The translations under genes were made by a program, and so were the position numbers. This document shows positions 1 to 64,000 of a stretch of DNA of 64,000 nt, in pieces; position 1 is the first letter of the stretch; every line of letters starts with the position of its first letter. The notes beneath the pieces are model-generated. The model was given only the letters and a program-made list of their open reading frames with translations, had not been told where the DNA came from and did no database searches. This stretch comes from Candidatus Latescibacterota bacterium. Its GTDB lineage: Bacteria > Latescibacterota > UBA2968. The DNA is taken from the NCBI GenBank assembly GCA_965207885.1, contig OZ242311.1, forward strand, positions 2,880,001-2,944,000, in the 5' to 3' direction.

Positions 1-2
1 CT

Positions 3-296
3 GCTGCTAAAAACCTGCCTGAGGATGTATGCGAATCGGTCGAAATTGAACTCAAATACGAAGGATATCTCGACCGACAAGAAGAGCAGGTGCAGCGCTT
101 TTACAATTTGGAAAAAAAATATATCCCCGAAAACTTTGACTATGCCGACATTGCGGCTTTGCGAAATGAAGCTATTGAAAAATTCACCCGCATCAGACCC
201 CGATCACTGGGACAGGCCTCTCGTATTCCCGGCATTTCGCCTGCTGACATTTCTCTACTTATGATCATGTTGAAAAAACGCGGTATTCCCGTATGA
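3..296 (+). CDS. mnmG: tRNA uridine-5-carboxymethylaminomethyl modification enzyme, C-terminal part (truncated by window edge)
   Basis: C-terminal motif EAIEKFTRIRPRSLGQASRIPGISPADISLL typical of MnmG/GidA. Confidence 0.93.
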   Translation, partial: AAKNLPEDVCESVEIELKYEGYLDRQEEQVQRFYNLEKKYIPENFDYADIAALRNEAIEKFTRIRPRSLGQASRIPGISPADISLLMIMLKKRGIPV

Positions 297-907
297 AACT
301 CCACTCCGAACAAATCCGCGCCATTGTATCGCTTCTATCGGACTGCTCCCCCGACATTGCGGATCGCCTGCGCCAAAAACTGTATGATCTGGGTGAAAAA
401 GCCACACGCGAAATCCACAGTGCCTGCGCCGAAGACTCACGCGCGCACAGAGAAGTCAGCCGCGTACTCAGGCAATTTAGAGAACCGTCTCTGGACATGC
501 GGTTTCGCAATCTCACACGCGACCAACACGGCGATATTGCCCTTGAAGAAGGCGTCTTTGCGCTGGCGCGATTTGGATATCCCGACCTCGATGAAAGTGC
601 TTACAAAACGCGGCTGGGATACATGGCCTTTGAACTCGCGCCCAGGATTGCCCCCGACGATCATCCCATTCGCATCATTCGCACGCTCAATCATTATCTC
701 TTTGACGAGCAAGGGTTTCACGCATCTACACACTATGATCCCGACGACACGTATTTCAATCGCGTAATCGATCGCAAGCGCGGCTGGCCTATCACTCTCT
801 CAGCCATCTATCTCATTCTTGCACAACGCCTTGAATTACCTATCTCAGGCGTCGCTTTACCCAAGCATTACATCGTCAAATACATCCACAAAGATCAACA
901 TATTTAT

Positions 908-2104
908 CATAGTACACGACAAAACCTAAATCGGGTTAAAATCTGGCGGATTAATCAGTAAACGAATGCATTTGAGGAACTGCTGGGCTTGTTGGTGTAT
1001 ATTGAGCAGGACATACTGCAAATAGTCCAACCCATATCGGAAGAGACTTTTTTCCATCCGTCCGTGGTTTTTGACCTTCAAAGGTTTTGTAAGGGCGATC
1101 CATTCGCCGATGATATGGGCCCAGGTGCAGGCAATAGCCAAAAGCGCGATGAGTTTTTCAATGCGATCTTGATGTATAAGGTGGGTCTCTTCCAGATTAA
1201 ATCCTCGACTTTTCAAATTTGCAAAAAGGACTTCAATGCCCCAACGTTTTTTATACACCTCCAATGCGACTTGACGTTGTTGGTTGCTTGCAAGAATGAG
1301 GTATTGATCCTTCAATCTTAGCGCAGACACATACACAGGTAGGTCATAAACGCGGCGAGGTCTTTGTAGGCTGACCTGCTGATGGATGTGCAAATTTTCA
1401 AAGAGTTTTTTTATGGGTATCTCTCTATCTGCCCTTGAGACAAGGGCATTTTCCTTGATGCGGATGACAAAAGGGATGTTTTGTGTGTCTAACCACGCAA
1501 ACCATTCTCTTCCAATGAATTCTCTATCTGCCAATACAACGCGGATATGAGACTTGGGAATGCGCGTAAGCACCTGTTTCATCAAATTGATACGCTCATC
1601 ACTATTGGAATTGCCTCGTTTTTTTAACAAGTGCCAACACATAGGAAAGGCGACCCCTTCATAGATAATGCCTGCGGTTAGGATGTTGATATTGAATTTG
1701 CCTAACTTCCAATTAGTGCGATCTATTGAGACTGCAAAATCGGTCTTTATAGGTAATAAGTGCAAGATCAGTCGCGTCACGGCTTCATAAGGAATGTCAA
1801 ACTCAGCGAAAAAACGCTGTATCCTGCGGTAATTTGATTGCGGTTTGACCTGTCCATTTAGCGCATTAGCCAATTTGGCGAAGTTGACCCTGCTCAGCTT
1901 GACCAAAGACAAGATGAAGGCCGCTGTGAAAGTGATGCGTGCTTTATGCCACCCAAAATGGCCTTGCAATACATGGTGAAGTTGTATAACTTGACGAGAC
2001 ATAGACCTGTGCCTTGTTGAGATGAGAAGGTTCGTTTTCACACATTCAAACCTAACTCTTTTTCACGTTTTGCACAGGTCTTTTATTTTTTGTCGTGTAC
2101 TTTA
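908..2104 (-). mobile_element. IS4-family insertion sequence, 1197 bp, 17-bp terminal inverted repeats, 9-bp target duplication
   Basis: Left end CATAGTACACGACAAAA (908-924) vs reverse complement of right end TAAAGTACACGACAAAA (2088-2104), 15/17; flanked by CATATTTAT at 899-907 and 2105-2113. Confidence 0.93.
926..2041 (-). CDS. IS4-family DDE transposase
   Basis: SIDRTNWK, LADREFIG and YKKRWGIEVLFANLKSRGFNLE (YREK-type) motifs. Confidence 0.93.
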   Translation of the reverse strand: MKTNLLISTRHRSMSRQVIQLHHVLQGHFGWHKARITFTAAFILSLVKLSRVNFAKLANALNGQVKPQSNYRRIQRFFAEFDIPYEAVTRLILHLLPIKTDFAVSIDRTNWKLGKFNINILTAGIIYEGVAFPMCWHLLKKRGNSNSDERINLMKQVLTRIPKSHIRVVLADREFIGREWFAWLDTQNIPFVIRIKENALVSRADREIPIKKLFENLHIHQQVSLQRPRRVYDLPVYVSALRLKDQYLILASNQQRQVALEVYKKRWGIEVLFANLKSRGFNLEETHLIHQDRIEKLIALLAIACTWAHIIGEWIALTKPLKVKNHGRMEKSLFRYGLDYLQYVLLNIHQQAQQFLKCIRLLINPPDFNPI

Positions 2105-2341
2105 CATATTTATATTGACCCACACAACCGCGGTCAGATTCTCACGGCAAATGAATGTGCCGATCTCATTGGTGAAAAAATCTCGGACGATCTCTTTTCT
2201 AAAGCCAGCAACTGCTTCACACTCTTTCGCATGATGAACAACCTCAGATATACATATCTAAATCTGGACGACCCAAACCGCGCAGAAAAACTCGAACATC
2301 TCATGCACATCCTGCAACCCGATATATGAGCGGAGGTGCCA

Positions 2342-2812
2342 ATGTCAGAAAGTATCAAAATTATCGCGCAAAACCGAAAAGCACGGCGCGACTACCACAT
2401 CCTCAGCACTTATGAAGCTGGCCTGCAATTGCGGGGCACAGAAGTCAAAGCCCTGCGCGAAGGACGAGCCAATTTGAAAGATGGCTACGCGCGTATTGAG
2501 GACGGGGAAGCTTATTTGCACAACACGCATATCAGCGAATATGCACAGGGCAACCAGTTTAACCACGACACCGAGCGCAAACGCAAATTGCTGCTCCACC
2601 GCCATGAAATCAATCGCCTGAGAGGATATATCAACGAAAGAGGCCATACATTAATTCCCCTCAAACTCTATTTCAAACGCGGCAAAGCCAAAGTTGAGCT
2701 CGGCGTGGCACGCGGCAAAAAACAATTTGACAAGAGGCGCGATATTGCTCGCCGAGATGCCCAGCGCGAAGTCGAACAGGCGTTGAAGACACGCACCCGC
2801 AACGGGAGGTAA
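2342..2812 (+). CDS. smpB: SsrA-binding protein
   Basis: [11 protein letters not shown]...[16 protein letters not shown]...[12 protein letters not shown]...GKKQFDKR. Confidence 0.97.
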
Positions 2813-2815
2813 ATC

Positions 2816-3670
2816 ATCACATCTCCACAAACAACAGGCATTGACCTCCCCCCCGATGACCTGGGTTACTACTACGACCCACATGTCAAAGCGGGGCTTC
2901 ACGGCGAAATCAAACTTTCTCAAAAAGTGCTCGAACACTGTCAATGCGGCGGCAAGTCGCCTTTTATGGTCCTTGATGCAAAGAGCGGCGAGCCCACCTG
3001 GTGCCCGTGTTATTCCTTTCGGATGGAGAGACTCCATGTTGACAGATACATCCGAAAATCGGGCATTCCCGCGCCCTTTCGCTTTAAGTTCTTACAGGAT
3101 TTTAAAGAGCAGTACGACAATGGTCAGCCCAACCGAGAAGCCATACTCCTCAAGTCCTATTTCAGCACTCTGGTCGATAATCTTTACGGCAACAAAGAAT
3201 CGATCAAAGGCTTCTATTTGTGGGGCGAGCCAGGCCGTGGAAAAACTTACTTTGCATATATCTTGCTCAACGAACTCATTTTTCGATTTGTAAAACCCGG
3301 CAAATTCATCTCACTATCAAAGAGCTTTCAAGAACTCAGACATACATTTGACGAAAGCAGTGACACGCATGGGCAGGCCATGCCCATGATTGAAGTATTG
3401 AGCAATGTGCCCTATCTCGTCATTGACGACTTTGGCGTGCAGCGCAATACCGAATGGGAAATGGAAATCCTCTACAACCTCATTGACGCCCGCTATGCCA
3501 ATCGACGCCTGACATTTGTGACCACAAATCAGAAAGCCGATGAATTAAAAGAACTCGCTCAGGGGCGCATCTATTCTCGCTTTCTCGAAATGTGTCATAT
3601 CATTCACGTTGACGGATACGACTTCCGAGAATTGGGCAATCCCGAAGAAAGATGGATCGGTTCGCAGTAA
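2816..3670 (+). CDS. DnaC/IstB-like AAA+ ATPase with N-terminal Cys (Zn) motifs; start uncertain (ATC 2816 or GTG 2927)
   Basis: CQC...CPC, Walker A GEPGRGKT, Walker B LVIDDFG, LIDARY...TFVTTN...[10 protein letters not shown]. Confidence 0.8.
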
Positions 3671-3683
3671 CAAAGGAGCATTT

Positions 3684-4400
3684 ATGAGCCAGCGCATAGA
3701 TGGACGCCGCCCAGACCAATTGCGTCCCGTGAGTATTGAGCGCGGATTTATGAAACACGCCGAGGGATCGGCACTGATCAAAATGGGTGACACACACGTT
3801 ATATGCACAGCCAGTGTTGAGAACCGCGTACCCCATTTTCTCGTGGGTAAAAACACGGGCTGGATCACGGCGGAATACGCCATGTTGCCCCGTTCAACCC
3901 ATACGCGCAGCGAGCGCGAAACGCGCGGCACTAAGGGCCGAACCCAGGAAATTCAACGCCTTATTGGCCGTGCATTGCGCGCCGTGATCGACCTCAAAAA
4001 ACTCGGCGCGCGCACCCTCTGGATCGACTGCGATGTGTTACAAGCCGATGGCGGTACCCGCACAGCCTCAATTTCGGGGGCTTATGTTGCAGTCGTCGAT
4101 GCGATTAACAAGCTCAAAAATAAAGGCCGTATTACAGAAAATCCTCTTGGCGATTCCGTCGCCGCTGTCAGCGTTGGCATAATTGGCAATACGCCCATGC
4201 TCGATTTGTGTTATGCCGAAGATGCAAACGCCGAAGTGGATATGAATATCGTCATGACCGGTCAGGGCAACTTTGTCGAAGTACAGGGCACAGCCGAAGG
4301 AAAACCCTTCACTTTCGACCAGATGCAACACCTCATCGCCCTGGGCCAAAAGGGCATCTCCGAAATCACGCAACTCCAGCGTGATGTTTTAGCGCAATAG
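3684..4400 (+). CDS. rph: Ribonuclease PH
   Basis: [53 protein letters not shown]; AAGGAG RBS. Confidence 0.97.
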
Positions 4401-4411
4401 TAGCCACACCT

Positions 4412-5017
4412 ATGCCTACCCTCATACTCGCCACCCGCAATCAGGGCAAACGCAGGGAAATCCAGGACATGCTCGGCTCTGATATTCAGGTCGTATCGCT
4501 CGATGCGTTTCCCAATGCGCCCGAAGTGATCGAAGACGGCGATACCTTTGAAGCCAACGCCATCAAAAAAGCCCGTGAAATTGCAAAATACACGGGCTTA
4601 TCTGCTTTGGCCGATGACTCGGGCCTTGTGGTCGATGCCTTAAACGGCGCACCCGGCATATATTCCGCGCGCTACGCCGGAGAAGATGCTACAGATGAGG
4701 CGAATAATGCCAAACTCATCGAAAACTTGAATAGTATTCCCACAAACCAGCGCACCGCGCACTTTTGCTGCGCGATGGCACTCGCCACACCTGATGGCAG
4801 TGTACAAACCACCGAGGCTATCTGGGAGGGCCGCATTCTCACAACACCCCGGGGCGCGAATGGCTTTGGTTACGATCCGCTCTTTTTCATTCTCACCCAC
4901 AACTGCACTTCTGCCGAACTGCCTTCTGACGAAAAAAATCGCATCAGCCACCGGGGCCAGGCTCTGCGTGCTATCTTGCCCCTCATCCTCGACCTTTTCA
5001 AGGCACCTATACCATGA
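4412..5017 (+). CDS. rdgB: Non-canonical purine NTP pyrophosphatase (XTP/dITP diphosphatase)
   Basis: LATRNQGK, ADDSGL, GAPGIYSARY, GFGYDPLF, KNRISHRG; follows rph. Confidence 0.95.
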   Translation: MPTLILATRNQGKRREIQDMLGSDIQVVSLDAFPNAPEVIEDGDTFEANAIKKAREIAKYTGLSALADDSGLVVDALNGAPGIYSARYAGEDATDEANNAKLIENLNSIPTNQRTAHFCCAMALATPDGSVQTTEAIWEGRILTTPRGANGFGYDPLFFILTHNCTSAELPSDEKNRISHRGQALRAILPLILDLFKAPIP

Positions 5018-5172
5018 ATGATCCCAACATTCCCCCCCGACCCAAATGGTGGTATCAAAAACATGGGTTTGTGCTCCTCTGCGTCGCTATCTTTATTATT
5101 CTCGCAATAATTTTATTGCTCTATGTGCGCGGCATTGATCCCGTCATTGCAGAATTTTATATCTTCCAATAA
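5014..5172 (+). CDS. Small single-pass membrane protein, 52 aa (not in ORF track)
   Basis: MNDPNIPPRPKWWYQKHGFVLLCVAIFIILAIILLLYVRGIDPVIAEFYIFQ; ATGA overlap with the rdgB stop. Confidence 0.55.
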   Translation: MNDPNIPPRPKWWYQKHGFVLLCVAIFIILAIILLLYVRGIDPVIAEFYIFQ

Positions 5173-5202
5173 CTACACTCTGGAAAACATAAGGAGCAAA
5201 TA

Positions 5203-5643
5203 ATGACCGCTGAGGCAAAACCAAATGTCAAACAGGCAGTCCCGTTTTTTTCGGTATCAAACATCAAAGCATCTGTTCGCTTCTATGTCGAGGGTCTCGG
5301 ATTTGAAATGATCCATAAATGGGAACCAGATGGAAGGCTTCGCTGGTGCTGGCTCCAATGCGGGAACGCTGCGCTGATGTTGCAGGAATTCCGAAAGGAG
5401 GGACGCAATTCGTGGGTGCCCGAAGGTAAAATGGGCGAAGGCGTCTCAATTGTATTCATGTGCGAAGATGCCCTGACGGTCTATCGCAGAATCAAGAATC
5501 GCGGTATCGAGGTATCGAATCCCTTTGTCGGAAACGGAATGTGGGTTGTTTCATTGAACGACCCGGATGGATTTAGTATCTGCTTTGAGAGCGATACAGA
5601 TGTGCCAGAAGGCACTGAATTTTCAGAGGATCTAAATCGATAA
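5203..5643 (+). CDS. VOC/glyoxalase family protein
   Basis: VSNIKASVRFYVEGLGF...LNDPDGFSICF; AAGGAG RBS. Confidence 0.85.
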   Translation: MTAEAKPNVKQAVPFFSVSNIKASVRFYVEGLGFEMIHKWEPDGRLRWCWLQCGNAALMLQEFRKEGRNSWVPEGKMGEGVSIVFMCEDALTVYRRIKNRGIEVSNPFVGNGMWVVSLNDPDGFSICFESDTDVPEGTEFSEDLNR

Positions 5644-5670
5644 ATTGCTGATACAACTCAGGACACCACC

Positions 5671-5835
5671 ATGCGCTGGGACGATCCCCGACGAAATCCC
5701 TATCACGATCCAGATACCCGAACTCCGGGATGGCTGCTGTGTCTGATCGCTGTGGCCGTAGCAATAGCAGTGACGGCTCTCGGGTGGGTCGTTCTCTATT
5801 TGAGAGAAGTATTCAGTGCGCGACCACTCGGGTGA
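5671..5835 (+). CDS. Small single-pass membrane protein, 54 aa (not in ORF track)
   Basis: MRWDDPRRNPYHDPDTRTPGWLLCLIAVAVAIAVTALGWVVLYLREVFSARPLG; AGGA upstream. Confidence 0.5.
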   Translation: MRWDDPRRNPYHDPDTRTPGWLLCLIAVAVAIAVTALGWVVLYLREVFSARPLG

Positions 5836-5841
5836 ATCCTA

Positions 5842-6588
5842 TCAATACGTCGCCCTACCACCGCTGACATCATAACACTGCCCGGTCACAAAAGAGGCAT
5901 CGTCGGATGCGAGAAAGTGGACAACAGCGGCGACTTCTTCCGGTTGACCGAGGCGACCGAGGGGAATTTTGGACGTCATGTAATCGAGTTGCTCTGGCTC
6001 CACATCTGCCAACAGTGGGGTTTCGATCAGAGCTGGCGAGATGCAGTTGACGCGAATATTGTCCTCGAGATGCTCTTTTGCCAGGACCTTGGTAAAACAT
6101 ATAATACCCGCTTTAGAGACCGAATAGGGTGCCATGCTGGGATTGCCTTCTTTGCCTGCTATGGAGGCGACCGAGACTATAGCACCTTTTTTTTGATTGA
6201 GCATAGGCGCGATTACAGCGCGCGAACACAGAAAAGTCCCCTTGAGATTGATATCGAGAACCTGGTCCCAATCCCCTTCCGTGAGATCTTTGACGGGCAC
6301 ATCGCGCCCCACAATGCCCGCGTTGTTGACGAGAATATCAATACGCCCCCAGGTATTGAGACATTCATCAACGGTATTCTGCACACGCTCGGCATTTGCA
6401 ACATCGAGCGACAGAGCCAATGCATCTGCCCCGATTTCTCGAGCCGCTTCGCGTGCTTTCTCCAGATTGAGATCGGCAATCGCCACACTTGCACCGGCCT
6501 CAGCAAGGCGTATGGCAATCGCTTTTCCAATACCCTGCGCGGCACCGGTGATAATGGCCGTTCTATTGGTGAGATTTTTGGGAATCAT
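5842..6588 (-). CDS. SDR family oxidoreductase
   Basis: ITGAAQGIG, NNAG, YSVSK, VTGQCYDVSGG. Confidence 0.92.
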   Translation of the reverse strand: MIPKNLTNRTAIITGAAQGIGKAIAIRLAEAGASVAIADLNLEKAREAAREIGADALALSLDVANAERVQNTVDECLNTWGRIDILVNNAGIVGRDVPVKDLTEGDWDQVLDINLKGTFLCSRAVIAPMLNQKKGAIVSVASIAGKEGNPSMAPYSVSKAGIICFTKVLAKEHLEDNIRVNCISPALIETPLLADVEPEQLDYMTSKIPLGRLGQPEEVAAVVHFLASDDASFVTGQCYDVSGGRATY

Positions 6589-6589
6589 A

Positions 6590-7408
6590 TTATTTTGGAT
6601 CCGGGTCATCTGGTGGAACGGGATGATCTTGCGATTTTAGCTCCGTCGGCGTGCTATCAGACAAATAACCGCCATCGACATAGATGTTTTGGCCCGTGAT
6701 ATAGCGTGCATCTTCCGAAGCCAGAAAGGCGGCGACAGTTCCAATATCTCGGGTGTATCCGCGAGCACCCCAGGGGATGCGTTTGCGGTAGGCATCGATA
6801 ACTTCAGGACCAAGTGATGCGCCCATACCTTCGGATGCAATAGCACCCGGACCAATGGCGTTGACATTAATTTTGTAAGGAGCGAGTTCCACCGCAAGGG
6901 TTCGCGTGAGCATAACCACTGCGGCTTTAGAAGGCTGATAGGCAGAAGCGTCGAAATGCGCAACTTCGGCCTGTACAGACGAGATATTAATAATTTTGCC
7001 ACCTTGCTTGCGCGCTATCATGTCTTTGACAACCGCGCGACTGCAATAAAAAGGCCCATTGAGATTCACATCGAGAATGCGCTGCCACGCCTCATCTGTA
7101 ATGGCTGTGACGCCACCATCTTGAGGAATATACACACCGGCATTATTGACCAGAATATCGATGCGTCCAAAGCGATTGAGCGTCTGTTGAACCATATCCT
7201 CGACCTGACCCGAGTCAGCCACATCAGCGGGAATGACGAGGGCCTCGCAGCCGAGATCTTCGATCTGGTGTGCGGTGGTCTCGGCTGTTTCGGCAGTGAG
7301 ATCGTTAACGGCAATATGCGCGCCTGCACTACCCATTTCGAGCGCAATGGCTTTGCCAATGCCCGATCCCGCACCTGTTATAAGCGCGATTTTGTTTTCG
7401 AGTTTCAT
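6590..7408 (-). CDS. SDR family oxidoreductase
   Basis: ITGAGSGIG, NNAG, YQPSK, YITGQNIYVDGG. Confidence 0.92.
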   Translation of the reverse strand: MKLENKIALITGAGSGIGKAIALEMGSAGAHIAVNDLTAETAETTAHQIEDLGCEALVIPADVADSGQVEDMVQQTLNRFGRIDILVNNAGVYIPQDGGVTAITDEAWQRILDVNLNGPFYCSRAVVKDMIARKQGGKIINISSVQAEVAHFDASAYQPSKAAVVMLTRTLAVELAPYKINVNAIGPGAIASEGMGASLGPEVIDAYRKRIPWGARGYTRDIGTVAAFLASEDARYITGQNIYVDGGYLSDSTPTELKSQDHPVPPDDPDPK

Positions 7409-7435
7409 GAACCCCTCCCTGAAATTATGTTCAAA

Positions 7436-8530
7436 TCAAAAAAGGCCGGTTTGGACATCTTGTTGTAGATATTCGATGAGTTTGCGACTGGTGCGGGAAA
7501 AAGCATAAGCATTAAAATCGGCACGTACAACCCATGCGAGATTGTCGCAACCTATTGGACGCGCTCTACCTTTGACATAATGACACTGGAAAGTGTGCAG
7601 GGTCATACTGAAGTGTGTAAAAGCGTGTTTGACCGTGCGGTAGCGATCGTTGATTTCGACATCGATGCCCGCGGTTTCTCTTATCCCTCGCATACAGGTA
7701 TCTTGCAGAGAATCCCCCTCCCGTTGCGTTCCTGCGGGAAATTCCCAAAGCCCGCCGAGCAAGCCATTTTGCGGGCGTTGGGTAATGAGCACTTTGTCAT
7801 TGTGCCACACAATGCCCGCACACAGCGTGTGATGAGGACGCGGCTTCCTTTTTCCTTTGACGGGCAGACGCTGCGGATTGCCCACTCTGTACGCCGCACA
7901 GTATTTTTGCACAGGACACTGATCGCACACCGGATTTTTGGCGGTGCAGACCATTGCGCCGAGTTCCATAATCGCCTGATTGTAGGTGCCTGCTTCACCT
8001 TTTGGCAACAGAGCCTGGGCGAGATCCCACAGCTGATTTTTGACGCGGGTTTGCGTGACATCGTCGCCGATATCAAAGAGGCGCGTGACAACGCGAATAA
8101 CATTGCCATCGAGCACGGCATGGTCGCGATCATAAGCAATGCTCAAAACTGCGGCTGTGGTATAAGGACCAAAGCCAGGCAGGGATTTGAGTTCGTCGTA
8201 CGTATTGGGCACGGTGCCGCCAAAGTCCATAGCAATAGAATGCGCGGCTTTGTGCAAATTGCGGGCGCGAGCGTAATAGCCCAACCCTTCCCAGGCTTTG
8301 AGGACATCATCCTGTGAGGCATTGGCGAGGTCGAAAACCGTGGGAAAACTGTCGAGAAAGCGATGGTAATAGGGAATAACAGTATCGACCTGCGTTTGCT
8401 GGAGCATAAACTCAGACAGCAAGATGCGATAGGGATCGTCTGTCTGTCGCCATGGCAAATCGCGTTTGTGCTCGCGATACCAGGTCAGAAGATCGGCAGC
8501 GATCTGTGTTTTGAAATCCATGCGGGACAT
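7436..8530 (-). CDS. mutY: A/G-specific adenine glycosylase
   Basis: RDLPWR, SEFMLQQTQV, WEGLGYYARARNL, HhH LPGFGPYT, Fe-S cysteines, C-terminal NUDIX-like GLWEFP. Confidence 0.96.
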   Translation of the reverse strand: MSRMDFKTQIAADLLTWYREHKRDLPWRQTDDPYRILLSEFMLQQTQVDTVIPYYHRFLDSFPTVFDLANASQDDVLKAWEGLGYYARARNLHKAAHSIAMDFGGTVPNTYDELKSLPGFGPYTTAAVLSIAYDRDHAVLDGNVIRVVTRLFDIGDDVTQTRVKNQLWDLAQALLPKGEAGTYNQAIMELGAMVCTAKNPVCDQCPVQKYCAAYRVGNPQRLPVKGKRKPRPHHTLCAGIVWHNDKVLITQRPQNGLLGGLWEFPAGTQREGDSLQDTCMRGIRETAGIDVEINDRYRTVKHAFTHFSMTLHTFQCHYVKGRARPIGCDNLAWVVRADFNAYAFSRTSRKLIEYLQQDVQTGLF

Positions 8531-8533
8531 AAA

Positions 8534-8863
8534 TCACGATTTCTCTGCAATCTTGCGGGCGTGCTCCTGGACGATATTCTGCGGACTGGCCGCGATCAGA
8601 TTGCGAATAGACAGAATAACAAACACGATGTCATCTCCCAATCCGATATGGGGAAGAATTGCCTCTGGGATAATATCAAAAGGAGAAAGCCCGTATAAAA
8701 TGGTTAAAACGACAAACACTTTGGGCAATAAAGGTATGCGGGAATCCCATAAAAGTCGCCAGGTAAGACGCAAGTATTTTGGGAGTCGAGAGATGATTGA
8801 CAAGACACCGCGTACGCGCAAGAGACGAAATAGAAGGAGAAAAATACGCATCATGGCAATCAC
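8534..8863 (-). CDS. YkvA/DUF1232 family membrane protein
   Basis: YGLSPFDIIPE...IGLGDD motif. Confidence 0.8.
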   Translation of the reverse strand: MIAMMRIFLLLFRLLRVRGVLSIISRLPKYLRLTWRLLWDSRIPLLPKVFVVLTILYGLSPFDIIPEAILPHIGLGDDIVFVILSIRNLIAASPQNIVQEHARKIAEKS

Positions 8864-8940
8864 CAGAAAGTGGTCAGTAGCCAGTCCCCACCACCCCTAT
8901 ATAATACACCAGATAAATTGTGTCAATCGCAGCAGATAGT

Positions 8941-10587
8941 TCAGATGTTGTCAATCTGGTTTTGGATAATCTCTTGCAGGGCACTGCGCTGCACTTTGCC
9001 CGTAGAGGTCAACGGGCGGTCTTCGGGTGTGATTGGGATAATGCTCGAAGGAGCTTCATAGGTACTCAGACCCGGGATTTGGCCGCTTTGTCCGCGTCTG
9101 AGAATATCCTGGGCTGCTTCAGACTGATCAATCCCAGATCTAAAAATAGCGGCTACACAAACGTCTTCCCCCCATCGGTCATGACGAAGACCAATCACAT
9201 AAACAGCGTCGAGTTCTGGACATGCGTCGAGCAAGGCATTTTCAACGGCGATGGGTGATATATTGACACCGCCTTTGATGATGATTTCTTTTTTTCGACC
9301 GTGCATAAAATAGAAACGGTGGTTATACAGGTCGCGGAAATATCCCATGTCGCCACTGCGGAACCAGCCATTGCAAAAAACCTCGGCAGTATCTTTGGGC
9401 TGGTTGAGATAGCCATTGGCAACCACGGGACCGCGCACGAGGATTTCACCGACATCGCCTTCGTTTCGCCCACCATCAATTCTTATGTTATTATTGGCAA
9501 GCTCAACACCAATGGCATTTTGTTCCAGCACATCGCGGTACTGATCATCGGGTAAATCGGGTGGTACGCCAGTAACGCGCAAACTGACTTCGGTTGAGCC
9601 ATACCCCTGAACGAGACGGACGCCAAAGCGATCGACAAATTGGCAGGCAATATTGGGTTGAACAGGTGCCGAACCGATCATAATTTTTTTTAGTGAAGAT
9701 ATGTCATAGCCCTCGCGCTCAAAGTCATCGGCGCGGGCGAGCAGGTCGGCCATAATCGTCGGTACAATACTCGCAGATGTCGCCCGCTCCCGCGATATGA
9801 TACGCCAGAACGCCGAAACGCTGTAGCGCGAATTGAGCACAAGGCTCCCCCCCACCATGAGGCTGGTGATTGAGAACGTGGTGGAATTGATATGATGAAG
9901 TGGTAAAACGAGGTTGAGGCGTTCGCGTGCATCAAATCCGAGCCAGCGAATGATGCCATCGGCATTGGATGTGAGGCTCTGTCGGGTAATACGCGCACCT
10001 TTGGGATGGCCTGTTGTACCCGATGTGTACAGCACAATACTGGTGTGTTGTTCGCCTTCTGGATCCCCAGACCACTCGGGCTCGATATCCACTGCGTCAT
10101 ATCCATCGGCGGTGAACAACTGCTCTGTCGTCACAATCTGGATATCGGGTAATGCGCGGCGTTGAATTTCTGCATGTTCGGGCAAAACAACGAGCAACCT
10201 GGCTCCGGCATTCTGCAGTTTATAGCGCTTGCGCTCGGGAACATCTTTGGCAATATCGAGAGGAACAGAAGTTGCGCCGAGGCGAAAAAGGGCAAGGGTG
10301 AGCAGGGGGATTTCTGCACAATTGGGCAAGGCAAGACTGACGCAATCGCCACATCTTATGCCGTATTCGCGATGCATCAGACCTGCAAGAGCAGCGGTGA
10401 GGCGTTCAAATTCAGAATAGGTAATAACCGTGCGAGCATCCGTATCGCAATCGCAAAATATCAACGCGGGTTTATCTGGCTGATGTTCTGCGCGATCTTT
10501 TAAGAGATGCGTAAAGTTCCGCCACGGAAAGCGATAGATATGGGAGTTGGCATTTTTAATACAGGTGAAAATTTGAGAATCGATCAT
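8941..10587 (-). CDS. AMP-binding acyl-CoA ligase (class I adenylate-forming enzyme)
   Basis: YTSGTTGHPKG, QGYGSTE, WFRSGDMG, GRKKEIIIKGG, LTSTGKV. Confidence 0.9.
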   Translation of the reverse strand: MIDSQIFTCIKNANSHIYRFPWRNFTHLLKDRAEHQPDKPALIFCDCDTDARTVITYSEFERLTAALAGLMHREYGIRCGDCVSLALPNCAEIPLLTLALFRLGATSVPLDIAKDVPERKRYKLQNAGARLLVVLPEHAEIQRRALPDIQIVTTEQLFTADGYDAVDIEPEWSGDPEGEQHTSIVLYTSGTTGHPKGARITRQSLTSNADGIIRWLGFDARERLNLVLPLHHINSTTFSITSLMVGGSLVLNSRYSVSAFWRIISRERATSASIVPTIMADLLARADDFEREGYDISSLKKIMIGSAPVQPNIACQFVDRFGVRLVQGYGSTEVSLRVTGVPPDLPDDQYRDVLEQNAIGVELANNNIRIDGGRNEGDVGEILVRGPVVANGYLNQPKDTAEVFCNGWFRSGDMGYFRDLYNHRFYFMHGRKKEIIIKGGVNISPIAVENALLDACPELDAVYVIGLRHDRWGEDVCVAAIFRSGIDQSEAAQDILRRGQSGQIPGLSTYEAPSSIIPITPEDRPLTSTGKVQRSALQEIIQNQIDNI

Positions 10588-10590
10588 TAT

Positions 10591-11670
10591 TCACCCTCTT
10601 TGTCCGCGCTGGCGCAAATAGTGGTCCGCCAGTACGAGTGCCATCATCGCTTCGACAATGGGAACTGCGCGAGGTAAGACGCAGGGGTCGTGCCTACCGC
10701 GCCCTTTGAGAGTGGTGGGACTGCCGTGGATATCGACGGTTTCTTGCTCGGCCAAAATTGTGGCAGTGGGCTTGAAAGCTGCGCGAATGACGATGGGTTC
10801 GCCGTTGGAGATACCGCCCTGAATACCGCCGGAATGATTTGTGCGCGTGTGAATGCCGCTGCCATCGTTGTAAAAGGGATCGTTGTGTGCAGAACCAGTC
10901 ATCGCAATACCGCCAAAACCAGAGCCGGATTCGAAACCCTTGCAGGCAGGCAATGAAAGCATGGACTTGGCGAAGTCTGCTTCGAGTTTGTCAAAGACGG
11001 GTTCGCCCCAGCCGGGAGGAACGCGATGGGCAACGGCCTCGACCACGCCACCGAGAGAATCGCCATCTTTGCGGGCGGCATCGATGCGCTGAATGATTTG
11101 CTCGGCAATCTCGGAATCGGGCACGCGGGCGATATTCGACTCGACCTGCTCGCGGGTCACCGCGACGGGATCGACATTGGCAACAAGGGTGTGAACCTGG
11201 CGCACATAAGCGATAATATCGATATTGCAATCGCGTTTTAGCAATTTGCGCGCAATCGCACCTGCGGCAACGCGGCCGATTGTCTCGCGCGCACTGGCTC
11301 TCCCCCCCCCTTTCCAGTTGCGAATGCCGTATTTTTGCTGATATGTGTAATCGGCGTGCGAAGGTCGGTATTTGGTGCGTATTTCTTCGTAATCTTTGGA
11401 ACGCGCATCCTGATTCCACACCATCATCGATATCGGCGTGCCAAGGGTTTTGCCCTCAAAAAGCCCCGAGTGGATTTCTATCTGGTCTTCTTCTTTGCGC
11501 TGTGTGGTAATTTTGCTCTGGCCAGGTTTGCGACGGTCGAGTTCAATCTGTATATCTTCTTCGCTGATCTCCAGGCCGGGCGGGCATCCATCCAGAACAA
11601 CACCAACGCCACCACCGTGTGACTCCCCCCATGTGGTGATGCGAAATGCGCGACCAAATGTGCTGCTCAT
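10591..11670 (-). CDS. aroC: Chorismate synthase
   Basis: [45 protein letters not shown]. Confidence 0.97.
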
Positions 11671-11763
11671 AACAAGCTCCTCTATATCATGACGTGAGTG
11701 GTATGCAAATGTACCCAATGGATAGTGGGGAGTCAAGCAACGCGCAATACTCAGCAGTGTTGC

Positions 11764-12717
11764 TCAGGCAAACACAACCGCCGCGAGTTGTTGCGCAATG
11801 GATTTTACAGGGGCGGGATTCACGTTGCTCAATACAATAATACAGACCTCGTCATCTAAAAACCGCAACAAAACCGTGTTGAATCCCGATACGCTACCGC
11901 CGTGCATAACAGATCCATTGTCCTCCACGCGCCAGCCGCAGGCGTAATTGTTCAACACCGGCGTAAACATCTGCTCATAAGATGCCTGTGAAATCAGTTT
12001 GCCATCGCCGAGCGCGGCATCCCACTTCGCCAGATCTTCTGCTGTGGAATACAAATTTCCCCCACCGGTCAGAATCGGCATATAGATCATCGGCGAATTG
12101 ATCACGCCATTCTCTGCAGGTGCATATCCGCGTGCGCGATGTGGCAAAATTGGATCGGGATGATCGCATCCCGTATCGGTCATCTCTATAGGGTCAAATA
12201 TGTGCGCTTTCAAAAAAGTCTGATATGATTGACCCGACACTTTTTCGATCACTCGCGACAAGACAAAAAATCCCGTTCCGCTATAGTGGTATTTTGTACC
12301 CGGCGGCGCCACGAGAGGCCGGTCCACAACTTTTTGAATTGTCTCGGCAGAGGTTGCTTTCAGCGACATGGTATCGGAAAAACCAGGCAGTTCCCACACA
12401 TGCCTGATCCCCGCCGTATTGCTCAGCAGATGGTGTAATGTGATCCCGGTCCAGTGATCGGGAATGTCCGGTAAATACTCAGAGAGCAAATTGTCTATTT
12501 GGAGTTTGCCCTGCTCCGCCAATATCATCACCGCCATTGCGGTAAATGTCTTGGTTATGGAGCCAATGCGAAATTTGGTATGCAGGGCATGTGGCACGTT
12601 GTTTTCCAGGTCAGCCATCCCATATCCCTGTGCCAATAATCGCTCTCTCGACCGCACGACGAGAACCACACCCGAAAAATTGTGCGCTTGAACAACCGCA
12701 TTTAGTTTGTCTTTCAT
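11764..12717 (-). CDS. Serine hydrolase, beta-lactamase class C-like family
   Basis: FRIGSITK (SxxK), ITLHHLLSNTAG, MHGG. Confidence 0.88.
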   Translation of the reverse strand: MKDKLNAVVQAHNFSGVVLVVRSRERLLAQGYGMADLENNVPHALHTKFRIGSITKTFTAMAVMILAEQGKLQIDNLLSEYLPDIPDHWTGITLHHLLSNTAGIRHVWELPGFSDTMSLKATSAETIQKVVDRPLVAPPGTKYHYSGTGFFVLSRVIEKVSGQSYQTFLKAHIFDPIEMTDTGCDHPDPILPHRARGYAPAENGVINSPMIYMPILTGGGNLYSTAEDLAKWDAALGDGKLISQASYEQMFTPVLNNYACGWRVEDNGSVMHGGSVSGFNTVLLRFLDDEVCIIVLSNVNPAPVKSIAQQLAAVVFA

Positions 12718-12797
12718 GGATCACCTCATAAACTAAACCTGTTTTCAATGGGGTAAATGATAGCCCGACTTGACGAAAAAGCCTTATATTTGACATC

Positions 12798-13325
12798 ATG
12801 AAAATCGCAAAATACAAAAAATATCAGACGATCCCCCTCATCCTGTTTTTGTTTTTTATCGCCTGTATGCCCGAACTCGAGTTACCCGAAGCGCCTGGCC
12901 CCGTGACTGAAATGCCCGAATTTGAACAGTTTGCGATTCCCGAATACCAAATTTACAAAGACAAACCGCGTCCTGTCAATCTCGTGAGCCATCCGCGCGC
13001 GCTTCGATTCAAAGACCGCTTGATTCACGGTGCCAAAATCGGTCCCAATTTTGCGGGCGATCAAACCATTGTGCGATGGTTTTGCGGCGAAGAATGCCAG
13101 CAATTCGCCGTTATCGACGTGCGAACAGGCAGTGTAATCTTCGCGCCCTTCGTCACACATCTGGGCTTTCGTTTTCGCCTCGACAGCAAACTCCTGATCG
13201 TCAACCCTCCCGAAGCCGTCGAACGCGCCACCCGAACAATAGGCAGATCCAAATCGCACTATCGCACGGCGTATTACGTCTGGCACTACGGCGAATTTGT
13301 CGAGATCTATGCGATCAGATATTAA
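12798..13325 (+). CDS. Hypothetical lipoprotein
   Basis: Signal peptide ending FIAC; PNFAG...WFCGEEC motif. Confidence 0.7.
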   Translation: MKIAKYKKYQTIPLILFLFFIACMPELELPEAPGPVTEMPEFEQFAIPEYQIYKDKPRPVNLVSHPRALRFKDRLIHGAKIGPNFAGDQTIVRWFCGEECQQFAVIDVRTGSVIFAPFVTHLGFRFRLDSKLLIVNPPEAVERATRTIGRSKSHYRTAYYVWHYGEFVEIYAIRY

Positions 13326-13359
13326 AGGGAGCCGAGGAACTCCTCAGACTCAAAAACCA

Positions 13360-13390
13360 AAAGGCCACCTCGCAATGGAGATGGCCTCTT
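13360..13390. terminator. Hairpin between convergent genes, probable intrinsic terminator
   Basis: AGGCCA-CTC...GAG-TGGCCT stem between the lipoprotein gene and frr. Confidence 0.55.
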
Positions 13391-13414
13391 CAATTCAGCA
13401 GATCTCGTTCCGCA

Positions 13415-13972
13415 TCAAACTTCCATAATTTCTTCTTCTTTTTCTTTTAACACCTCATCGATTTTCGCGACAAATTCGTCGGTCAAATCCTGCACGCGAT
13501 CTGTTGTGCGCCTGGCATCGTCTTCGGGAATCTCGCCTTCTTTTTGCGCATCGCGGATGAGTTCATTGGCATCGCGACGGGTATTGCGAACTGAAATGCG
13601 GCTTTCTTCGGCATATTGCCTCACCACCCGCACGAGTTCTCGTCTGCGGTCTTCTGTCAACTGCGGAATGGGCAACCGAATAATCGTACCGTCATTGGTC
13701 GGTGTCAATCCCAAATTCGATTCCAGAATTGCCTTTTCAATCAGTGGAATCGCCGACTTATCCCAGGGCTGAAGCGCGATCAAACGCGGTTCTGGCACGC
13801 CCACTGTAGCGACCTGATTAATCGGCATCTGTGTACCGTAATACTCGACCCGAATTTGATCCAGCAAATGCGCATTGGCACGCCCCGTTCGCACTGTACC
13901 CATCTCATTTTGCAGGGCTATCACAGACTTTTGCATGGCCGTTCGAGCTTCAGCCATAATCTCATCAATCAC
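13415..13972 (-). CDS. frr: Ribosome recycling factor
   Basis: VRTGRAN, VEYYGTQMPINQVA, LTEDRRRELV, RISVRNTRR; GTG start after AGGAGG. Confidence 0.97.
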   Translation of the reverse strand: MIDEIMAEARTAMQKSVIALQNEMGTVRTGRANAHLLDQIRVEYYGTQMPINQVATVGVPEPRLIALQPWDKSAIPLIEKAILESNLGLTPTNDGTIIRLPIPQLTEDRRRELVRVVRQYAEESRISVRNTRRDANELIRDAQKEGEIPEDDARRTTDRVQDLTDEFVAKIDEVLKEKEEEIMEV

Positions 13973-14001
13973 GGCGTACCTCCTCTGGGCATTATAAACG
14001 C

Positions 14002-14601
14002 TTAACTCTCTTCCCCCAGGACAAAACGGGCGAATCGGCGAATGGTGATATTTTCGCCGCACTTGGCCACCAGGTCTGAGTGCAGGTCCTGAATGGTTTT
14101 GTCCGGATCCTTGACAAAAGCCTGCTCCATTAAGACCACTTCTTGATAGTATTTTTCCATGCGGCCTTCCACAATTCGATCCACGATGTGCTCGGGTTTG
14201 CCTTCGCTGAGTGCCTGGTCGCGATAAATATTCTTTTCTCTTTTCAGCATTCCGGCATCTACGTCCTCGCGATTCACAACAAGAGGTGCGGCAGCGGCGA
14301 TGTGCATAGCCACGTCTTTTGAAAACGTCTGGAACTCATCGGTACGCGCTACAAAGTCGGTCTCGCTATTGATCTCGAGCAAAACCCCCAATTGGCTTCC
14401 CGCATGGATATAAGACGCAATCGCTCCCTCTTTGGCCTGACGTCCCGCCCTGCTCTCGGCTTTGGCAATGCCCCGTTTACGCAACAACTCAACAGCCTTA
14501 TCCATGACGCCATCGGCCTCTTCAAGCGCTCGTTTACAATCCATCATGCCCACATTGGTTCTGGCACGCAACTCCTGAACCATTTTTGCAGAAATAGCCA
14601 T
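14002..14601 (-). CDS. tsf: Elongation factor Ts (short form)
   Basis: LRARTNVGMMDCKRAL, EINSETDFVA, GENITIRRFARF. Confidence 0.97.
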   Translation of the reverse strand: MAISAKMVQELRARTNVGMMDCKRALEEADGVMDKAVELLRKRGIAKAESRAGRQAKEGAIASYIHAGSQLGVLLEINSETDFVARTDEFQTFSKDVAMHIAAAAPLVVNREDVDAGMLKREKNIYRDQALSEGKPEHIVDRIVEGRMEKYYQEVVLMEQAFVKDPDKTIQDLHSDLVAKCGENITIRRFARFVLGEES

Positions 14602-14624
14602 TTCAATCTCCGTCCTCTTTTGAT

Positions 14625-15383
14625 TTAATTATTGCTGGGATCAATTTCTGTAATCTCAGGGCCTGCATCAGGCACAGGGGCATCTTCTTCTTCATCCTGT
14701 CGAACAGTTGTCCCCTCAATTACAGCCTCGGCCATCAAATTTGTAACCAGCGCAATGGACCGCATTGCATCATCATTACCCGGAATGGGATGGTCAACCT
14801 CATCCGGATCGCAATTGGTATCGACAATCGCTACAAGCGGAATTTCCAGGCGGCGCGCTTCGGCGACTGCGATTTTTTCCTTTTTGGTATCCACTACAAA
14901 TACGAGTGCTGGCAAACGCCCCATGCTGCGGATCCCACCCAGGGATTTTTGCAACTTATCGCGCTCGCGTTCCAAACGCAACACTTCCTTTTTGGTCAAC
15001 TGCTGATATGTGCCATCGCTGGCCATTTTATCCAGCGTGTCCAGGCGGCGAATGCTCTGCCGAATAGTTTGAAAATTCGTCAGCATGCCCCCCAACCAGC
15101 GGTTGTTGACAAAAAACATGTCGCAGCGTTCAGCGGCATCTGAAATGATGTCTTTGGCCTGTTTCTTCGTACCGACAAAAAGAATCGGCTGGCCTGTTTC
15201 GGCAGCCTTGCGCACAGCCTGATATGCCGTTTCGATTTGCATCTGCGTCTTTTGCAAATCGACAATGTAAATACCATTGCGTTCTGTAAAAATGTATTTC
15301 TGCATCTTTGGATTCCACCGCCGGGTTTGATGCCCGAAGTGAACGCCAGATTCGAGCAGTTGCCTCATTGAAACAACAGCCAT
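14625..15383 (-). CDS. rpsB: 30S ribosomal protein S2
   Basis: [42 protein letters not shown]. Confidence 0.98.
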
Positions 15384-15400
15384 GTCACCTCCTGCACTTT

Positions 15401-15473
15401 GGGTTTGTCCTCTGCATCCCTCATATTGCCGCATTGCCATCTGGCACCCGTGAAGCAATCAGGATACATGTGA
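15401..15473 (-). promoter_or_regulatory. rpsB (S2) autoregulatory leader
   Basis: Minus strand CACA-UGUAUCC...GGGUGCC...GGAUGCA-GAGG-ACAA-ACCC matches the conserved S2 leader with GGGU/ACCC pseudoknot. Confidence 0.75.
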
Positions 15474-15495
15474 TATCCAGATAAAATACTCTGGT

Positions 15496-15891
15496 TTAAC
15501 GCTTGGAGAATTGGAATTTTTTGCGCGCTCCGGGTTGCCCGGGTTTTTTTCGTTCCACTTTGCGCGGATCGCGCGTGAGCAAGCCCGCCTGGCGCAGGGG
15601 TTTGTGATTGCCCGTATTCACGCCTTGCAAACTGCGCGCAATACCCAATCGCACGGCGCCGGCCTGACCGGTCAAACCGCCCCCCTTTGCTTTGGCAACA
15701 ATATCATAAGTCCCCCGGGTCTCGGTCACATCTAAGGGCTGTTCGATAATCATCACCAATGTCTCCCGTTTGAGATAATCGAGCGCGGAAAGCCCATTGA
15801 TAACGATCGATCCCGTTCCAGGGAAAAGTTTTACATGCGCCGTTGATGTTTTTCGACGCCCCGTAGCAGAACTCAGTGGTTCAACTGCCAA
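15496..15891 (-). CDS. rpsI: 30S ribosomal protein S9
   Basis: TGRRKTS, GGGLTGQAGAVRLGIAR, LTRDPRKVERKK, QFSKR; TTG start after GGAGG. Confidence 0.97.
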   Translation of the reverse strand: MAVEPLSSATGRRKTSTAHVKLFPGTGSIVINGLSALDYLKRETLVMIIEQPLDVTETRGTYDIVAKAKGGGLTGQAGAVRLGIARSLQGVNTGNHKPLRQAGLLTRDPRKVERKKPGQPGARKKFQFSKR

Positions 15892-15904
15892 ATAATCACC
15901 TCCT

Positions 15905-16336
15905 CTATAAATCAATAGGCTCAGGAGACTGAGCCTGGTGTGGGTGCTCTGACCCGGCGTAAATACGGACCTTTTTGATCATCTGTCGCCCCAATTTGTT
16001 GTGGGGCAACATACCCCGAATCGCGTGCTCAAGTACAAATGTGGGGCGCTTTTCCAGCGCGTCTTCCAGCGTTTGCTTCTTAAGCCCACTGGGATACCCA
16101 CTATAGCTCGTATAAACCTTCTGCTGGGCTTTGTTATTGCCCTTCACCTGTATTTTTTCGGCATTTATAATAACTACGTGATCCCCCGTATCAACATGGG
16201 GGGTATAAAAAGGCTTGTGTTTGCCGCGCAAAATTCGGGCAACGCCACTGGCAAATCGCCCCAGTATCTTGCCTTCTGCATCGGCGACATACCAGGTGTG
16301 TTCAACATCACCTTTTTTGGCACTCGGTGTCATCAT
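15905..16336 (-). CDS. rplM: 50S ribosomal protein L13
   Basis: [45 protein letters not shown]. Confidence 0.98.
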
Positions 16337-16411
16337 CGTCTCAATCGCGCCGCATGGTTACGGCGCAACTCTCTCACCTCCTCTCCTAATTTTGGAATCT
16401 TTGAGCCTCTG

Positions 16412-16439
16412 AAGGTACAGTATAATCCAATTTTGTCAA
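16412..16439 (-). promoter_or_regulatory. Sigma70-type promoter for the rplM operon
   Basis: TTGACA-N16-TACCTT on the minus strand. Confidence 0.55.
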
Positions 16440-16452
16440 GTTAGAAACCCAC

Positions 16453-16736
16453 AAAAAAGCGCCACACGTCGGGTGTCGGAAAACCGACCCATCTCCGTGC
16501 GGCGCGTCGTCTGACGGAAGTTTCTGCCTCGCGATTGTCAAAAAATCGCCAATGTGGCAGATAACAAACCGCTCGATGGCTGTCTTGGATTACCAGGTGC
16601 GCTACCATTCGAGATGCTATTCCCGCTCCTGGCAGAGGCGCACCTAACGACAGCCACCTCCACTGGTCATTTCACTCATTCGACCACCTCCTTTCTTGTG
16701 TGGTTCCAATATAGCCCATGCAAAAGCGAAAGTCAA
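16453..16736 (-). ncRNA. Candidate structured small transcript (own promoter, 11-aa ORF, three hairpins, terminator)
   Basis: TTGACT-N17-TATATT (16736-16708); stems 16575-16658, 16523-16561, 16459-16505 followed by U6; G-U pairs favour the minus strand. Confidence 0.5.
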
Positions 16737-16755
16737 CCCTTGAAAGATGGAGGTA

Positions 16756-17556
16756 TTAGAAGCAGCACAGTGCAATCCCCGATGGGCGATCCAATCCCGC
16801 GGTAACGAGATCTTCAACATCTGAACCATCCAGGTTCGCACATTGAATTTTAGCCGTGCCATAGTTGTCATAGTCCCCCCAGTACATCTTCCCTTTGACG
16901 ACATCCAGAGCAATTCCCGACGGGCGATCCAATCCCGCGGTAACGAGATCTTCAACATCTGAACCATCCACGTCCGCACGTTGAATTTTAGACACGCCAG
17001 CACCCTTATAGTTCGTCCAGTACATCTTCCCTTCACCCACGTCTAAGGCAATCCCCAATGGCAGTAATTCGGTGAAAACGAGCGTTTCAACATAAGAGCC
17101 ATCCAGATTCGCACGTTGAATTTTGGTTAAGTCCGTCCAGTATATCTTACCCATGTCCAGATCCAGAACGATACCGTTGGGAATACTCATTTCGGTGAAA
17201 ACGAGCGTTTCGACATGAGAGCCATCCAGGTCCGCTCGTTGTACTTTGCACTCCACGGTCTCTCCCCAGGCCGCATCTGTCCAATATATTTTTCTTTTTT
17301 TTCCATGCACCGTCATTCCACCTGGAAGATATACATCGGTAACAACGAGATCTTCGACATCTGAACCATCCAGGTTTGCGCGCTGAATTTTGGACGTTCC
17401 AGCGTCCGTCCAGTACATCTTACCCTCGTCTCCATCCAGGGCGATGCTATTTGGAATACGCAATCCAGTAGTAACGAGATCTTTGACATCTGAACCGTCT
17501 GCGTTTGCACACTGAATTTTAGAAGTCCTCAAGTCTGTCCAATACATTTTTCTCAT
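16756..17556 (-). CDS. LDL-receptor class B (YWTD) repeat beta-propeller protein
   Basis: Six KMYWTD...KIQRANLDGSDVEDLV...PSGIALD repeats; near-identical DNA repeats at 16783-16831 and 16922-16970. Confidence 0.88.
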   Translation of the reverse strand: MRKMYWTDLRTSKIQCANADGSDVKDLVTTGLRIPNSIALDGDEGKMYWTDAGTSKIQRANLDGSDVEDLVVTDVYLPGGMTVHGKKRKIYWTDAAWGETVECKVQRADLDGSHVETLVFTEMSIPNGIVLDLDMGKIYWTDLTKIQRANLDGSYVETLVFTELLPLGIALDVGEGKMYWTNYKGAGVSKIQRADVDGSDVEDLVTAGLDRPSGIALDVVKGKMYWGDYDNYGTAKIQCANLDGSDVEDLVTAGLDRPSGIALCCF

Positions 17557-17586
17557 AGCGGCTCCAATCCAAAAATGCAAACGTGT

Positions 17587-17635
17587 AATATGTATAAATA
17601 CATATTTTTAATCATAATATATGCCTATGAACATA
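17587..17635. promoter_or_regulatory. Two putative repressor operators (TATG-N8-CATA) in an AT-rich divergent intergenic region
   Basis: Perfect palindrome AATATGTAT-AA-ATACATATT at 17587-17606; TATG-CCTATGAA-CATA at 17620-17635. Confidence 0.5.
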
Positions 17636-17668
17636 AATAAACCCATAAAATTACCTTATTTTTCATTT

Positions 17669-18085
17669 ATGATCGTAACCGGACGAAAAATAAGGGAATT
17701 ACGGCACGCAAAAAACTGGTCTCAACTCGACCTCGCCAATGCGGCCAATATTGACCAGGCAACAGTATCTCGCATTGAAGCAGAGACAAAAGTGCCCCGA
17801 ACCGATACTCTGGTCGCTATTGCTACTGCCCTGGGCGTTTCGCCAGAGGTCCTTTTGGGTGCGAATCCCGAAACAACTATCGTTTACCCGCGAGAGCGCG
17901 ATCCCGAGTTGAGCAGTATTGTGAGCGATCGGATTAATACACTCACAACAGAACAACTCAGAGAACTGAACATTTTACTGTCTTCTGAAGACGGAAAAGC
18001 TGTGCTTTCTGCCCTACTGCGCTTGCAGACAAAGGAATCACTGGAAAAAGTTCGCAGGCTTCTCGAAGTCTTAGGAGAGGAGTAA
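17669..18085 (+). CDS. XRE-family HTH transcriptional regulator
   Basis: GRKIRELRHAKNWSQLDLANAANIDQATVSRIE...TLVAIATALGVS. Confidence 0.9.
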   Translation: MIVTGRKIRELRHAKNWSQLDLANAANIDQATVSRIEAETKVPRTDTLVAIATALGVSPEVLLGANPETTIVYPRERDPELSSIVSDRINTLTTEQLRELNILLSSEDGKAVLSALLRLQTKESLEKVRRLLEVLGEE

Positions 18086-18102
18086 ACGCCTCTCACGCCA
18101 CA

Positions 18103-19341
18103 TTACACAGACTCCATCGCCCTGTACAACGCCAGCGCATCATTTACATCCCGCGCATCGGAAAAAAAAGACAACACGCGCAACAGCACACCATCCACCA
18201 CGGCATCGGGACACGAAGCACCACATGTCAGTGCGACATCCACAGGTCTTTTATCGGGCAACCAATTCTCGGCAATCTCCACCCCATGCGACCTGAGACA
18301 ATAGTGCCGAATTTCGCGTTCTGAAATCAACTCCCCGGCATCCTTCACAAAAAACGTTGGCATGGCTTCCTCGCACAATTCTACAATATGCGATGTATTC
18401 GAAGAATTGTAGCCCCCTACAACCAGAGCGATGTCTGCCCCCTGCTCGATAAGCGTGTATGTCGCATTCTGATTTTCGTTGGTGGCATAACAAAGCGTAT
18501 CTGATGTATCCGCAAAATGATCTTCGATATTCTCCGCTCCATACCGATCTGTGAGTGCCTGCCGAATGATCTCAGCTATTTTATGCGTTTCAGTAGCCAA
18601 CATCGTCGTCTGATTTACCACACCGATACGCGACAAATGGATGCTGGGATCAAATCCCTGTGAGCACTTGTGTCTAAAATACCGTTCAAAAGCACCGAGA
18701 TCGCGTTTGCCCCGAATAATATCTGATAGAATACGCGCTTCTTTCAAATTCAGTACGGCTACGACCTCTGCATTTTGAACCGCGTGAGAAAAAGTCGCCC
18801 GCGTCTCTTCGTGTATGGTCTTTCCGTGAATGATAACAGTATAATCCCCATCGCCCAATTGGGCACTGCGCTTCCACACCCTTTCGACAAATGGACATGT
18901 GGTATTGTACTGATAAGGATCAATCCCTCGCCGGGCCAACTCCTCTTGCGTTCCCACAGTCGTACCAAAAGCAGGCACCACCACGATATCTTCGGGTACG
19001 AGTTCGTCCCACGGAATGAGCTGTTCGCCAGACGGCGTAAACATAAACTGCACGCCGCGATCCTGTAGATCTGCATTCACATTGGGATTGTGAATCATCT
19101 CACTCAGGAAAAACACGCGCCGGTCCGAATGGGCTTCCAGGGTCTTATACGCAATTTCAATGGCATTCTCCACGCCAAAGCAAAACCCAAAATGCCGCGC
19201 CAAAAAAAACCTCACAGGCCCAAAATCCAGCACCGAGGGCTGCAAATCGCGCTTTTTGGGATCCGATAATTGTCGCGCTCTTTTGACCTGCGAAATGATC
19301 GGACTTTTGTAAAATTCTGGAATCTCAAATTTTCGTGCCAT
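18103..19341 (-). CDS. ispH: 4-hydroxy-3-methylbut-2-enyl diphosphate reductase
   Basis: GFCFGVENA, IHNP, TTCPFV, NQTT, TLCYATNENQ, GGYNSSNT, GASCPD. Confidence 0.95.
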   Translation of the reverse strand: MARKFEIPEFYKSPIISQVKRARQLSDPKKRDLQPSVLDFGPVRFFLARHFGFCFGVENAIEIAYKTLEAHSDRRVFFLSEMIHNPNVNADLQDRGVQFMFTPSGEQLIPWDELVPEDIVVVPAFGTTVGTQEELARRGIDPYQYNTTCPFVERVWKRSAQLGDGDYTVIIHGKTIHEETRATFSHAVQNAEVVAVLNLKEARILSDIIRGKRDLGAFERYFRHKCSQGFDPSIHLSRIGVVNQTTMLATETHKIAEIIRQALTDRYGAENIEDHFADTSDTLCYATNENQNATYTLIEQGADIALVVGGYNSSNTSHIVELCEEAMPTFFVKDAGELISEREIRHYCLRSHGVEIAENWLPDKRPVDVALTCGASCPDAVVDGVLLRVLSFFSDARDVNDALALYRAMESV

Positions 19342-19347
19342 GATGTC

Positions 19348-20361
19348 TCATTCCTCAAATGGGAGCGCAATTGCTTCGCCCGTTTCAATGGACTGATAAG
19401 CAGCCAACGCAATCTCCACGGCGGCCCGACCATCTGCACCAGACACCGGTGGATCCTCCCCATTGAGCACCGCCTCGCAAAATGCGCGAATCTCCTGGCT
19501 CACCGGGCTTTCATCTTGCGATAACTCCGATGCAGCAACCGCCGTTTCACCACCGTCGTATCGCTTGTAGCGCAAACCACCTTCACCACCCCAAAACGTA
19601 GGAAAGACCACCGAGCCTTCGGCGCAATCCAACCGCCCGCCATAACCGCCAATAGCACTTGCCTGACTCGAATGCAATACCCCTACCCCACCGTTTTTGA
19701 ATCGGATCGATACGAGTGCCACATCTGGAAAATCCGTCTCCATCTGTACGAACTGTCCACCCGCCGCAGAAACCGATTCCGCATCGCCCATCACAAAACG
19801 CATAAAATCGATTTCATGCGCATTCACTTCCATCAGCGTACCGCCACTTTTATCCCTTGACTTTCGCCACGATGCAGACCACACACCGCCCCAGCCACCG
19901 CCCAGGCGATGTACCATCAAACACAAGGGCGTTCCCAAATCGCCCCCACGAGCCAAATCGCGCACCTTGCGATGCACAGGGTGAAAGCGACACACCAGCC
20001 CAATACCCAACTTAACCCCACCCTGCTCACACGCGGCGATCATCGCATCACACCCCGCCAGTGTCGGCGACATGGGCTTTTCGCAAAACACATGCACGCC
20101 CGCCTGGGCTGCTGCAATCGTGGGATCAATGTGCAAAAACGGCGGCGTGGCAATCATGACCGCCTGCACATCCTCCCGCGCCAGCATATTGTGATAATCC
20201 ACCTCGTAATCGCAGTCTATTTTCTCAGATAGTGCCTGGCCTTTTTCACTATCCACATCGCTGACACAAACCACTTCAGCGCAGTTCAGGTCCCGCGCAC
20301 CATTGGCCAGACTCGCGCCCATATTGCCGCATCCAATCACACCCAATCCGAGTTTTGTCAT
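19348..20361 (-). CDS. Gfo/Idh/MocA family oxidoreductase
   Basis: GVIGCGNMG, IATPPFLH, HVFCEKP, SGGTLMEVNAHEID. Confidence 0.92.
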   Translation of the reverse strand: MTKLGLGVIGCGNMGASLANGARDLNCAEVVCVSDVDSEKGQALSEKIDCDYEVDYHNMLAREDVQAVMIATPPFLHIDPTIAAAQAGVHVFCEKPMSPTLAGCDAMIAACEQGGVKLGIGLVCRFHPVHRKVRDLARGGDLGTPLCLMVHRLGGGWGGVWSASWRKSRDKSGGTLMEVNAHEIDFMRFVMGDAESVSAAGGQFVQMETDFPDVALVSIRFKNGGVGVLHSSQASAIGGYGGRLDCAEGSVVFPTFWGGEGGLRYKRYDGGETAVAASELSQDESPVSQEIRAFCEAVLNGEDPPVSGADGRAAVEIALAAYQSIETGEAIALPFEE

Positions 20362-20508
20362 CCATTCCTCCAAACAGTGTTGAATACAAAAACAGGTTAT
20401 ACCATATTTTAGGAAAAAAGTCAATCCCCTTTCAACCCGTTTCAAAAATCACTTTGAAATTATCTAAAATGAAAATACCATGTCTCAAACAGAGAAAGGA
20501 GCATCCCA

Positions 20509-21660
20509 ATGCCTGCACTCAACGCCACCATGTGGACCTATCCCTGGGATTTGCGCGACGAAGGTTATGACGCCGTTCTCCACAAACTTCGCGAAGAAGT
20601 TAAACTCGATGCCATCAACCTGGCATCGGCTTACCACACCTTTGACATGCTGCGTCCCCATCTCCCTGCCAATAACACACTCGAGGTCTCACAATCAGCA
20701 ATTTATTTCGAACCACAAGAATCGCTCTACGGCGCGATCAAACCACATGTTAGCCCTTTGATGCAAAATGAAAACTGGTGGGGCGAAGCAGCAAGAGCCG
20801 CAACATCCGCTGGTATAAATCTCAATTCATGGACCGTCTTTTTTCACAACTCCCACCAGGCGCAATCCCATCCTGAATGTGCCGAAGTCCGCTGCACAGG
20901 TGACATCAGCACATCTGCCCTCTGCCCGGCAAATCCAGACGTGCGTGCCTTTGCCATCGCGCTCTCTCGCGATCTGGTTCTCAACTACGGCATCTCCCTC
21001 CTCGAATGCGAAGCCCTCGCCTACTCTGGTTGGGGCCATCTGCACTACCACGCCAAACACGGCATTGACCTGGGCTCTGGGGGACGCTACCTCTTTTCAC
21101 TCTGTTTTTGCGATAGCTGCAAAAAACGAGCGATGGAAGCCAATATCGACATTGCCCGGCTACAAAGCACTGTCACCGCAAAAATCCGCACGGCCTTTGA
21201 AACCGGTCAACCCGTTCGGGAAACGATCACAGACCTCAAAAGTACAATACCAGACCTCGAAGCATTTGACGCTATGCGCGAAGAAATTGTCACATCCCTC
21301 GTGCGCGAACTCAAAGCGTCCGTTGATGTCCCGCTCTCCTATATCTTGATGGGCGATTCACAAATCACGGGATCGAATCCCAAAGCCATTGCACAAATTG
21401 CTGACAGTGTAGAAATTCTTTCTTATACTGCTGATCCCCAACGCACCAGAACGCGAGTCTCTGAACTCTTACCCATCCTCCAGAGTCCAGACCAACTCGT
21501 TGTCGGACTTCAAGCCTATCCCCCAGCCTCCTCCGATGCAGAAACCCTCTGTGCCAATCTACAAGCGGCCCGAGAACAAGGTGTGACCAAATTCGCCTTT
21601 TACAACTACGGCATCATGCCGCTCTCCGCGCTCGATTGGGTTCGCCAGGCGATCCAATAG
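20509..21660 (+). CDS. Conserved hypothetical protein, possible glycoside-hydrolase-like TIM barrel
   Basis: YPWD, LASAYH, LCPANPDVR, FYNYG motifs; AAGGAG RBS. Confidence 0.65.
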   Translation: MPALNATMWTYPWDLRDEGYDAVLHKLREEVKLDAINLASAYHTFDMLRPHLPANNTLEVSQSAIYFEPQESLYGAIKPHVSPLMQNENWWGEAARAATSAGINLNSWTVFFHNSHQAQSHPECAEVRCTGDISTSALCPANPDVRAFAIALSRDLVLNYGISLLECEALAYSGWGHLHYHAKHGIDLGSGGRYLFSLCFCDSCKKRAMEANIDIARLQSTVTAKIRTAFETGQPVRETITDLKSTIPDLEAFDAMREEIVTSLVRELKASVDVPLSYILMGDSQITGSNPKAIAQIADSVEILSYTADPQRTRTRVSELLPILQSPDQLVVGLQAYPPASSDAETLCANLQAAREQGVTKFAFYNYGIMPLSALDWVRQAIQ

Positions 21661-21708
21661 ACGGATCATAGCACACACCATCATCTTTTTCGAAAGGACA
21701 TATACTAT

Positions 21709-22755
21709 ATGCCCATTATCGACGCAACGCACCTTCGAACCCTGCAACGCGAACTCTACAGCGCTGCGGGATTTCCAGAAGACCAGGCTCACATCGTAGC
21801 CGACCACCTCGTGGATGCCAACCTCTACGGGCACGATTCTCACGGCGTTATTCGCACGCCGGGCTATATTCGCGCCATCACAAGCGGCAACATCAAACCC
21901 GTGCGCGAACTCAAAATCATTCGAGAAACCCCGGTCTCAGCCGTCATTGATGCCGAGCGCACCATCGGTATTGTCGTCGCCCACAAAGCCATGCAAATGG
22001 CGACCGACCGCGCCCTCGAACACACCATCGGCGCCATAGCTGTTCACCGATCCAGTCACATCGGTCGCCTGGGCGATTATCCGCCCAAAGCGGCTGAACG
22101 CAACTGCATTGGCCTGCTCATGCTCAATGGCGGCGGACGCTTCACCGCCCCCTTTGGCGGCACGAGCCGACGCCTCCCCCCCAATCCCATAGCCTTCAGT
22201 GCCCCTACACCCCATGGTCCTCCCCTCATGCTCGACATAACCACCAGTATGTCTGCCGGTGGCAAAGTCGATGTGTATCGCGCGCGCGGACAACAAACAC
22301 CCGATGGCTGGCTCGTAGATGCAGACGGCAATCCCGTGAATGACCCCAATCGCTTCAAAGGCAGCGACGTGGCAATGCTGCCCTTAGGCGGTCCACAAGG
22401 CCACAAGGGATATGGCCTGGGCATGATGATCGACGCCATCGCGGGCGGCCTCTCATGGGCGGGATGCAGTTCAGAACAACCCACGCGAGGCGGCAGTGGC
22501 TATATCGCCATCGCCATCAAAATCGACAGCTTTATCGACCTCGCTGACTATCTCAACGAAATTGGCCGTCTCTGCGACTGGATCAAGTCCTCTCGCACCC
22601 AGCCCGGCGTCGATAAAATTTATCTCCCGGGAGAAATTGAACACGACACACGCGCCAAACGCGAAGCCGAAGGTGTCTTTATCGAAGACGAGACCTGGGA
22701 TAACACAGTCGAAACAGCAAATGAACTGAGTGTATCAATACCTGAAGTACGATGA
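21709..22755 (+). CDS. Ldh_2 (malate/L-lactate dehydrogenase-like) family oxidoreductase
   Basis: ANLYGHDSHG, HIGRLG, NPIAF, LPLGG..GHKGYGL, LPGE. Confidence 0.9.
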   Translation: MPIIDATHLRTLQRELYSAAGFPEDQAHIVADHLVDANLYGHDSHGVIRTPGYIRAITSGNIKPVRELKIIRETPVSAVIDAERTIGIVVAHKAMQMATDRALEHTIGAIAVHRSSHIGRLGDYPPKAAERNCIGLLMLNGGGRFTAPFGGTSRRLPPNPIAFSAPTPHGPPLMLDITTSMSAGGKVDVYRARGQQTPDGWLVDADGNPVNDPNRFKGSDVAMLPLGGPQGHKGYGLGMMIDAIAGGLSWAGCSSEQPTRGGSGYIAIAIKIDSFIDLADYLNEIGRLCDWIKSSRTQPGVDKIYLPGEIEHDTRAKREAEGVFIEDETWDNTVETANELSVSIPEVR

Positions 22756-22795
22756 GGCGTGAAAACCATACCTTCCCCCTTTCACCGCTAATTTC

Positions 22796-22824
22796 TTGAC
22801 AACATATAGTGATTATCGTAAACT
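22796..22824 (+). promoter_or_regulatory. Sigma70-type promoter
   Basis: TTGACA-N17-TAAACT. Confidence 0.65.
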
Positions 22825-22875
22825 GCTTGCGAGCTTATTTTCCTCATACAATTTATCAATGGAGGATACGCACCG

Positions 22876-23625
22876 ATGAGTAAAGATATTCAGCCTCTTC
22901 TGGATGACTGGCCCTGTGAACCCGGGCAATTGTGTGTTCGCAAAATCAGAGGGAATGATGGTCGCGCCAAAGTTCAACTCCGCATCGAAATGGGCATCTT
23001 ACAAATGGATGTCACCGGCCGCCCCGACGGTCAACAGCCCGAAGGGTATGAATCGCTCTTGCACTATTACAAAGCGCTGGCGCAAAAACGCGGTCCAGAA
23101 AACTTTGCGCTCAATTCTGAAAACTGTATGGAACTCCAGATGGAAGCCCTCCAATATTATCATCGCCGCATTAGCTTTCTCGAAATAGGCGAATATCTCA
23201 ACGCCAAAAAAGACGCCGAACGCAACCTCGAACTTTTCGACTTTGTCAAAGAGTACGCAGAAGATGAGGAAGATCGTATGGCGTTTGAGCACTATCGCCC
23301 CTTTGTCATTGGCCACCGCGTAAGGGCTGAAGTCCTGATGTATCTCGAACGCGAAGCCTACGATATGGCACTGTCAAAAATTGACGACGGCATTGACGAA
23401 CTTCGATCCTTCTTCAGAGAATTTGACCGTCACGACCTCATTGACGAAAACGAAGAAATCGCCTTCCTTCAGGAATGGGCAGACGAGATTCGCCGCGACC
23501 GTCCCAAATCCCTATCCCAGGACCTGCGCGACCAGATCCGCGAAGCCGTGGGCCTCGAAGACTTCGAACGCGCCGCAGAACTACGCGATCAACTTCTCTC
23601 TCTGAAGGAAAAGACTGAAATTTGA
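22876..23625 (+). CDS. UvrB/UvrC motif-containing protein
   Basis: QLRIEMGILQM...GRPDG...EALQYYHR; C-terminal AVGLEDFERAAELRDQL. Confidence 0.85.
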   Translation: MSKDIQPLLDDWPCEPGQLCVRKIRGNDGRAKVQLRIEMGILQMDVTGRPDGQQPEGYESLLHYYKALAQKRGPENFALNSENCMELQMEALQYYHRRISFLEIGEYLNAKKDAERNLELFDFVKEYAEDEEDRMAFEHYRPFVIGHRVRAEVLMYLEREAYDMALSKIDDGIDELRSFFREFDRHDLIDENEEIAFLQEWADEIRRDRPKSLSQDLRDQIREAVGLEDFERAAELRDQLLSLKEKTEI

Positions 23626-23638
23626 TCTATAAACCAGT

Positions 23639-23709
23639 TGCGAGAGGTATGAATCACACTAAAAGCCCACGTCCTCTGACTGTGGGCTTTTAGTCTTTAC
23701 ATCATTGTA
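23639..23709 (+). repeat. 71-bp repeat R1 containing a perfect 13-bp terminator-like stem
   Basis: ACTAAAAGCCCAC-N11-GTGGGCTTTTAGT; second copy at 24538-24608 (about 60/71). Confidence 0.85.
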
Positions 23710-23763
23710 AAACAATGATATATATTACATGCAAACCTGCACTTGCGGAGCGTATATCTATCA

Positions 23764-24525
23764 ATGAATGATTCCCTGTCATATTCAGTTGCGGTAATTG
23801 CAGATATTCACGGCAACGTCGCTGCACTCAACGCTGTCCTTGAGGATCTGCAAAGCCAATCCTATGATCGTCTGGTGGTCGCTGGTGACTTAGTGCTGAA
23901 CGGACCCCGCCCAGTCGAGAGTCTTGACACGATACGAAATCTGGGTGTTCCCACGATTTACGGGAACGCAGACCTGTTGGTCTTTGATGAACAGTATTCC
24001 GAGGAAAGACTGGACTGGGTGAGAGAGAAGCTAGGAACAGATGGATTGAGCTATCTAAAGAATCTGCCCTTTGAGCACCGGATAACCCCACCAGGAGGGC
24101 AGTCTCCGGAGGATGATCTTCTCATTGTCCACGCAACGCCTACTGATGTGGCCGGTTTTTTGGTTCTTCAACCTGATCAGGATCCGTTCAGACTTCTGAC
24201 CGTTACGCCAGAAGAGGAGGCCAGGACACTGCTCGGGGATGCGAAGGCCAATCTGATTGTGGCAGGACACTTGCACTATGCGTCCTATGGCGTTCCGTGC
24301 GGTCAGCGATATAGCATCATTGATTCAGTTGGGTTTCCGTTTGATGGGGATCATCGAATCGGATATGCCAGAGTGTGGTGGGATGGGCAGGAATGGCGTG
24401 TGGAGAATCACAGATTAAGTTACGATTACCACAAGGTTGTGGAGGATGTCAGGTGTTGTGGTGCGCCTTTTGGTGAGTTGTCAGCCCAAAGGATTCTTCA
24501 AACCAGGTTCAGGCCGGTAATGTAG
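23764..24525 (+). CDS. Metallophosphoesterase family protein
   Basis: IADIHGN, AGDLV, GNAD, VHATP, GHLH. Confidence 0.9.
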   Translation: MNDSLSYSVAVIADIHGNVAALNAVLEDLQSQSYDRLVVAGDLVLNGPRPVESLDTIRNLGVPTIYGNADLLVFDEQYSEERLDWVREKLGTDGLSYLKNLPFEHRITPPGGQSPEDDLLIVHATPTDVAGFLVLQPDQDPFRLLTVTPEEEARTLLGDAKANLIVAGHLHYASYGVPCGQRYSIIDSVGFPFDGDHRIGYARVWWDGQEWRVENHRLSYDYHKVVEDVRCCGAPFGELSAQRILQTRFRPVM

Positions 24526-24537
24526 AATCAGAAGCCG

Positions 24538-24608
24538 TGCGAAAGGTAGAAATCACACTAAAAACCCCTGTCCTTTGACTGTGAGCTTTTAGTCTTTACA
24601 AGGTTGTA
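24538..24608 (+). repeat. 71-bp repeat R2, decayed copy of R1
   Basis: Ungapped match to 23639-23709 with stem-breaking substitutions. Confidence 0.85.
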
Positions 24609-24695
24609 GCTCACATTGGGTTAATCTTCTCTGGAGAAAAGCTAGTGACTGAAGTCAGATACAACAGGCCAATTTGGGCGGGTAGAAACCCTCTA

Positions 24696-25517
24696 ATGAA
24701 CCATCCCTTACCTCCCACACCCCTTGCTGATGTCAATCTGGTCCTTGACCATTTCAGCGCACAACTCCAAGCACTCTTACAGCGCGACCTTCTCGGCATC
24801 TATATGGTGGGCTCACTCGCTCTGGGTGATTTCAGCCCGCGCAGCAGCGACATTGATTTTGTTGTCGTGACAACTACAGCGATTACTCCTGATCGCTTGG
24901 CTGCCTTGCAACACATTCACGCGCAGTTTGCTGCGAGCGATTCTGCTTGGGCCGAGAAAATTGAAGCGATCTATGTTCCCCCTTCTGCGTTCCGTCACAG
25001 CGCGGCAAACAGCTTGCACTATCCACAAATCGAAAAAGGCACATCGCTTTTCCTTACTCCGCTCGAAGACGGATGGGTCTTCCAATGTCTCACGATCCGT
25101 GACCATAGCGTAACCGTTATCGGACCCGATCCGCGGCCATTGGTCAACACAATCGAAACCCAGGAACTCCACGCCGCAGCAATGATGATCGTCGGCCAGT
25201 GGATGGAACAGGCATCACACGATCCAACCTGGTTGCCGTGGCTACGCAAGCGTGGTGCTCATGTGTTTGTCGTCCAAACACTGTGTCGTTTGCTGTATGC
25301 GCTAGCAAGTGAAACCGTGACCTCAAAGCCCCGCGCTGCTGAGTGGGCTCAAAAGAGCTGCGGAGAACCGTGGGCCACATTCATCGAGCAATCGCTTGTC
25401 AAACAGCATCGTGCGGGAAACATAACGCAGAATGAAGAGAATAAGACGCTGGCCTTCCTGGAATTCACCTGTGAACAGATTCAGCGTTCTGCTGCCTTAA
25501 TCCAGAATGCGGGCTAA
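24696..25517 (+). CDS. Nucleotidyltransferase, AadA/DUF4111-like
   Basis: GIYMVGSLALGDF...SDIDFVV; LCRLLY...TSKPRAAEWA. Confidence 0.82.
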   Translation: MNHPLPPTPLADVNLVLDHFSAQLQALLQRDLLGIYMVGSLALGDFSPRSSDIDFVVVTTTAITPDRLAALQHIHAQFAASDSAWAEKIEAIYVPPSAFRHSAANSLHYPQIEKGTSLFLTPLEDGWVFQCLTIRDHSVTVIGPDPRPLVNTIETQELHAAAMMIVGQWMEQASHDPTWLPWLRKRGAHVFVVQTLCRLLYALASETVTSKPRAAEWAQKSCGEPWATFIEQSLVKQHRAGNITQNEENKTLAFLEFTCEQIQRSAALIQNAG

Positions 25518-25688
25518 CCAGCCATTGCAGCCGAACTCGCCGAGCGAGATCAGGACGATCTTACACTTCCAGTGCGGCGTTAGTGAAAAGAATCACGCCG
25601 CCTAACACAGCGTTTTGCGCTGCGCGCCATTCGGCGCTTGGCCTTCGGCAACCCGCTTCGCAGGTTCGCACACGCCAAAATGTTACAC
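25512..25688 (+). other. Two tandem degenerate attC-like sites
   Basis: GGCTAAC (contains gene stop)...GTTAGTG at 25512-25585; GCCTAAC...TTTTGCG/CGCCAAAA stem...GTTACAC at 25600-25688. Confidence 0.55.
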
Positions 25689-25767
25689 GCAAGTGGCGCA
25701 AGAACTCCCTCAATCAACCCCACTCCGGCAGATTGTGCTCAAAAAAATCTGAAGACTGGTAAACCTA

Positions 25768-26367
25768 ATGCGTTTTCACTTTATTCGCCACGGTAAGAGA
25801 GATCGCAAGATCGGCGACCCTTCATTGACATCAAAAGGGCAAGAAGAGACAGAACTACTCGCCAGGAAGTTAGCATCAAATGGCATCACACGAATCTTCA
25901 GCAGTCCACTGGCACGAACAAGAGAGACAGCAGAGATCATCGCCACCATTTTGAATCTTGAAGTTACTGAAGATTCACGGCTACGTGAACGAATGAATTG
26001 GGGTGACATCGAAGGCCAATCTTTCGATGAATTCATAGCTCAGTGGGAGCGTTGTAACAGAGAAAGAGATTACCAACCCGGTGTTGGCGATTCAAGCATC
26101 GAGGCTGGCAGACGCATTGAGGCATTTGTTTCCGATTGCTATCGTCAGTCATCCAAAGATACTGTGATTGGGGTGACCCATGGCGGTATCTTAGCAGACT
26201 TCCTTCTCAACGTTTTTTCGTTTGAAGAACTGAATCGCATTAGTCCGAAATTCTGCAATGACCCATACAGTGGTGAAGTAATGCGTGAATGCTCTGTTAC
26301 GACGATTGCATACGATGGCAACCAATATCGACTCGACGCTGCTGGGGCTATCTTATTTGAGTATTAA
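25768..26367 (+). CDS. Histidine phosphatase family protein
   Basis: IRHG, SSPLARTRETA, LRE, VTHGG. Confidence 0.9.
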   Translation: MRFHFIRHGKRDRKIGDPSLTSKGQEETELLARKLASNGITRIFSSPLARTRETAEIIATILNLEVTEDSRLRERMNWGDIEGQSFDEFIAQWERCNRERDYQPGVGDSSIEAGRRIEAFVSDCYRQSSKDTVIGVTHGGILADFLLNVFSFEELNRISPKFCNDPYSGEVMRECSVTTIAYDGNQYRLDAAGAILFEY

Positions 26368-26408
26368 CTTTGGGCAGGACCACCGGCATTATCCTGGAGG
26401 CATACAAC

Positions 26409-27155
26409 ATGAGTGACGGGTCTGGGGCCGATCTTGAAACCGTACCTGTCCAGCAAGGCTACGCTCGTTGGTCTGAGACGTACGATACGCAGGATAATTC
26501 CTTGATCATTTTGGAAGAGCCGCTATTGCGATCCCTGTTGGGGGATGTCCAAGAACTCAGCGTCGCTGATATCGGCTGCGGTACGGGACGTCATACCCTC
26601 TATCTGTCAGAAGCAGGTGCCAGGGTGACCGCAATTGATTTCGCTCCAGAAATGATGGCGCAAGCTATTGAGAAGACGAAAGACCACGATGTGCGATTCG
26701 TTACCCATGATCTGACAGAGCGCCTCCCATTCGACAATGACACCTTTGATCGCGTCCTATGCTGCCTCGTCCTGGAGCACATTTCTGGTTTGGATCCAGT
26801 AATCGGAGAAATGGCGAGGATCTGTCGGCCAGGAGGTTTCATTCTCATCTCAGAACTCCACCCAGCGATGCGTCTCCGTCGCCTACAGGCTCGCTTCACT
26901 GATATGAAGACAGGCCAAAAGGTTAACGTCGAGGGCTATCACCACCAGATCGCGGACTATGTCAATGCAGCCTTGAAGGCCCAACTTCAGATTGATCGCA
27001 TTGAGGAGCATATTGCTGACGAATGCCTGCTTGAGAAGTCGCCTAGAGCGAAGGAGTACTGGACTGAGTTTCCAGAAGATTTTGATCTTGGTTGGCCGAT
27101 GTTATTACTCATGAGGTTGGGAAAACCTGTATCCGGTCCCCCACAGGGTGCTTAA
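26409..27155 (+). CDS. Class I SAM-dependent methyltransferase
   Basis: ADIGCGTGR, LPFDNDTFD, RICRPGG. Confidence 0.92.
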   Translation: MSDGSGADLETVPVQQGYARWSETYDTQDNSLIILEEPLLRSLLGDVQELSVADIGCGTGRHTLYLSEAGARVTAIDFAPEMMAQAIEKTKDHDVRFVTHDLTERLPFDNDTFDRVLCCLVLEHISGLDPVIGEMARICRPGGFILISELHPAMRLRRLQARFTDMKTGQKVNVEGYHHQIADYVNAALKAQLQIDRIEEHIADECLLEKSPRAKEYWTEFPEDFDLGWPMLLLMRLGKPVSGPPQGA

Positions 27156-27248
27156 CACGTTCACATAGAACTGCATCCGTTCTGGTGTTTATGTAATCGA
27201 GCCAACAAGCTCGTGAGAGGCCGTTTTGGGCAGAACACTACAGCCATC

Positions 27249-28646
27249 ATGGGGGCTACCTTGCTGGATACCAAGTTGATCTTTGTGGAAGGGATCCCTG
27301 GCTCTGGGAAGACCAATACAGCAGAGTTCCTTTGCTCGCAGCTTGAACGAAACGGGATACCAGTCGCACACATTCACGAGAAAGATCCAAATCATCCAAC
27401 TCGGATGGAGTGGCAAGGCGAGGCCTGCCAGATAGAGGAGAGTCTGGAAAGATGGCGAGACTTCACCGCCTCAAGAGCGCAGAACGATTCGGTCACCGTC
27501 CTCGATGGCCAGCTATTTCATCGCAATACGGCAGAGCTGTTCTTCAACGACGTTGAACCCGTCACAATCGAGAACTACGTTCGAGGAGTCATTAATGCAG
27601 TTTCGCAGCTCAACCCGACTGTGGTTTATCTGATTCAGTCTGACGTGCCGAGTTTCATGCGACGTACCTGTGATGACCGGGGAAATCGCTGGGAGAATAC
27701 CCAGATCAACCTGAAGGTCACCACACGGGCTCGGGCTAAGAGGAATGGGTGGCGGGGATTCGCTGGCTACGCTCAACTCTATACCGCGTTTCGAGAGATG
27801 ACGGATGAGTTAATTGGCAAGCTAGCCGTCCGAGTATGCAGAATCGATATGACCGACCATCAATGGCCTGAATACCTGACGACAATCCTTTCCCACCTAT
27901 CGCCAGGCCTCCAGGAGAAGGACATATCGCACAATCGTCTGGCTGCCACATACGGTGATCTATGCATCTTCCGGTGTGATGGTCTTCATAGCATTACCCA
28001 ATGTGAGACGATCACCAATGTAGCGCGGGACCTGAAGCTTATTCGGAATCCCGACTTGCTCAACCTGGATGGGCTCAATGTAGAGAGAGTAGGTAGAGAC
28101 ATTTACATGCTCTGCAACGAATCACTACAGAGCATCGCATCCCTAAACAGAATCAAAACTGTACCAAGGGATCTCCGCGTGGACGGCCATCCAAAGCTGG
28201 CGTCGCTGGAGGGGCTTCATAGGATTGAGTCTGTTGATGGTCGCTTGCTGATCGTATCTAACCACTCCCTGCGAGACTTGCAGGGGCTGCGAAGCCTACG
28301 GTACGTCTCCGGCGGCATACATGTTACGGCCAACAACAACCTTGCCGTCCTCGATGGTCTGCAAGAACTAAAGGAAATTGGAGGCTTCCTCTACATACGC
28401 CAGAACGAACAACTGGAGAGTCTGAAAGGCCTGGAGCATCTTGCATCCATCGGCGGCCATTTGGAAATCAGCAACAATCCACGACTAAGAAGTCTGAGAG
28501 GACTGGAGAACCTGGCTCACCTGGGTGGTCGGCTTATTATAGGCGGAAATGATATCTTGAGTCAGGCGGAGATCAATGGCTTCGTGGCGCAAATCAAAGA
28601 AAGAGGTTTCTCGGGGGACCTCTCCACAGAGCTTCTCCCGCCGTAA
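27249..28646 (+). CDS. P-loop kinase-like domain fused to receptor-L-domain/LRR repeats
   Basis: FVEGIPGSGKT at the N-terminus; C-terminal LxSLxGLxxLxxIGGxLxIxxN repeats. Confidence 0.75.
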   Translation: MGATLLDTKLIFVEGIPGSGKTNTAEFLCSQLERNGIPVAHIHEKDPNHPTRMEWQGEACQIEESLERWRDFTASRAQNDSVTVLDGQLFHRNTAELFFNDVEPVTIENYVRGVINAVSQLNPTVVYLIQSDVPSFMRRTCDDRGNRWENTQINLKVTTRARAKRNGWRGFAGYAQLYTAFREMTDELIGKLAVRVCRIDMTDHQWPEYLTTILSHLSPGLQEKDISHNRLAATYGDLCIFRCDGLHSITQCETITNVARDLKLIRNPDLLNLDGLNVERVGRDIYMLCNESLQSIASLNRIKTVPRDLRVDGHPKLASLEGLHRIESVDGRLLIVSNHSLRDLQGLRSLRYVSGGIHVTANNNLAVLDGLQELKEIGGFLYIRQNEQLESLKGLEHLASIGGHLEISNNPRLRSLRGLENLAHLGGRLIIGGNDILSQAEINGFVAQIKERGFSGDLSTELLPP

Positions 28647-28772
28647 AGAAGTGAGCATGCCGCATAACACAACAGTGAGTAGGCTCACATCTCAGGCATT
28701 AACAAATTTGGACCTGACGCAGAAATCTTTCTGATCAACCCGAACCCCTCTTCCCTTAAAATGGTGGACCAC

Positions 28773-29285
28773 ATGGACAATCGTATTCTTGCTTTCACCC
28801 TACTCGCAGTACTCCTTTCAACAACGGTTTCACAAGCAGAGGATTGGTGGAAAGTCAGGCTGGATCAATTCAATCACCAGAAATTCAGCAAGGCTGTGAG
28901 CAGAGTCGATGAACACTTCCGAAAAGTTCAAGGACTGACTCGATTGCTCGCTGAGAATAGCGACAATGAGCGCTTTCGGAAGCGGGGCTTTATTTACGTT
29001 TCTCAGGTACCAGAAGGGAAGTCTGTCACCTTTAAAGTGGAAGGTCAGAAGCTAGCCCAATACACAATCCTGGACTGGGACATGCAGTATATTGGGTTTC
29101 CGAATCTTGTAACTCAACTCAAAGGCTACGGCTATGTTACGCAACGTGAAATCCTGCAACTTCGATTGGAAAACTTGCGACTTAAGGATGCACCAGAGAC
29201 GGAAACAAAGAAACTTGAGGAATCTCTGAGGAATCTGGAAGAAGAGATCAAAGACTTTACTTCAAAGACGAAATGGGTTGACTGA
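28773..29285 (+). CDS. Secreted hypothetical protein
   Basis: Signal peptide MDNRILAFTLLAVLLSTTVSQA; C-terminal coiled coil. Confidence 0.7.
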   Translation: MDNRILAFTLLAVLLSTTVSQAEDWWKVRLDQFNHQKFSKAVSRVDEHFRKVQGLTRLLAENSDNERFRKRGFIYVSQVPEGKSVTFKVEGQKLAQYTILDWDMQYIGFPNLVTQLKGYGYVTQREILQLRLENLRLKDAPETETKKLEESLRNLEEEIKDFTSKTKWVD

Positions 29286-29346
29286 TACAAGCGAAGATGA
29301 TTAGACTTTCTCTTGAGGTTTTCACAATACGACGGACCGTTTAACG

Positions 29347-29751
29347 ATGCCATCACATTACGTAAAAGCAGGCGTTGCCGGAGTGATTCTCAGAGGCAAC
29401 CAAATTGTAATGGTTCGCCGTAAATACGGGACACATAAAGGGAAGTGGTGTATCCCTTGCGGAAATGTTGAGGTTGGTGAGGACGTCCGAACTGCCGTGA
29501 GGCGCGAGATTAAGGAAGAGACTGGTCTGGATGTAGAAGTCGGTGACGTCGTGGATGTGCTCTCGACTCATCACTCGCCTGAGCGGAGTGTGGTAGGAGT
29601 GTGGTTTCTCGTTAAAGAAAAGGGCGGTAATCTGGTCGCAGGGGACGATGCTGCTGAAGTCCAGTTATTCCCTCTCGAGGAGCCGCCAGCAGATATGGCA
29701 TTCGAGGCGGATAGGAAGATAATTGAGCGACTGAAAACCACGAACTTGTGA
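29347..29751 (+). CDS. NUDIX hydrolase (copy 1)
   Basis: GNVEVGEDVRTAVRREIKEETG; GDDA. Confidence 0.92.
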   Translation: MPSHYVKAGVAGVILRGNQIVMVRRKYGTHKGKWCIPCGNVEVGEDVRTAVRREIKEETGLDVEVGDVVDVLSTHHSPERSVVGVWFLVKEKGGNLVAGDDAAEVQLFPLEEPPADMAFEADRKIIERLKTTNL

Positions 29752-29865
29752 AGGTCTCACGAGACCGAAGGCGGTGCAAGATTACAAGTGCCAATATCAA
29801 CCCCAAACCTGGCTATTTCCGGATGCCAAACCGGGACGGCATTTGACTGAACGGTCAGTTCAAAA

Positions 29866-30777
29866 ATGACTCACAGAATTGAAACCGTCAACTACAATAG
29901 CAGTATGGCGAGGGACCTGGCTACGTTCTTCGCAGATCTGGTCGGTGGAGTTCCGCATTGCAGGTCCCTTACTCCCGACGAAATTGATTTCGCCGTTGGA
30001 GGAAACGAGAGAAGAAAGAACCGAAGGATCCAGCCAGAAGTGAAGCTGGTCGCTGTTTCAGGTTCCGAGGTTGTTGGGCTTGCCTTAGTAGGGCCAGGAC
30101 ACACCGGGACCTTAAGGCCTACAGGCAGAGGAATTGTCCGATTCCTCGGATACAAACGTGGATGCCGACGAGCTGGCCAGATGCTACTCAACGCCGTTGA
30201 GTCTCACGCATTGGAGAACAATGCGTCCTCGGTCACGATCTTCTCGAGAAACTTTCCCTTCTTCAGATCTCTTCCCCAGGCCAGCTTGTCGAATCACCTG
30301 GCTCACGTCCAGGGGCTCTTGGCCGCACATGGCTACGTTCGTAGTAGAGGTCACGTAATACTTGAGTGGCCGTGCTTCTCGCAGGAACCGGTTCCCGCGT
30401 CCTGCCCTCTGGATTTCCGATCTGAAACTGTGCCCGAGGATGGCGACATGCCTGCACTTCGTGTTACATCATTTCTGAACGCCAGTGAGGTTGGTGTGTA
30501 CTTCAGCCGCCCATTCAGGACATCTGAAGTAAAGAAGGGAGAGGGTCCTTGGCTCTGCGTGAACGATGTTGACGTTGTGGAGGCAGAACAGGGGAAGGGC
30601 TACGGATGGTTGACACTTCAGCGCGGCCTGTACGACGCCTCGCAATTGGGATACCGGAGCGCGATCATCGGTACGAACGAGAACAACGGTCCAGCCCTTT
30701 CACTGTACGCGAACATGGGATTCCGGCCCGTTGACTGGACCTACGACTTCCACCGAGATTTGCAGTCAAACCCATAG
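29866..30777 (+). CDS. GNAT family N-acetyltransferase (tandem-domain size)
   Basis: EQGKGYG; NGPALSLYANMGF. Confidence 0.8.
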   Translation: MTHRIETVNYNSSMARDLATFFADLVGGVPHCRSLTPDEIDFAVGGNERRKNRRIQPEVKLVAVSGSEVVGLALVGPGHTGTLRPTGRGIVRFLGYKRGCRRAGQMLLNAVESHALENNASSVTIFSRNFPFFRSLPQASLSNHLAHVQGLLAAHGYVRSRGHVILEWPCFSQEPVPASCPLDFRSETVPEDGDMPALRVTSFLNASEVGVYFSRPFRTSEVKKGEGPWLCVNDVDVVEAEQGKGYGWLTLQRGLYDASQLGYRSAIIGTNENNGPALSLYANMGFRPVDWTYDFHRDLQSNP

Positions 30778-30943
30778 AGGCGGCTTCCGCCAACTGAAAA
30801 GGCGCGACCACCACACCACCCCCGCCCCCCCAAACCTCCCTTCGGTCGTCCAGTCCTTCGGACACATTGCCTACGCTATGCTACGGCAACATCAGGCATC
30901 GCAAGACGTTAGTGGCCAGGCCGAAGTCGAGAAAGGTCACCGG

Positions 30944-31861
30944 ATGGATCATTCAGACATTTCTTGCCGAATGCCCCCATTGGCTTCCAGCTACTACCTG
31001 GAGAGAATTAGAGACGCCTTTCCAGATCTCATGTGGGCAAATTACCGAAGAGTTCAGACCATTGCCGATCCCGATCATGTAATGATTCTGTTGGACAATG
31101 GCATCGCTTTCCGGTTCGAGAACGATGAGGAAACAAATCTGACGAGGGAGCGGACCGTCCTGGATGCCCTTAGAAGCAACCTGAAGGCAATACCCGTTCC
31201 CGACTATGCATTCGTGCCGAAGGCGTCAGATTTTGCGGGATACCACACAATTCCGGGGACTCGACTTTCGCCGTGGCGGTTTTGGAGACTTTCCAAGGCG
31301 AACCGCAGCGAGGCCGCTCAGAGGCTGGGTGTTTTCATCAGCGAACTCCACAGCTACCCGATCACGAAGGCAAGAAGCCTCGGCGTAGAAGAGGGTGACG
31401 CATCGGTTAGGCGTCGCAGGATGTGGAAGGAGTTATTCGCTGAACGGGCAGACGAGCTTCAATGTGAGGTCCGCAATGTTTTCGAAGCATGGATCGAAAG
31501 AAGTGAAAGCATCAATCATTCATACGAGCCTGTGCTGGCTCATAACGACCTCTGGTACAAACACATCTATCATGATCCCTCGACCGGAAGACTTACTGGG
31601 ATCATAGACTGGGGGGACATCAAAATCACAGATCCCGCTAAGGATTTCTATGGGTTCTGGATATACGGAGAGTCATTCCTCGACGAGGTCTTGTCGCACT
31701 ACGCATACTGTGACGCAAATCTAAAAGACAGATCCTTTGAGCACTTTTGGGGAATCGCAATTAGTAGCTGGTTTAGCCGCCCCCCAGGCGGGAGATTCTT
31801 CAGGCGATCAACGTGGCAAGGTAGGCCGACCTCGGAATGGCCTATGGGGCAGGTGCGTTGA
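30944..31861 (+). CDS. Aminoglycoside phosphotransferase-like kinase
   Basis: HNDLWYKHI, GIIDWGD, DPAKDF. Confidence 0.85.
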   Translation: MDHSDISCRMPPLASSYYLERIRDAFPDLMWANYRRVQTIADPDHVMILLDNGIAFRFENDEETNLTRERTVLDALRSNLKAIPVPDYAFVPKASDFAGYHTIPGTRLSPWRFWRLSKANRSEAAQRLGVFISELHSYPITKARSLGVEEGDASVRRRRMWKELFAERADELQCEVRNVFEAWIERSESINHSYEPVLAHNDLWYKHIYHDPSTGRLTGIIDWGDIKITDPAKDFYGFWIYGESFLDEVLSHYAYCDANLKDRSFEHFWGIAISSWFSRPPGGRFFRRSTWQGRPTSEWPMGQVR

Positions 31862-32075
31862 TGGCAGGTCCCAAGTTTGGTAGACAAACAAATTTACTCT
31901 ACCCTTTCCAAGCTAATTTCGGAAACATCTTACAGATTGCCTGATACGATTACAGCCTTCCACCCCAACCTCCTTTTCATACTCTACCTCAATAATCCCC
32001 AGAGTGCATCCATTATGTTGATTTCATGAGAACTGAAATTGCCAATAACCGAAATCACTTCTTTGGGGCAGACAC

Positions 32076-34562
32076 ATGCTGAAAAATTATCTCAAAATAA
32101 TGCTGAGAAACCTGATAAACCATCGTTTCTACTCAGCTCTGAACATTATCGGATTAGCCATTGGTTTGGCTTGTTGTATCCTGATAGGCCTCTATATCGA
32201 CTATGAATTAGGTTTTGATCAGAACCAAAGGAATCGAGATCAAATTTACAGGGTGATTCGAGAGACTAAAACAGTTGACCAAGCAGCTTTTAGTGAGCGC
32301 ACATTAGGAGGTCTCGTAGAAGTCTTGAATCAGGATGTATATCCTGAAATTTCTGAGGCTTTGCGTATCCATCGCTGGCAAAGAACAATAATTGCTGACA
32401 ATAAGAGAATATACAAACAAGCCTTTTGCCTTACAGACGAGAATGTTCTACAGGTTTTTGACTTTCCACTGATTCAAGGCGATCCCGAAACGGTTCTCTC
32501 AGAACCAGGTTCCGTTTTAATCACTCACAGACTTGCACACAAACTGTTTGGCACTGAAAATCCGATTGGCAAAACCATTCTGATCGAGGAAGACGACAAA
32601 GATTATGCGCATCACGTTACAGGCGTCTTAAAAAATATGCCTGAGCAGACGGCCATTCGGTTCGATATTTTATCGGCGACTAAAAATGGGCGATGGCAAG
32701 AAAAATGGATGGCTTGGAAACCGAGAGGGGGGCGTCCTGTAGAAAGCTATATTTTGCTTAAAGAAGGTTATGATGCGAATCAACTTGAAGGCAAACTTTC
32801 AGATCTGATTCCGAAATACCTGGGCGAAGCAGCTGCAAATAACATTCAATATCATTTGCAGCCCCTAAACCGCATCCATCTATACTCCAATCATGATTAT
32901 GGCATCAAAATTGAGAATCGTGGTACTCCAGAGACCAGTAAACCTCATGGTGACATTCAAAATGTGTATTTGTTTTCTTTGCTTGCTATTTTTATTTTAG
33001 TAATTGCCTGTGTGAATTTTATAAACCTAACAACTGCTCGTGCAATTGGGCGGAAGCGAGAGGTCGGGCTTCGTAAGGTTGTCGGTGCAAACCGATTGCA
33101 ACTCATCACACAATTTTTGGGCGAATCTATATTTTTTGCTTGTATGGCGCTTATCTTGGCTTTGGTGTTGGTAGAATTGGCATTGCCAACTTTCAATTCG
33201 TTTTTTGATCGCGCTATTACACTCAATGTCAACACAACCCAGTTATTGCTCAGCCTTTTCGGTCTTATATTCATCGTCGGTATTCTGGCAGGGAGTTATC
33301 CGGCATTTGTCTTATCGACATTTCGCCCTGTTTCAATGTTGAGAGGTAAATCCGCTACAAACGTCTCTACTCGGCTTCGCAAGAGTTTGGTTGTAGGACA
33401 ATTTGCGCTTGCCATTTTATTGATGGTTGTCACTTGGGGTGTTTACAGTCAACAGAAATTTCTTCGAAATAAGAATCTGGGATTCGACCGCGAGCAGATT
33501 ATTGAAGTTCCAATTTTTGAGGCAGCGAATAGCAACCAGATGATCAATCCCACGCTTTTCAAGAGCCAATACAACGCCATCAAGCAGGCATTCACGACGC
33601 ATCCCAATATTCTCAGAGCAACAACCACCCGTGGCCCTGTTGGAGAAGGAGCAACAGTAGAGACATTCCATCCCGAAGGAAAATCCACGTACAGTATGGA
33701 TGTGATAATCGTGGATGAAGATTTTCTAGATTTCTATGGCATTAAATGCGTATCAGGCCGGAATTTCACGCGATCATATGCCGAAACAACAAACCCGCAA
33801 AGACTGAGGGAAAAATTAGACGAGCAGTTTATCTTGAATGAAACAGCGGTCGAGCAATTGGGTTGGACAAATCCAATAGGGAAACGATTTGCTTGGAAGG
33901 TTGGAGGCACGTTCTACCCAGATGGACTACGCTCCGGGACAGTCGTCGGTGTTGTCAAAGATTTTCATTACAAACCTCTTGACGAAAAAATCGGACGACT
34001 CGTATTGGTTGCAGAATTTCATGAGGCAAGGCTACTATACCTAGAGGTCAAATCTGAAGATTTATCTCAAACACTGGCATTTGTACAAAAAGTCTGGGAA
34101 AGGTATATATCCAATCGTCCATTCACATTTTCTTTTCTTGATGAGAATTTGGATCGAATCTATAAAAATGAAAGAAAATTGAGCTATATTTTTGGTTTCT
34201 TTTCAACCCTTGGTATTTTGATTGCCTGCTTGGGGTTACTTGGGTTGGCCACATTGAGTGCGCAATACCGTACAAAAGAAATCGGCATTCGCAAGGTATT
34301 GGGAGCGTCTGTATCCAATATTGTTATGTTGCTATCCAGTGATTTTGCAAAGTTGGTCGCACTTGCAAATCTCTTGGCCTGGCCGATTGGCTACTATGCC
34401 CTGTGGCAGTGGCTTCAGAATTATGCGTATCGGGTAGATCTTGGATTTGAGTTCTTTATGTTAAGTGGTATCTTGGCTTTCCTTATTGCCATGATCACAG
34501 TGAGTTTCCAGACAATGAAGGCAGCTCGATCAAATCCTGTAGATGCCTTGCGGAATGAATAA
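32076..34562 (+). CDS. ABC transporter permease (MacB/FtsX type)
   Basis: MLKNYLK...NIIGLAIG; REVGLRKVVGA; KEIGIRKVLGAS; NPVDALRNE. Confidence 0.93.
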   Translation: MLKNYLKIMLRNLINHRFYSALNIIGLAIGLACCILIGLYIDYELGFDQNQRNRDQIYRVIRETKTVDQAAFSERTLGGLVEVLNQDVYPEISEALRIHRWQRTIIADNKRIYKQAFCLTDENVLQVFDFPLIQGDPETVLSEPGSVLITHRLAHKLFGTENPIGKTILIEEDDKDYAHHVTGVLKNMPEQTAIRFDILSATKNGRWQEKWMAWKPRGGRPVESYILLKEGYDANQLEGKLSDLIPKYLGEAAANNIQYHLQPLNRIHLYSNHDYGIKIENRGTPETSKPHGDIQNVYLFSLLAIFILVIACVNFINLTTARAIGRKREVGLRKVVGANRLQLITQFLGESIFFACMALILALVLVELALPTFNSFFDRAITLNVNTTQLLLSLFGLIFIVGILAGSYPAFVLSTFRPVSMLRGKSATNVSTRLRKSLVVGQFALAILLMVVTWGVYSQQKFLRNKNLGFDREQIIEVPIFEAANSNQMINPTLFKSQYNAIKQAFTTHPNILRATTTRGPVGEGATVETFHPEGKSTYSMDVIIVDEDFLDFYGIKCVSGRNFTRSYAETTNPQRLREKLDEQFILNETAVEQLGWTNPIGKRFAWKVGGTFYPDGLRSGTVVGVVKDFHYKPLDEKIGRLVLVAEFHEARLLYLEVKSEDLSQTLAFVQKVWERYISNRPFTFSFLDENLDRIYKNERKLSYIFGFFSTLGILIACLGLLGLATLSAQYRTKEIGIRKVLGASVSNIVMLLSSDFAKLVALANLLAWPIGYYALWQWLQNYAYRVDLGFEFFMLSGILAFLIAMITVSFQTMKAARSNPVDALRNE

Positions 34563-34597
34563 AAAAAACATGCTCCTGAAAAATCTCTAAGGAATAC

Positions 34598-35317
34598 ATG
34601 AGCAACCCGAAACCAAGACACGACAGGCCAACTTGGGCAAGTCGAGTTCCAAGAGAAAAAATAGCCCGCCTTTATGCAACTGATGCACAGGGCATAGTAG
34701 ACGAAGAGCTTATTGAAGACGTGGGGATTGGACTCTTCGCTCGTATCGAAAGCATTTTCAAAGCACGAGAAGCCAGTGCTGGACGAGCAAGATGTCCATT
34801 ATGTGATCGCCAGATAGACCACGACGGTATGAAGGATACGATTCTGAGATGCGAATCGTGCAACTGGGAACTCACCTGGGGCGAGTATCATAAAGCCAAA
34901 CAAGGTAAGCATCTTGCTGCCTCTGGTCTCACGGTCTTTCTCCAAGAGTTCCTCCAGAAATACCAGACTGCGAGATCTCCAAAAGAGAAGATGGTCCTCA
35001 TAGACACCTTGATTCATAGGTATCATTGGGAACTTGAGGGAGGACTGACTCGGCCTGGAGCCACAGATTTAATTGGAGGAAGACAGCATGAAATTATAGA
35101 TTTTCTAAACAAGCTTTCATATGGCGAAAAGAGTAGCCCTGAAATCTTAGCCAATAGAGCAGAATGGATTCAGAAGGTTAAAAAAAGCCAACAGCATCGC
35201 AAAACAAAAAGAGAGGAACGGCAGAAAAAAAAGGAAGAGCGGGAGAGAAAGAAGAACTTAAAGAGAAAAGTTAGACAACAGATGTTGGCGCACAGGGACA
35301 AATCGAGTAAGTCATGA
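34598..35317 (+). CDS. Hypothetical protein with CxxC...CxxC zinc ribbon and basic C-terminal tail
   Basis: CPLC, CESC; K/R/E-rich tail. Confidence 0.7.
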   Translation: MSNPKPRHDRPTWASRVPREKIARLYATDAQGIVDEELIEDVGIGLFARIESIFKAREASAGRARCPLCDRQIDHDGMKDTILRCESCNWELTWGEYHKAKQGKHLAASGLTVFLQEFLQKYQTARSPKEKMVLIDTLIHRYHWELEGGLTRPGATDLIGGRQHEIIDFLNKLSYGEKSSPEILANRAEWIQKVKKSQQHRKTKREERQKKKEERERKKNLKRKVRQQMLAHRDKSSKS

Positions 35318-35352
35318 TTTTCCACCGAGTTGTGTTCAGTCGGGGGTGAATC

Positions 35353-35494
35353 TGAAGAACTGAGTCGCATCAGTCCGGAATTCTGCAATGACCCATACAG
35401 TGGTGAAGTAATGCGTGAATGCTCCGTTACGACGATTGCATACGATGGCAACCAATATCGACTCGATGCTGTTGGGGCTATGCACCACCTATAA
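35353..35494 (+). pseudogene. Duplicated 3' fragment of the histidine phosphatase gene
   Basis: 35353-35481 matches 26223-26351 (about 123/129), then reads GAMHHL-stop. Confidence 0.9.
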
Positions 35495-35583
35495 TCCTCT
35501 TGTTTATCCCAACGGATAGCGCTATTTTTTCATACTATTGGCTGAGGTTATACCACCAGGCAGATTGAAAATGGAGTAAATGT

Positions 35584-35811
35584 ATGACAAATTGGGAAAC
35601 ATGCGATGCGGTTGAGCGCCATCCCAAAAAGGTCAGTGGAGCCTGGATATTTCGTGGCACTCGGGTTCCTGTATCCGCGCTTTTCGAGAATCTCAAAGAT
35701 GGGGCTTCGATTGAGCAGTTTCTGGAATGGTTCCCCGGCGTAAAACGATGGCAGATCGAAACGGTTCTCGATCACGAAGTGAAGGCGTTGGCGGGCTCTG
35801 TTGATTCATGA
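35584..35811 (+). CDS. DUF433 family antitoxin
   Basis: SGAWIFRGTRVPVSALFENL...IEQFLEWFP. Confidence 0.88.
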   Translation: MTNWETCDAVERHPKKVSGAWIFRGTRVPVSALFENLKDGASIEQFLEWFPGVKRWQIETVLDHEVKALAGSVDS

Positions 35812-36125
35812 GAATTCTATTTGATCAGGGCACCCCCGTGCCTCTTCGACGATATCTGTCAAATCACTCGGTCGATACCGCCTTTGAGCGGGGATGGTCC
35901 CACCTTCAAAATAGCGAGTTGCTTCAGGCGAGTGAGCAGGATGACTACCAACTCTTGATCTCTACAGACCAAAATCTTCGATACCAACAGAATCTGTCCG
36001 GCAGACAGCTGGCGATCATCGTTCTGCTTTCGACTTCATGGCCACGAATCCAGTTGCGAATTGATGACATCCAGGCTGCTGTTGATAAAATAGCTCTAGG
36101 TGACTACATAGAGATTCCAATCTGA
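35808..36125 (+). CDS. DUF5615/PIN-like toxin
   Basis: MRILFDQGTP...LISTDQNLRYQQNL; ATGA overlap with the DUF433 gene. Confidence 0.85.
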   Translation: MRILFDQGTPVPLRRYLSNHSVDTAFERGWSHLQNSELLQASEQDDYQLLISTDQNLRYQQNLSGRQLAIIVLLSTSWPRIQLRIDDIQAAVDKIALGDYIEIPI

Positions 36126-36413
36126 GGCTGTGGCGATCATAGACGCGGCAAATTTTTTCGGTTCCCGCTGGACGACCTATCTGGCGGGATTTCTGCAAGT
36201 GTTGTTCGTCCGCTCCCCACCCCAGGCTGGCACAGCACACAACAAGACGGTTGCAAGTTGCGCTCCCTTCGGTCGCTCCAACCCAAGTGGCCGTGAGTGA
36301 TGGGTTGGCTGATGGGAAACAGGTGATCTGTTTCCTGATGCATTGCCACTTAGGCAACCGCAGGCCGTTACCTGCAATGCGCCGCTACGGCCAGTCCTGG
36401 GCCGAGAAAACCA

Positions 36414-37392
36414 ATGGAACCACGCTATCCCAGATATAGAGACGAAACGGGCCCGCTGCCTGATCAGCCAGAAATTATGGATCTCTGCAAGCGATTCTGG
36501 GATCTGGAAGTAACCAGCGTCCGCAGGGCGAATTCGCGGTGCGTCTTCTTTTGTGATAGTCTGCGGGACGGACGCGTTGTGTTCCGCGTGAATCCGGGAT
36601 GGGACGGCTCGACCCATCCCAAAACCATTGTGGAGTTTGTGCGACACCTTGCCGATCGCGGCGCGCCGTGTCCTGACATCCGTCCAACCACGGATGGTAG
36701 CCTCTACAAGTCCGTTCGAGACCTGGTGATTTCGGTGGAGAGCTTCTTGGAAGGAGAGGTCGTAGATCGCGTCGATACTCTCCGCAACGTGGGGGAGGCT
36801 CTCGCACGGGTTCACGATGCGAGCGAAGACTTTCCAGCCTACCTTTCAGAAGTCAAAAATGCGCAGGAGTACATCTCTGATGCTCTCGAGTATTGCGAGA
36901 GGACGACATTCTCGTCGGCCGCGGCAGATGCGGTCACTCGGCTTCGAGCACAGTTGAATAACACGCCGAACAAGATGGACGTTCGTTGGCTCTTCTGTCG
37001 TAGAGATGTGCGAAGTTGGAACACGATTGCTTCCCCGTCAGGTGAGGTCCGATTCACCGACTTCAATTCGGCTCACTTCGCTCCGGCGCTTGAGGATGTA
37101 GTGATGGTCCGGATGCAATGGCTGATGGGGACCGTGGGGCGACAGCTTACAGATGAGGAAATGCAGCGGTTCGTGGAGGGGTACTTTTCAGTCCGGCCTC
37201 CCTCAGATGATGAACGTACCGCACTCCCCTTCATCTTCGCGGCCTACTTATGCCAAGCGCCTCTGCCAGCTCCACCGGAAATGGGGGCCGAAGTCGCCTA
37301 ATCGGAGAACCTGGGGATTGGAAGACCGAATACTCGCTCTCCCTGATGCGGCGATTCGTATGGGCGAGGCTGCAATCGAAGGCATAGATTGA
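36414..37392 (+). pseudogene. Phosphotransferase (APH-like), frameshifted near 37248
   Basis: GEALARVH, RDVRSWN, FTDF; GCC TAC T TAT GCC has one extra T, and the other frame continues YAKRLCQLH... to 37392. Confidence 0.7.
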
Positions 37393-37485
37393 AAGGCGAG
37401 AATCAGCCAATCCGATGCTCGCCGTCCCCCAACCGCTTCGTGGTTCGGGAGTAATGAAACGTTATGTGACATAGGAATAGGCGAG

Positions 37486-38001
37486 TTGGAACACGCACAT
37501 CCACGAAAACCTTGGCCAACGATCCGATCGGCCGCTGCGGTGGACGCCGAAGTCGTCACACGTATATATATCGATTCGTGGAATGCAGGATTCGGCGAAC
37601 TCATCGAGCAGTCCAATCGCATCGTCACATCAGAACTTGTTGAGCGTTGGCGCGGCGATCTTGCGAAGTCTGCCCCGCACCGGTGGTGGGTCGCAGAGCA
37701 TACGGGTAAGGTTGTCGGTTTTGTCGGCATCGGTCCCAGCCGCGATCCCGTTGACGCCACATTAGGGGAACTCGATACCATCGCCATTGACCCCTCGTAT
37801 TGGCGCCTCGGCATCGGCAAGGCGTTGGCCTCGCTCGCGTTTCGTCATCTCGTTGCCGACGGTTATAATGAAGCGATAGTTTGGACTGTTAAGGGTTATG
37901 AACGCGGGATCGCCTTCTACGAGGCGATGGGGTGGAAACGTGATGGCGGTGTTCGAGACAACGGACGCCAAATCCGGCTCCGTCGCCCATTGTCTATCTA
38001 G
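37486..38001 (+). CDS. GNAT family N-acetyltransferase
   Basis: IDPSYWRLGIGKAL; AFYEAMGW. Confidence 0.88.
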   Translation: MEHAHPRKPWPTIRSAAAVDAEVVTRIYIDSWNAGFGELIEQSNRIVTSELVERWRGDLAKSAPHRWWVAEHTGKVVGFVGIGPSRDPVDATLGELDTIAIDPSYWRLGIGKALASLAFRHLVADGYNEAIVWTVKGYERGIAFYEAMGWKRDGGVRDNGRQIRLRRPLSI

Positions 38002-38064
38002 ATTACCGCTCCAATGGATAGTGGAGGAGTAAATGCAAATCGACATCATAAAGAAGCGTGTTCA

Positions 38065-39192
38065 ATGATTATGATAGATTGTGATTTTCCGGGTGGGAAT
38101 ATTATCGCTGAGCGAATTGACGGTGATGATGTGTTTCTTCGGCAGGATCTGCGCGATACGGATCGCGACTGGTTCTACTGGTATTTTCGGGTGCGTGGCG
38201 CAGCAGGCCGAACCGTACGGTTTCACTTTACCGGCAGCAATGTGATTGGCACGCGTGGTCCTGGGATGAGTGAAGACGGTGGGGTGACGTGGCGCTGGTT
38301 GGGTAATGATGCGGTGGATGGACAGTCGTTTGTGTATGCGTTTGCGAATGATGCGGATGATGTGCGGTTCAGTTTTGGGATGCCGTATGTGCAGGCCGAT
38401 CTGGACCGATTTTTGGCGTCGTATGTGGATTCGGACTATCTGGTGGCTGAGACGTTGTGCGAGACGCGCAAAGGACGTGATGTTGAGATGTTGTATGTGG
38501 GGAGGCTGGACGGTGGAGCGGATCTGCGCGTGTTGATTGCGGCGCGACACCACTGCTGTGAGATGATGCAGTCGTACGTGCTGGAAGGCATGATGGCGGC
38601 GATACTTGGTGAGGGTGATTTGGGGCGTTGGTTTCAGGGACGGGTTGAATGTCTGGTGATTCCGTTTGTGGATAAAGACGGTGTGGAGGATGGCGATCAG
38701 GGGAAAAATCGGAAGCCGAGGGATCACAACCGGGATTATGTCGGGGAGAGTGTGCATATTGAAACGGCTGTGATTCGAGAAAGGGTGCCGGATTGGAGCG
38801 CGGGCAAACTGAAGGTAGCGATTGATCTGCACTGTCCGTGGATTCGTAGTAATCGAAATGAGACGATTTATCTGGTGGGGTCTGAGTCAGAAGCCCCCTG
38901 GCAGGAACAGATTCGGTTTTCGCATATTTTGGAAGCGGAACGAACGGGAAGCTTGCCCTTTTTTGCAGCGGATAATTTGCCCTTTGGCGTGGAGTGGAAT
39001 ACGGCAGAGAATTATGCAGCTGGCAAGAGCTTTGGTCGGTGGGCGGATGAATTGCCGGGCGTTCAATTGGCAACGGCAATTGAGTTTCCCTATGCCAATG
39101 TGGGCGATCTGGATACGAGTCCAGAACTGGCGCGTGTATTTGGACGCGATCTGGCTGCAGCGTTGAAGGTGTATTTGGAGACGATGGTGTGA
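38065..39192 (+). CDS. M14-type zinc carboxypeptidase-like protein
   Basis: DFPGGN, WFYWYF, ARHHCCE, DHNRDY, IDLHCP. Confidence 0.85.
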   Translation: MIMIDCDFPGGNIIAERIDGDDVFLRQDLRDTDRDWFYWYFRVRGAAGRTVRFHFTGSNVIGTRGPGMSEDGGVTWRWLGNDAVDGQSFVYAFANDADDVRFSFGMPYVQADLDRFLASYVDSDYLVAETLCETRKGRDVEMLYVGRLDGGADLRVLIAARHHCCEMMQSYVLEGMMAAILGEGDLGRWFQGRVECLVIPFVDKDGVEDGDQGKNRKPRDHNRDYVGESVHIETAVIRERVPDWSAGKLKVAIDLHCPWIRSNRNETIYLVGSESEAPWQEQIRFSHILEAERTGSLPFFAADNLPFGVEWNTAENYAAGKSFGRWADELPGVQLATAIEFPYANVGDLDTSPELARVFGRDLAAALKVYLETMV

Positions 39193-39239
39193 TGGTGCGA
39201 TCGCGTTGGCGAGTTGGCCCCATCGAGGTGCTGCTGACA

Positions 39240-39647
39240 ATGCAGATTACATATCAGGACACTACCGACGGAATTGGATCAGATAATCTAAAGGGGTTCT
39301 TTGTCGGATGGCCTAACCCTCCCTCCCCCGAGGCGCATCTAAGAATCTTAAAGGGAAGCGACCACGTGGTTCTTGCAGTTTCTTCTGAGGGGAAGGTGAT
39401 TGGCTTCATCAGCGCCATATCGGACGGTGTTTCGTGCGCCTATATCCCACATCTTGAGATGCTGCCGGAATGGCAAGGGAAAGGCATCGGATCGGATCTG
39501 GTCAGACGCATGATTCGAAAACTCAAAGATCTCTACATGATTGACCTGATCTGTGACCAGAAGGTCCAGAGATTCTACGAGAGACTTGGATTCGAGAAAG
39601 CTCGTGGAATGATCGTGAGGAACTTTGAGCAACAAGCGTGCGACTGA
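39240..39647 (+). CDS. GNAT family N-acetyltransferase
   Basis: LPEWQGKGIG; FYERLGF. Confidence 0.9.
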   Translation: MQITYQDTTDGIGSDNLKGFFVGWPNPPSPEAHLRILKGSDHVVLAVSSEGKVIGFISAISDGVSCAYIPHLEMLPEWQGKGIGSDLVRRMIRKLKDLYMIDLICDQKVQRFYERLGFEKARGMIVRNFEQQACD

Positions 39648-39759
39648 GCCACACCTCAAATCTTTCTGAGCAACCCGAATCCCTCTTTCTTGAAATGGTG
39701 GGCCACATGGACATTAGACTCTCTCTTGAGGTTTTCACAATACGACGGACCGTTTAACG

Positions 39760-40164
39760 ATGCCATCACATTACGTAAAAGCAGGCGTTGCCGGAGTGAT
39801 TCTCAGAGGCAACCAAATTGTAATGGTTCGCCGTAAATACGGGACACATAAAGGGAAGTGGTGTATCCCTTGCGGGAATGTTGAGGTTGGTGAGGACGTC
39901 CGAACTGCCGTGAGGCGCGAGATTAAAGAAGAGACTGGTCTGGATGTGGAAGTTGGTGACGTCGTGGACGTGCTCTCGACTCATCACTCGCCTGAGCGGA
40001 GTGTGGTAGGAGTATGGTTTCTCGTCAAAGAAAAGGGCGGTAATCTGGTCGCAGGGGACGATGCCGCTGAAGTCCAGCTATTCTCTCTTGAGGAGCCGCC
40101 AACAGATATGGCATTTGAGGCGGATAGGAAGATAATTGAGCGACTGAAAACCACGAGTTTGTGA
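39760..40164 (+). CDS. NUDIX hydrolase (copy 2)
   Basis: 131/134 aa identical to 29347-29751. Confidence 0.92.
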   Translation: MPSHYVKAGVAGVILRGNQIVMVRRKYGTHKGKWCIPCGNVEVGEDVRTAVRREIKEETGLDVEVGDVVDVLSTHHSPERSVVGVWFLVKEKGGNLVAGDDAAEVQLFSLEEPPTDMAFEADRKIIERLKTTSL

Positions 40165-40183
40165 AGGTCTCACGAGACCGAAG

Positions 40184-41167
40184 ATGAAATCATTCTTAAT
40201 ATTGATCCTGGCTATTTTTACGATTGCTTGCGTGTCAGATGGCTTGTTTGCTGGAGAGTCTCAAATGCGTGAGATTATTGTCAGTTGCCCTGATGAAAAT
40301 AACATACTACAACTCTATCACATCAAGGAGGACGGTTCATCCAGGCGCAAAATTACAAATTCCAATCATGAATGTATGATGCCTGCCGTGTCTCCTGACG
40401 GCAGTAAAATTGTATTTGTGCAACAGAGCGAAAAAGGAATGGCTCTTTGGATCTCCAACTTTGATGGCAGAAACCAGAAAGTACTCACAGAATCGGGGAG
40501 AAATTTGATACCTTCCTGGTTTCCTGATTCTAAACACATTGTATGGATGATATTCAAACCAGGAAAAGATCCCGCTGAAAACAGCCAGTTGCACATCATG
40601 AACACTGAGACCAGAGAATCAAGGCGATTGTTCAGCGATCCTCAACAAATTAAGTTCAGCAATTCGATGGCCGTTGTCTCGCCGAAAGGAACAAAGGTGG
40701 CCTTTGTTTCAAATCGAAGCGGCAACTATAGGGTTTGGTTGAGCAATCTCGATGGCAGTGATGCCAAACCAATTTCACCAACGTCTGCTGAACATGACGG
40801 GATCCTCAAGCTTCCCATCGAACAAAAAGTCCCTGCCTGGTCACCGGATGGCAAGTGGATCGCCCATTGGGAAGGTGTGGAGATGATCCATATGAGCAAA
40901 TTCACAGGGAGACAAGATCGCGAAAGAGACAAGCTGATCGGTGAAACCTGGAATGTATGGGTTGTCGATAGTAATGGAAATAATAAGCGAAAAGCAGGGC
41001 GTGGTGATGATCCCACATGGTCTCCCGATGGATTTGTGACTCGGGCTTTTCCAGATCCTAAAAAAGGCGGCCCGAAAATCATGGTTGAAACCAGGTCCGG
41101 GTGGAAGGAGTTACCGATCAAGCCTCCAAAAACGCCTCGATATGGTCGATTCGCTTGGAAGCCGTGA
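40184..41167 (+). CDS. TolB-like PD40-repeat secreted protein
   Basis: Signal peptide; repeated PAVSPDG/PAWSPDG motifs. Confidence 0.85.
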   Translation: MKSFLILILAIFTIACVSDGLFAGESQMREIIVSCPDENNILQLYHIKEDGSSRRKITNSNHECMMPAVSPDGSKIVFVQQSEKGMALWISNFDGRNQKVLTESGRNLIPSWFPDSKHIVWMIFKPGKDPAENSQLHIMNTETRESRRLFSDPQQIKFSNSMAVVSPKGTKVAFVSNRSGNYRVWLSNLDGSDAKPISPTSAEHDGILKLPIEQKVPAWSPDGKWIAHWEGVEMIHMSKFTGRQDRERDKLIGETWNVWVVDSNGNNKRKAGRGDDPTWSPDGFVTRAFPDPKKGGPKIMVETRSGWKELPIKPPKTPRYGRFAWKP

Positions 41168-41194
41168 TGGAACTCTTTATCGGAGGAGCAGTTA

Positions 41195-42139
41195 GTGGAT
41201 CAGATTCCACCAAAGGAGAAAATTCAGGAGGCCCTTCGGTCAGCCTGGCAGTTCGATGGTTCTCTCATACCGGTACCAAGCACGGAGCGCCTTTTCTCAT
41301 TCACGAAGAATGGGGCGACGTTCTTTGCACGATTGAACTGGGCACGGGGTCAGTTCTGTCCGGAGGAAGTTGTCGAGTTCCTCAATCATCTATCAACAAA
41401 TGATGCCCCTGTCCCCCAGATTGTCCCCACTCTCTCCGAAGATTTGTGTATCATGATCGGAGATGCTGTTGTGCTCTCCGTAGAAACTGATCTCGGTGGG
41501 GAACCTTGCAACTCTCGTCATCTCCACCGATTGGGTGCGGTGGGACGTGGACTTGCTAAGATTCATCTGGCATCGGAGAAGTTCGAAAAATCCAGGATGC
41601 GGAAGAAAGATCTAACTGGCTTTGTGGAGGTCAGACTTCGGCGAGCGCTTTCCCGTTCTCTTCCTGGCGATCTCCGCGACGCCATCAAGACCCTTCATAC
41701 CGAGTTGCAAACCACCTACGAGCACCTAACACGAACATCAGTGCGGTGGATGACAACGCATGGAGATGTCTGGGGTCCCAACGTCCACACGGATGGAGAG
41801 AAAGTCGGTTTCACCGACCTCTGCAACTCTTTTGCGCCAGCTACTGTAGATCTTGTAATGGTCCAACACAGATGGCTAATGAATGATCTGACTGGGGGAC
41901 GATCTCTATTGAAGAAAGAGATGCTGGATTTCCTACGAGGCTATCTTTCTGAGCGACCACTCTCAGTCGGAGACCGGGAAACATTTGGAGTCGTCTGGGC
42001 GGCCTACTATGCTGATCAGTTGTCACATTATATTGAGAAACCAGGAACGGTGAGAGACGCCGTACTCTCACGCTTTGACTTCGAAGGGCAGATTCGGAGA
42101 CTACCGTTAGCGGTGGATGAGATCAGATCACTGCTATAG
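41195..42139 (+). CDS. Phosphotransferase (APH/homoserine kinase type II-like)
   Basis: GRGLAKIH, THGDVWGPNV, FTD. Confidence 0.82.
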   Translation: MDQIPPKEKIQEALRSAWQFDGSLIPVPSTERLFSFTKNGATFFARLNWARGQFCPEEVVEFLNHLSTNDAPVPQIVPTLSEDLCIMIGDAVVLSVETDLGGEPCNSRHLHRLGAVGRGLAKIHLASEKFEKSRMRKKDLTGFVEVRLRRALSRSLPGDLRDAIKTLHTELQTTYEHLTRTSVRWMTTHGDVWGPNVHTDGEKVGFTDLCNSFAPATVDLVMVQHRWLMNDLTGGRSLLKKEMLDFLRGYLSERPLSVGDRETFGVVWAAYYADQLSHYIEKPGTVRDAVLSRFDFEGQIRRLPLAVDEIRSLL

Positions 42140-42152
42140 AGACGACCAACAC

Positions 42153-43952
42153 ATGGAAGGTACTCACTACAACCTCGTCATCTACGGCGGCAATCCCGCA
42201 GGTCTTGCCTGCGCAGTTCGATCTGCGCGTGAAGGATTGACCGTCTTGCTCGTCAATCATACCCCCCACATCGGTGGACTGCCAGCCAATGGGATGGGAC
42301 TCTGGGATACACTTTACGAAGGCTGGCGATCGCCCATCTACAATGAGATGCGTCAGGCGATCTTCGATCATTACCGCAATACCTATGGAAAAGATTCACC
42401 GCAATACGCAGCCTGCCTGCCCGGCGAAACGGGCCACTCCAATGGCAAATACGAAGCGCGTGTCTTCGAACAATTGTCGGAAGAGATGATACAGGCAGAA
42501 TCAAACATTACCCTGATCAAAAGCCATTACCCTACCGATATCGAACAAGCTGACCGCTTAATTACAGCTATCACATTCACAGAAATGAATCGCGATACCA
42601 GCTTCCGAGCTACCGGAGATATCTTTGTCGATACTTCTTACGAAGGCGATCTTCTACCCTTAGCCAATGTCGCTTTCAGAGTCGGACGTGAATCCAAAGA
42701 CGAATTTAACGAACCTCACGCTGGTCGCATCTTTATGCGATTTGCAAAGGAGCTTCCCGAGTCAGAACAACACATGGCCGACATTGTTGCATCGCTAAAC
42801 CTGAGGCAATTTGGTGGTGCGATGGAAACCATCAAGCCCGATAGCACGGGCGAAGGCGATGGTGTTGTGCAAGCCATGAACTTTCGCACAGCCCTCAGCA
42901 GCGATCCCAACAATCAGGTCAAACCAGAGCCACCAGAAGACTACGATCCCGCACGCATCAAAACCCTACTCCAATCCCTCGAAGTCAACAGACCTGATCG
43001 CGGGCAAGATGGCGGACAATTTCCCAACAACAAAAGCGACTGGAACCGACCACAACTTATTGAAGGTGCGACCGACTATGTCCACGGCGACTGGCCAACC
43101 CGTCAGCGCATCTTGAAAGACTTCTGGAACATCGTTATTGGCATTTTGTATTTCTTTCAAAACGATCCCGATGTGCCCGAAAACATGCGCGAAGCCTTTG
43201 CTCAGTGGGGGCTGGCCAAAGACGAATTTCCCGACAACAATCACATGCCCTGGGAGATCTATGTGCGCGAAGCCCGTCGTCTCGAAGGGCGTTATATGCT
43301 CACCGAGCACGATGTTCGCCTGGCCGAAGGCATAGACAGAGCGCCCATTCACTCAGATACGATTGCTATTTGTGAATGGTACACGGACGTTCACGCCTGC
43401 CATCCCGAACGCGTCAAAGACAGTCGCGATGAAGGCAAAGTCATGCTCCACAAGCAAACCGTCCCTGGTCAGATCCCTTATCGAAGCCTGCTCGCCAATG
43501 AATTAGACAATTTCCTCGTCCCAGTCTGCCTTTCTTCCAGCCACCTCGGACAAAGCGCGATTCGTCTGGAGCCCACCTGGATGCAAATTGCCGAGTCTGC
43601 TGGTTATGCGGCCGTCCAGGCCATCAAAAACAAACAGACACCGGCCGACATTGATATTGATCAGCTTCAACAAACCCTGGCCGAACAAAATTCCATGCTC
43701 ACATTTCTCAATGATATTGACCTTAACGACGACTATGCACACAACGCCGCTATACAATGGGCAGGTACAAAGGGATTCTTCGATACATACGATGCCAGAC
43801 CGCAGGATAAACTTGACCAGCACACAGCGCATCGTTGGATCGATGGTTTTGTCCAGTTGTGTGGAGAAAAACTCGACACCAAGACACTCGCACATTTAAC
43901 CCGAGGTGAAGCCTGCCAAATCCTTTACGATTCCTATTTTCAACAACAATAG
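42153..43952 (+). CDS. FAD-dependent oxidoreductase
   Basis: IYGGNPAG, DTSYEGD, YVREARRL, IPYRSL, IRLEPTWM. Confidence 0.88.
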   Translation: MEGTHYNLVIYGGNPAGLACAVRSAREGLTVLLVNHTPHIGGLPANGMGLWDTLYEGWRSPIYNEMRQAIFDHYRNTYGKDSPQYAACLPGETGHSNGKYEARVFEQLSEEMIQAESNITLIKSHYPTDIEQADRLITAITFTEMNRDTSFRATGDIFVDTSYEGDLLPLANVAFRVGRESKDEFNEPHAGRIFMRFAKELPESEQHMADIVASLNLRQFGGAMETIKPDSTGEGDGVVQAMNFRTALSSDPNNQVKPEPPEDYDPARIKTLLQSLEVNRPDRGQDGGQFPNNKSDWNRPQLIEGATDYVHGDWPTRQRILKDFWNIVIGILYFFQNDPDVPENMREAFAQWGLAKDEFPDNNHMPWEIYVREARRLEGRYMLTEHDVRLAEGIDRAPIHSDTIAICEWYTDVHACHPERVKDSRDEGKVMLHKQTVPGQIPYRSLLANELDNFLVPVCLSSSHLGQSAIRLEPTWMQIAESAGYAAVQAIKNKQTPADIDIDQLQQTLAEQNSMLTFLNDIDLNDDYAHNAAIQWAGTKGFFDTYDARPQDKLDQHTAHRWIDGFVQLCGEKLDTKTLAHLTRGEACQILYDSYFQQQ

Positions 43953-44164
43953 AGAATAGGAGTTTTCCAGGTTTACTGATCAACCAAACATTATTCACGA
44001 TCCAGGATCAACACGTATCGGCAGATTTTTTTCAACTGTGAAGCTATACAGAGTTACATTGCAGAGGTAGACCAAAGTCCAGCAAGTCGGCTGTGCAAAA
44101 CCTGATCGTTGTTTTCAAGCCATGATATGCAACCTCAGATAACAACAAATGGTTCCGACAGAGC

Positions 44165-44623
44165 ATGAGCCACAACGATTATATGCGACAGGCCATTGCA
44201 ATGGCGCAGAAGGCACCCAAGTCTCCGTTCGGCGCGGTGATCGTTCGACAGACAACAGGCGAGATCATCGCAAAAGGGGTTAACCGTTCTTCGGAAGATC
44301 CGACACTCCACGGCGAGATTGACGCGATCAATCGTTGTGCGGCAGCCCATTCACAGATCGACTGGACAGAACTCGATTTGTATACGACAGCTGAGCCGTG
44401 CCCCATGTGTCAAAGTGCCATCGAGTGGGCCGGAATTTCTACTGTTTACTATGGGACTTCGATCCCTTATCTGCAAAGCCTCGGTTGGCGGCAAATCGAT
44501 ATCCGCGCCAAAGAGGTGGCTCGCCGTACTCCATTTCGGCAGACCAAAGTAATCGGCGGTATTCTCGAGTTCGAGTGTAATGCCCTGTTTGAGGCCGCCC
44601 ACAAAAGTGACTCCAAGGAGTGA
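44165..44623 (+). CDS. Nucleoside deaminase (CMP/dCMP deaminase fold)
   Basis: PFGAVIV, HGE, EPCPMC. Confidence 0.9.
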   Translation: MSHNDYMRQAIAMAQKAPKSPFGAVIVRQTTGEIIAKGVNRSSEDPTLHGEIDAINRCAAAHSQIDWTELDLYTTAEPCPMCQSAIEWAGISTVYYGTSIPYLQSLGWRQIDIRAKEVARRTPFRQTKVIGGILEFECNALFEAAHKSDSKE

Positions 44624-44651
44624 GTCTATATATAGTTTGGGGTAAGAAAAT

Positions 44652-45929
44652 ATGGAGCATATGAAAGACGATGTAGATGTGCTCGTAGTTGGCGGAGGCA
44701 CAGCGGGCACGATTGCTGCCATACAAGGGGGGCGCGCGGGACTTCGCACGGCTCTGGTTGAATCTGGCAGTCAACTCGGCGGTGTCACCACAACAGGCGG
44801 CGTTTCCTTCCCCGGGCTTTTTCATGCCTGGGGAAAGCAGATTGTCGCGGGCATTGGATGGGAACTAGTTATAAAAGCAGTGGCACTTGACAGTGGTCAA
44901 CTGCCGGATTTTTCCGTCTTCTCTCCTGAGCGCCATTGGATGCACCAGATACGCATCAATGGCCCTGTATATGCGGCACTTGCAGAAGAAGCCTGTACTC
45001 AAGCAGGTGTGCAATTGCACTTTTATGAAATACCGACGCAAATTTTAGAAACAGACAGAGGTTGGAAAATCGAGACTGTCGGAAAAAACCTGCGGCGCAC
45101 CATCCTGACCAAACAGTTAATTGACTGCACCGGCGGAGCAAATATTGTGGGCCAGATCGGTTTTCCTCGTTTGCGCGAAGAAGAAACACAACCGGGCACA
45201 TTGATTTTTAAACTGGGTGGTTATGATGTTGATACGCTGGACGAAGATGTCATACAGAGACAGTTTATCGCAGCCATGAAAGATGGCCGATTACAACACG
45301 GCGATGTAAGCAATCCGCGCGCACGGTTCATCGGCTACCTTGGAAAAGGCGGAGAAAATGCCCAGCATGTATTTGGCGCTGATGCATCGACCTCTGACAG
45401 GCATACAAAAACCAACATTGCAGGGCGACAATCTTTGTTGCGGATTTTGCGGTTTGTACGTTCACTGCCTGGATGCGAAAATGCCCGCGTTTTAAAAGCG
45501 CAGGCAGAAACCGCTGTGCGCGAAACCTATCGCATTGTTGGAGAGGAGCAGATAACTCACGATGATTATACCAGTGGCCGACATTTTGAGGACGCTGTAT
45601 CGTACTCTTTTTATCCAATTGACCTCCATGACAAAGACGGTGTAAAGCCCCAACCTCTGTCTGAAGGCACAGTTGCAACAGTTCCACTACGCGCACTGAT
45701 CCCTAAAAACAGTCATAATTTACTCGTCGCTGGACGCAGTGTGAGCAGTGACCGACTTGCAAATTCTGCTTTGCGAGTACAGGCATCCTCAATGGCTATG
45801 GGACAGGCAGCGGGTGCAGCAGCAGCAGTATCTGTGCGTTTGGAAACAACACCCCGCGACGTTCCGCTTTCTGATTTACACGATCTACTCGTGCTACACG
45901 GCGCAGTTGTCCCTAAAAAAGACATCTAA
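44652..45929 (+). CDS. FAD-dependent oxidoreductase
   Basis: VVGGGTAG, IDCTG, VRETYRI, LLVAGRS, MGQAAG. Confidence 0.9.
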   Translation: MEHMKDDVDVLVVGGGTAGTIAAIQGGRAGLRTALVESGSQLGGVTTTGGVSFPGLFHAWGKQIVAGIGWELVIKAVALDSGQLPDFSVFSPERHWMHQIRINGPVYAALAEEACTQAGVQLHFYEIPTQILETDRGWKIETVGKNLRRTILTKQLIDCTGGANIVGQIGFPRLREEETQPGTLIFKLGGYDVDTLDEDVIQRQFIAAMKDGRLQHGDVSNPRARFIGYLGKGGENAQHVFGADASTSDRHTKTNIAGRQSLLRILRFVRSLPGCENARVLKAQAETAVRETYRIVGEEQITHDDYTSGRHFEDAVSYSFYPIDLHDKDGVKPQPLSEGTVATVPLRALIPKNSHNLLVAGRSVSSDRLANSALRVQASSMAMGQAAGAAAAVSVRLETTPRDVPLSDLHDLLVLHGAVVPKKDI

Positions 45930-45950
45930 AAAACAAAGGCCGAACTTTTT

Positions 45951-47375
45951 ATGCCTGAAAAACCTGATATTATCTGGATTTACTGTGACGAACTGCGCAC
46001 CGATGCGCTGGACTGTTATGGGCATCCCAGATTGCAGTTGCGCACGCCAAATCTCGACCGTTTGGCGTGCAGCGGTGTGCGATTCACAAATAACTTTTGC
46101 AATGCGCCTGTTTGTGTTGCCTCCAGATATTGCACGCTAACTGGTCTCTATCCCGAAGACACAGGCGTGTACAACAACGAAGGTGCATGGCCAAATTTCC
46201 GGTTGCCCCGTATCCTGCAAACTTTCCCTAACGTATTTTCACAGAACGGCTATTCAACTGCCAATTTTGGAAAGATCCATGTTGCCCCCGAAATACGTCC
46301 AGGTGCCAATCCAGAGCACGAAATCTTCCAATACCACGACGGAGCAGGTGGTGAAATGAAAATCTGGGAACATCTTGGCGCAGACGCTGTGCAGATGATC
46401 CGCTCGCCCTACGGCGGCATGAACGGCGGTATTTTCCCAGACGGTGAACCCTATCCTCCCGACTCAGTCGTTGAAAATGCTTTACACTGGCTCCAAACGG
46501 CAACCTCCCCTTATCTCGTGCGCATTTCCCTTCTTCAGCCCCACACGCCGGTATTACCTCCAGCACAATATGTAAAGCTTCTCGACGATTGGGATCCCGG
46601 CCTGCCCGATCCGCTGCCTGACACCCTCTCTGCATTTGAAAAACGCGTTGCCGAAGTTTTTGGTGTGGCCAGAATGGATCCCGAAAAACTCCGTGCAGGA
46701 CGCCTTCACTACTACGCACAGGTCGCCTGGATTGACACTCAAGTCGGACGGGTCTTAGAGTTTCTTGAGGAAACTGGACGACAGGAACAAACGCTCATCG
46801 TATTTGGTGCGGACCACGGCAATCCACTTGGCGAGACAGGCGCCTTCGAAAAACTGACTTACACGCCCACAGTGCATCGCGTGCCACTTCTAATCTCCTG
46901 GTCAGACACCATACCTGCAGAGCAAGTGCGGGATGACATCTGCGATAGTCTGGACATTGCACGAACACTCTTTTCTTTTGCCAACATCGAGACACCTTCG
47001 CAATTCAAAGGCCGCGATCTTTTCACTGATCCACCCCCCGACTGTATCTACTCTACAATCGGATATGGCCAGCCATTCAGCAAGATGGCACCCAACGGTG
47101 GCCGTGGCGACTGGTATGGTAATCGCGGTTGGCCACGGCGAAGCTGCATACGCACGAGCCAGTATCGCCTTGATAAAAATGTGTTGCTCAATGGCGAAAA
47201 ACCGAAACCTGAAGATGAAGACATTTTCCTCGCAGATGTGTACGCTGATCCAGAAGAATTCACAAATATAGCACGAGATCCAGAATGTGCAGATGTTGTC
47301 CACCAATTGTCTGATCAACTGGACAAACACACAGCAAATTCTGTAGAAGTAGATCCGTCATGTTTGCAGAGATAG
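45951..47375 (+). CDS. Sulfatase-like hydrolase
   Basis: PDIIWIYCDELR, CVASR (CxxxR) TG, GKIH, PH, ADHG. Confidence 0.9.
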   Translation: MPEKPDIIWIYCDELRTDALDCYGHPRLQLRTPNLDRLACSGVRFTNNFCNAPVCVASRYCTLTGLYPEDTGVYNNEGAWPNFRLPRILQTFPNVFSQNGYSTANFGKIHVAPEIRPGANPEHEIFQYHDGAGGEMKIWEHLGADAVQMIRSPYGGMNGGIFPDGEPYPPDSVVENALHWLQTATSPYLVRISLLQPHTPVLPPAQYVKLLDDWDPGLPDPLPDTLSAFEKRVAEVFGVARMDPEKLRAGRLHYYAQVAWIDTQVGRVLEFLEETGRQEQTLIVFGADHGNPLGETGAFEKLTYTPTVHRVPLLISWSDTIPAEQVRDDICDSLDIARTLFSFANIETPSQFKGRDLFTDPPPDCIYSTIGYGQPFSKMAPNGGRGDWYGNRGWPRRSCIRTSQYRLDKNVLLNGEKPKPEDEDIFLADVYADPEEFTNIARDPECADVVHQLSDQLDKHTANSVEVDPSCLQR

Positions 47376-47471
47376 AAGATGCTTTGGAAAGAGAGCGAGA
47401 ATGAAGCCTGAGAAATCATTCACCCCGGAACTTGAAATGGCCATCATCAAGCACCTCAATAGGAGGAGGAA

Positions 47472-48332
47472 ATGGCAGTGAAAACGGAACTCACAGACGA
47501 AGACCTGGAGCACTTCCGCGAGAACGGTTACCTGGTGCTCCCACAGGCATTCAACGCCGATGAAGTCGCCCGCATGCAACATGAAGCAGATCGGATACTC
47601 GAGCTCATCATCAACTCTTCCCTGGCCAACGGGCGAAAAAGCGGGCGACTCGACATTCTGCAGACATCTACCGGGCCGATGGTGCGCAAGATCCAGCCCA
47701 TTAACGACCTGTCGCTGTTCCTGGCCGGAGTGTCTGCCGACGAACGACTCATCGGACCCATGCGTCAACTCATGGGTGACGAGCCGATTCTCATGGAGGA
47801 GAAGCTGAACTACAAAGAGCCGCTGCCCGAAGCGATAGAGGGCATCCCATTGGTCGATCGAGAAGACCGGTTTCCGGTTCACAACGATTGGGCGTATTAT
47901 CTGGCGCAGGATTACCCGCAAGAGATCATCTCTTCGGCCGTGACTATAGATCCGTACGACGAATCGTCCGGACCGCTTCACGTCTGGCCGGGGAGTCACA
48001 AACAGCACCTGGAACATCGCCGACCACCCAACAAAAGGGGATGGGAAGTGCTACCGGATTTGATCGATTTCGATGGGGGCATCGACCTGTTGGCGCCGCC
48101 CGGCTCCATCATGCTCTTCCATTCGGTGCTGGTCCACAACTCCAGGCCGAATATTTCCGGTCGTCCGCGGAGGCTTATGATCTACAGTCATTACCCCAGG
48201 CAAAGCGACATCGGGCACGATGTGAGGAACGGGCCCAGCAGGCTCAGGGAATCGCCCTACGAGTGGGAGTATCAGCGGGCGAAGGAACGCGGTGAATTCG
48301 AGGATGTGTTCCAGGCGCCGGTGTTTTCCTGA
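47472..48332 (+). CDS. Phytanoyl-CoA dioxygenase family protein
   Basis: FRENGYL, HND, WPGSH, VHNSRPN..RR. Confidence 0.9.
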   Translation: MAVKTELTDEDLEHFRENGYLVLPQAFNADEVARMQHEADRILELIINSSLANGRKSGRLDILQTSTGPMVRKIQPINDLSLFLAGVSADERLIGPMRQLMGDEPILMEEKLNYKEPLPEAIEGIPLVDREDRFPVHNDWAYYLAQDYPQEIISSAVTIDPYDESSGPLHVWPGSHKQHLEHRRPPNKRGWEVLPDLIDFDGGIDLLAPPGSIMLFHSVLVHNSRPNISGRPRRLMIYSHYPRQSDIGHDVRNGPSRLRESPYEWEYQRAKERGEFEDVFQAPVFS

Positions 48333-48377
48333 TTCCTCACTCGCTGAGTTCATTACCTTTTCATACTGGAGGTTTTA

Positions 48378-49691
48378 ATGGCAAAAATTGTAATCATTGG
48401 TGCTGGCAGTGGATTCGGAAGCCGACTGTCCCTCGATATTTTATCTCGTGAATTATTAAACGATTCCACAATCGCACTCTGTGATATCAACGAAGAGCGA
48501 TTGACCCAGGTGCACGATTACGTGAACCGCGCCATTGATGGCCATAGGCTCCCTGGCAAATGCATCGCCAGCACGGATCGCGAAGAATTATTGCCCGGCG
48601 CAGATTTTGTCGTCACTGCCGTATCCATTGGAGGCGCAGCCTACTGGGGCGAACCTTACGCATCTGAAATCAACATCCCCAAAAAGTACGGCATTAACCA
48701 AACTGTCGCCGACACAGTAGGTGTAGGAGGAGTGTTCCGTTATCTTCGCACCGCACACGAGCACCTATCATTTTGCAAAAGCATGGAAAAACACTGCCCC
48801 GATGCACTCATGTTAAATTATACCAACCCCATGGCCATGCTCACCTGGATGCATTCTATCGGTTCATCCATCCAAAACGTCGGCCTCTGCCACAGCGTAC
48901 AGGGCACAACAAAAAAACTGGCAAATGGCATTGACGTTCCCTACGAAGATGTTAGTTACCTCGTTGCGGGGATTAACCACCAGGCCTGGATTCTAAAATT
49001 CAACAGAGACGGCGAAGACCTGTATCCTCGCATCTTCAAAGCCGTCGATACCCATCCCAGTTTCAAAGACGACCTGGTGCGGGTCGAGATGATGAAGCAA
49101 TTTGGCTATTTTGTCACCGAAAGCACCCGACACAATTCAGAATACCTCCCCTACTTCCAGCGCACTCAGGAATTGCGGGACATCTACAACCTGCCAGAAC
49201 GCGATCCCGTCTATATGGAATTGCCCGAAGGCCGCAAACGGTCCTGGATGAAAGACACGGGCATCACAGATGACGATACCGAAGCCGAAGTCCCAAAACT
49301 GCAAGCATCCCACGAATACGCTTCTTCAATCGTAGAAGCAAAAATCACAGGTGTCCCATTTGTCTTCAACGGCAACGTCATGAACAACGGATCTATCACC
49401 AATCTTCCCGACGAATGCTGTGTTGAAGTACCCTGCATGATCGACAGAGAAGGCATTCATCCCTGTTACGTTGGTGAACTCCCGCCTCAGTGCGCCGCAT
49501 TAAACATGACCAACATCGCCGTACAAGAACTCTCCGTCAAAGCTGCAATGGAAAAAAATAAAGAAGCGGCATTCCATGCTTGTGCATTGGACCCACTTAC
49601 TGCATCCGTCGTATCTTTACCCGATATCCGAAAAATGTTTGAAGAACTCTGGGAAGCAGAAGGCGATCGACTCAGTTATTTTGATGCCTGA
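48378..49691 (+). CDS. Family 4 glycoside hydrolase (alpha-galactosidase-like)
   Basis: IIGAGS, DTVGVGGVFR, NYTNPM, GLCHSVQ, GINH, TES. Confidence 0.92.
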   Translation: MAKIVIIGAGSGFGSRLSLDILSRELLNDSTIALCDINEERLTQVHDYVNRAIDGHRLPGKCIASTDREELLPGADFVVTAVSIGGAAYWGEPYASEINIPKKYGINQTVADTVGVGGVFRYLRTAHEHLSFCKSMEKHCPDALMLNYTNPMAMLTWMHSIGSSIQNVGLCHSVQGTTKKLANGIDVPYEDVSYLVAGINHQAWILKFNRDGEDLYPRIFKAVDTHPSFKDDLVRVEMMKQFGYFVTESTRHNSEYLPYFQRTQELRDIYNLPERDPVYMELPEGRKRSWMKDTGITDDDTEAEVPKLQASHEYASSIVEAKITGVPFVFNGNVMNNGSITNLPDECCVEVPCMIDREGIHPCYVGELPPQCAALNMTNIAVQELSVKAAMEKNKEAAFHACALDPLTASVVSLPDIRKMFEELWEAEGDRLSYFDA

Positions 49692-49765
49692 TAAGGAGCA
49701 CGCATGACCGCACTCACAAATGAAGTCGGATCCGTCTGCTGTAACACTTGCGTATCGGTAGCCAG

Positions 49766-50725
49766 ATGAAAGAAGCTAAACGGGCTTTAGAAGCTTGGGA
49801 TGTCTCCGTCCAGTGCATCAGAGCAGACGCAGTCCCAGAAGTGTATCACGTCGAGTCAACCACAGGCGAGCGCTTCGTTCTGAAGAACGTCGGCGCGCCC
49901 GATGTGCTGGTGCGTACTGAGACTCAGTTCCGAGTCACACGTCATGTTCATGACTCGGGTCTTCCCATAGCCTATCTGGTCGAGACCAGGTCCGGCTTGT
50001 CTTATAGCAAAATCGACTCGTCCATCTACATTTTGATGCCCTTCCTACCAGACGACGAACCTGACTTCTATGGCCCAGATTCAGGCCCGCTCTATCGAAC
50101 TCTAGGAGCAGCCTACGGTCGATTGCACGCCATCTTGGCCGACTTTGAGGGACCCATCATCGAGACGTGGGAGGACAACGCCTATGACCCACTTTTCAAA
50201 GACTATGTTCCCAAGGCGCTACCCAAACTTTCTGGTGAGGCAAGACGAAGAGTTGAGGACACGCTGAGTGAAGTTGAAGGCCACCTGCGACTGATCGCGT
50301 CTTCGTTGCCGATGGAGCCAGTATTCCAGGACGTGCATCGCGGAAATGTCCGGATGGTCAAGGGTGAATTTCGCGGGTTCATCGACTGCGATCACATCAG
50401 TATTGGACAGCGGATTGACGACATCACGACAGCTCTGATTTCGATGATCAAGTACCGAGGTCGCAATGGCCTGCCTTCAGAGGGAGAGACGGGTGAGCAC
50501 CGTCGCTGGTGGCTGGCTCACTTCAGCGAGTTTCTGGCGTCCTACAACGCGGTTAATCCGCTTCGTCCGTTGGAGAGAGACCACATGCCGTATGTGATGC
50601 TTTCGCGCTGTCTCCCAGAGCTTGAGGAGATAGAAAAGGGGAATACCTGTTTGCAACTCCTGGAATGGTTCCAGGCTAATCGAACGGAGATAGAGGTCAG
50701 ATTCGAAGAAGCGGTTGGCGAGTAA
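49766..50725 (+). CDS. Phosphotransferase (APH-like)
   Basis: GRLH, QDVHRGNV, FIDCD. Confidence 0.78.
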   Translation: MKEAKRALEAWDVSVQCIRADAVPEVYHVESTTGERFVLKNVGAPDVLVRTETQFRVTRHVHDSGLPIAYLVETRSGLSYSKIDSSIYILMPFLPDDEPDFYGPDSGPLYRTLGAAYGRLHAILADFEGPIIETWEDNAYDPLFKDYVPKALPKLSGEARRRVEDTLSEVEGHLRLIASSLPMEPVFQDVHRGNVRMVKGEFRGFIDCDHISIGQRIDDITTALISMIKYRGRNGLPSEGETGEHRRWWLAHFSEFLASYNAVNPLRPLERDHMPYVMLSRCLPELEEIEKGNTCLQLLEWFQANRTEIEVRFEEAVGE

Positions 50726-50764
50726 ACGCAGTGTCTGGCAACAGGCCACAGAGGCAGGTTTATT

Positions 50765-51259
50765 ATGGAACGCATCAATTTCAAACGGGTAATTCCAGCC
50801 GACCAGAACCGATTTCGTCCACTCGTCGAAGCTTACTGGCTGGAGATCATGCCACATGCCGATACGGTATGTACATCTGATAGTCGGGATTCGTATTTCG
50901 CAGATCGTTTTCCCCTGTCCAGCACTGAACCAAGGGTATTTTGGGGGCTAAGCGAAGGATCCCCAGTGGGATTTATTTCATTCTCCATATCTGGCACCAG
51001 GGCAGAGATAAACGACTTTTACGTTGTTCCTGCCAAGCGCAGGAGGAGCATTGGGACGTTCCTGGTAAAATCAGCCATAGAAATTACCGATAGTCTGGGA
51101 GTTGATAGGATCGATTTAAATGTCCGACGGGACAATCCAGAAGCCTTGAAATTCTGGGAAGCACAAGGATTTATGATTGGGCACTACGAACTGATTCAAT
51201 ACCGGGATCCTGAAAAGCGAGTTGGATTTTTGGGAGCCCTTTCCTCTGATTTTGTGTAA
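50765..51259 (+). CDS. GNAT family N-acetyltransferase
   Basis: FYVVPAKRRRSIG; NPEALKFWEAQGF. Confidence 0.88.
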   Translation: MERINFKRVIPADQNRFRPLVEAYWLEIMPHADTVCTSDSRDSYFADRFPLSSTEPRVFWGLSEGSPVGFISFSISGTRAEINDFYVVPAKRRRSIGTFLVKSAIEITDSLGVDRIDLNVRRDNPEALKFWEAQGFMIGHYELIQYRDPEKRVGFLGALSSDFV

Positions 51260-51337
51260 AATGTCCAATCTAAAAGAGAAACACAACACCCGCAAAATCG
51301 CGCAAAAAAATCATCTCTTCTTGAGGAGTAATTCATA

Positions 51338-52978
51338 GTGTGGCCAACACTGCGAGACTTTCTGCAAGTTCCTGTTGAGCTTACGGGGAAAGGTGTCCGT
51401 ATTGCTGTTGTCGATGGTAGATTTTCAAATCATCCCGATATTAGTACAAATAGACACCGTACAACCCACATAGTACATGTGATGGATTCTGAACCACGCC
51501 CCGAAGTGTTTTATCCAGAACCCGAACCCTGGGCAGCAGGTAGTTCGCACGCGCTGCGTGCCGCCGCTGGTGCTGCAGGATCGGGGGCTGCATCGCAGGG
51601 ATTATACACAGGTGTTGCGCCAGAGGCAGACCTATTTCTCATTGCTATGTACTTCCCAGAGCATAAATCGAACCCTAATAGATATTTACCAGACATGAAG
51701 GCGCTGGAATGGGTTCGGGACAATTGGCGAAAGTACGAGATTCGAGCAGTTATGGCAGCGCGTGCATTTCGGACAGACTCAGGCATTCTCCCCTGGCAGA
51801 TGGAACCGCTTCGCATTTTATGTGAAGAACTGGCCTCAGAGGGCGTGCTTGTAATCTCGGGATCAGGCAATGTACCTGACCAGACTGCTGCTACATCGCA
51901 GACCGCATCCCCTTCTGTGCTATCTGTGGGTGGCATCATAATCCCACCGAGTGGCGACTCGTCCCAAGCCGAAATATATCAAGGATGCCGTGGAACGACA
52001 TTTGAAGGAAAATGGGTTCCCCAAATTCTGGCACCTGCAGCGAACATTGCCCTCCCTGATGTAGAGATCGCGCAACTCCTTCATGCGAAAATAGACAACC
52101 TTCCAGGTGGCTATGCCCGCACAAATGGCACATCCTTCGCAGGGCCAATTCTGCTTGGTGCAGCCGCCTGTTTATGGCAAGCCCATCCAAATTGGACAGC
52201 TGCGGAAATAAAATCTGCGCTCATCGCTTCATCAAAGAAAGAACCTCAATGGTTAGATTTGCGTGCTGGCCTCGTATCCGTACGTGATGCGCTGGTAATC
52301 GAAGAAACAGAGAGTACACCTGAGCCTTCGATTACACCCTACCGAAACTGGTCATCGTGGCGGAACCGCCCCCTGCAGCAGAGATTAACAAAACTCAACA
52401 GCACTGATCATGAGGAAGTGAAGGATGCAATTCTTTCTTTTCTTGGAGATGCCATCCCATCTCAAGCAATAGAACCAATAAGTAAGCACGTAAAACACCC
52501 TATAGCAACTGTTCGCACAGCAGCCTTATGTGCTCTGGCAACCGAACCGGCTCAGATAAATGCGAACCATATACTGGACGCGTTCCGAGATTCTTCGCCG
52601 AATGTTCGGATGGCGGGCGTTTACTTGCTGCAAAGGTGCCAGAATTTGTGGCTCGATTGTAAAACGTCATTCTCCAATCTCTTCAACGACACGAGCTTAG
52701 ATGTTCGTTATCAATCGCTTCTACTAGCCGCACAAATGGCTTATCCAGATTTTGCCGCAGAAATTGCCGCTGGCCTTGAAGAAGACGCCCAAATGGGTCG
52801 CGTAGCGAACTTCGGGGCGCGAAGAGATGCGTTAGAGGCAATAACAGGACAGCAGTTTCCGCTTAACTCACCTCCAGAGCCAGGAAAAATACCCCATTCG
52901 AACTCGCTTCGAGATGCGCGAATGGATTTGGCACGTCGATGGAAAGATTGGCTCAGTCGTGAGTGGGAGACAAAATGA
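51338..52978 (+). CDS. S8 (subtilisin-like) serine peptidase with C-terminal HEAT repeats
   Basis: TGKGVRIAVVD, HA, GVAPEA, SGN, NGTSFA; VRTAALCAL and DSSPNVR HEAT-like repeats. Confidence 0.85.
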   Translation: MWPTLRDFLQVPVELTGKGVRIAVVDGRFSNHPDISTNRHRTTHIVHVMDSEPRPEVFYPEPEPWAAGSSHALRAAAGAAGSGAASQGLYTGVAPEADLFLIAMYFPEHKSNPNRYLPDMKALEWVRDNWRKYEIRAVMAARAFRTDSGILPWQMEPLRILCEELASEGVLVISGSGNVPDQTAATSQTASPSVLSVGGIIIPPSGDSSQAEIYQGCRGTTFEGKWVPQILAPAANIALPDVEIAQLLHAKIDNLPGGYARTNGTSFAGPILLGAAACLWQAHPNWTAAEIKSALIASSKKEPQWLDLRAGLVSVRDALVIEETESTPEPSITPYRNWSSWRNRPLQQRLTKLNSTDHEEVKDAILSFLGDAIPSQAIEPISKHVKHPIATVRTAALCALATEPAQINANHILDAFRDSSPNVRMAGVYLLQRCQNLWLDCKTSFSNLFNDTSLDVRYQSLLLAAQMAYPDFAAEIAAGLEEDAQMGRVANFGARRDALEAITGQQFPLNSPPEPGKIPHSNSLRDARMDLARRWKDWLSREWETK

Positions 52979-53045
52979 GGTTAAAATAGCGGACTAATAA
53001 AACAAAACGACAAATCATTAATAATCACTAATAAGGAGACTCGCA

Positions 53046-53495
53046 ATGGAGACACATGTTCCTCTCATCAGCACCCGGACAAAAGGCCCGTTGGGATTGG
53101 TTCACCTTCCGAGGCTATGGTTGAAAATGCGTCTGTCGGCAAAGGGCAAGTTGGCAGATGAATACAGAGCAGGTGAAGGCGGGTTCGATGGCCTGCTGCT
53201 CGAAGCTCTGGGAATTGATTCGACCGCCGCTGTCGCTTTCGTAAGCGCGTCGCAGCCGGGCTACCTGGCGTTCGAGACCTGGGTGAAGAAAAATGCAAAA
53301 CCGGAAAGCCTGACGCCGGAGGCGATTGACCAATTCAACGAACGCATCCTCTCGTTCCCCAAGCCAGAGCCAGGCCGAAGCGAAATGCTTGAGGTCCTTG
53401 GGTTACCCCAGTCTGACAAAGAGTGGCTCGGCACCGACCTCAACGATCTCGACGACTGGCATGGCTTTCATCTGGCGCTACTCGATGAGGAGTGA
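53046..53495 (+). CDS. DUF5069-like protein
   Basis: GPLGLVHLPRLWLK...GKL...FDGLLLEALGI; DLDDW. Confidence 0.75.
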   Translation: METHVPLISTRTKGPLGLVHLPRLWLKMRLSAKGKLADEYRAGEGGFDGLLLEALGIDSTAAVAFVSASQPGYLAFETWVKKNAKPESLTPEAIDQFNERILSFPKPEPGRSEMLEVLGLPQSDKEWLGTDLNDLDDWHGFHLALLDEE

Positions 53496-53496
53496 A

Positions 53497-54120
53497 GTGA
53501 TCAAAGCCATCATCTGGGATATGGGTGGAGTACTGATAAAAGAAAACCTAACAGTGGACGACACTCAAATTCCTCAAATTGGTATGTCAATAGCTGAACT
53601 GGCCCAAATGGTATTCTATCACCCTCTAACGCCGAAACTTTTCGTGGGGGAAGAACATCCAGAAAAGTTATGGAAAGTTATTGGAGATGAACTGAATATA
53701 TCAAATGATGAAGCACAGAAATTAGGTGCGGATTTCTGGGGCGAACCCATCTGGAATTATGATCTGTTAGACTATATTACCTCATTAAAAGGCAAATATA
53801 AACTCGGCGTGCTCAGCGATGCTTGGATCACGACGCGCAAAATTGTACAGGAAGAGATTCATGATGACCTTTTTGATGCGATAATGTTCTCAGCTGAAGA
53901 AGGTTTGCGCAAACCTGACCCAAAGATTTTTCAGCGTATGCTATCCCGTTTGGAAGTGACTGCTGAAGAAGCCATTTTTGTGGATGACAGAATTAACAAT
54001 GTGCAAGGCGCAGAGCAAGTTAGCATACATGATATTCACTATACGCCAGAAATCGATATCCAAGAACGAATCAATCAAATTACGTCAAACGCAAAAACGA
54101 AGAACCGATTACCAAAGTAA
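53497..54120 (+). CDS. HAD family phosphatase
   Basis: WDMGGVL, LSD, KPDPKIF, FVDD. Confidence 0.88.
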   Translation: MIKAIIWDMGGVLIKENLTVDDTQIPQIGMSIAELAQMVFYHPLTPKLFVGEEHPEKLWKVIGDELNISNDEAQKLGADFWGEPIWNYDLLDYITSLKGKYKLGVLSDAWITTRKIVQEEIHDDLFDAIMFSAEEGLRKPDPKIFQRMLSRLEVTAEEAIFVDDRINNVQGAEQVSIHDIHYTPEIDIQERINQITSNAKTKNRLPK

Positions 54121-54205
54121 TGCAAGCACTAAAGGAAATCGGAGGCTTCGCCGTGATGGGGCCGCCAGCGGTTAACAGGCCGTTAGGCAAAATGCCGCTT
54201 GAGGG

Positions 54206-54355
54206 AAGCTTGATCTGGACGAATTGCATCAGTTTGAGCAGGCCCGTGAACTCTCTATCGATTTGCTTGAGTAATGGGTTTCTCAATTCAAGTTCAAAGA
54301 TTGGGCTAACTACAGTTCAACGGGTACCGAAGTCACTATTGATGAGAAGCGATCC
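54206..54355 (+). pseudogene. Internal fragment resembling an SDH/ClpP-fold serine protease, with in-frame stop
   Basis: KLDLDELHQFEQARELSIDLLE*WVSQFKFKDW. Confidence 0.5.
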
Positions 54356-54410
54356 TCGTGATAGACTAGGCGGTACCTTAAACCAAGCGGCGGAAAGGAT
54401 ATAAAGTGCC

Positions 54411-55061
54411 ATGCTGAAAGCCATTCTTTGGGACAACGACGGCGTCCTGGTCGACACCGAAGGCCTGTACTTTCAGGCTTGCCGCGAAACCTTGGAACGC
54501 CTCGGCGTCCGCCTGAGCGAAGCCCGTTTCATCGAGCTCTTCCTCAAGGCCAGCGAAGGCCTTACCAAGATCGCCGCCGAACACGGCATAGACGAACAGG
54601 CGCTGGAGCCAGCCCGCATCTGGCGCAACGCCCGCTACACCGAACTCTTGCGTGCCGGTGTACCCGTCATCGACGGCGCCCGCCAAGTGCTGCGCCAACT
54701 CCACGGCACGGTGCGCATGGGCATCGTCACCAGTTCGCGGCGGGAGCACTTTGAGATCATTCACGCCGCCACCGGCCTGCTGGACTGCATCGATTTCACG
54801 CTCGTGCGCGAAGACTACCGACATTCCAAGCCCGACCCCGAGCCTTACCTCACGGCCATGCGGCAAAACGGTCTTAGCGCCGCCGAATGCGTCGTTATCG
54901 AAGACTCGGACCGGGGGCTGCGCGCCGCACTGGCGGCCGGGCTGCGCTGCATCGTCATACCGCAGGGCCTGACGAGCGGCCTGGACTTCACCGGCGCCCT
55001 GCGGCAACTGACCGATATCCGTCAGGTCCCACCGCTGATCCATGAGCTTATGCAAACTTAG
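54411..55061 (+). CDS. HAD family phosphatase (beta-PGM-like), GC-rich
   Basis: WDNDGVLVDTE, VTS, KPDPEPY, IEDS. Confidence 0.9.
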   Translation: MLKAILWDNDGVLVDTEGLYFQACRETLERLGVRLSEARFIELFLKASEGLTKIAAEHGIDEQALEPARIWRNARYTELLRAGVPVIDGARQVLRQLHGTVRMGIVTSSRREHFEIIHAATGLLDCIDFTLVREDYRHSKPDPEPYLTAMRQNGLSAAECVVIEDSDRGLRAALAAGLRCIVIPQGLTSGLDFTGALRQLTDIRQVPPLIHELMQT

Positions 55062-55203
55062 TACTGTTTCAATTAAGTTTCTTGCATGCAATTCCACCCG
55101 TTACGGACGAAAAGCTTGAGGGTTAGAACTTGAAAATCAAAGGGGTGAAGGTTTCCCCTCTATGTTATTTTTTGCCAGGTCCCAAGTTTTGAAAGGAGCC
55201 TTC

Positions 55204-56196
55204 ATGTCCGACTTCCCATCCCAATCGCGTTACGACAGCATGACATATAGACGGTGTGGCAACAGCGGTATTCAACTCCCCCTGCTCTCTCTCGGCCTGT
55301 GGCATAATTTTGGTGGCGTCGATGTGTTTGAAACCGGACGCGCTACGGTGCGCACCGCCTTTGACCACGGCATCACGCACCTGGATCTGGCCAACAACTA
55401 TGGACCGCCCTATGGCTCTGCCGAAGAGACCTTCGGCCGCATCCTCCAGCTCGACCTGACGCCCTACCGGGACGAACTGATCATCTCCACCAAGGCCGGA
55501 TTTGATATGTGGCCCGGACCCTATGGCAATTTTGGCTCGCGGAAATACCTCGTTGCCAGCCTCGACCAAAGCCTCAAACGCCTGGGGGTAGATTATGTCG
55601 ATATCTTCTACCACCATCGCCCCGATCCCGACACGCCACTTGCAGAAACCATGGGCGCTCTCGATTTCACCGTCCGTTCAGGTCGCGCCCTCTATGTTGG
55701 CATCTCCAATTATCCGCCTGACAAAACCAGAGAGGCCGCGCGAATCCTGCGCGACTTAGGTACGCCCTGCCTGATCCATCAGCCCAAATACAATCTGCTT
55801 ACCCGACAACCCGAAAACAATGGTCTCTTCGACGTCCTTCAGGAGGAAGGCATCGGCTGCATCGCCTTCTCCATCCTCAACAGCGGCATGCTCACCGATA
55901 AATACCTGGACGGCATCCCCGCAGACTCCCGCGCCGCTCGCCCGGGTCACCCGCTCAAAAATCGCCTCGACAAAAAAACCATCGATAAAATCAGCAAGCT
56001 CAACGACCACGCCTGTGCCCGTGGCCAGACCCTCGCCCAGATGGCCATCGCCTGGGTCCTCCGCCAGGAGGCGGTCACGACCGCGCTTTGCGGAGCCAGC
56101 CGCCCCGAACAAATCGAGGACAGCATCGGTGCCCTCGACAACCTGAATTTCACCGAAGACGAACAGCAGACAATCGACAATATATTAGCGACGTAA
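55204..56196 (+). CDS. Aldo/keto reductase (L-glyceraldehyde 3-phosphate reductase-like)
   Basis: SLGLWHNFG, DLANNYGPPYGSAE, STKAG, GSRKYL, IHQP. Confidence 0.92.
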   Translation: MSDFPSQSRYDSMTYRRCGNSGIQLPLLSLGLWHNFGGVDVFETGRATVRTAFDHGITHLDLANNYGPPYGSAEETFGRILQLDLTPYRDELIISTKAGFDMWPGPYGNFGSRKYLVASLDQSLKRLGVDYVDIFYHHRPDPDTPLAETMGALDFTVRSGRALYVGISNYPPDKTREAARILRDLGTPCLIHQPKYNLLTRQPENNGLFDVLQEEGIGCIAFSILNSGMLTDKYLDGIPADSRAARPGHPLKNRLDKKTIDKISKLNDHACARGQTLAQMAIAWVLRQEAVTTALCGASRPEQIEDSIGALDNLNFTEDEQQTIDNILAT

Positions 56197-56288
56197 ACAA
56201 CCTGCTGAGACCGTTCGTTGATCCCGTAGTTAGGCGATATAGAAGAAAGAGCTGAAAGTGGCTAAACTGATCAAGAAAGGGAAGTAGA

Positions 56289-56735
56289 ATGTCTTCAGCC
56301 TCCGATACTCCGCGCGTGTACCTGGGTGCCTATGGGCTCTGTCGTGATCCGTCAGGTCGCCTTCTCTTGGTTCGCATGGCGAGTGGACCGGACGAAGGAA
56401 GATGGACGATTCCAGGTGGTGGTATTGAGTGGGGGGAGCATCCGGATGCTACGGTGCTTCGCGAGTTAGAAGAGGAGACAGGCATCGTGGACGTTGAGAC
56501 CTTTAGAGCCGCTGAGGTGTATTCACATACGTACACCAAAAGTGTGGAGCGTCCAGACGACTCGGTACACCATGTCGGCATCGTCTATAACGTGACTGTT
56601 GGTTTGCTCGATCTCAGGTTCGAACAAGATGGATCGACTGATCGTTGCGAGTGGTGTACCAAGAGTCAATCCCGGTCCTTGCCCCTCACTCCACTGGGGG
56701 CATTCGCAGTTGACTTGGCCTGGCCGAGACCTTAG
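56289..56735 (+). CDS. NUDIX hydrolase
   Basis: PGGGIEWGE...LRELEEETG. Confidence 0.9.
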   Translation: MSSASDTPRVYLGAYGLCRDPSGRLLLVRMASGPDEGRWTIPGGGIEWGEHPDATVLRELEEETGIVDVETFRAAEVYSHTYTKSVERPDDSVHHVGIVYNVTVGLLDLRFEQDGSTDRCEWCTKSQSRSLPLTPLGAFAVDLAWPRP

Positions 56736-56824
56736 CCGCGTTCTGTTGGTGAAGTGGAGGCAACACACAACAAGAAATCCACGTTCATTGGCAAGAGTCT
56801 CTCATCCACTTACTCTTTTGTAAG

Positions 56825-56908
56825 TAGGAAGCGCCTCCTATGATCTCGAAATACATTGATAAACTCAGAGAAGGTGAATCTCTCCAGGCCGATGAGGCTA
56901 AACAATGA
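56825..56908 (+). pseudogene. Duplicated 5' stub of trpD (RBS + 22 codons)
   Basis: About 78/83 identical to 60425-60507; reads MISKYIDKLREGESLQADEAKQ-stop. Confidence 0.9.
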
Positions 56909-56931
56909 AGAAAATCCTATAAGGATATACC

Positions 56932-57795
56932 ATGAATTTCACGATTGATCTTGAATATACTCCACGCAGTCCCCAAGATGGATTGCCCTTCACTGAGAAA
57001 ACATTCTGTCGGCGTAGTATCCCATTTACTTTTGACGTCAAAGAAGTAGGGATTGCTTTGGTTGATTTTTGGAATTTTGGCTGGGATGATGGCCCCTTTG
57101 ACGAAGAACTTGGTGACCGCAGTTTTGAACGGGGTCGCTCCCATGCAGAACGAAAACGCCAAATTATTGAGACAAAAGTCAGGCCATTAGTAAATATGCT
57201 TCGCGATATGGATTTCCAGATTTTTCACTGCAATCAAGCAGATTTTATGAAACGCTATCCTCAATGGAATCAGTCAACAACCGATGCAGAACGCCAGAGC
57301 CTATCTGCGGATCCTGCTTCTTCTGAAAATTTAAAAGAAGAACGAAACAGTCAATGGCCTCCTCAAGAGTGGGTGGACAGTTGGAAAAATCAGCATCGCG
57401 AATTGATTTGGCGAATGGAGGATTGGGCGAATATTCAGGGGAAACTCTATTACCAAATATCGATACCTGAACCCGTTGAACCCCAGGATGGCGATTTACT
57501 GGTTTATTCAGGAGACCAGTTTCATCGGCTGCTTGCCGAAAAGCGTATCAAGGTTCTGTTTTACATGGGCTTTGAGACCGATGAATGTTTGATGAATAAG
57601 CCTCATGGCATAAGAAATATGAGTCGCCTGGGTTATATGCCTATAGCTGTAACCGACTGTACAACAACATATGAAGCGGCTGAAACTTTGGATGGACTGT
57701 GGAAAACACGAGTTACAATTCTCAATATTGAAGCCCATCAGGGCTATTCAGTAACATCTGAAGCCCTTTTAAATTCTCTGAAAATTCTGAAATAA
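56932..57795 (+). CDS. Isochorismatase/cysteine hydrolase-like protein
   Basis: LVDFWN, YMGFETDECL, TDCTT. Confidence 0.7.
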   Translation: MNFTIDLEYTPRSPQDGLPFTEKTFCRRSIPFTFDVKEVGIALVDFWNFGWDDGPFDEELGDRSFERGRSHAERKRQIIETKVRPLVNMLRDMDFQIFHCNQADFMKRYPQWNQSTTDAERQSLSADPASSENLKEERNSQWPPQEWVDSWKNQHRELIWRMEDWANIQGKLYYQISIPEPVEPQDGDLLVYSGDQFHRLLAEKRIKVLFYMGFETDECLMNKPHGIRNMSRLGYMPIAVTDCTTTYEAAETLDGLWKTRVTILNIEAHQGYSVTSEALLNSLKILK

Positions 57796-57861
57796 AAAAT
57801 CCTCAGGCTTGCGTCCTGTAAGCCCCAACCACTACCTCAGGGCCTAAAAAAATGCCGCCAC

Positions 57862-57957
57862 CGCACAAAAAGCAATATCCTGAATTGCTAACTTTCCTCA
57901 ATAGCTCGGCCGGAAAACCTAAACCCCATCCCATTTGTCTAAAACACATGAACCTTG
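57862..57957 (+). repeat. About 96-bp intergenic repeat, copy 1
   Basis: CGCACAAAAAGCAATATCC...CACATGAACCTTG, also at 61545-61641. Confidence 0.9.
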
Positions 57958-58000
57958 AAGAAGATTCTATTTTGAGAGTAGCTTAGTCGGGAGTTGAGCA

Positions 58001-58789
58001 TTGAAAATCGAAAATCTTCCAACTGCTGTTCAAGCCCATCTCGCGGGTTTTGAGTCAGATGGAGAAAATCTCCGAACAGCATCGTGTGCCGACGTGTTCC
58101 GGTACACTCATCCACGCAAACAGAGTTTGTTCCTCAAAGCACGAGATATGCATGCGGCACCACAAGAATCCGATCTTCTGGCCGAGAAAACGGCAATGTC
58201 TTGGCTCCAGGGAAAATTGAACGTTCCTCGCGTGGTCTGCTTCCACGAAAAAGGTGATACTCAGTATCTGCTCATGACCCAAATCGCTGGTGTATCTGGC
58301 ATCCACCAGGATGCCAAAAGTGATGTTCCGAATCTCGTACGCCTGTTCGCTCGTGGTCTTCGCGAAATTCACGCAATAGCGGTCGATTCGTGCCCCTTAG
58401 ATTGGCGCATGGAACGCTATTTTGCTTGGGCGACAGACTTGATTGACTCAGGCGTACTGGACGGTCAGATACCAGATGGTAAAACGAGGAATGTTCTTCG
58501 GGATGAGCTGGACAGCATAAGGGCCGACCTACCACCCGAGGACCTGGTGTTCACCCATGGGGATTATTGCCTACCCAACGTAATGATCCACAATGGCCGT
58601 TTAAGTGGCTACATTGATTTGGGCTATGCGGGCGTTGGAGATCGATATCTCGATTTTGTCGCAGCTTACTACACCATTCGCAGAAATCTTGGAAATGAGT
58701 GGATTCCTTTGTTTTTCCAGGAATATGGGCATAAATTGGATCAGGCCAGATTGAGCGTATATCAAAGAATCCATGACTTTACCTACTGA
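58001..58789 (+). CDS. Aminoglycoside 3'-phosphotransferase-like protein
   Basis: LFLK, WLQGKLNVP, CPLD, FTHGDYCLPNV, IDLG, DRYLD. Confidence 0.88.
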   Translation: MKIENLPTAVQAHLAGFESDGENLRTASCADVFRYTHPRKQSLFLKARDMHAAPQESDLLAEKTAMSWLQGKLNVPRVVCFHEKGDTQYLLMTQIAGVSGIHQDAKSDVPNLVRLFARGLREIHAIAVDSCPLDWRMERYFAWATDLIDSGVLDGQIPDGKTRNVLRDELDSIRADLPPEDLVFTHGDYCLPNVMIHNGRLSGYIDLGYAGVGDRYLDFVAAYYTIRRNLGNEWIPLFFQEYGHKLDQARLSVYQRIHDFTY

Positions 58790-58827
58790 GAATGCTTTGA
58801 AATGGTCCTTTCTTCTTGGAGGAATCT

Positions 58828-59700
58828 ATGGCAAACTTGAATGGAAAGATCGCCCTTGTCACTGGAGGAAGTAGAGGATTGGGACAAGGAATCGCTCTGG
58901 TCTTGGGGGAACATGGATGCACGGTCTATGTTACTGGTCGTAGCACCAAAGAAGACTCACAGCACCCTGAATGGCCTAATGCAACAATTGATAAAACAGC
59001 ACAATTGGTGACTGAGATGGGTGGAAAGGGAATCCCAATTCAATGTGACCATACAGATGACGATCAAGTCGATGGCGTTTATGAACGAATCAAGGAGGAG
59101 AGGGGTTATATTGATATTCTTGTAAATGTCATCTGGGGCGGCTACGAAAATATGGAGAATTTCAGCAAGCCCTTCTGGGATCAGCCGAATTGGCGCATTG
59201 ATAAAATGTATCAGACAGGCGTTCGCACTTCATACACGGCTTGTCGAATAGGTGCAAAACTGATGCTCTCTCGAAAACAAGGACTGATCATCAATATTAC
59301 TTTCTGGGATCAAGACAAATATCTCGAACCCGTGCCCCAGGACTTTGCTTTGACTGCAATGGGGCGGCTTGTGTTCGCTATGGCTCAGGAATTGAAGCCT
59401 CACAATATTGCATCTATTGCTCTTTCTCCAGGCTTCATTCGAAACGAGGGGATGTTATCCCAAGAGGAAATTCGAGGTGAATATCAGAGGCCACCTGTTG
59501 TCTCTCAAAATCTACCACCAAAAACTGAATCTATCCAATACGCAGGAAGAGCTGTCGTCGCCCTTGCCTGCGACCCGAATATTATATCGCGAACAGGTCA
59601 GATTCTCAATATTGGAAACCTATCTCGTGAATATGGATTTACAGATATCGACGGTACGCAGCCACCCCCTTACCAGATTGAATGGACAGGAAAGCCTTGA
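58828..59700 (+). CDS. SDR family oxidoreductase (DHRS1-like)
   Basis: VTGGSRGLG...VYVTGRS; YGFTDIDG. Confidence 0.88.
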   Translation: MANLNGKIALVTGGSRGLGQGIALVLGEHGCTVYVTGRSTKEDSQHPEWPNATIDKTAQLVTEMGGKGIPIQCDHTDDDQVDGVYERIKEERGYIDILVNVIWGGYENMENFSKPFWDQPNWRIDKMYQTGVRTSYTACRIGAKLMLSRKQGLIINITFWDQDKYLEPVPQDFALTAMGRLVFAMAQELKPHNIASIALSPGFIRNEGMLSQEEIRGEYQRPPVVSQNLPPKTESIQYAGRAVVALACDPNIISRTGQILNIGNLSREYGFTDIDGTQPPPYQIEWTGKP

Positions 59701-59752
59701 ATCCGTTCCAAAAGAAGCACTGTTTTGACTATAGACAGAGGTTTAATTTTTT

Positions 59753-60349
59753 ATGAAGAAAATTCTATTTGGAACGGCTAATAAAGAAAAAATTCGTCAT
59801 GTTAGACATATTTTATCGCCGTTTGCAATTGAAATTCTGGACCCTGGCCAATTGGGGCTAAAATTAGATGTAACTGAAGACGGCGATACCCCTGAAAAGA
59901 ATGCGATCAAAAAGGCAATAGCTTATTATCAAGCATCGGGCCTCCCATCTTTTGCGATCGATTCTGGGCTGGAGATTAATGGATTGTCAAATAAAGAGCA
60001 ACCTAACGTCTTTGTTCGACGAATTTGTTCCCAAGAACAAGAGGTCACAGATCAGCAGATTATTGACCATTATCTAAAAAAAATATGTTCTGTTGGTGGC
60101 TCAACTTTTGGCACCTGGCACAATTGTATCGCTCTGGTTCATAGTGAGGCTGCCCCCCTTCTTCACAGTTGGCAAATGGAAGTGCTATTTACTTCAAATC
60201 AGAGCCAAAAAACTATTCCTGGTGCGCCTCTCAATTCGATAATGTGTGATCTCGATAGTAGATGTTATTTTTCAGACATGGCCTATATAGATAGGCCGGA
60301 TTCCAGGGCTATTATGAATTTTTTTGATCGCAATCTGGATAAGTGGTAA
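59753..60349 (+). CDS. Ham1/ITPase-like protein (divergent)
   Basis: FGTANKEK, EDGDTPEKNAIKKA, IDSGL. Confidence 0.8.
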   Translation: MKKILFGTANKEKIRHVRHILSPFAIEILDPGQLGLKLDVTEDGDTPEKNAIKKAIAYYQASGLPSFAIDSGLEINGLSNKEQPNVFVRRICSQEQEVTDQQIIDHYLKKICSVGGSTFGTWHNCIALVHSEAAPLLHSWQMEVLFTSNQSQKTIPGAPLNSIMCDLDSRCYFSDMAYIDRPDSRAIMNFFDRNLDKW

Positions 60350-60439
60350 AATTGTCACACCTACATCGGCAATGGCAGCCGTTTCACACTCAAGGCAAGC
60401 TTCTGGATAAAAGGACTATCTGAATAGGAAGCACTACCT

Positions 60440-61456
60440 ATGATCTCGAAATACATTGATAAACTCAGAGAGGGTGAATCTCTCCAGGCCGATGAGGCTG
60501 AACAATGTCTGAGTGCAATCCTGGAAAGTAACCTGCCAGACGAACAGATCGCAAAACTGCTCATAGCGTTCTCTGGGAAGGGCGAAACTGCCGATGAAAT
60601 TCTCGGATTTTCGAGAGCTTTATTGACCAAAGCAAGACCTGTACCTCTCCCTTCCTCCGTCATTGATTCGTGTGGCACAGGTGGAAGCGGTTTAAATCGA
60701 TTCAACGTATCTACAACCGCTGCGTTCGTTTTATCTGCTGGTGGCGTTCCGGTGGTGAAACACGGCAATAAAGGATCAAAGCGACCGAATGGAAGCTTTG
60801 ATTTGCTGGAAGAACTCGACTGTGAGTTTGATTTCAGAGATGACCGTTTAGAGGACATTTTCAGGAGAACGAATGTATGTTTTCTGTTTGCCCGCATATA
60901 CCACCCAGTAATGAAAAAAGTGGTGACCGCCAGACAAATGGTTGACAAGAGGACGATTTTCAATCTCAGCGCTCCGTTATGTAATCCTGCCAATCCCCAA
61001 TATCAGATACTCGGAACAATTGATGTCGATATGGGCAGACAACTGGTAGAAGTGCTCCGCCATCTTGGGCGTAAACGCTTCTTGATTGTTGTCGGAGAGC
61101 CGGGGATTGATGAGATCTCCATTTCTGGACACACGCATATCTTTGAAGTGGCCGAAGGTGTGACCAGAGAATACCAGATTTCGCCTTCAGATTTTGGGAT
61201 AGCAAAATGGGATTACAGTGAGATTCCAGGTGGTGATAGTGACGAGAATGCAGAAATCTTCCTATCTCTTTTACAGCACCAAACTCCCGAACCAATTCTG
61301 GATCTGGTGTGTTTGAATGCCGGTGCAGCTTTCTACTGTTTTGGACGCACAGATTCGATTGAGGAAGGCTTTGATCTGAGCAAGGATCTCTTCGCAAAAG
61401 GGTTGGTTCAAGAGAAATTTCTTAAATATAAACGACTGTCCAGCAAGCAGAAGTGA
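60440..61456 (+). CDS. trpD: Anthranilate phosphoribosyltransferase (stand-alone)
   Basis: KGETADEI, DSCGTGG, FNVST, KHGN, RTIFN, GIDEIS, LNAGAA. Confidence 0.85.
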   Translation: MISKYIDKLREGESLQADEAEQCLSAILESNLPDEQIAKLLIAFSGKGETADEILGFSRALLTKARPVPLPSSVIDSCGTGGSGLNRFNVSTTAAFVLSAGGVPVVKHGNKGSKRPNGSFDLLEELDCEFDFRDDRLEDIFRRTNVCFLFARIYHPVMKKVVTARQMVDKRTIFNLSAPLCNPANPQYQILGTIDVDMGRQLVEVLRHLGRKRFLIVVGEPGIDEISISGHTHIFEVAEGVTREYQISPSDFGIAKWDYSEIPGGDSDENAEIFLSLLQHQTPEPILDLVCLNAGAAFYCFGRTDSIEEGFDLSKDLFAKGLVQEKFLKYKRLSSKQK

Positions 61457-61544
61457 AAGACAAAAAATAGAAGGGTGTGACGGCTGTCCCTCTATTTCTT
61501 CACTGATGACAAAAACAACTCCCAAATCCCACCCCGCTAAATCG

Positions 61545-61641
61545 CGCACAAAAAGCAATATCCTCAATTGCTAACTTTTCCTCAATAGCCCGGTCGGAAA
61601 ACCTAAACCCCCTTCCATTTGTCTAAACCACATGAACCTTG
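61545..61641 (+). repeat. About 97-bp intergenic repeat, copy 2
   Basis: Matches 57862-57957 with a few substitutions and one indel. Confidence 0.9.
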
Positions 61642-61690
61642 TCTTCCTCACCCTTATGACTTGTAATGCCCAGATCAGGAGGCAAAAACG

Positions 61691-63760
61691 GTGGAGAAAG
61701 CCAAACAGGTGCGGTGGTCATGCGCGATAATTTGGGTGCCAATTGTGCTGCTGACGCTACCGCTTTTCGCAGAAACGCAAAGCTCGACGCGTACTATCAG
61801 TGCCACATGGACGGATAATCCCCCCATTATTGATGGCGAACTTACAGACAGTGACTGGCAACGCGCCCAAATTGCAACCAATTTCTTTCGTGCAAAGGAA
61901 GGAAGCATCCATCCGGCGCAATTGAACACGGAAGTCAGGATTTTGTACGATGAGCATATGATCTATATCGGCGTGCGTTGCGATGAGCCGGACATGAAGA
62001 GTTTGCGCGAGACGAAAATTCGCCGGGATTCCGCCATCTGGCAGAATGACTGTATCGAAGTGATGCTTGATACCTATCGCGACCGTCGCAACTGCTACGT
62101 TTTTGGAATCAATACACTCGGCACACAGATGGACGAGCGGGTCAGTAATGAGAGTGTTTTCGACCTGAGTTGGGATGCAAAATGGAAATCGAAAATAAAA
62201 AAACACCGAAATCACTGGACCGCAGAATTTGCGATCCCGTTTCGCATGCTCCGTTTTAATCGACACAATACGACGTGGGGAATCAACTTTTGGCGGACAC
62301 ATCCGATAAATGGTCAATCCTATTCGTGGGCACGCACCGATTTTTTCGGGCGCGTATCGGAGTTTGGCGATTTGACCGGATTGGATTTCGGAAAGATCAA
62401 AACAGAGCAGAAGATCGGTATTCTCCCCTACGGGACCTATCGTGCAATAGAAAATCGTTCCAATGACCACGATGGTGGTTTAGACCTGATTCTCCCGATC
62501 TCGACGCACCTCACCTCGAATGTGACTTTCAATCCCGATTTTTCACAATTGGAAAGTGACCCGACGCAAATTAACATATCAAGTGACCGGGAATTGTCTC
62601 TCCCAGAACGCCGTCCATTCTTCCGGGAAGGTGCTGAACTGTTCAGGCTGCCGCTCAATTTATTCTATACCCGTCGCGTTCAAGAAATCGATTTTGGTGT
62701 AAAAACAGCAGGTAAAATTGGCGGTTCTAATTTCGCGGTCATCAATACTTACGGCAAAATGATCGATCGGTACGATGCGGATAAAAAAAAGCAGGCAAAT
62801 CTTTTGGCCGGGCGGGTTAATTACGATATCGGTGAGCGCACTGTCATCGGTGCAATGGGAATCCATAAACACCAGGCAGATCGAGATGTGGCACTCCTAT
62901 CGCTCAATGGTCGATTTGGACTTCATCGAGACTGGACTGTAACGTCGCAGTATGCTGTCGATTTCATCGATGGCGAAACGCATTGGGCGTATCACACCGA
63001 GATGGAATGGCTTCATGAAGGTTGGCTCACCGAAATCGCGTTTGAAGAGATTCAGGACGGTTTTCGTCCAAATGAGATGGGGCTTGAAGATGAGGCATTC
63101 CGTCGGGGCCGTGCTCGCGTGAGGTACAGACACGAGTTTCCAGAGGCGAATCTCTTGCAGTCATTTGGTGCTGATATGCGCCATTTTTATCAAACCAATG
63201 CACAAAAATTGCTGCGGGAACGGCGGAGTGAGTTCCGTTTTGATATTGATATTGGCCGATTTGATTTCTTTACCTATGGTGGGTTTGGCGCTCTTCGCGA
63301 AGTCGGTCAACTTTTCGATACCAGGTTTATCGGCTCATTGATTGATTACCAGGCACCGTGGTGGCACCTGGAGGTTTCAAATCGCTTTGGAATCCGTCGA
63401 GATGAATTCAACCGATTTACCAGCTTCTCTGCGGGTGTCAACCTCTTTGGCAAATTGACCGCTGATCTCGACCTGGATAATTTTTTTTGGCGTACACATC
63501 GAAATACGCTAATTTTCCGGCTCCGCAGTAACTATCAATTGACCCAAAAGATCGGCTGGCGCATTTTTTTTGAACGCGTAGATGAACGGTTGCAAGATGA
63601 GATCAGCTACAATTTCAACGCAATCTTCGACTACGAGTTCACCCCAGAGAGCCACTTCTATTTTGTGTTTGTTGATAGACTCCCAGGTGGACGAGCTGTG
63701 TTTACAAAGCTCGCGTATCTTTTTGAAGTCAGTTTCCCAGATTTTGGTCGATTTTATTGA
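61691..63760 (+). CDS. CBM9-like/DUF5916 domain exported protein
   Basis: Signal peptide; PIIDGEL..DW, WTAEFAIPF, WGINF, NPDFSQLESD, PERRPFF, FYTRR. Confidence 0.85.
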   Translation: MEKAKQVRWSCAIIWVPIVLLTLPLFAETQSSTRTISATWTDNPPIIDGELTDSDWQRAQIATNFFRAKEGSIHPAQLNTEVRILYDEHMIYIGVRCDEPDMKSLRETKIRRDSAIWQNDCIEVMLDTYRDRRNCYVFGINTLGTQMDERVSNESVFDLSWDAKWKSKIKKHRNHWTAEFAIPFRMLRFNRHNTTWGINFWRTHPINGQSYSWARTDFFGRVSEFGDLTGLDFGKIKTEQKIGILPYGTYRAIENRSNDHDGGLDLILPISTHLTSNVTFNPDFSQLESDPTQINISSDRELSLPERRPFFREGAELFRLPLNLFYTRRVQEIDFGVKTAGKIGGSNFAVINTYGKMIDRYDADKKKQANLLAGRVNYDIGERTVIGAMGIHKHQADRDVALLSLNGRFGLHRDWTVTSQYAVDFIDGETHWAYHTEMEWLHEGWLTEIAFEEIQDGFRPNEMGLEDEAFRRGRARVRYRHEFPEANLLQSFGADMRHFYQTNAQKLLRERRSEFRFDIDIGRFDFFTYGGFGALREVGQLFDTRFIGSLIDYQAPWWHLEVSNRFGIRRDEFNRFTSFSAGVNLFGKLTADLDLDNFFWRTHRNTLIFRLRSNYQLTQKIGWRIFFERVDERLQDEISYNFNAIFDYEFTPESHFYFVFVDRLPGGRAVFTKLAYLFEVSFPDFGRFY

Positions 63761-63773
63761 GTGGAGATCCAGA

Positions 63774-64000
63774 ATGGATGATCATGCGTTTTCAGAGATT
63801 CGGGATATGCTGGATCTGGGTCGGTTTCCCCAGAGCCAGATTACGCTCTTGGATATATCGGAAAAGCTTCTGACGGAAGCAGCGAGACGGCTGGAAGAGA
63901 CCGGTGCCGAGTTCAGAACCGTTGTCGGGGATTTGTTCGCAGATGATGACGTACAACTTGAAGCCGATTCGTTCGATTGTGTGGTCTCATCGTATGCGCT
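63774..64000 (+). CDS. Class I SAM methyltransferase-like ORF (truncated by window edge; motif I incomplete)
   Basis: MLDLG-RFPQSQITLLDISEKLL...GDLF...SFDCVVSSYA. Confidence 0.6.
   Translation, partial: MDDHAFSEIRDMLDLGRFPQSQITLLDISEKLLTEAARRLEETGAEFRTVVGDLFADDDVQLEADSFDCVVSSYA

Follow-up and report, generated by a model that had tools for sequence, protein, structure and literature searches.

A one-strand gene array in a Latescibacterota genome, probably a decayed integron-type cassette array

The window analysed here is a 64,000-nucleotide stretch of contig OZ242311.1 (assembly GCA_965207885.1, positions 2,880,001 to 2,944,000, forward strand) of a Candidatus Latescibacterota bacterium, whose genome (G000) is 97% complete and, like all genomes compared, a metagenome assembly. 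A variable array on the + strand occupies 23640-64000 and runs on to about 65720 beyond the window, 42 kb in all, with 40-41 genes within 23639-64000. The first-pass annotation, made from the letters alone, had described about 41 consecutive + strand genes over at least 40 kb, and the profile search agrees, as all Pfam-supported ORFs between 20509 and 64000 lie on this strand; the sole long - strand ORF preferred by a crude ORF caller (54381-55097) has no Pfam match and overlaps a + strand ORF (54411-55058) identified by Pfam as a HAD hydrolase. The run had been placed after the last backbone gene, which holds for the variable part, following the UVR-motif gene that ends at 23625, but not for the one-strand run, which begins three genes earlier at 20509. 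The upstream backbone does change strand often, with 8 switches in 23 genes. On the right the run ends at an IS about 1.7 kb past the window, with the transposase on the - strand (window-equivalent 65721-66671). At the genome's strand-switch rate of 0.233 per gene junction (crude ORF caller), 0.012 runs of at least 44 genes are expected, and the next longest one-strand runs in the genome have 32 genes. The features of the locus are:

20509..23625, + strand: conserved left flank, comprising an unknown 383-aa gene, an Ldh_2 dehydrogenase and a UVR-motif protein (Pfam)
23639..23709, + strand: terminator-like hairpin repeat, copy 1 (repeat family D4 and fold; copy 2 at 24538-24608, 85% identical)
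23764..24525, + strand: metallophosphoesterase module (Pfam)
24645..25517, + strand: AadA-like nucleotidyltransferase cassette ORF (Pfam), followed by the strong attC
25595..25692, + strand: intact attC-type hairpin site with R'' ..CTAAC and R' GTTAC.. (covariance models R1 and R2)
29300..29599, + strand: NUDIX gene duplicate (repeat families D1, D8 and D12; second copy 39713-40012, 98% identical)
31952..34574, + strand: 828-aa MacB/FtsX permease module (Pfam)
35353..35481, + strand: stub, 3' end of a His_Phos_1 gene (repeat family D2; 95% identical to 26223-26351)
35497..36378, + strand: toxin-antitoxin-like cassette ending in a weak attC (DUF433 at 35584-35811; DUF5615-like at 35808-36125, below the Pfam cut-off)
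36232-36377, + strand: weak attC at the end of this cassette (20.6 bits, E 0.016)
37393..37471, + strand: marginal attC-like site after the APH gene 36414-37301 (14.4 bits, E 0.48, not significant alone)
44165..49691, + strand: multi-gene block of dCMP deaminase, FAD oxidoreductase, sulfatase, PhyH and GH4 (Pfam)
54165..54192, + strand: collapsed attC relic in a doubtful 94-aa ORF, R'' and R' boxes 3 nt apart
56825..56907, + strand: stub, 5' end of a TrpD-like gene (repeat families D3, D5 and D9; 94% identical to 60425-60507)

The gene content is rich in a few families and functionally unrelated, as had been read from the letters, with 5 APH, 4 GNAT, 3 NUDIX, 2 HAD, 2 FAD_oxidored and one DUF433/DUF5615 pair (Pfam; DUF5615 below cut-off). 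Integrase, transposase and phage families, whose absence had likewise been stated, have no match among the ORFs scanned with Pfam in 23.6-64 kb. Features of a tRNA- or integrase-borne island or of a prophage were not found in the array (0 tRNA, 0 Rfam matches, no integrase, phage or conjugation Pfam family). The layout of a composite transposon is absent as well, with an IS at the right end only (65721-66671) and none at the left; the inverted twin of this IS at 78409-79360 brackets rearranged backbone, not the array. The GC content of the array genes ranges from 0.40 to 0.64 and GC3 from 0.34 to 0.79, and the spread (sd 0.050) is high but does not exceed the 95th percentile of 40-gene windows in this genome (0.055), so the earlier wording that base composition varies sharply was right about the direction and somewhat overstated. 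Local GC skew turns positive at the start of the run; over the genome, GC skew changes sign many times. About half of the junctions are shorter than 60 nt, too short for an attC.

Junction sites were searched with two covariance models, R1 and R2, built here from one attC family. The family is a covarying hairpin: in an alignment fitted to this model, pairing covers 87.5% of cells vs 70% in shuffles, and 17 of 21 pairs show double changes over 32 distinct sites. All matches run in the sense of the array genes (40/40 with R1, 59/59 in a second scan), and 61 control loci holding only distant homologues gave 0 matches. The whole genome has three matches, two of them in this array. The site at 25595-25692 scores 80.5 bits with R1 and 78.2 bits with R2 (E 2e-16, filters off), and a second strong site lies just past the window (window-equivalent 64385-64483). 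The array thus holds strong sites at 25.6 kb and 64.4 kb, 39 kb apart, together with two weak ones and several collapsed relics; the sole close pair by these single-family models is 36232-36377 and 37393-37471 (E 0.016 and 0.48), and 1 of about 41 junctions within the window has a significant attC. Short R''/R' mini-sites of 30-35 nt stand at some junctions. The sequence of the relic at 54165-54192 also stands after the metallophosphoesterase gene in relatives. Folding of the region that follows the metallophosphoesterase gene gave no single long hairpin, and R2 calls no attC there. Arrays of the sister family are dense in these sites, with at least 26 and at least 27 of them spanning 149 and 144 kb.

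Several simpler signals were tried and dropped. A strict canonical scan (complementary RYYYAAC/GTTRRRY plus an L-box pair) was too crude, with 1 match per strand in the array vs 0.5 expected, and a loosened R''/R' scan gave background density in all arrays and was replaced by the covariance models. With 16 matches vs 14.4 expected, AAGCGGCRAAAA shows no enrichment in the window, and GCAGGTCCC, considered as a general core site, flanks one APH module only. Whole-genome scans argue against the attC family being an evenly spread terminator or REP family.

The half attC-like sites, truncated genes and direct repeats that had been noticed at the junctions were recovered as one full attC, several half or collapsed ones, and stubs and repeats. 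The two terminator-like hairpin copies flank the metallophosphoesterase module. The second NUDIX copy is accompanied by a repeated stub of the upstream gene's start (39689-39713), and the TrpD-like stub and 57862-57957 (equal to 61545-61641) enclose an unrelated gene of 287 aa (repeat families D3, D5 and D9). Between two near-identical arrays, indels fall at direct repeats of 5 and 8 nt or inside genes, not at attC cores. Recent changes of the array resemble products of homologous or illegitimate recombination more than those of attC crossovers.

The site had been proposed to be fixed in the chromosome, and comparison with sister genomes at the UVR-motif gene supports this for a genus subclade. 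The left flank is present and collinear in 18/18 genus genomes drawn, with identities of 91-95% for the closer members and 80-85% for the deeper ones, and the right flank is likewise shared by four complete genomes; deeper members of the genus carry other genes 3' of the UVR gene. Gene content and order are variable instead of identical: behind the same flank the array differs in all seven genus genomes fetched, and each relative's array covers 31-64% of the one described here. The single-gene modules recur from species to species, often with 96-99.7% identity, but are differently ordered and combined, which makes the array a mosaic. Identity is higher for the array than for the backbone in 6/7 genomes, the exception being G015, and the 828-aa permease module is 99-100% identical in seven genus genomes whose backbones are 91-95% identical. 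The block at 44165-49691 is a single 5-kb piece in four relatives and is split at gene borders in others. Cassettes common to the arrays of this genus and of the sister family are 91-96% identical. The earlier claim of many donors is backed by one cassette examined here, the metallophosphoesterase, which shows 91-95% amino acid identity in the sister family; records from Paenibacillus, Gemmatimonadota and Chlorobiota match it at 82-92%, and no other match exceeds 38%.

In contigs of three other studies or runs these modules are joined in different ways, with the joints at the same borders between modules. Low depth in these runs was taken as absence only where a contig joins across. Three runs have contigs that join 35496/35499 to 36379, so the toxin-antitoxin-like cassette (35497-36378) is absent there; its borders are not on the G|TT core. 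In two other runs the joints 36715 to 37471 stop at the marginal site 37393-37471.

The genome search for intI that had been suggested from the letters found no integron integrase over the cut-off (TIGR02249, best 88.6 bits vs 265), and the only Xer-like genes are two, at 0.66 and 1.70 Mb. IntI over the family cut-off occurs in 0/21 genus genomes and in 2/53 of the order. Relatives carry at the array head a co-oriented 376-aa IntI/Xer-like recombinase (G005; G010, truncated; G019, split over two frames; G039; G031), with attCs beginning 0.9-4.8 kb downstream of it; at E<=1e-40 it has no match in G000. This recombinase shares 34% identity with the true IntI found in G031; alignment gaps of 30 and 10 residues coincide exactly with the IntI-specific insertion, and its scores lie below both NCBIfam cut-offs (TIGR02249, 214 bits vs 265; NF040815, 216 vs 220). 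No array of the classical divergent kind adjoins the gene for that IntI in G031. Seven of the 26 places found for the recombinase family were examined. Since the gene is inverted inside an array in G020, has no attC beside it in G044, and has relatives that are multi-copy elements in G030 and G031, the head recombinase could be a mobile element landing in arrays. Three ORFs after the UVR gene in G005 were considered as a recombinase trio; Pfam supports only the first as a recombinase.

In sedentary chromosomal integrons, of which the Vibrio cholerae superintegron is an example, IntI lies beside attI and nearly all cassettes are followed by a uniform attC; their genes, of GNAT, NUDIX, TA and unknown types, form a large one-way bank that keeps its chromosomal site but varies in content among relatives. 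The array described here shares the one-way layout, these gene types, the fixed site and the variability, but has neither IntI and attI nor uniform attCs (1 of about 41 junctions significant); the sister-family arrays of about 145-150 kb do have an attC after nearly every cassette. By the IntegronFinder definition (PMC4889954) a complete integron has an array with at least one attC, a folded imperfect palindrome with R''/L''...L'/R' boxes, and beside it a tyrosine recombinase that carries the additional IntI-specific domain; of these the attC is present here (25595-25692, 78-80 bits with models built here) and the integrase is absent. A CALIN, as defined by Cury et al. (2016, PMC4889954), is a cluster of attC sites lacking an integron integrase, with at least two attC within 4 kb on one strand; CALINs have a reported average of five attC sites and may, according to these authors, arise by integrase loss. 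Like a CALIN under that definition, our array has co-oriented cassettes and attC-type sites with no integrase nearby or in the genome; unlike it, the strong attCs are 39 kb apart, most genes have none, and 42 kb with about 40 genes is far above the CALIN average. Chromosomal integrons of Treponema were described with an atypical layout, in which the integrase, reported as intI, is co-oriented with the cassettes; in T. phagedenis a chromosomal site retains cassettes and attCs but has no intI, which the authors interpret as recent loss (Wu, Doak & Ye 2013, PMC3607928). The recombinase of the relatives is likewise co-oriented with the cassettes, but unlike the Treponema intI of that report it has no IntI-specific insertion and stays below the cut-offs. 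Cassette shuffling in chromosomal integrons by natural transformation, in which horizontal transfer alters arrays, was reported in NAR 2025 (PMC12614218); as presented there it is close to the exchange proposed here but concerns integrons with a working integrase.

We hypothesize, with a probability of about 0.6, that the locus is a decayed, recombinase-less integron-type cassette array now altered by homologous and illegitimate recombination. Cassettes, each a gene with a folded attC-type site, would formerly have been inserted singly and always facing the same way, through a tyrosine recombinase encoded at the array head, which would account for the one-strandedness, tight packing and unrelated functions. 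The recombinase may later have been lost or broken in nearly all species of the genus, and most attC sites deleted or reduced to half sites. Further change could have come by homologous recombination in which cassettes common to the arrays of related species served as anchors, by microhomology deletions, and by duplications leaving gene stubs and direct repeats, while an IS-associated inversion may have removed the right end. The attC family, the dense arrays of the sister family and the IntI-like recombinase at the head of relatives' arrays suggest that the array is the final, decayed stage of a cassette system based on site-specific recombination. Because 1 of about 41 junctions in the window has a significant attC and about half are shorter than 60 nt, an integron origin of most modules is deduced from neighbours and relatives rather than seen. 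The first-pass annotation had preferred something other than an integron-type array, which the same attC family and head recombinase do not support; its homology-anchored recombination at an accretion site fits the recent indels and stubs, though probably not as a mechanism apart from such an array.

A site of gene accretion independent of integron machinery from the start, where single genes from many donors, some of them former cassettes, were added or swapped purely by homology-anchored recombination, would explain why attCs are missing from most junctions, why stubs and flank duplications occur, why recent indels lie away from attC sites and why 0/21 genus genomes have IntI over the cut-off. 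We regard it as improbable, since the attCs are strictly oriented and dense in a sister family whose arrays share cassettes at 91-96% identity, relatives carry a recombinase at the array head, and homologous recombination alone leaves some 40 co-directional genes unexplained. Slightly less credible still is a cassette system that remains active, served by a recombinase whose gene lies elsewhere (on an unbinned plasmid or in another strain, or as IntI acting in trans) and by short or non-canonical sites that the model would miss: against the near-identity of modules across species (permease 99-100%), the clean presence or absence of the toxin-antitoxin-like cassette beside its attC in other samples and the mini-sites at some junctions, neither IntI nor the head recombinase is found in this 97% complete genome, the borders of that cassette are off the G|TT core, and indels of close arrays lie at microhomologies.

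It is very unlikely that a metagenome assembler created the mosaic order by joining co-occurring relatives at near-identical cassettes. Cassettes 99% identical might mislead an assembler, all genomes are MAGs, and the skew of this one has many sign changes, but contigs of run X1, possibly the source sample, match it at 100% with no alternative joints over 20 kb, a contig from another study spans 24003-25647 in the same arrangement, and arrays differ behind the same flank in all seven genus genomes fetched. An ordinary chromosomal stretch with genes co-oriented with replication is hardly tenable: the positive local skew from the run start and other runs of 20-32 genes in the genome would suit it, yet it is already contradicted by content and order that differ between species at 91-95% backbone identity, by other genes after the UVR gene in deeper genus members, and by the attC sites, stubs and cross-family sharing.

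What is known of integrons comes mainly from Proteobacteria; they are defined by IntI and attC, and the IntI-specific domain is held essential for recognising folded attC sites. With the decayed cassette array proposed here and its relatives, the range of very large cassette arrays comes to include an uncultured phylum, and at comparable sites they form a series from attC-dense to almost attC-free, so that the decay of a gene-capture system may be open to direct study. The head recombinase is a candidate for testing the need of the IntI-specific domain in cassette recombination. More tentatively, and with considerable doubt, Latescibacterota may hold a separate integron-like capture lineage, with arrays up to about 150 kb and a co-oriented recombinase intermediate between IntI and Xer and without the IntI domain; the array would then be an eroded bank, kept at its site and exchanged by homologous recombination, showing the fate of a gene bank after recombinase loss. 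For annotation, a long series of co-directional small genes of detoxification type (APH, GNAT, NUDIX, HAD) may be a former cassette array, one that tools relying on attC do not flag.

The share of sampled words in RNA runs was only 0.06-0.11. Two of the three non-source runs examined are labelled marine and sponge metagenome.

Between 20509 and 64000 of the window (G000:C1:2880001-2944000 of a 6.23-Mb single-contig genome), all genes with support lie on the + strand, as judged from the ORF listing and Pfam scans of 50 sequences, comprising 43 + ORFs from the run, six genes upstream of it and a competing - ORF. This last ORF (54381-55097), the sole long - ORF preferred by a crude ORF caller, matched no family, and the + ORF overlapping it encodes a HAD hydrolase. 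The run opens with three backbone genes (an unknown gene, Ldh_2 and the UVR-motif gene), and the variable part starts after 23625. With 8 strand switches in the 20 kb upstream, where the core genes include rpsB and LytB, both the one-strand run and the frequent upstream switching described in the first-pass annotation were borne out. At a switch rate of 0.233, 0.012 runs of such length are expected in G000, whose other one-strand runs reach up to 32 genes. The backbone gene at 16759-17580 (-) consists of LDL-receptor class B (YWTD) repeats, which are known chiefly from eukaryotes.

By Pfam, the array encodes a metallophosphoesterase, an AadA-like nucleotidyltransferase, a histidine phosphatase, a methyltransferase, an LRR protein, three NUDIX, four GNAT and five APH proteins, an 828-aa MacB/FtsX permease, a DUF433/DUF5615-like pair (the TA cassette, 35497-36378), a PD40 protein, two FAD oxidoreductases, a deaminase, a sulfatase, PhyH, GH4, an S8 protease, two HAD proteins, AKR, SDR, Ham1, a TrpD-like gene product and a CBM9 protein. 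The sharply varying composition claimed earlier is somewhat overstated: gene GC covers a wide range (0.40-0.64), yet this spread, though high, stays inside the genome's 95th percentile. Searches of the window returned no tRNAs and no Rfam families. At 38014-39192, a 392-aa ORF without a Pfam match coincides with the GC skew peak of the window, a kilobase at +0.369 that far exceeds all others.

Both halves of the region were searched at the DNA level in 30 relatives, and for ten genomes the array region was retrieved for comparison. The flank at 17.7-23.7 kb is a single collinear piece with 91-95% identity in the closer species, and behind it the same kind of array was found in every genome compared. 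The arrays match in gene-sized pieces of differing orders and combinations, all in the same direction as in G000 with the exception of one IS, and each relative covers only 31-64% of the G000 array, so the content downstream of the UVR-motif gene is variable, as had been proposed. In six of seven genomes the array identity exceeds that of the backbone (e.g., 96.9% vs 93.8% in G010), the 828-aa permease module reaches 99-100% identity across seven species, and the metallophosphoesterase and HAD modules sit side by side at 95-96% identity in members of a different family within the order. In four deeper-branching species of the genus, the array is absent after the UVR gene and other genes are present there.

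Past the window end follow a glyoxalase-family ORF, a stub derived from the 287-aa gene at 56932-57795 and then an IS. The far array end in four complete genomes adjoins DNA that in G000 is located, in reverse orientation, at 2.785-2.793 Mb; the array is therefore seated between two conserved flanks, which in these genomes enclose about 17, 29, 40 and 45 kb. The G000 DNA beyond the IS is found 90-290 kb away from the arrays in relatives, thus the right end of the array in G000 is an inversion breakpoint.

IS copies in and next to the window
908-2104, - strand: 1.2-kb IS copy with DDE_Tnp_1 transposase (ORF 926-2041)
65721-66671 (window-equivalent), - strand: 0.95-kb IS with DDE transposase

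The genome is heavily rearranged, since it carries many identical IS copies (at least 13 of the 1.2-kb IS at 99-100% identity and at least 20 of the 0.95-kb IS), and these copies together with about ten sign changes of GC skew across G000 point to heavy IS-driven rearrangement.

Logan contigs of run X1, possibly the source sample, contain 0.98 of the sampled words, match at 100% identity and give no alternative joint. In three other studies, contigs have the modules at 95-99% identity in other adjacencies, with joints at the same module borders: the joint 35496 to 36379, seen in all three runs, drops the TA cassette, that of 41179 to 42153 drops an APH gene, and further joints connect 28670 to 30971, 29314 to 40183 and 36715 to 37471. 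In one foreign contig, the G000 arrangement is retained exactly over 24003-25647.

About half of the 41 junctions are shorter than 60 nt. The half attC-like sites, gene stubs and imperfect direct repeats reported there on first reading were all recovered: short R''/R' mini-sites of 30-35 nt and half sites, a 98% NUDIX duplicate, stubs of the histidine phosphatase gene and of the start of the TrpD-like gene, terminator-like repeats flanking the first array module, and an unrelated gene bracketed by the TrpD stub and a repeated 3' flank. Simple scans for canonical attC were uninformative. True attC-like sites were exposed by aligning one module across differing contexts, and ten of them gave alignment A1 and covariance model R1. 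In 497 kb of arrays R1 detected 40 sites, every one oriented like the array genes. A second model, R2, was built from the 34 best sites. Among 32 distinct sites, in an alignment fitted to the model, pairing holds in 87.5% of cells vs 70% in shuffles, 17 of 21 pairs show double changes, and slid controls drop to about 30%. Around metallophosphoesterase homologues, R2 gave 59 matches, all on the gene strand, in 16 of 80 loci, and none in 61 loci holding distant homologues only.

attC sites in the array (R2, filters off)
25595-25692, + strand: strong site after the nucleotidyltransferase gene
36232-36377, + strand: weak site ending the TA cassette (E 0.016)
37393-37471, + strand: marginal site
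54165-54192, + strand: collapsed relic

Genome-wide scans score 150 candidates per genome, so their counts are lower bounds: at least 3 sites in G000, 7 in G006 and 5 in G010, and none among the 150 candidates of G017. Two genomes of the sister family have one-way arrays of superintegron scale: in G019 at least 26 sites span 149 kb (C5:2210260-2359073), and G039 has at least 27, at least 21 of them in its 144-kb main array (C1:4608792-4753070). The third site of G000 (C1:2597760-2597860, -; L117:9760-9860) lies 282 kb upstream of the window among long - strand gene runs, and a 79% paralogue of an array FAD oxidoreductase is found at 2567124-2568383; a second, mirrored array may surround this site.

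The integron-integrase model gave no match over cut-off in G000, where the search was genome-wide and agrees with the integrase-less state claimed before, nor in any of the 21 genus genomes; 2 of 53 genomes of the order exceed it. In G005 the IntI search flagged a 376-aa tyrosine recombinase with Phage_integrase and SAM_4 domains directly after the UVR gene. This head recombinase is 34% identical to a true IntI of G031, with gaps of 30 and 10 residues exactly at the IntI-specific insertion, and its scores with the XerA/'integron integrase' model (216 vs cut-off 220) and IntI (214 vs 265) exceed those with XerC and XerD. Homologues occupy 26 places in 14 of the 53 genomes. At five of the seven places examined (G005; G010, truncated; G019, split between two frames; G039; G031) they head an attC array and are co-oriented with it, the large arrays of G019 and G039 each beginning below such an IntI/Xer-like gene; the G020 homologue is inverted inside an array, and no attC lies beside that of G044 on its contig piece. 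No homologue was detected in G000 at E<=1e-40. The family may have a mobile-element role, because G030 and G031 hold multi-copy relatives. In G031, a true IntI (464 bits; L113:13504-15745, G031:C1:2493564-2495727) has a 314-aa head-recombinase relative 0.4 kb downstream, and the pair recurs at G031:C1:2158606-2160412; being present twice, it may itself be mobile.

Recent events are visible between G004 and G015, whose arrays are nearly identical (97-99% vs 94.8% for the backbone) and differ by indels that either have 5- and 8-nt direct repeats at their borders or lie within genes and leave stubs. None of these indels falls at an attC core, and the borders of the TA cassette are not on the G|TT core. 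We hypothesize, with a probability of about 0.62, that modules lacking attC are former cassettes, that both recombinase and sites would since have been lost, and that present variation would come from homologous and illegitimate recombination between arrays. The CALIN definition is that of PMC4889954, and parallels in Treponema are given in PMC3607928. Within a collection that covers few subscription journals, no paper joining integron, attC and Latescibacter* was found, and listings yielded no account of Xer-like-headed attC arrays in related phyla.

The metallophosphoesterase protein has 82-92% aa identity to proteins from a Paenibacillus isolate genome and from Gemmatimonadota and Chlorobiota MAGs, whose assignments are possibly binning errors; all remaining matches are at or below 38%. 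The Paenibacillus prosopidis record (L031:1618-2637) keeps the cassette at 85% aa identity with similar flanks, whose features include a GTTACAC core and, at 30.6 bits, a weak match to attC. The cassette and its flanks in a Firmicute isolate hint at cross-phylum cassette transfer.
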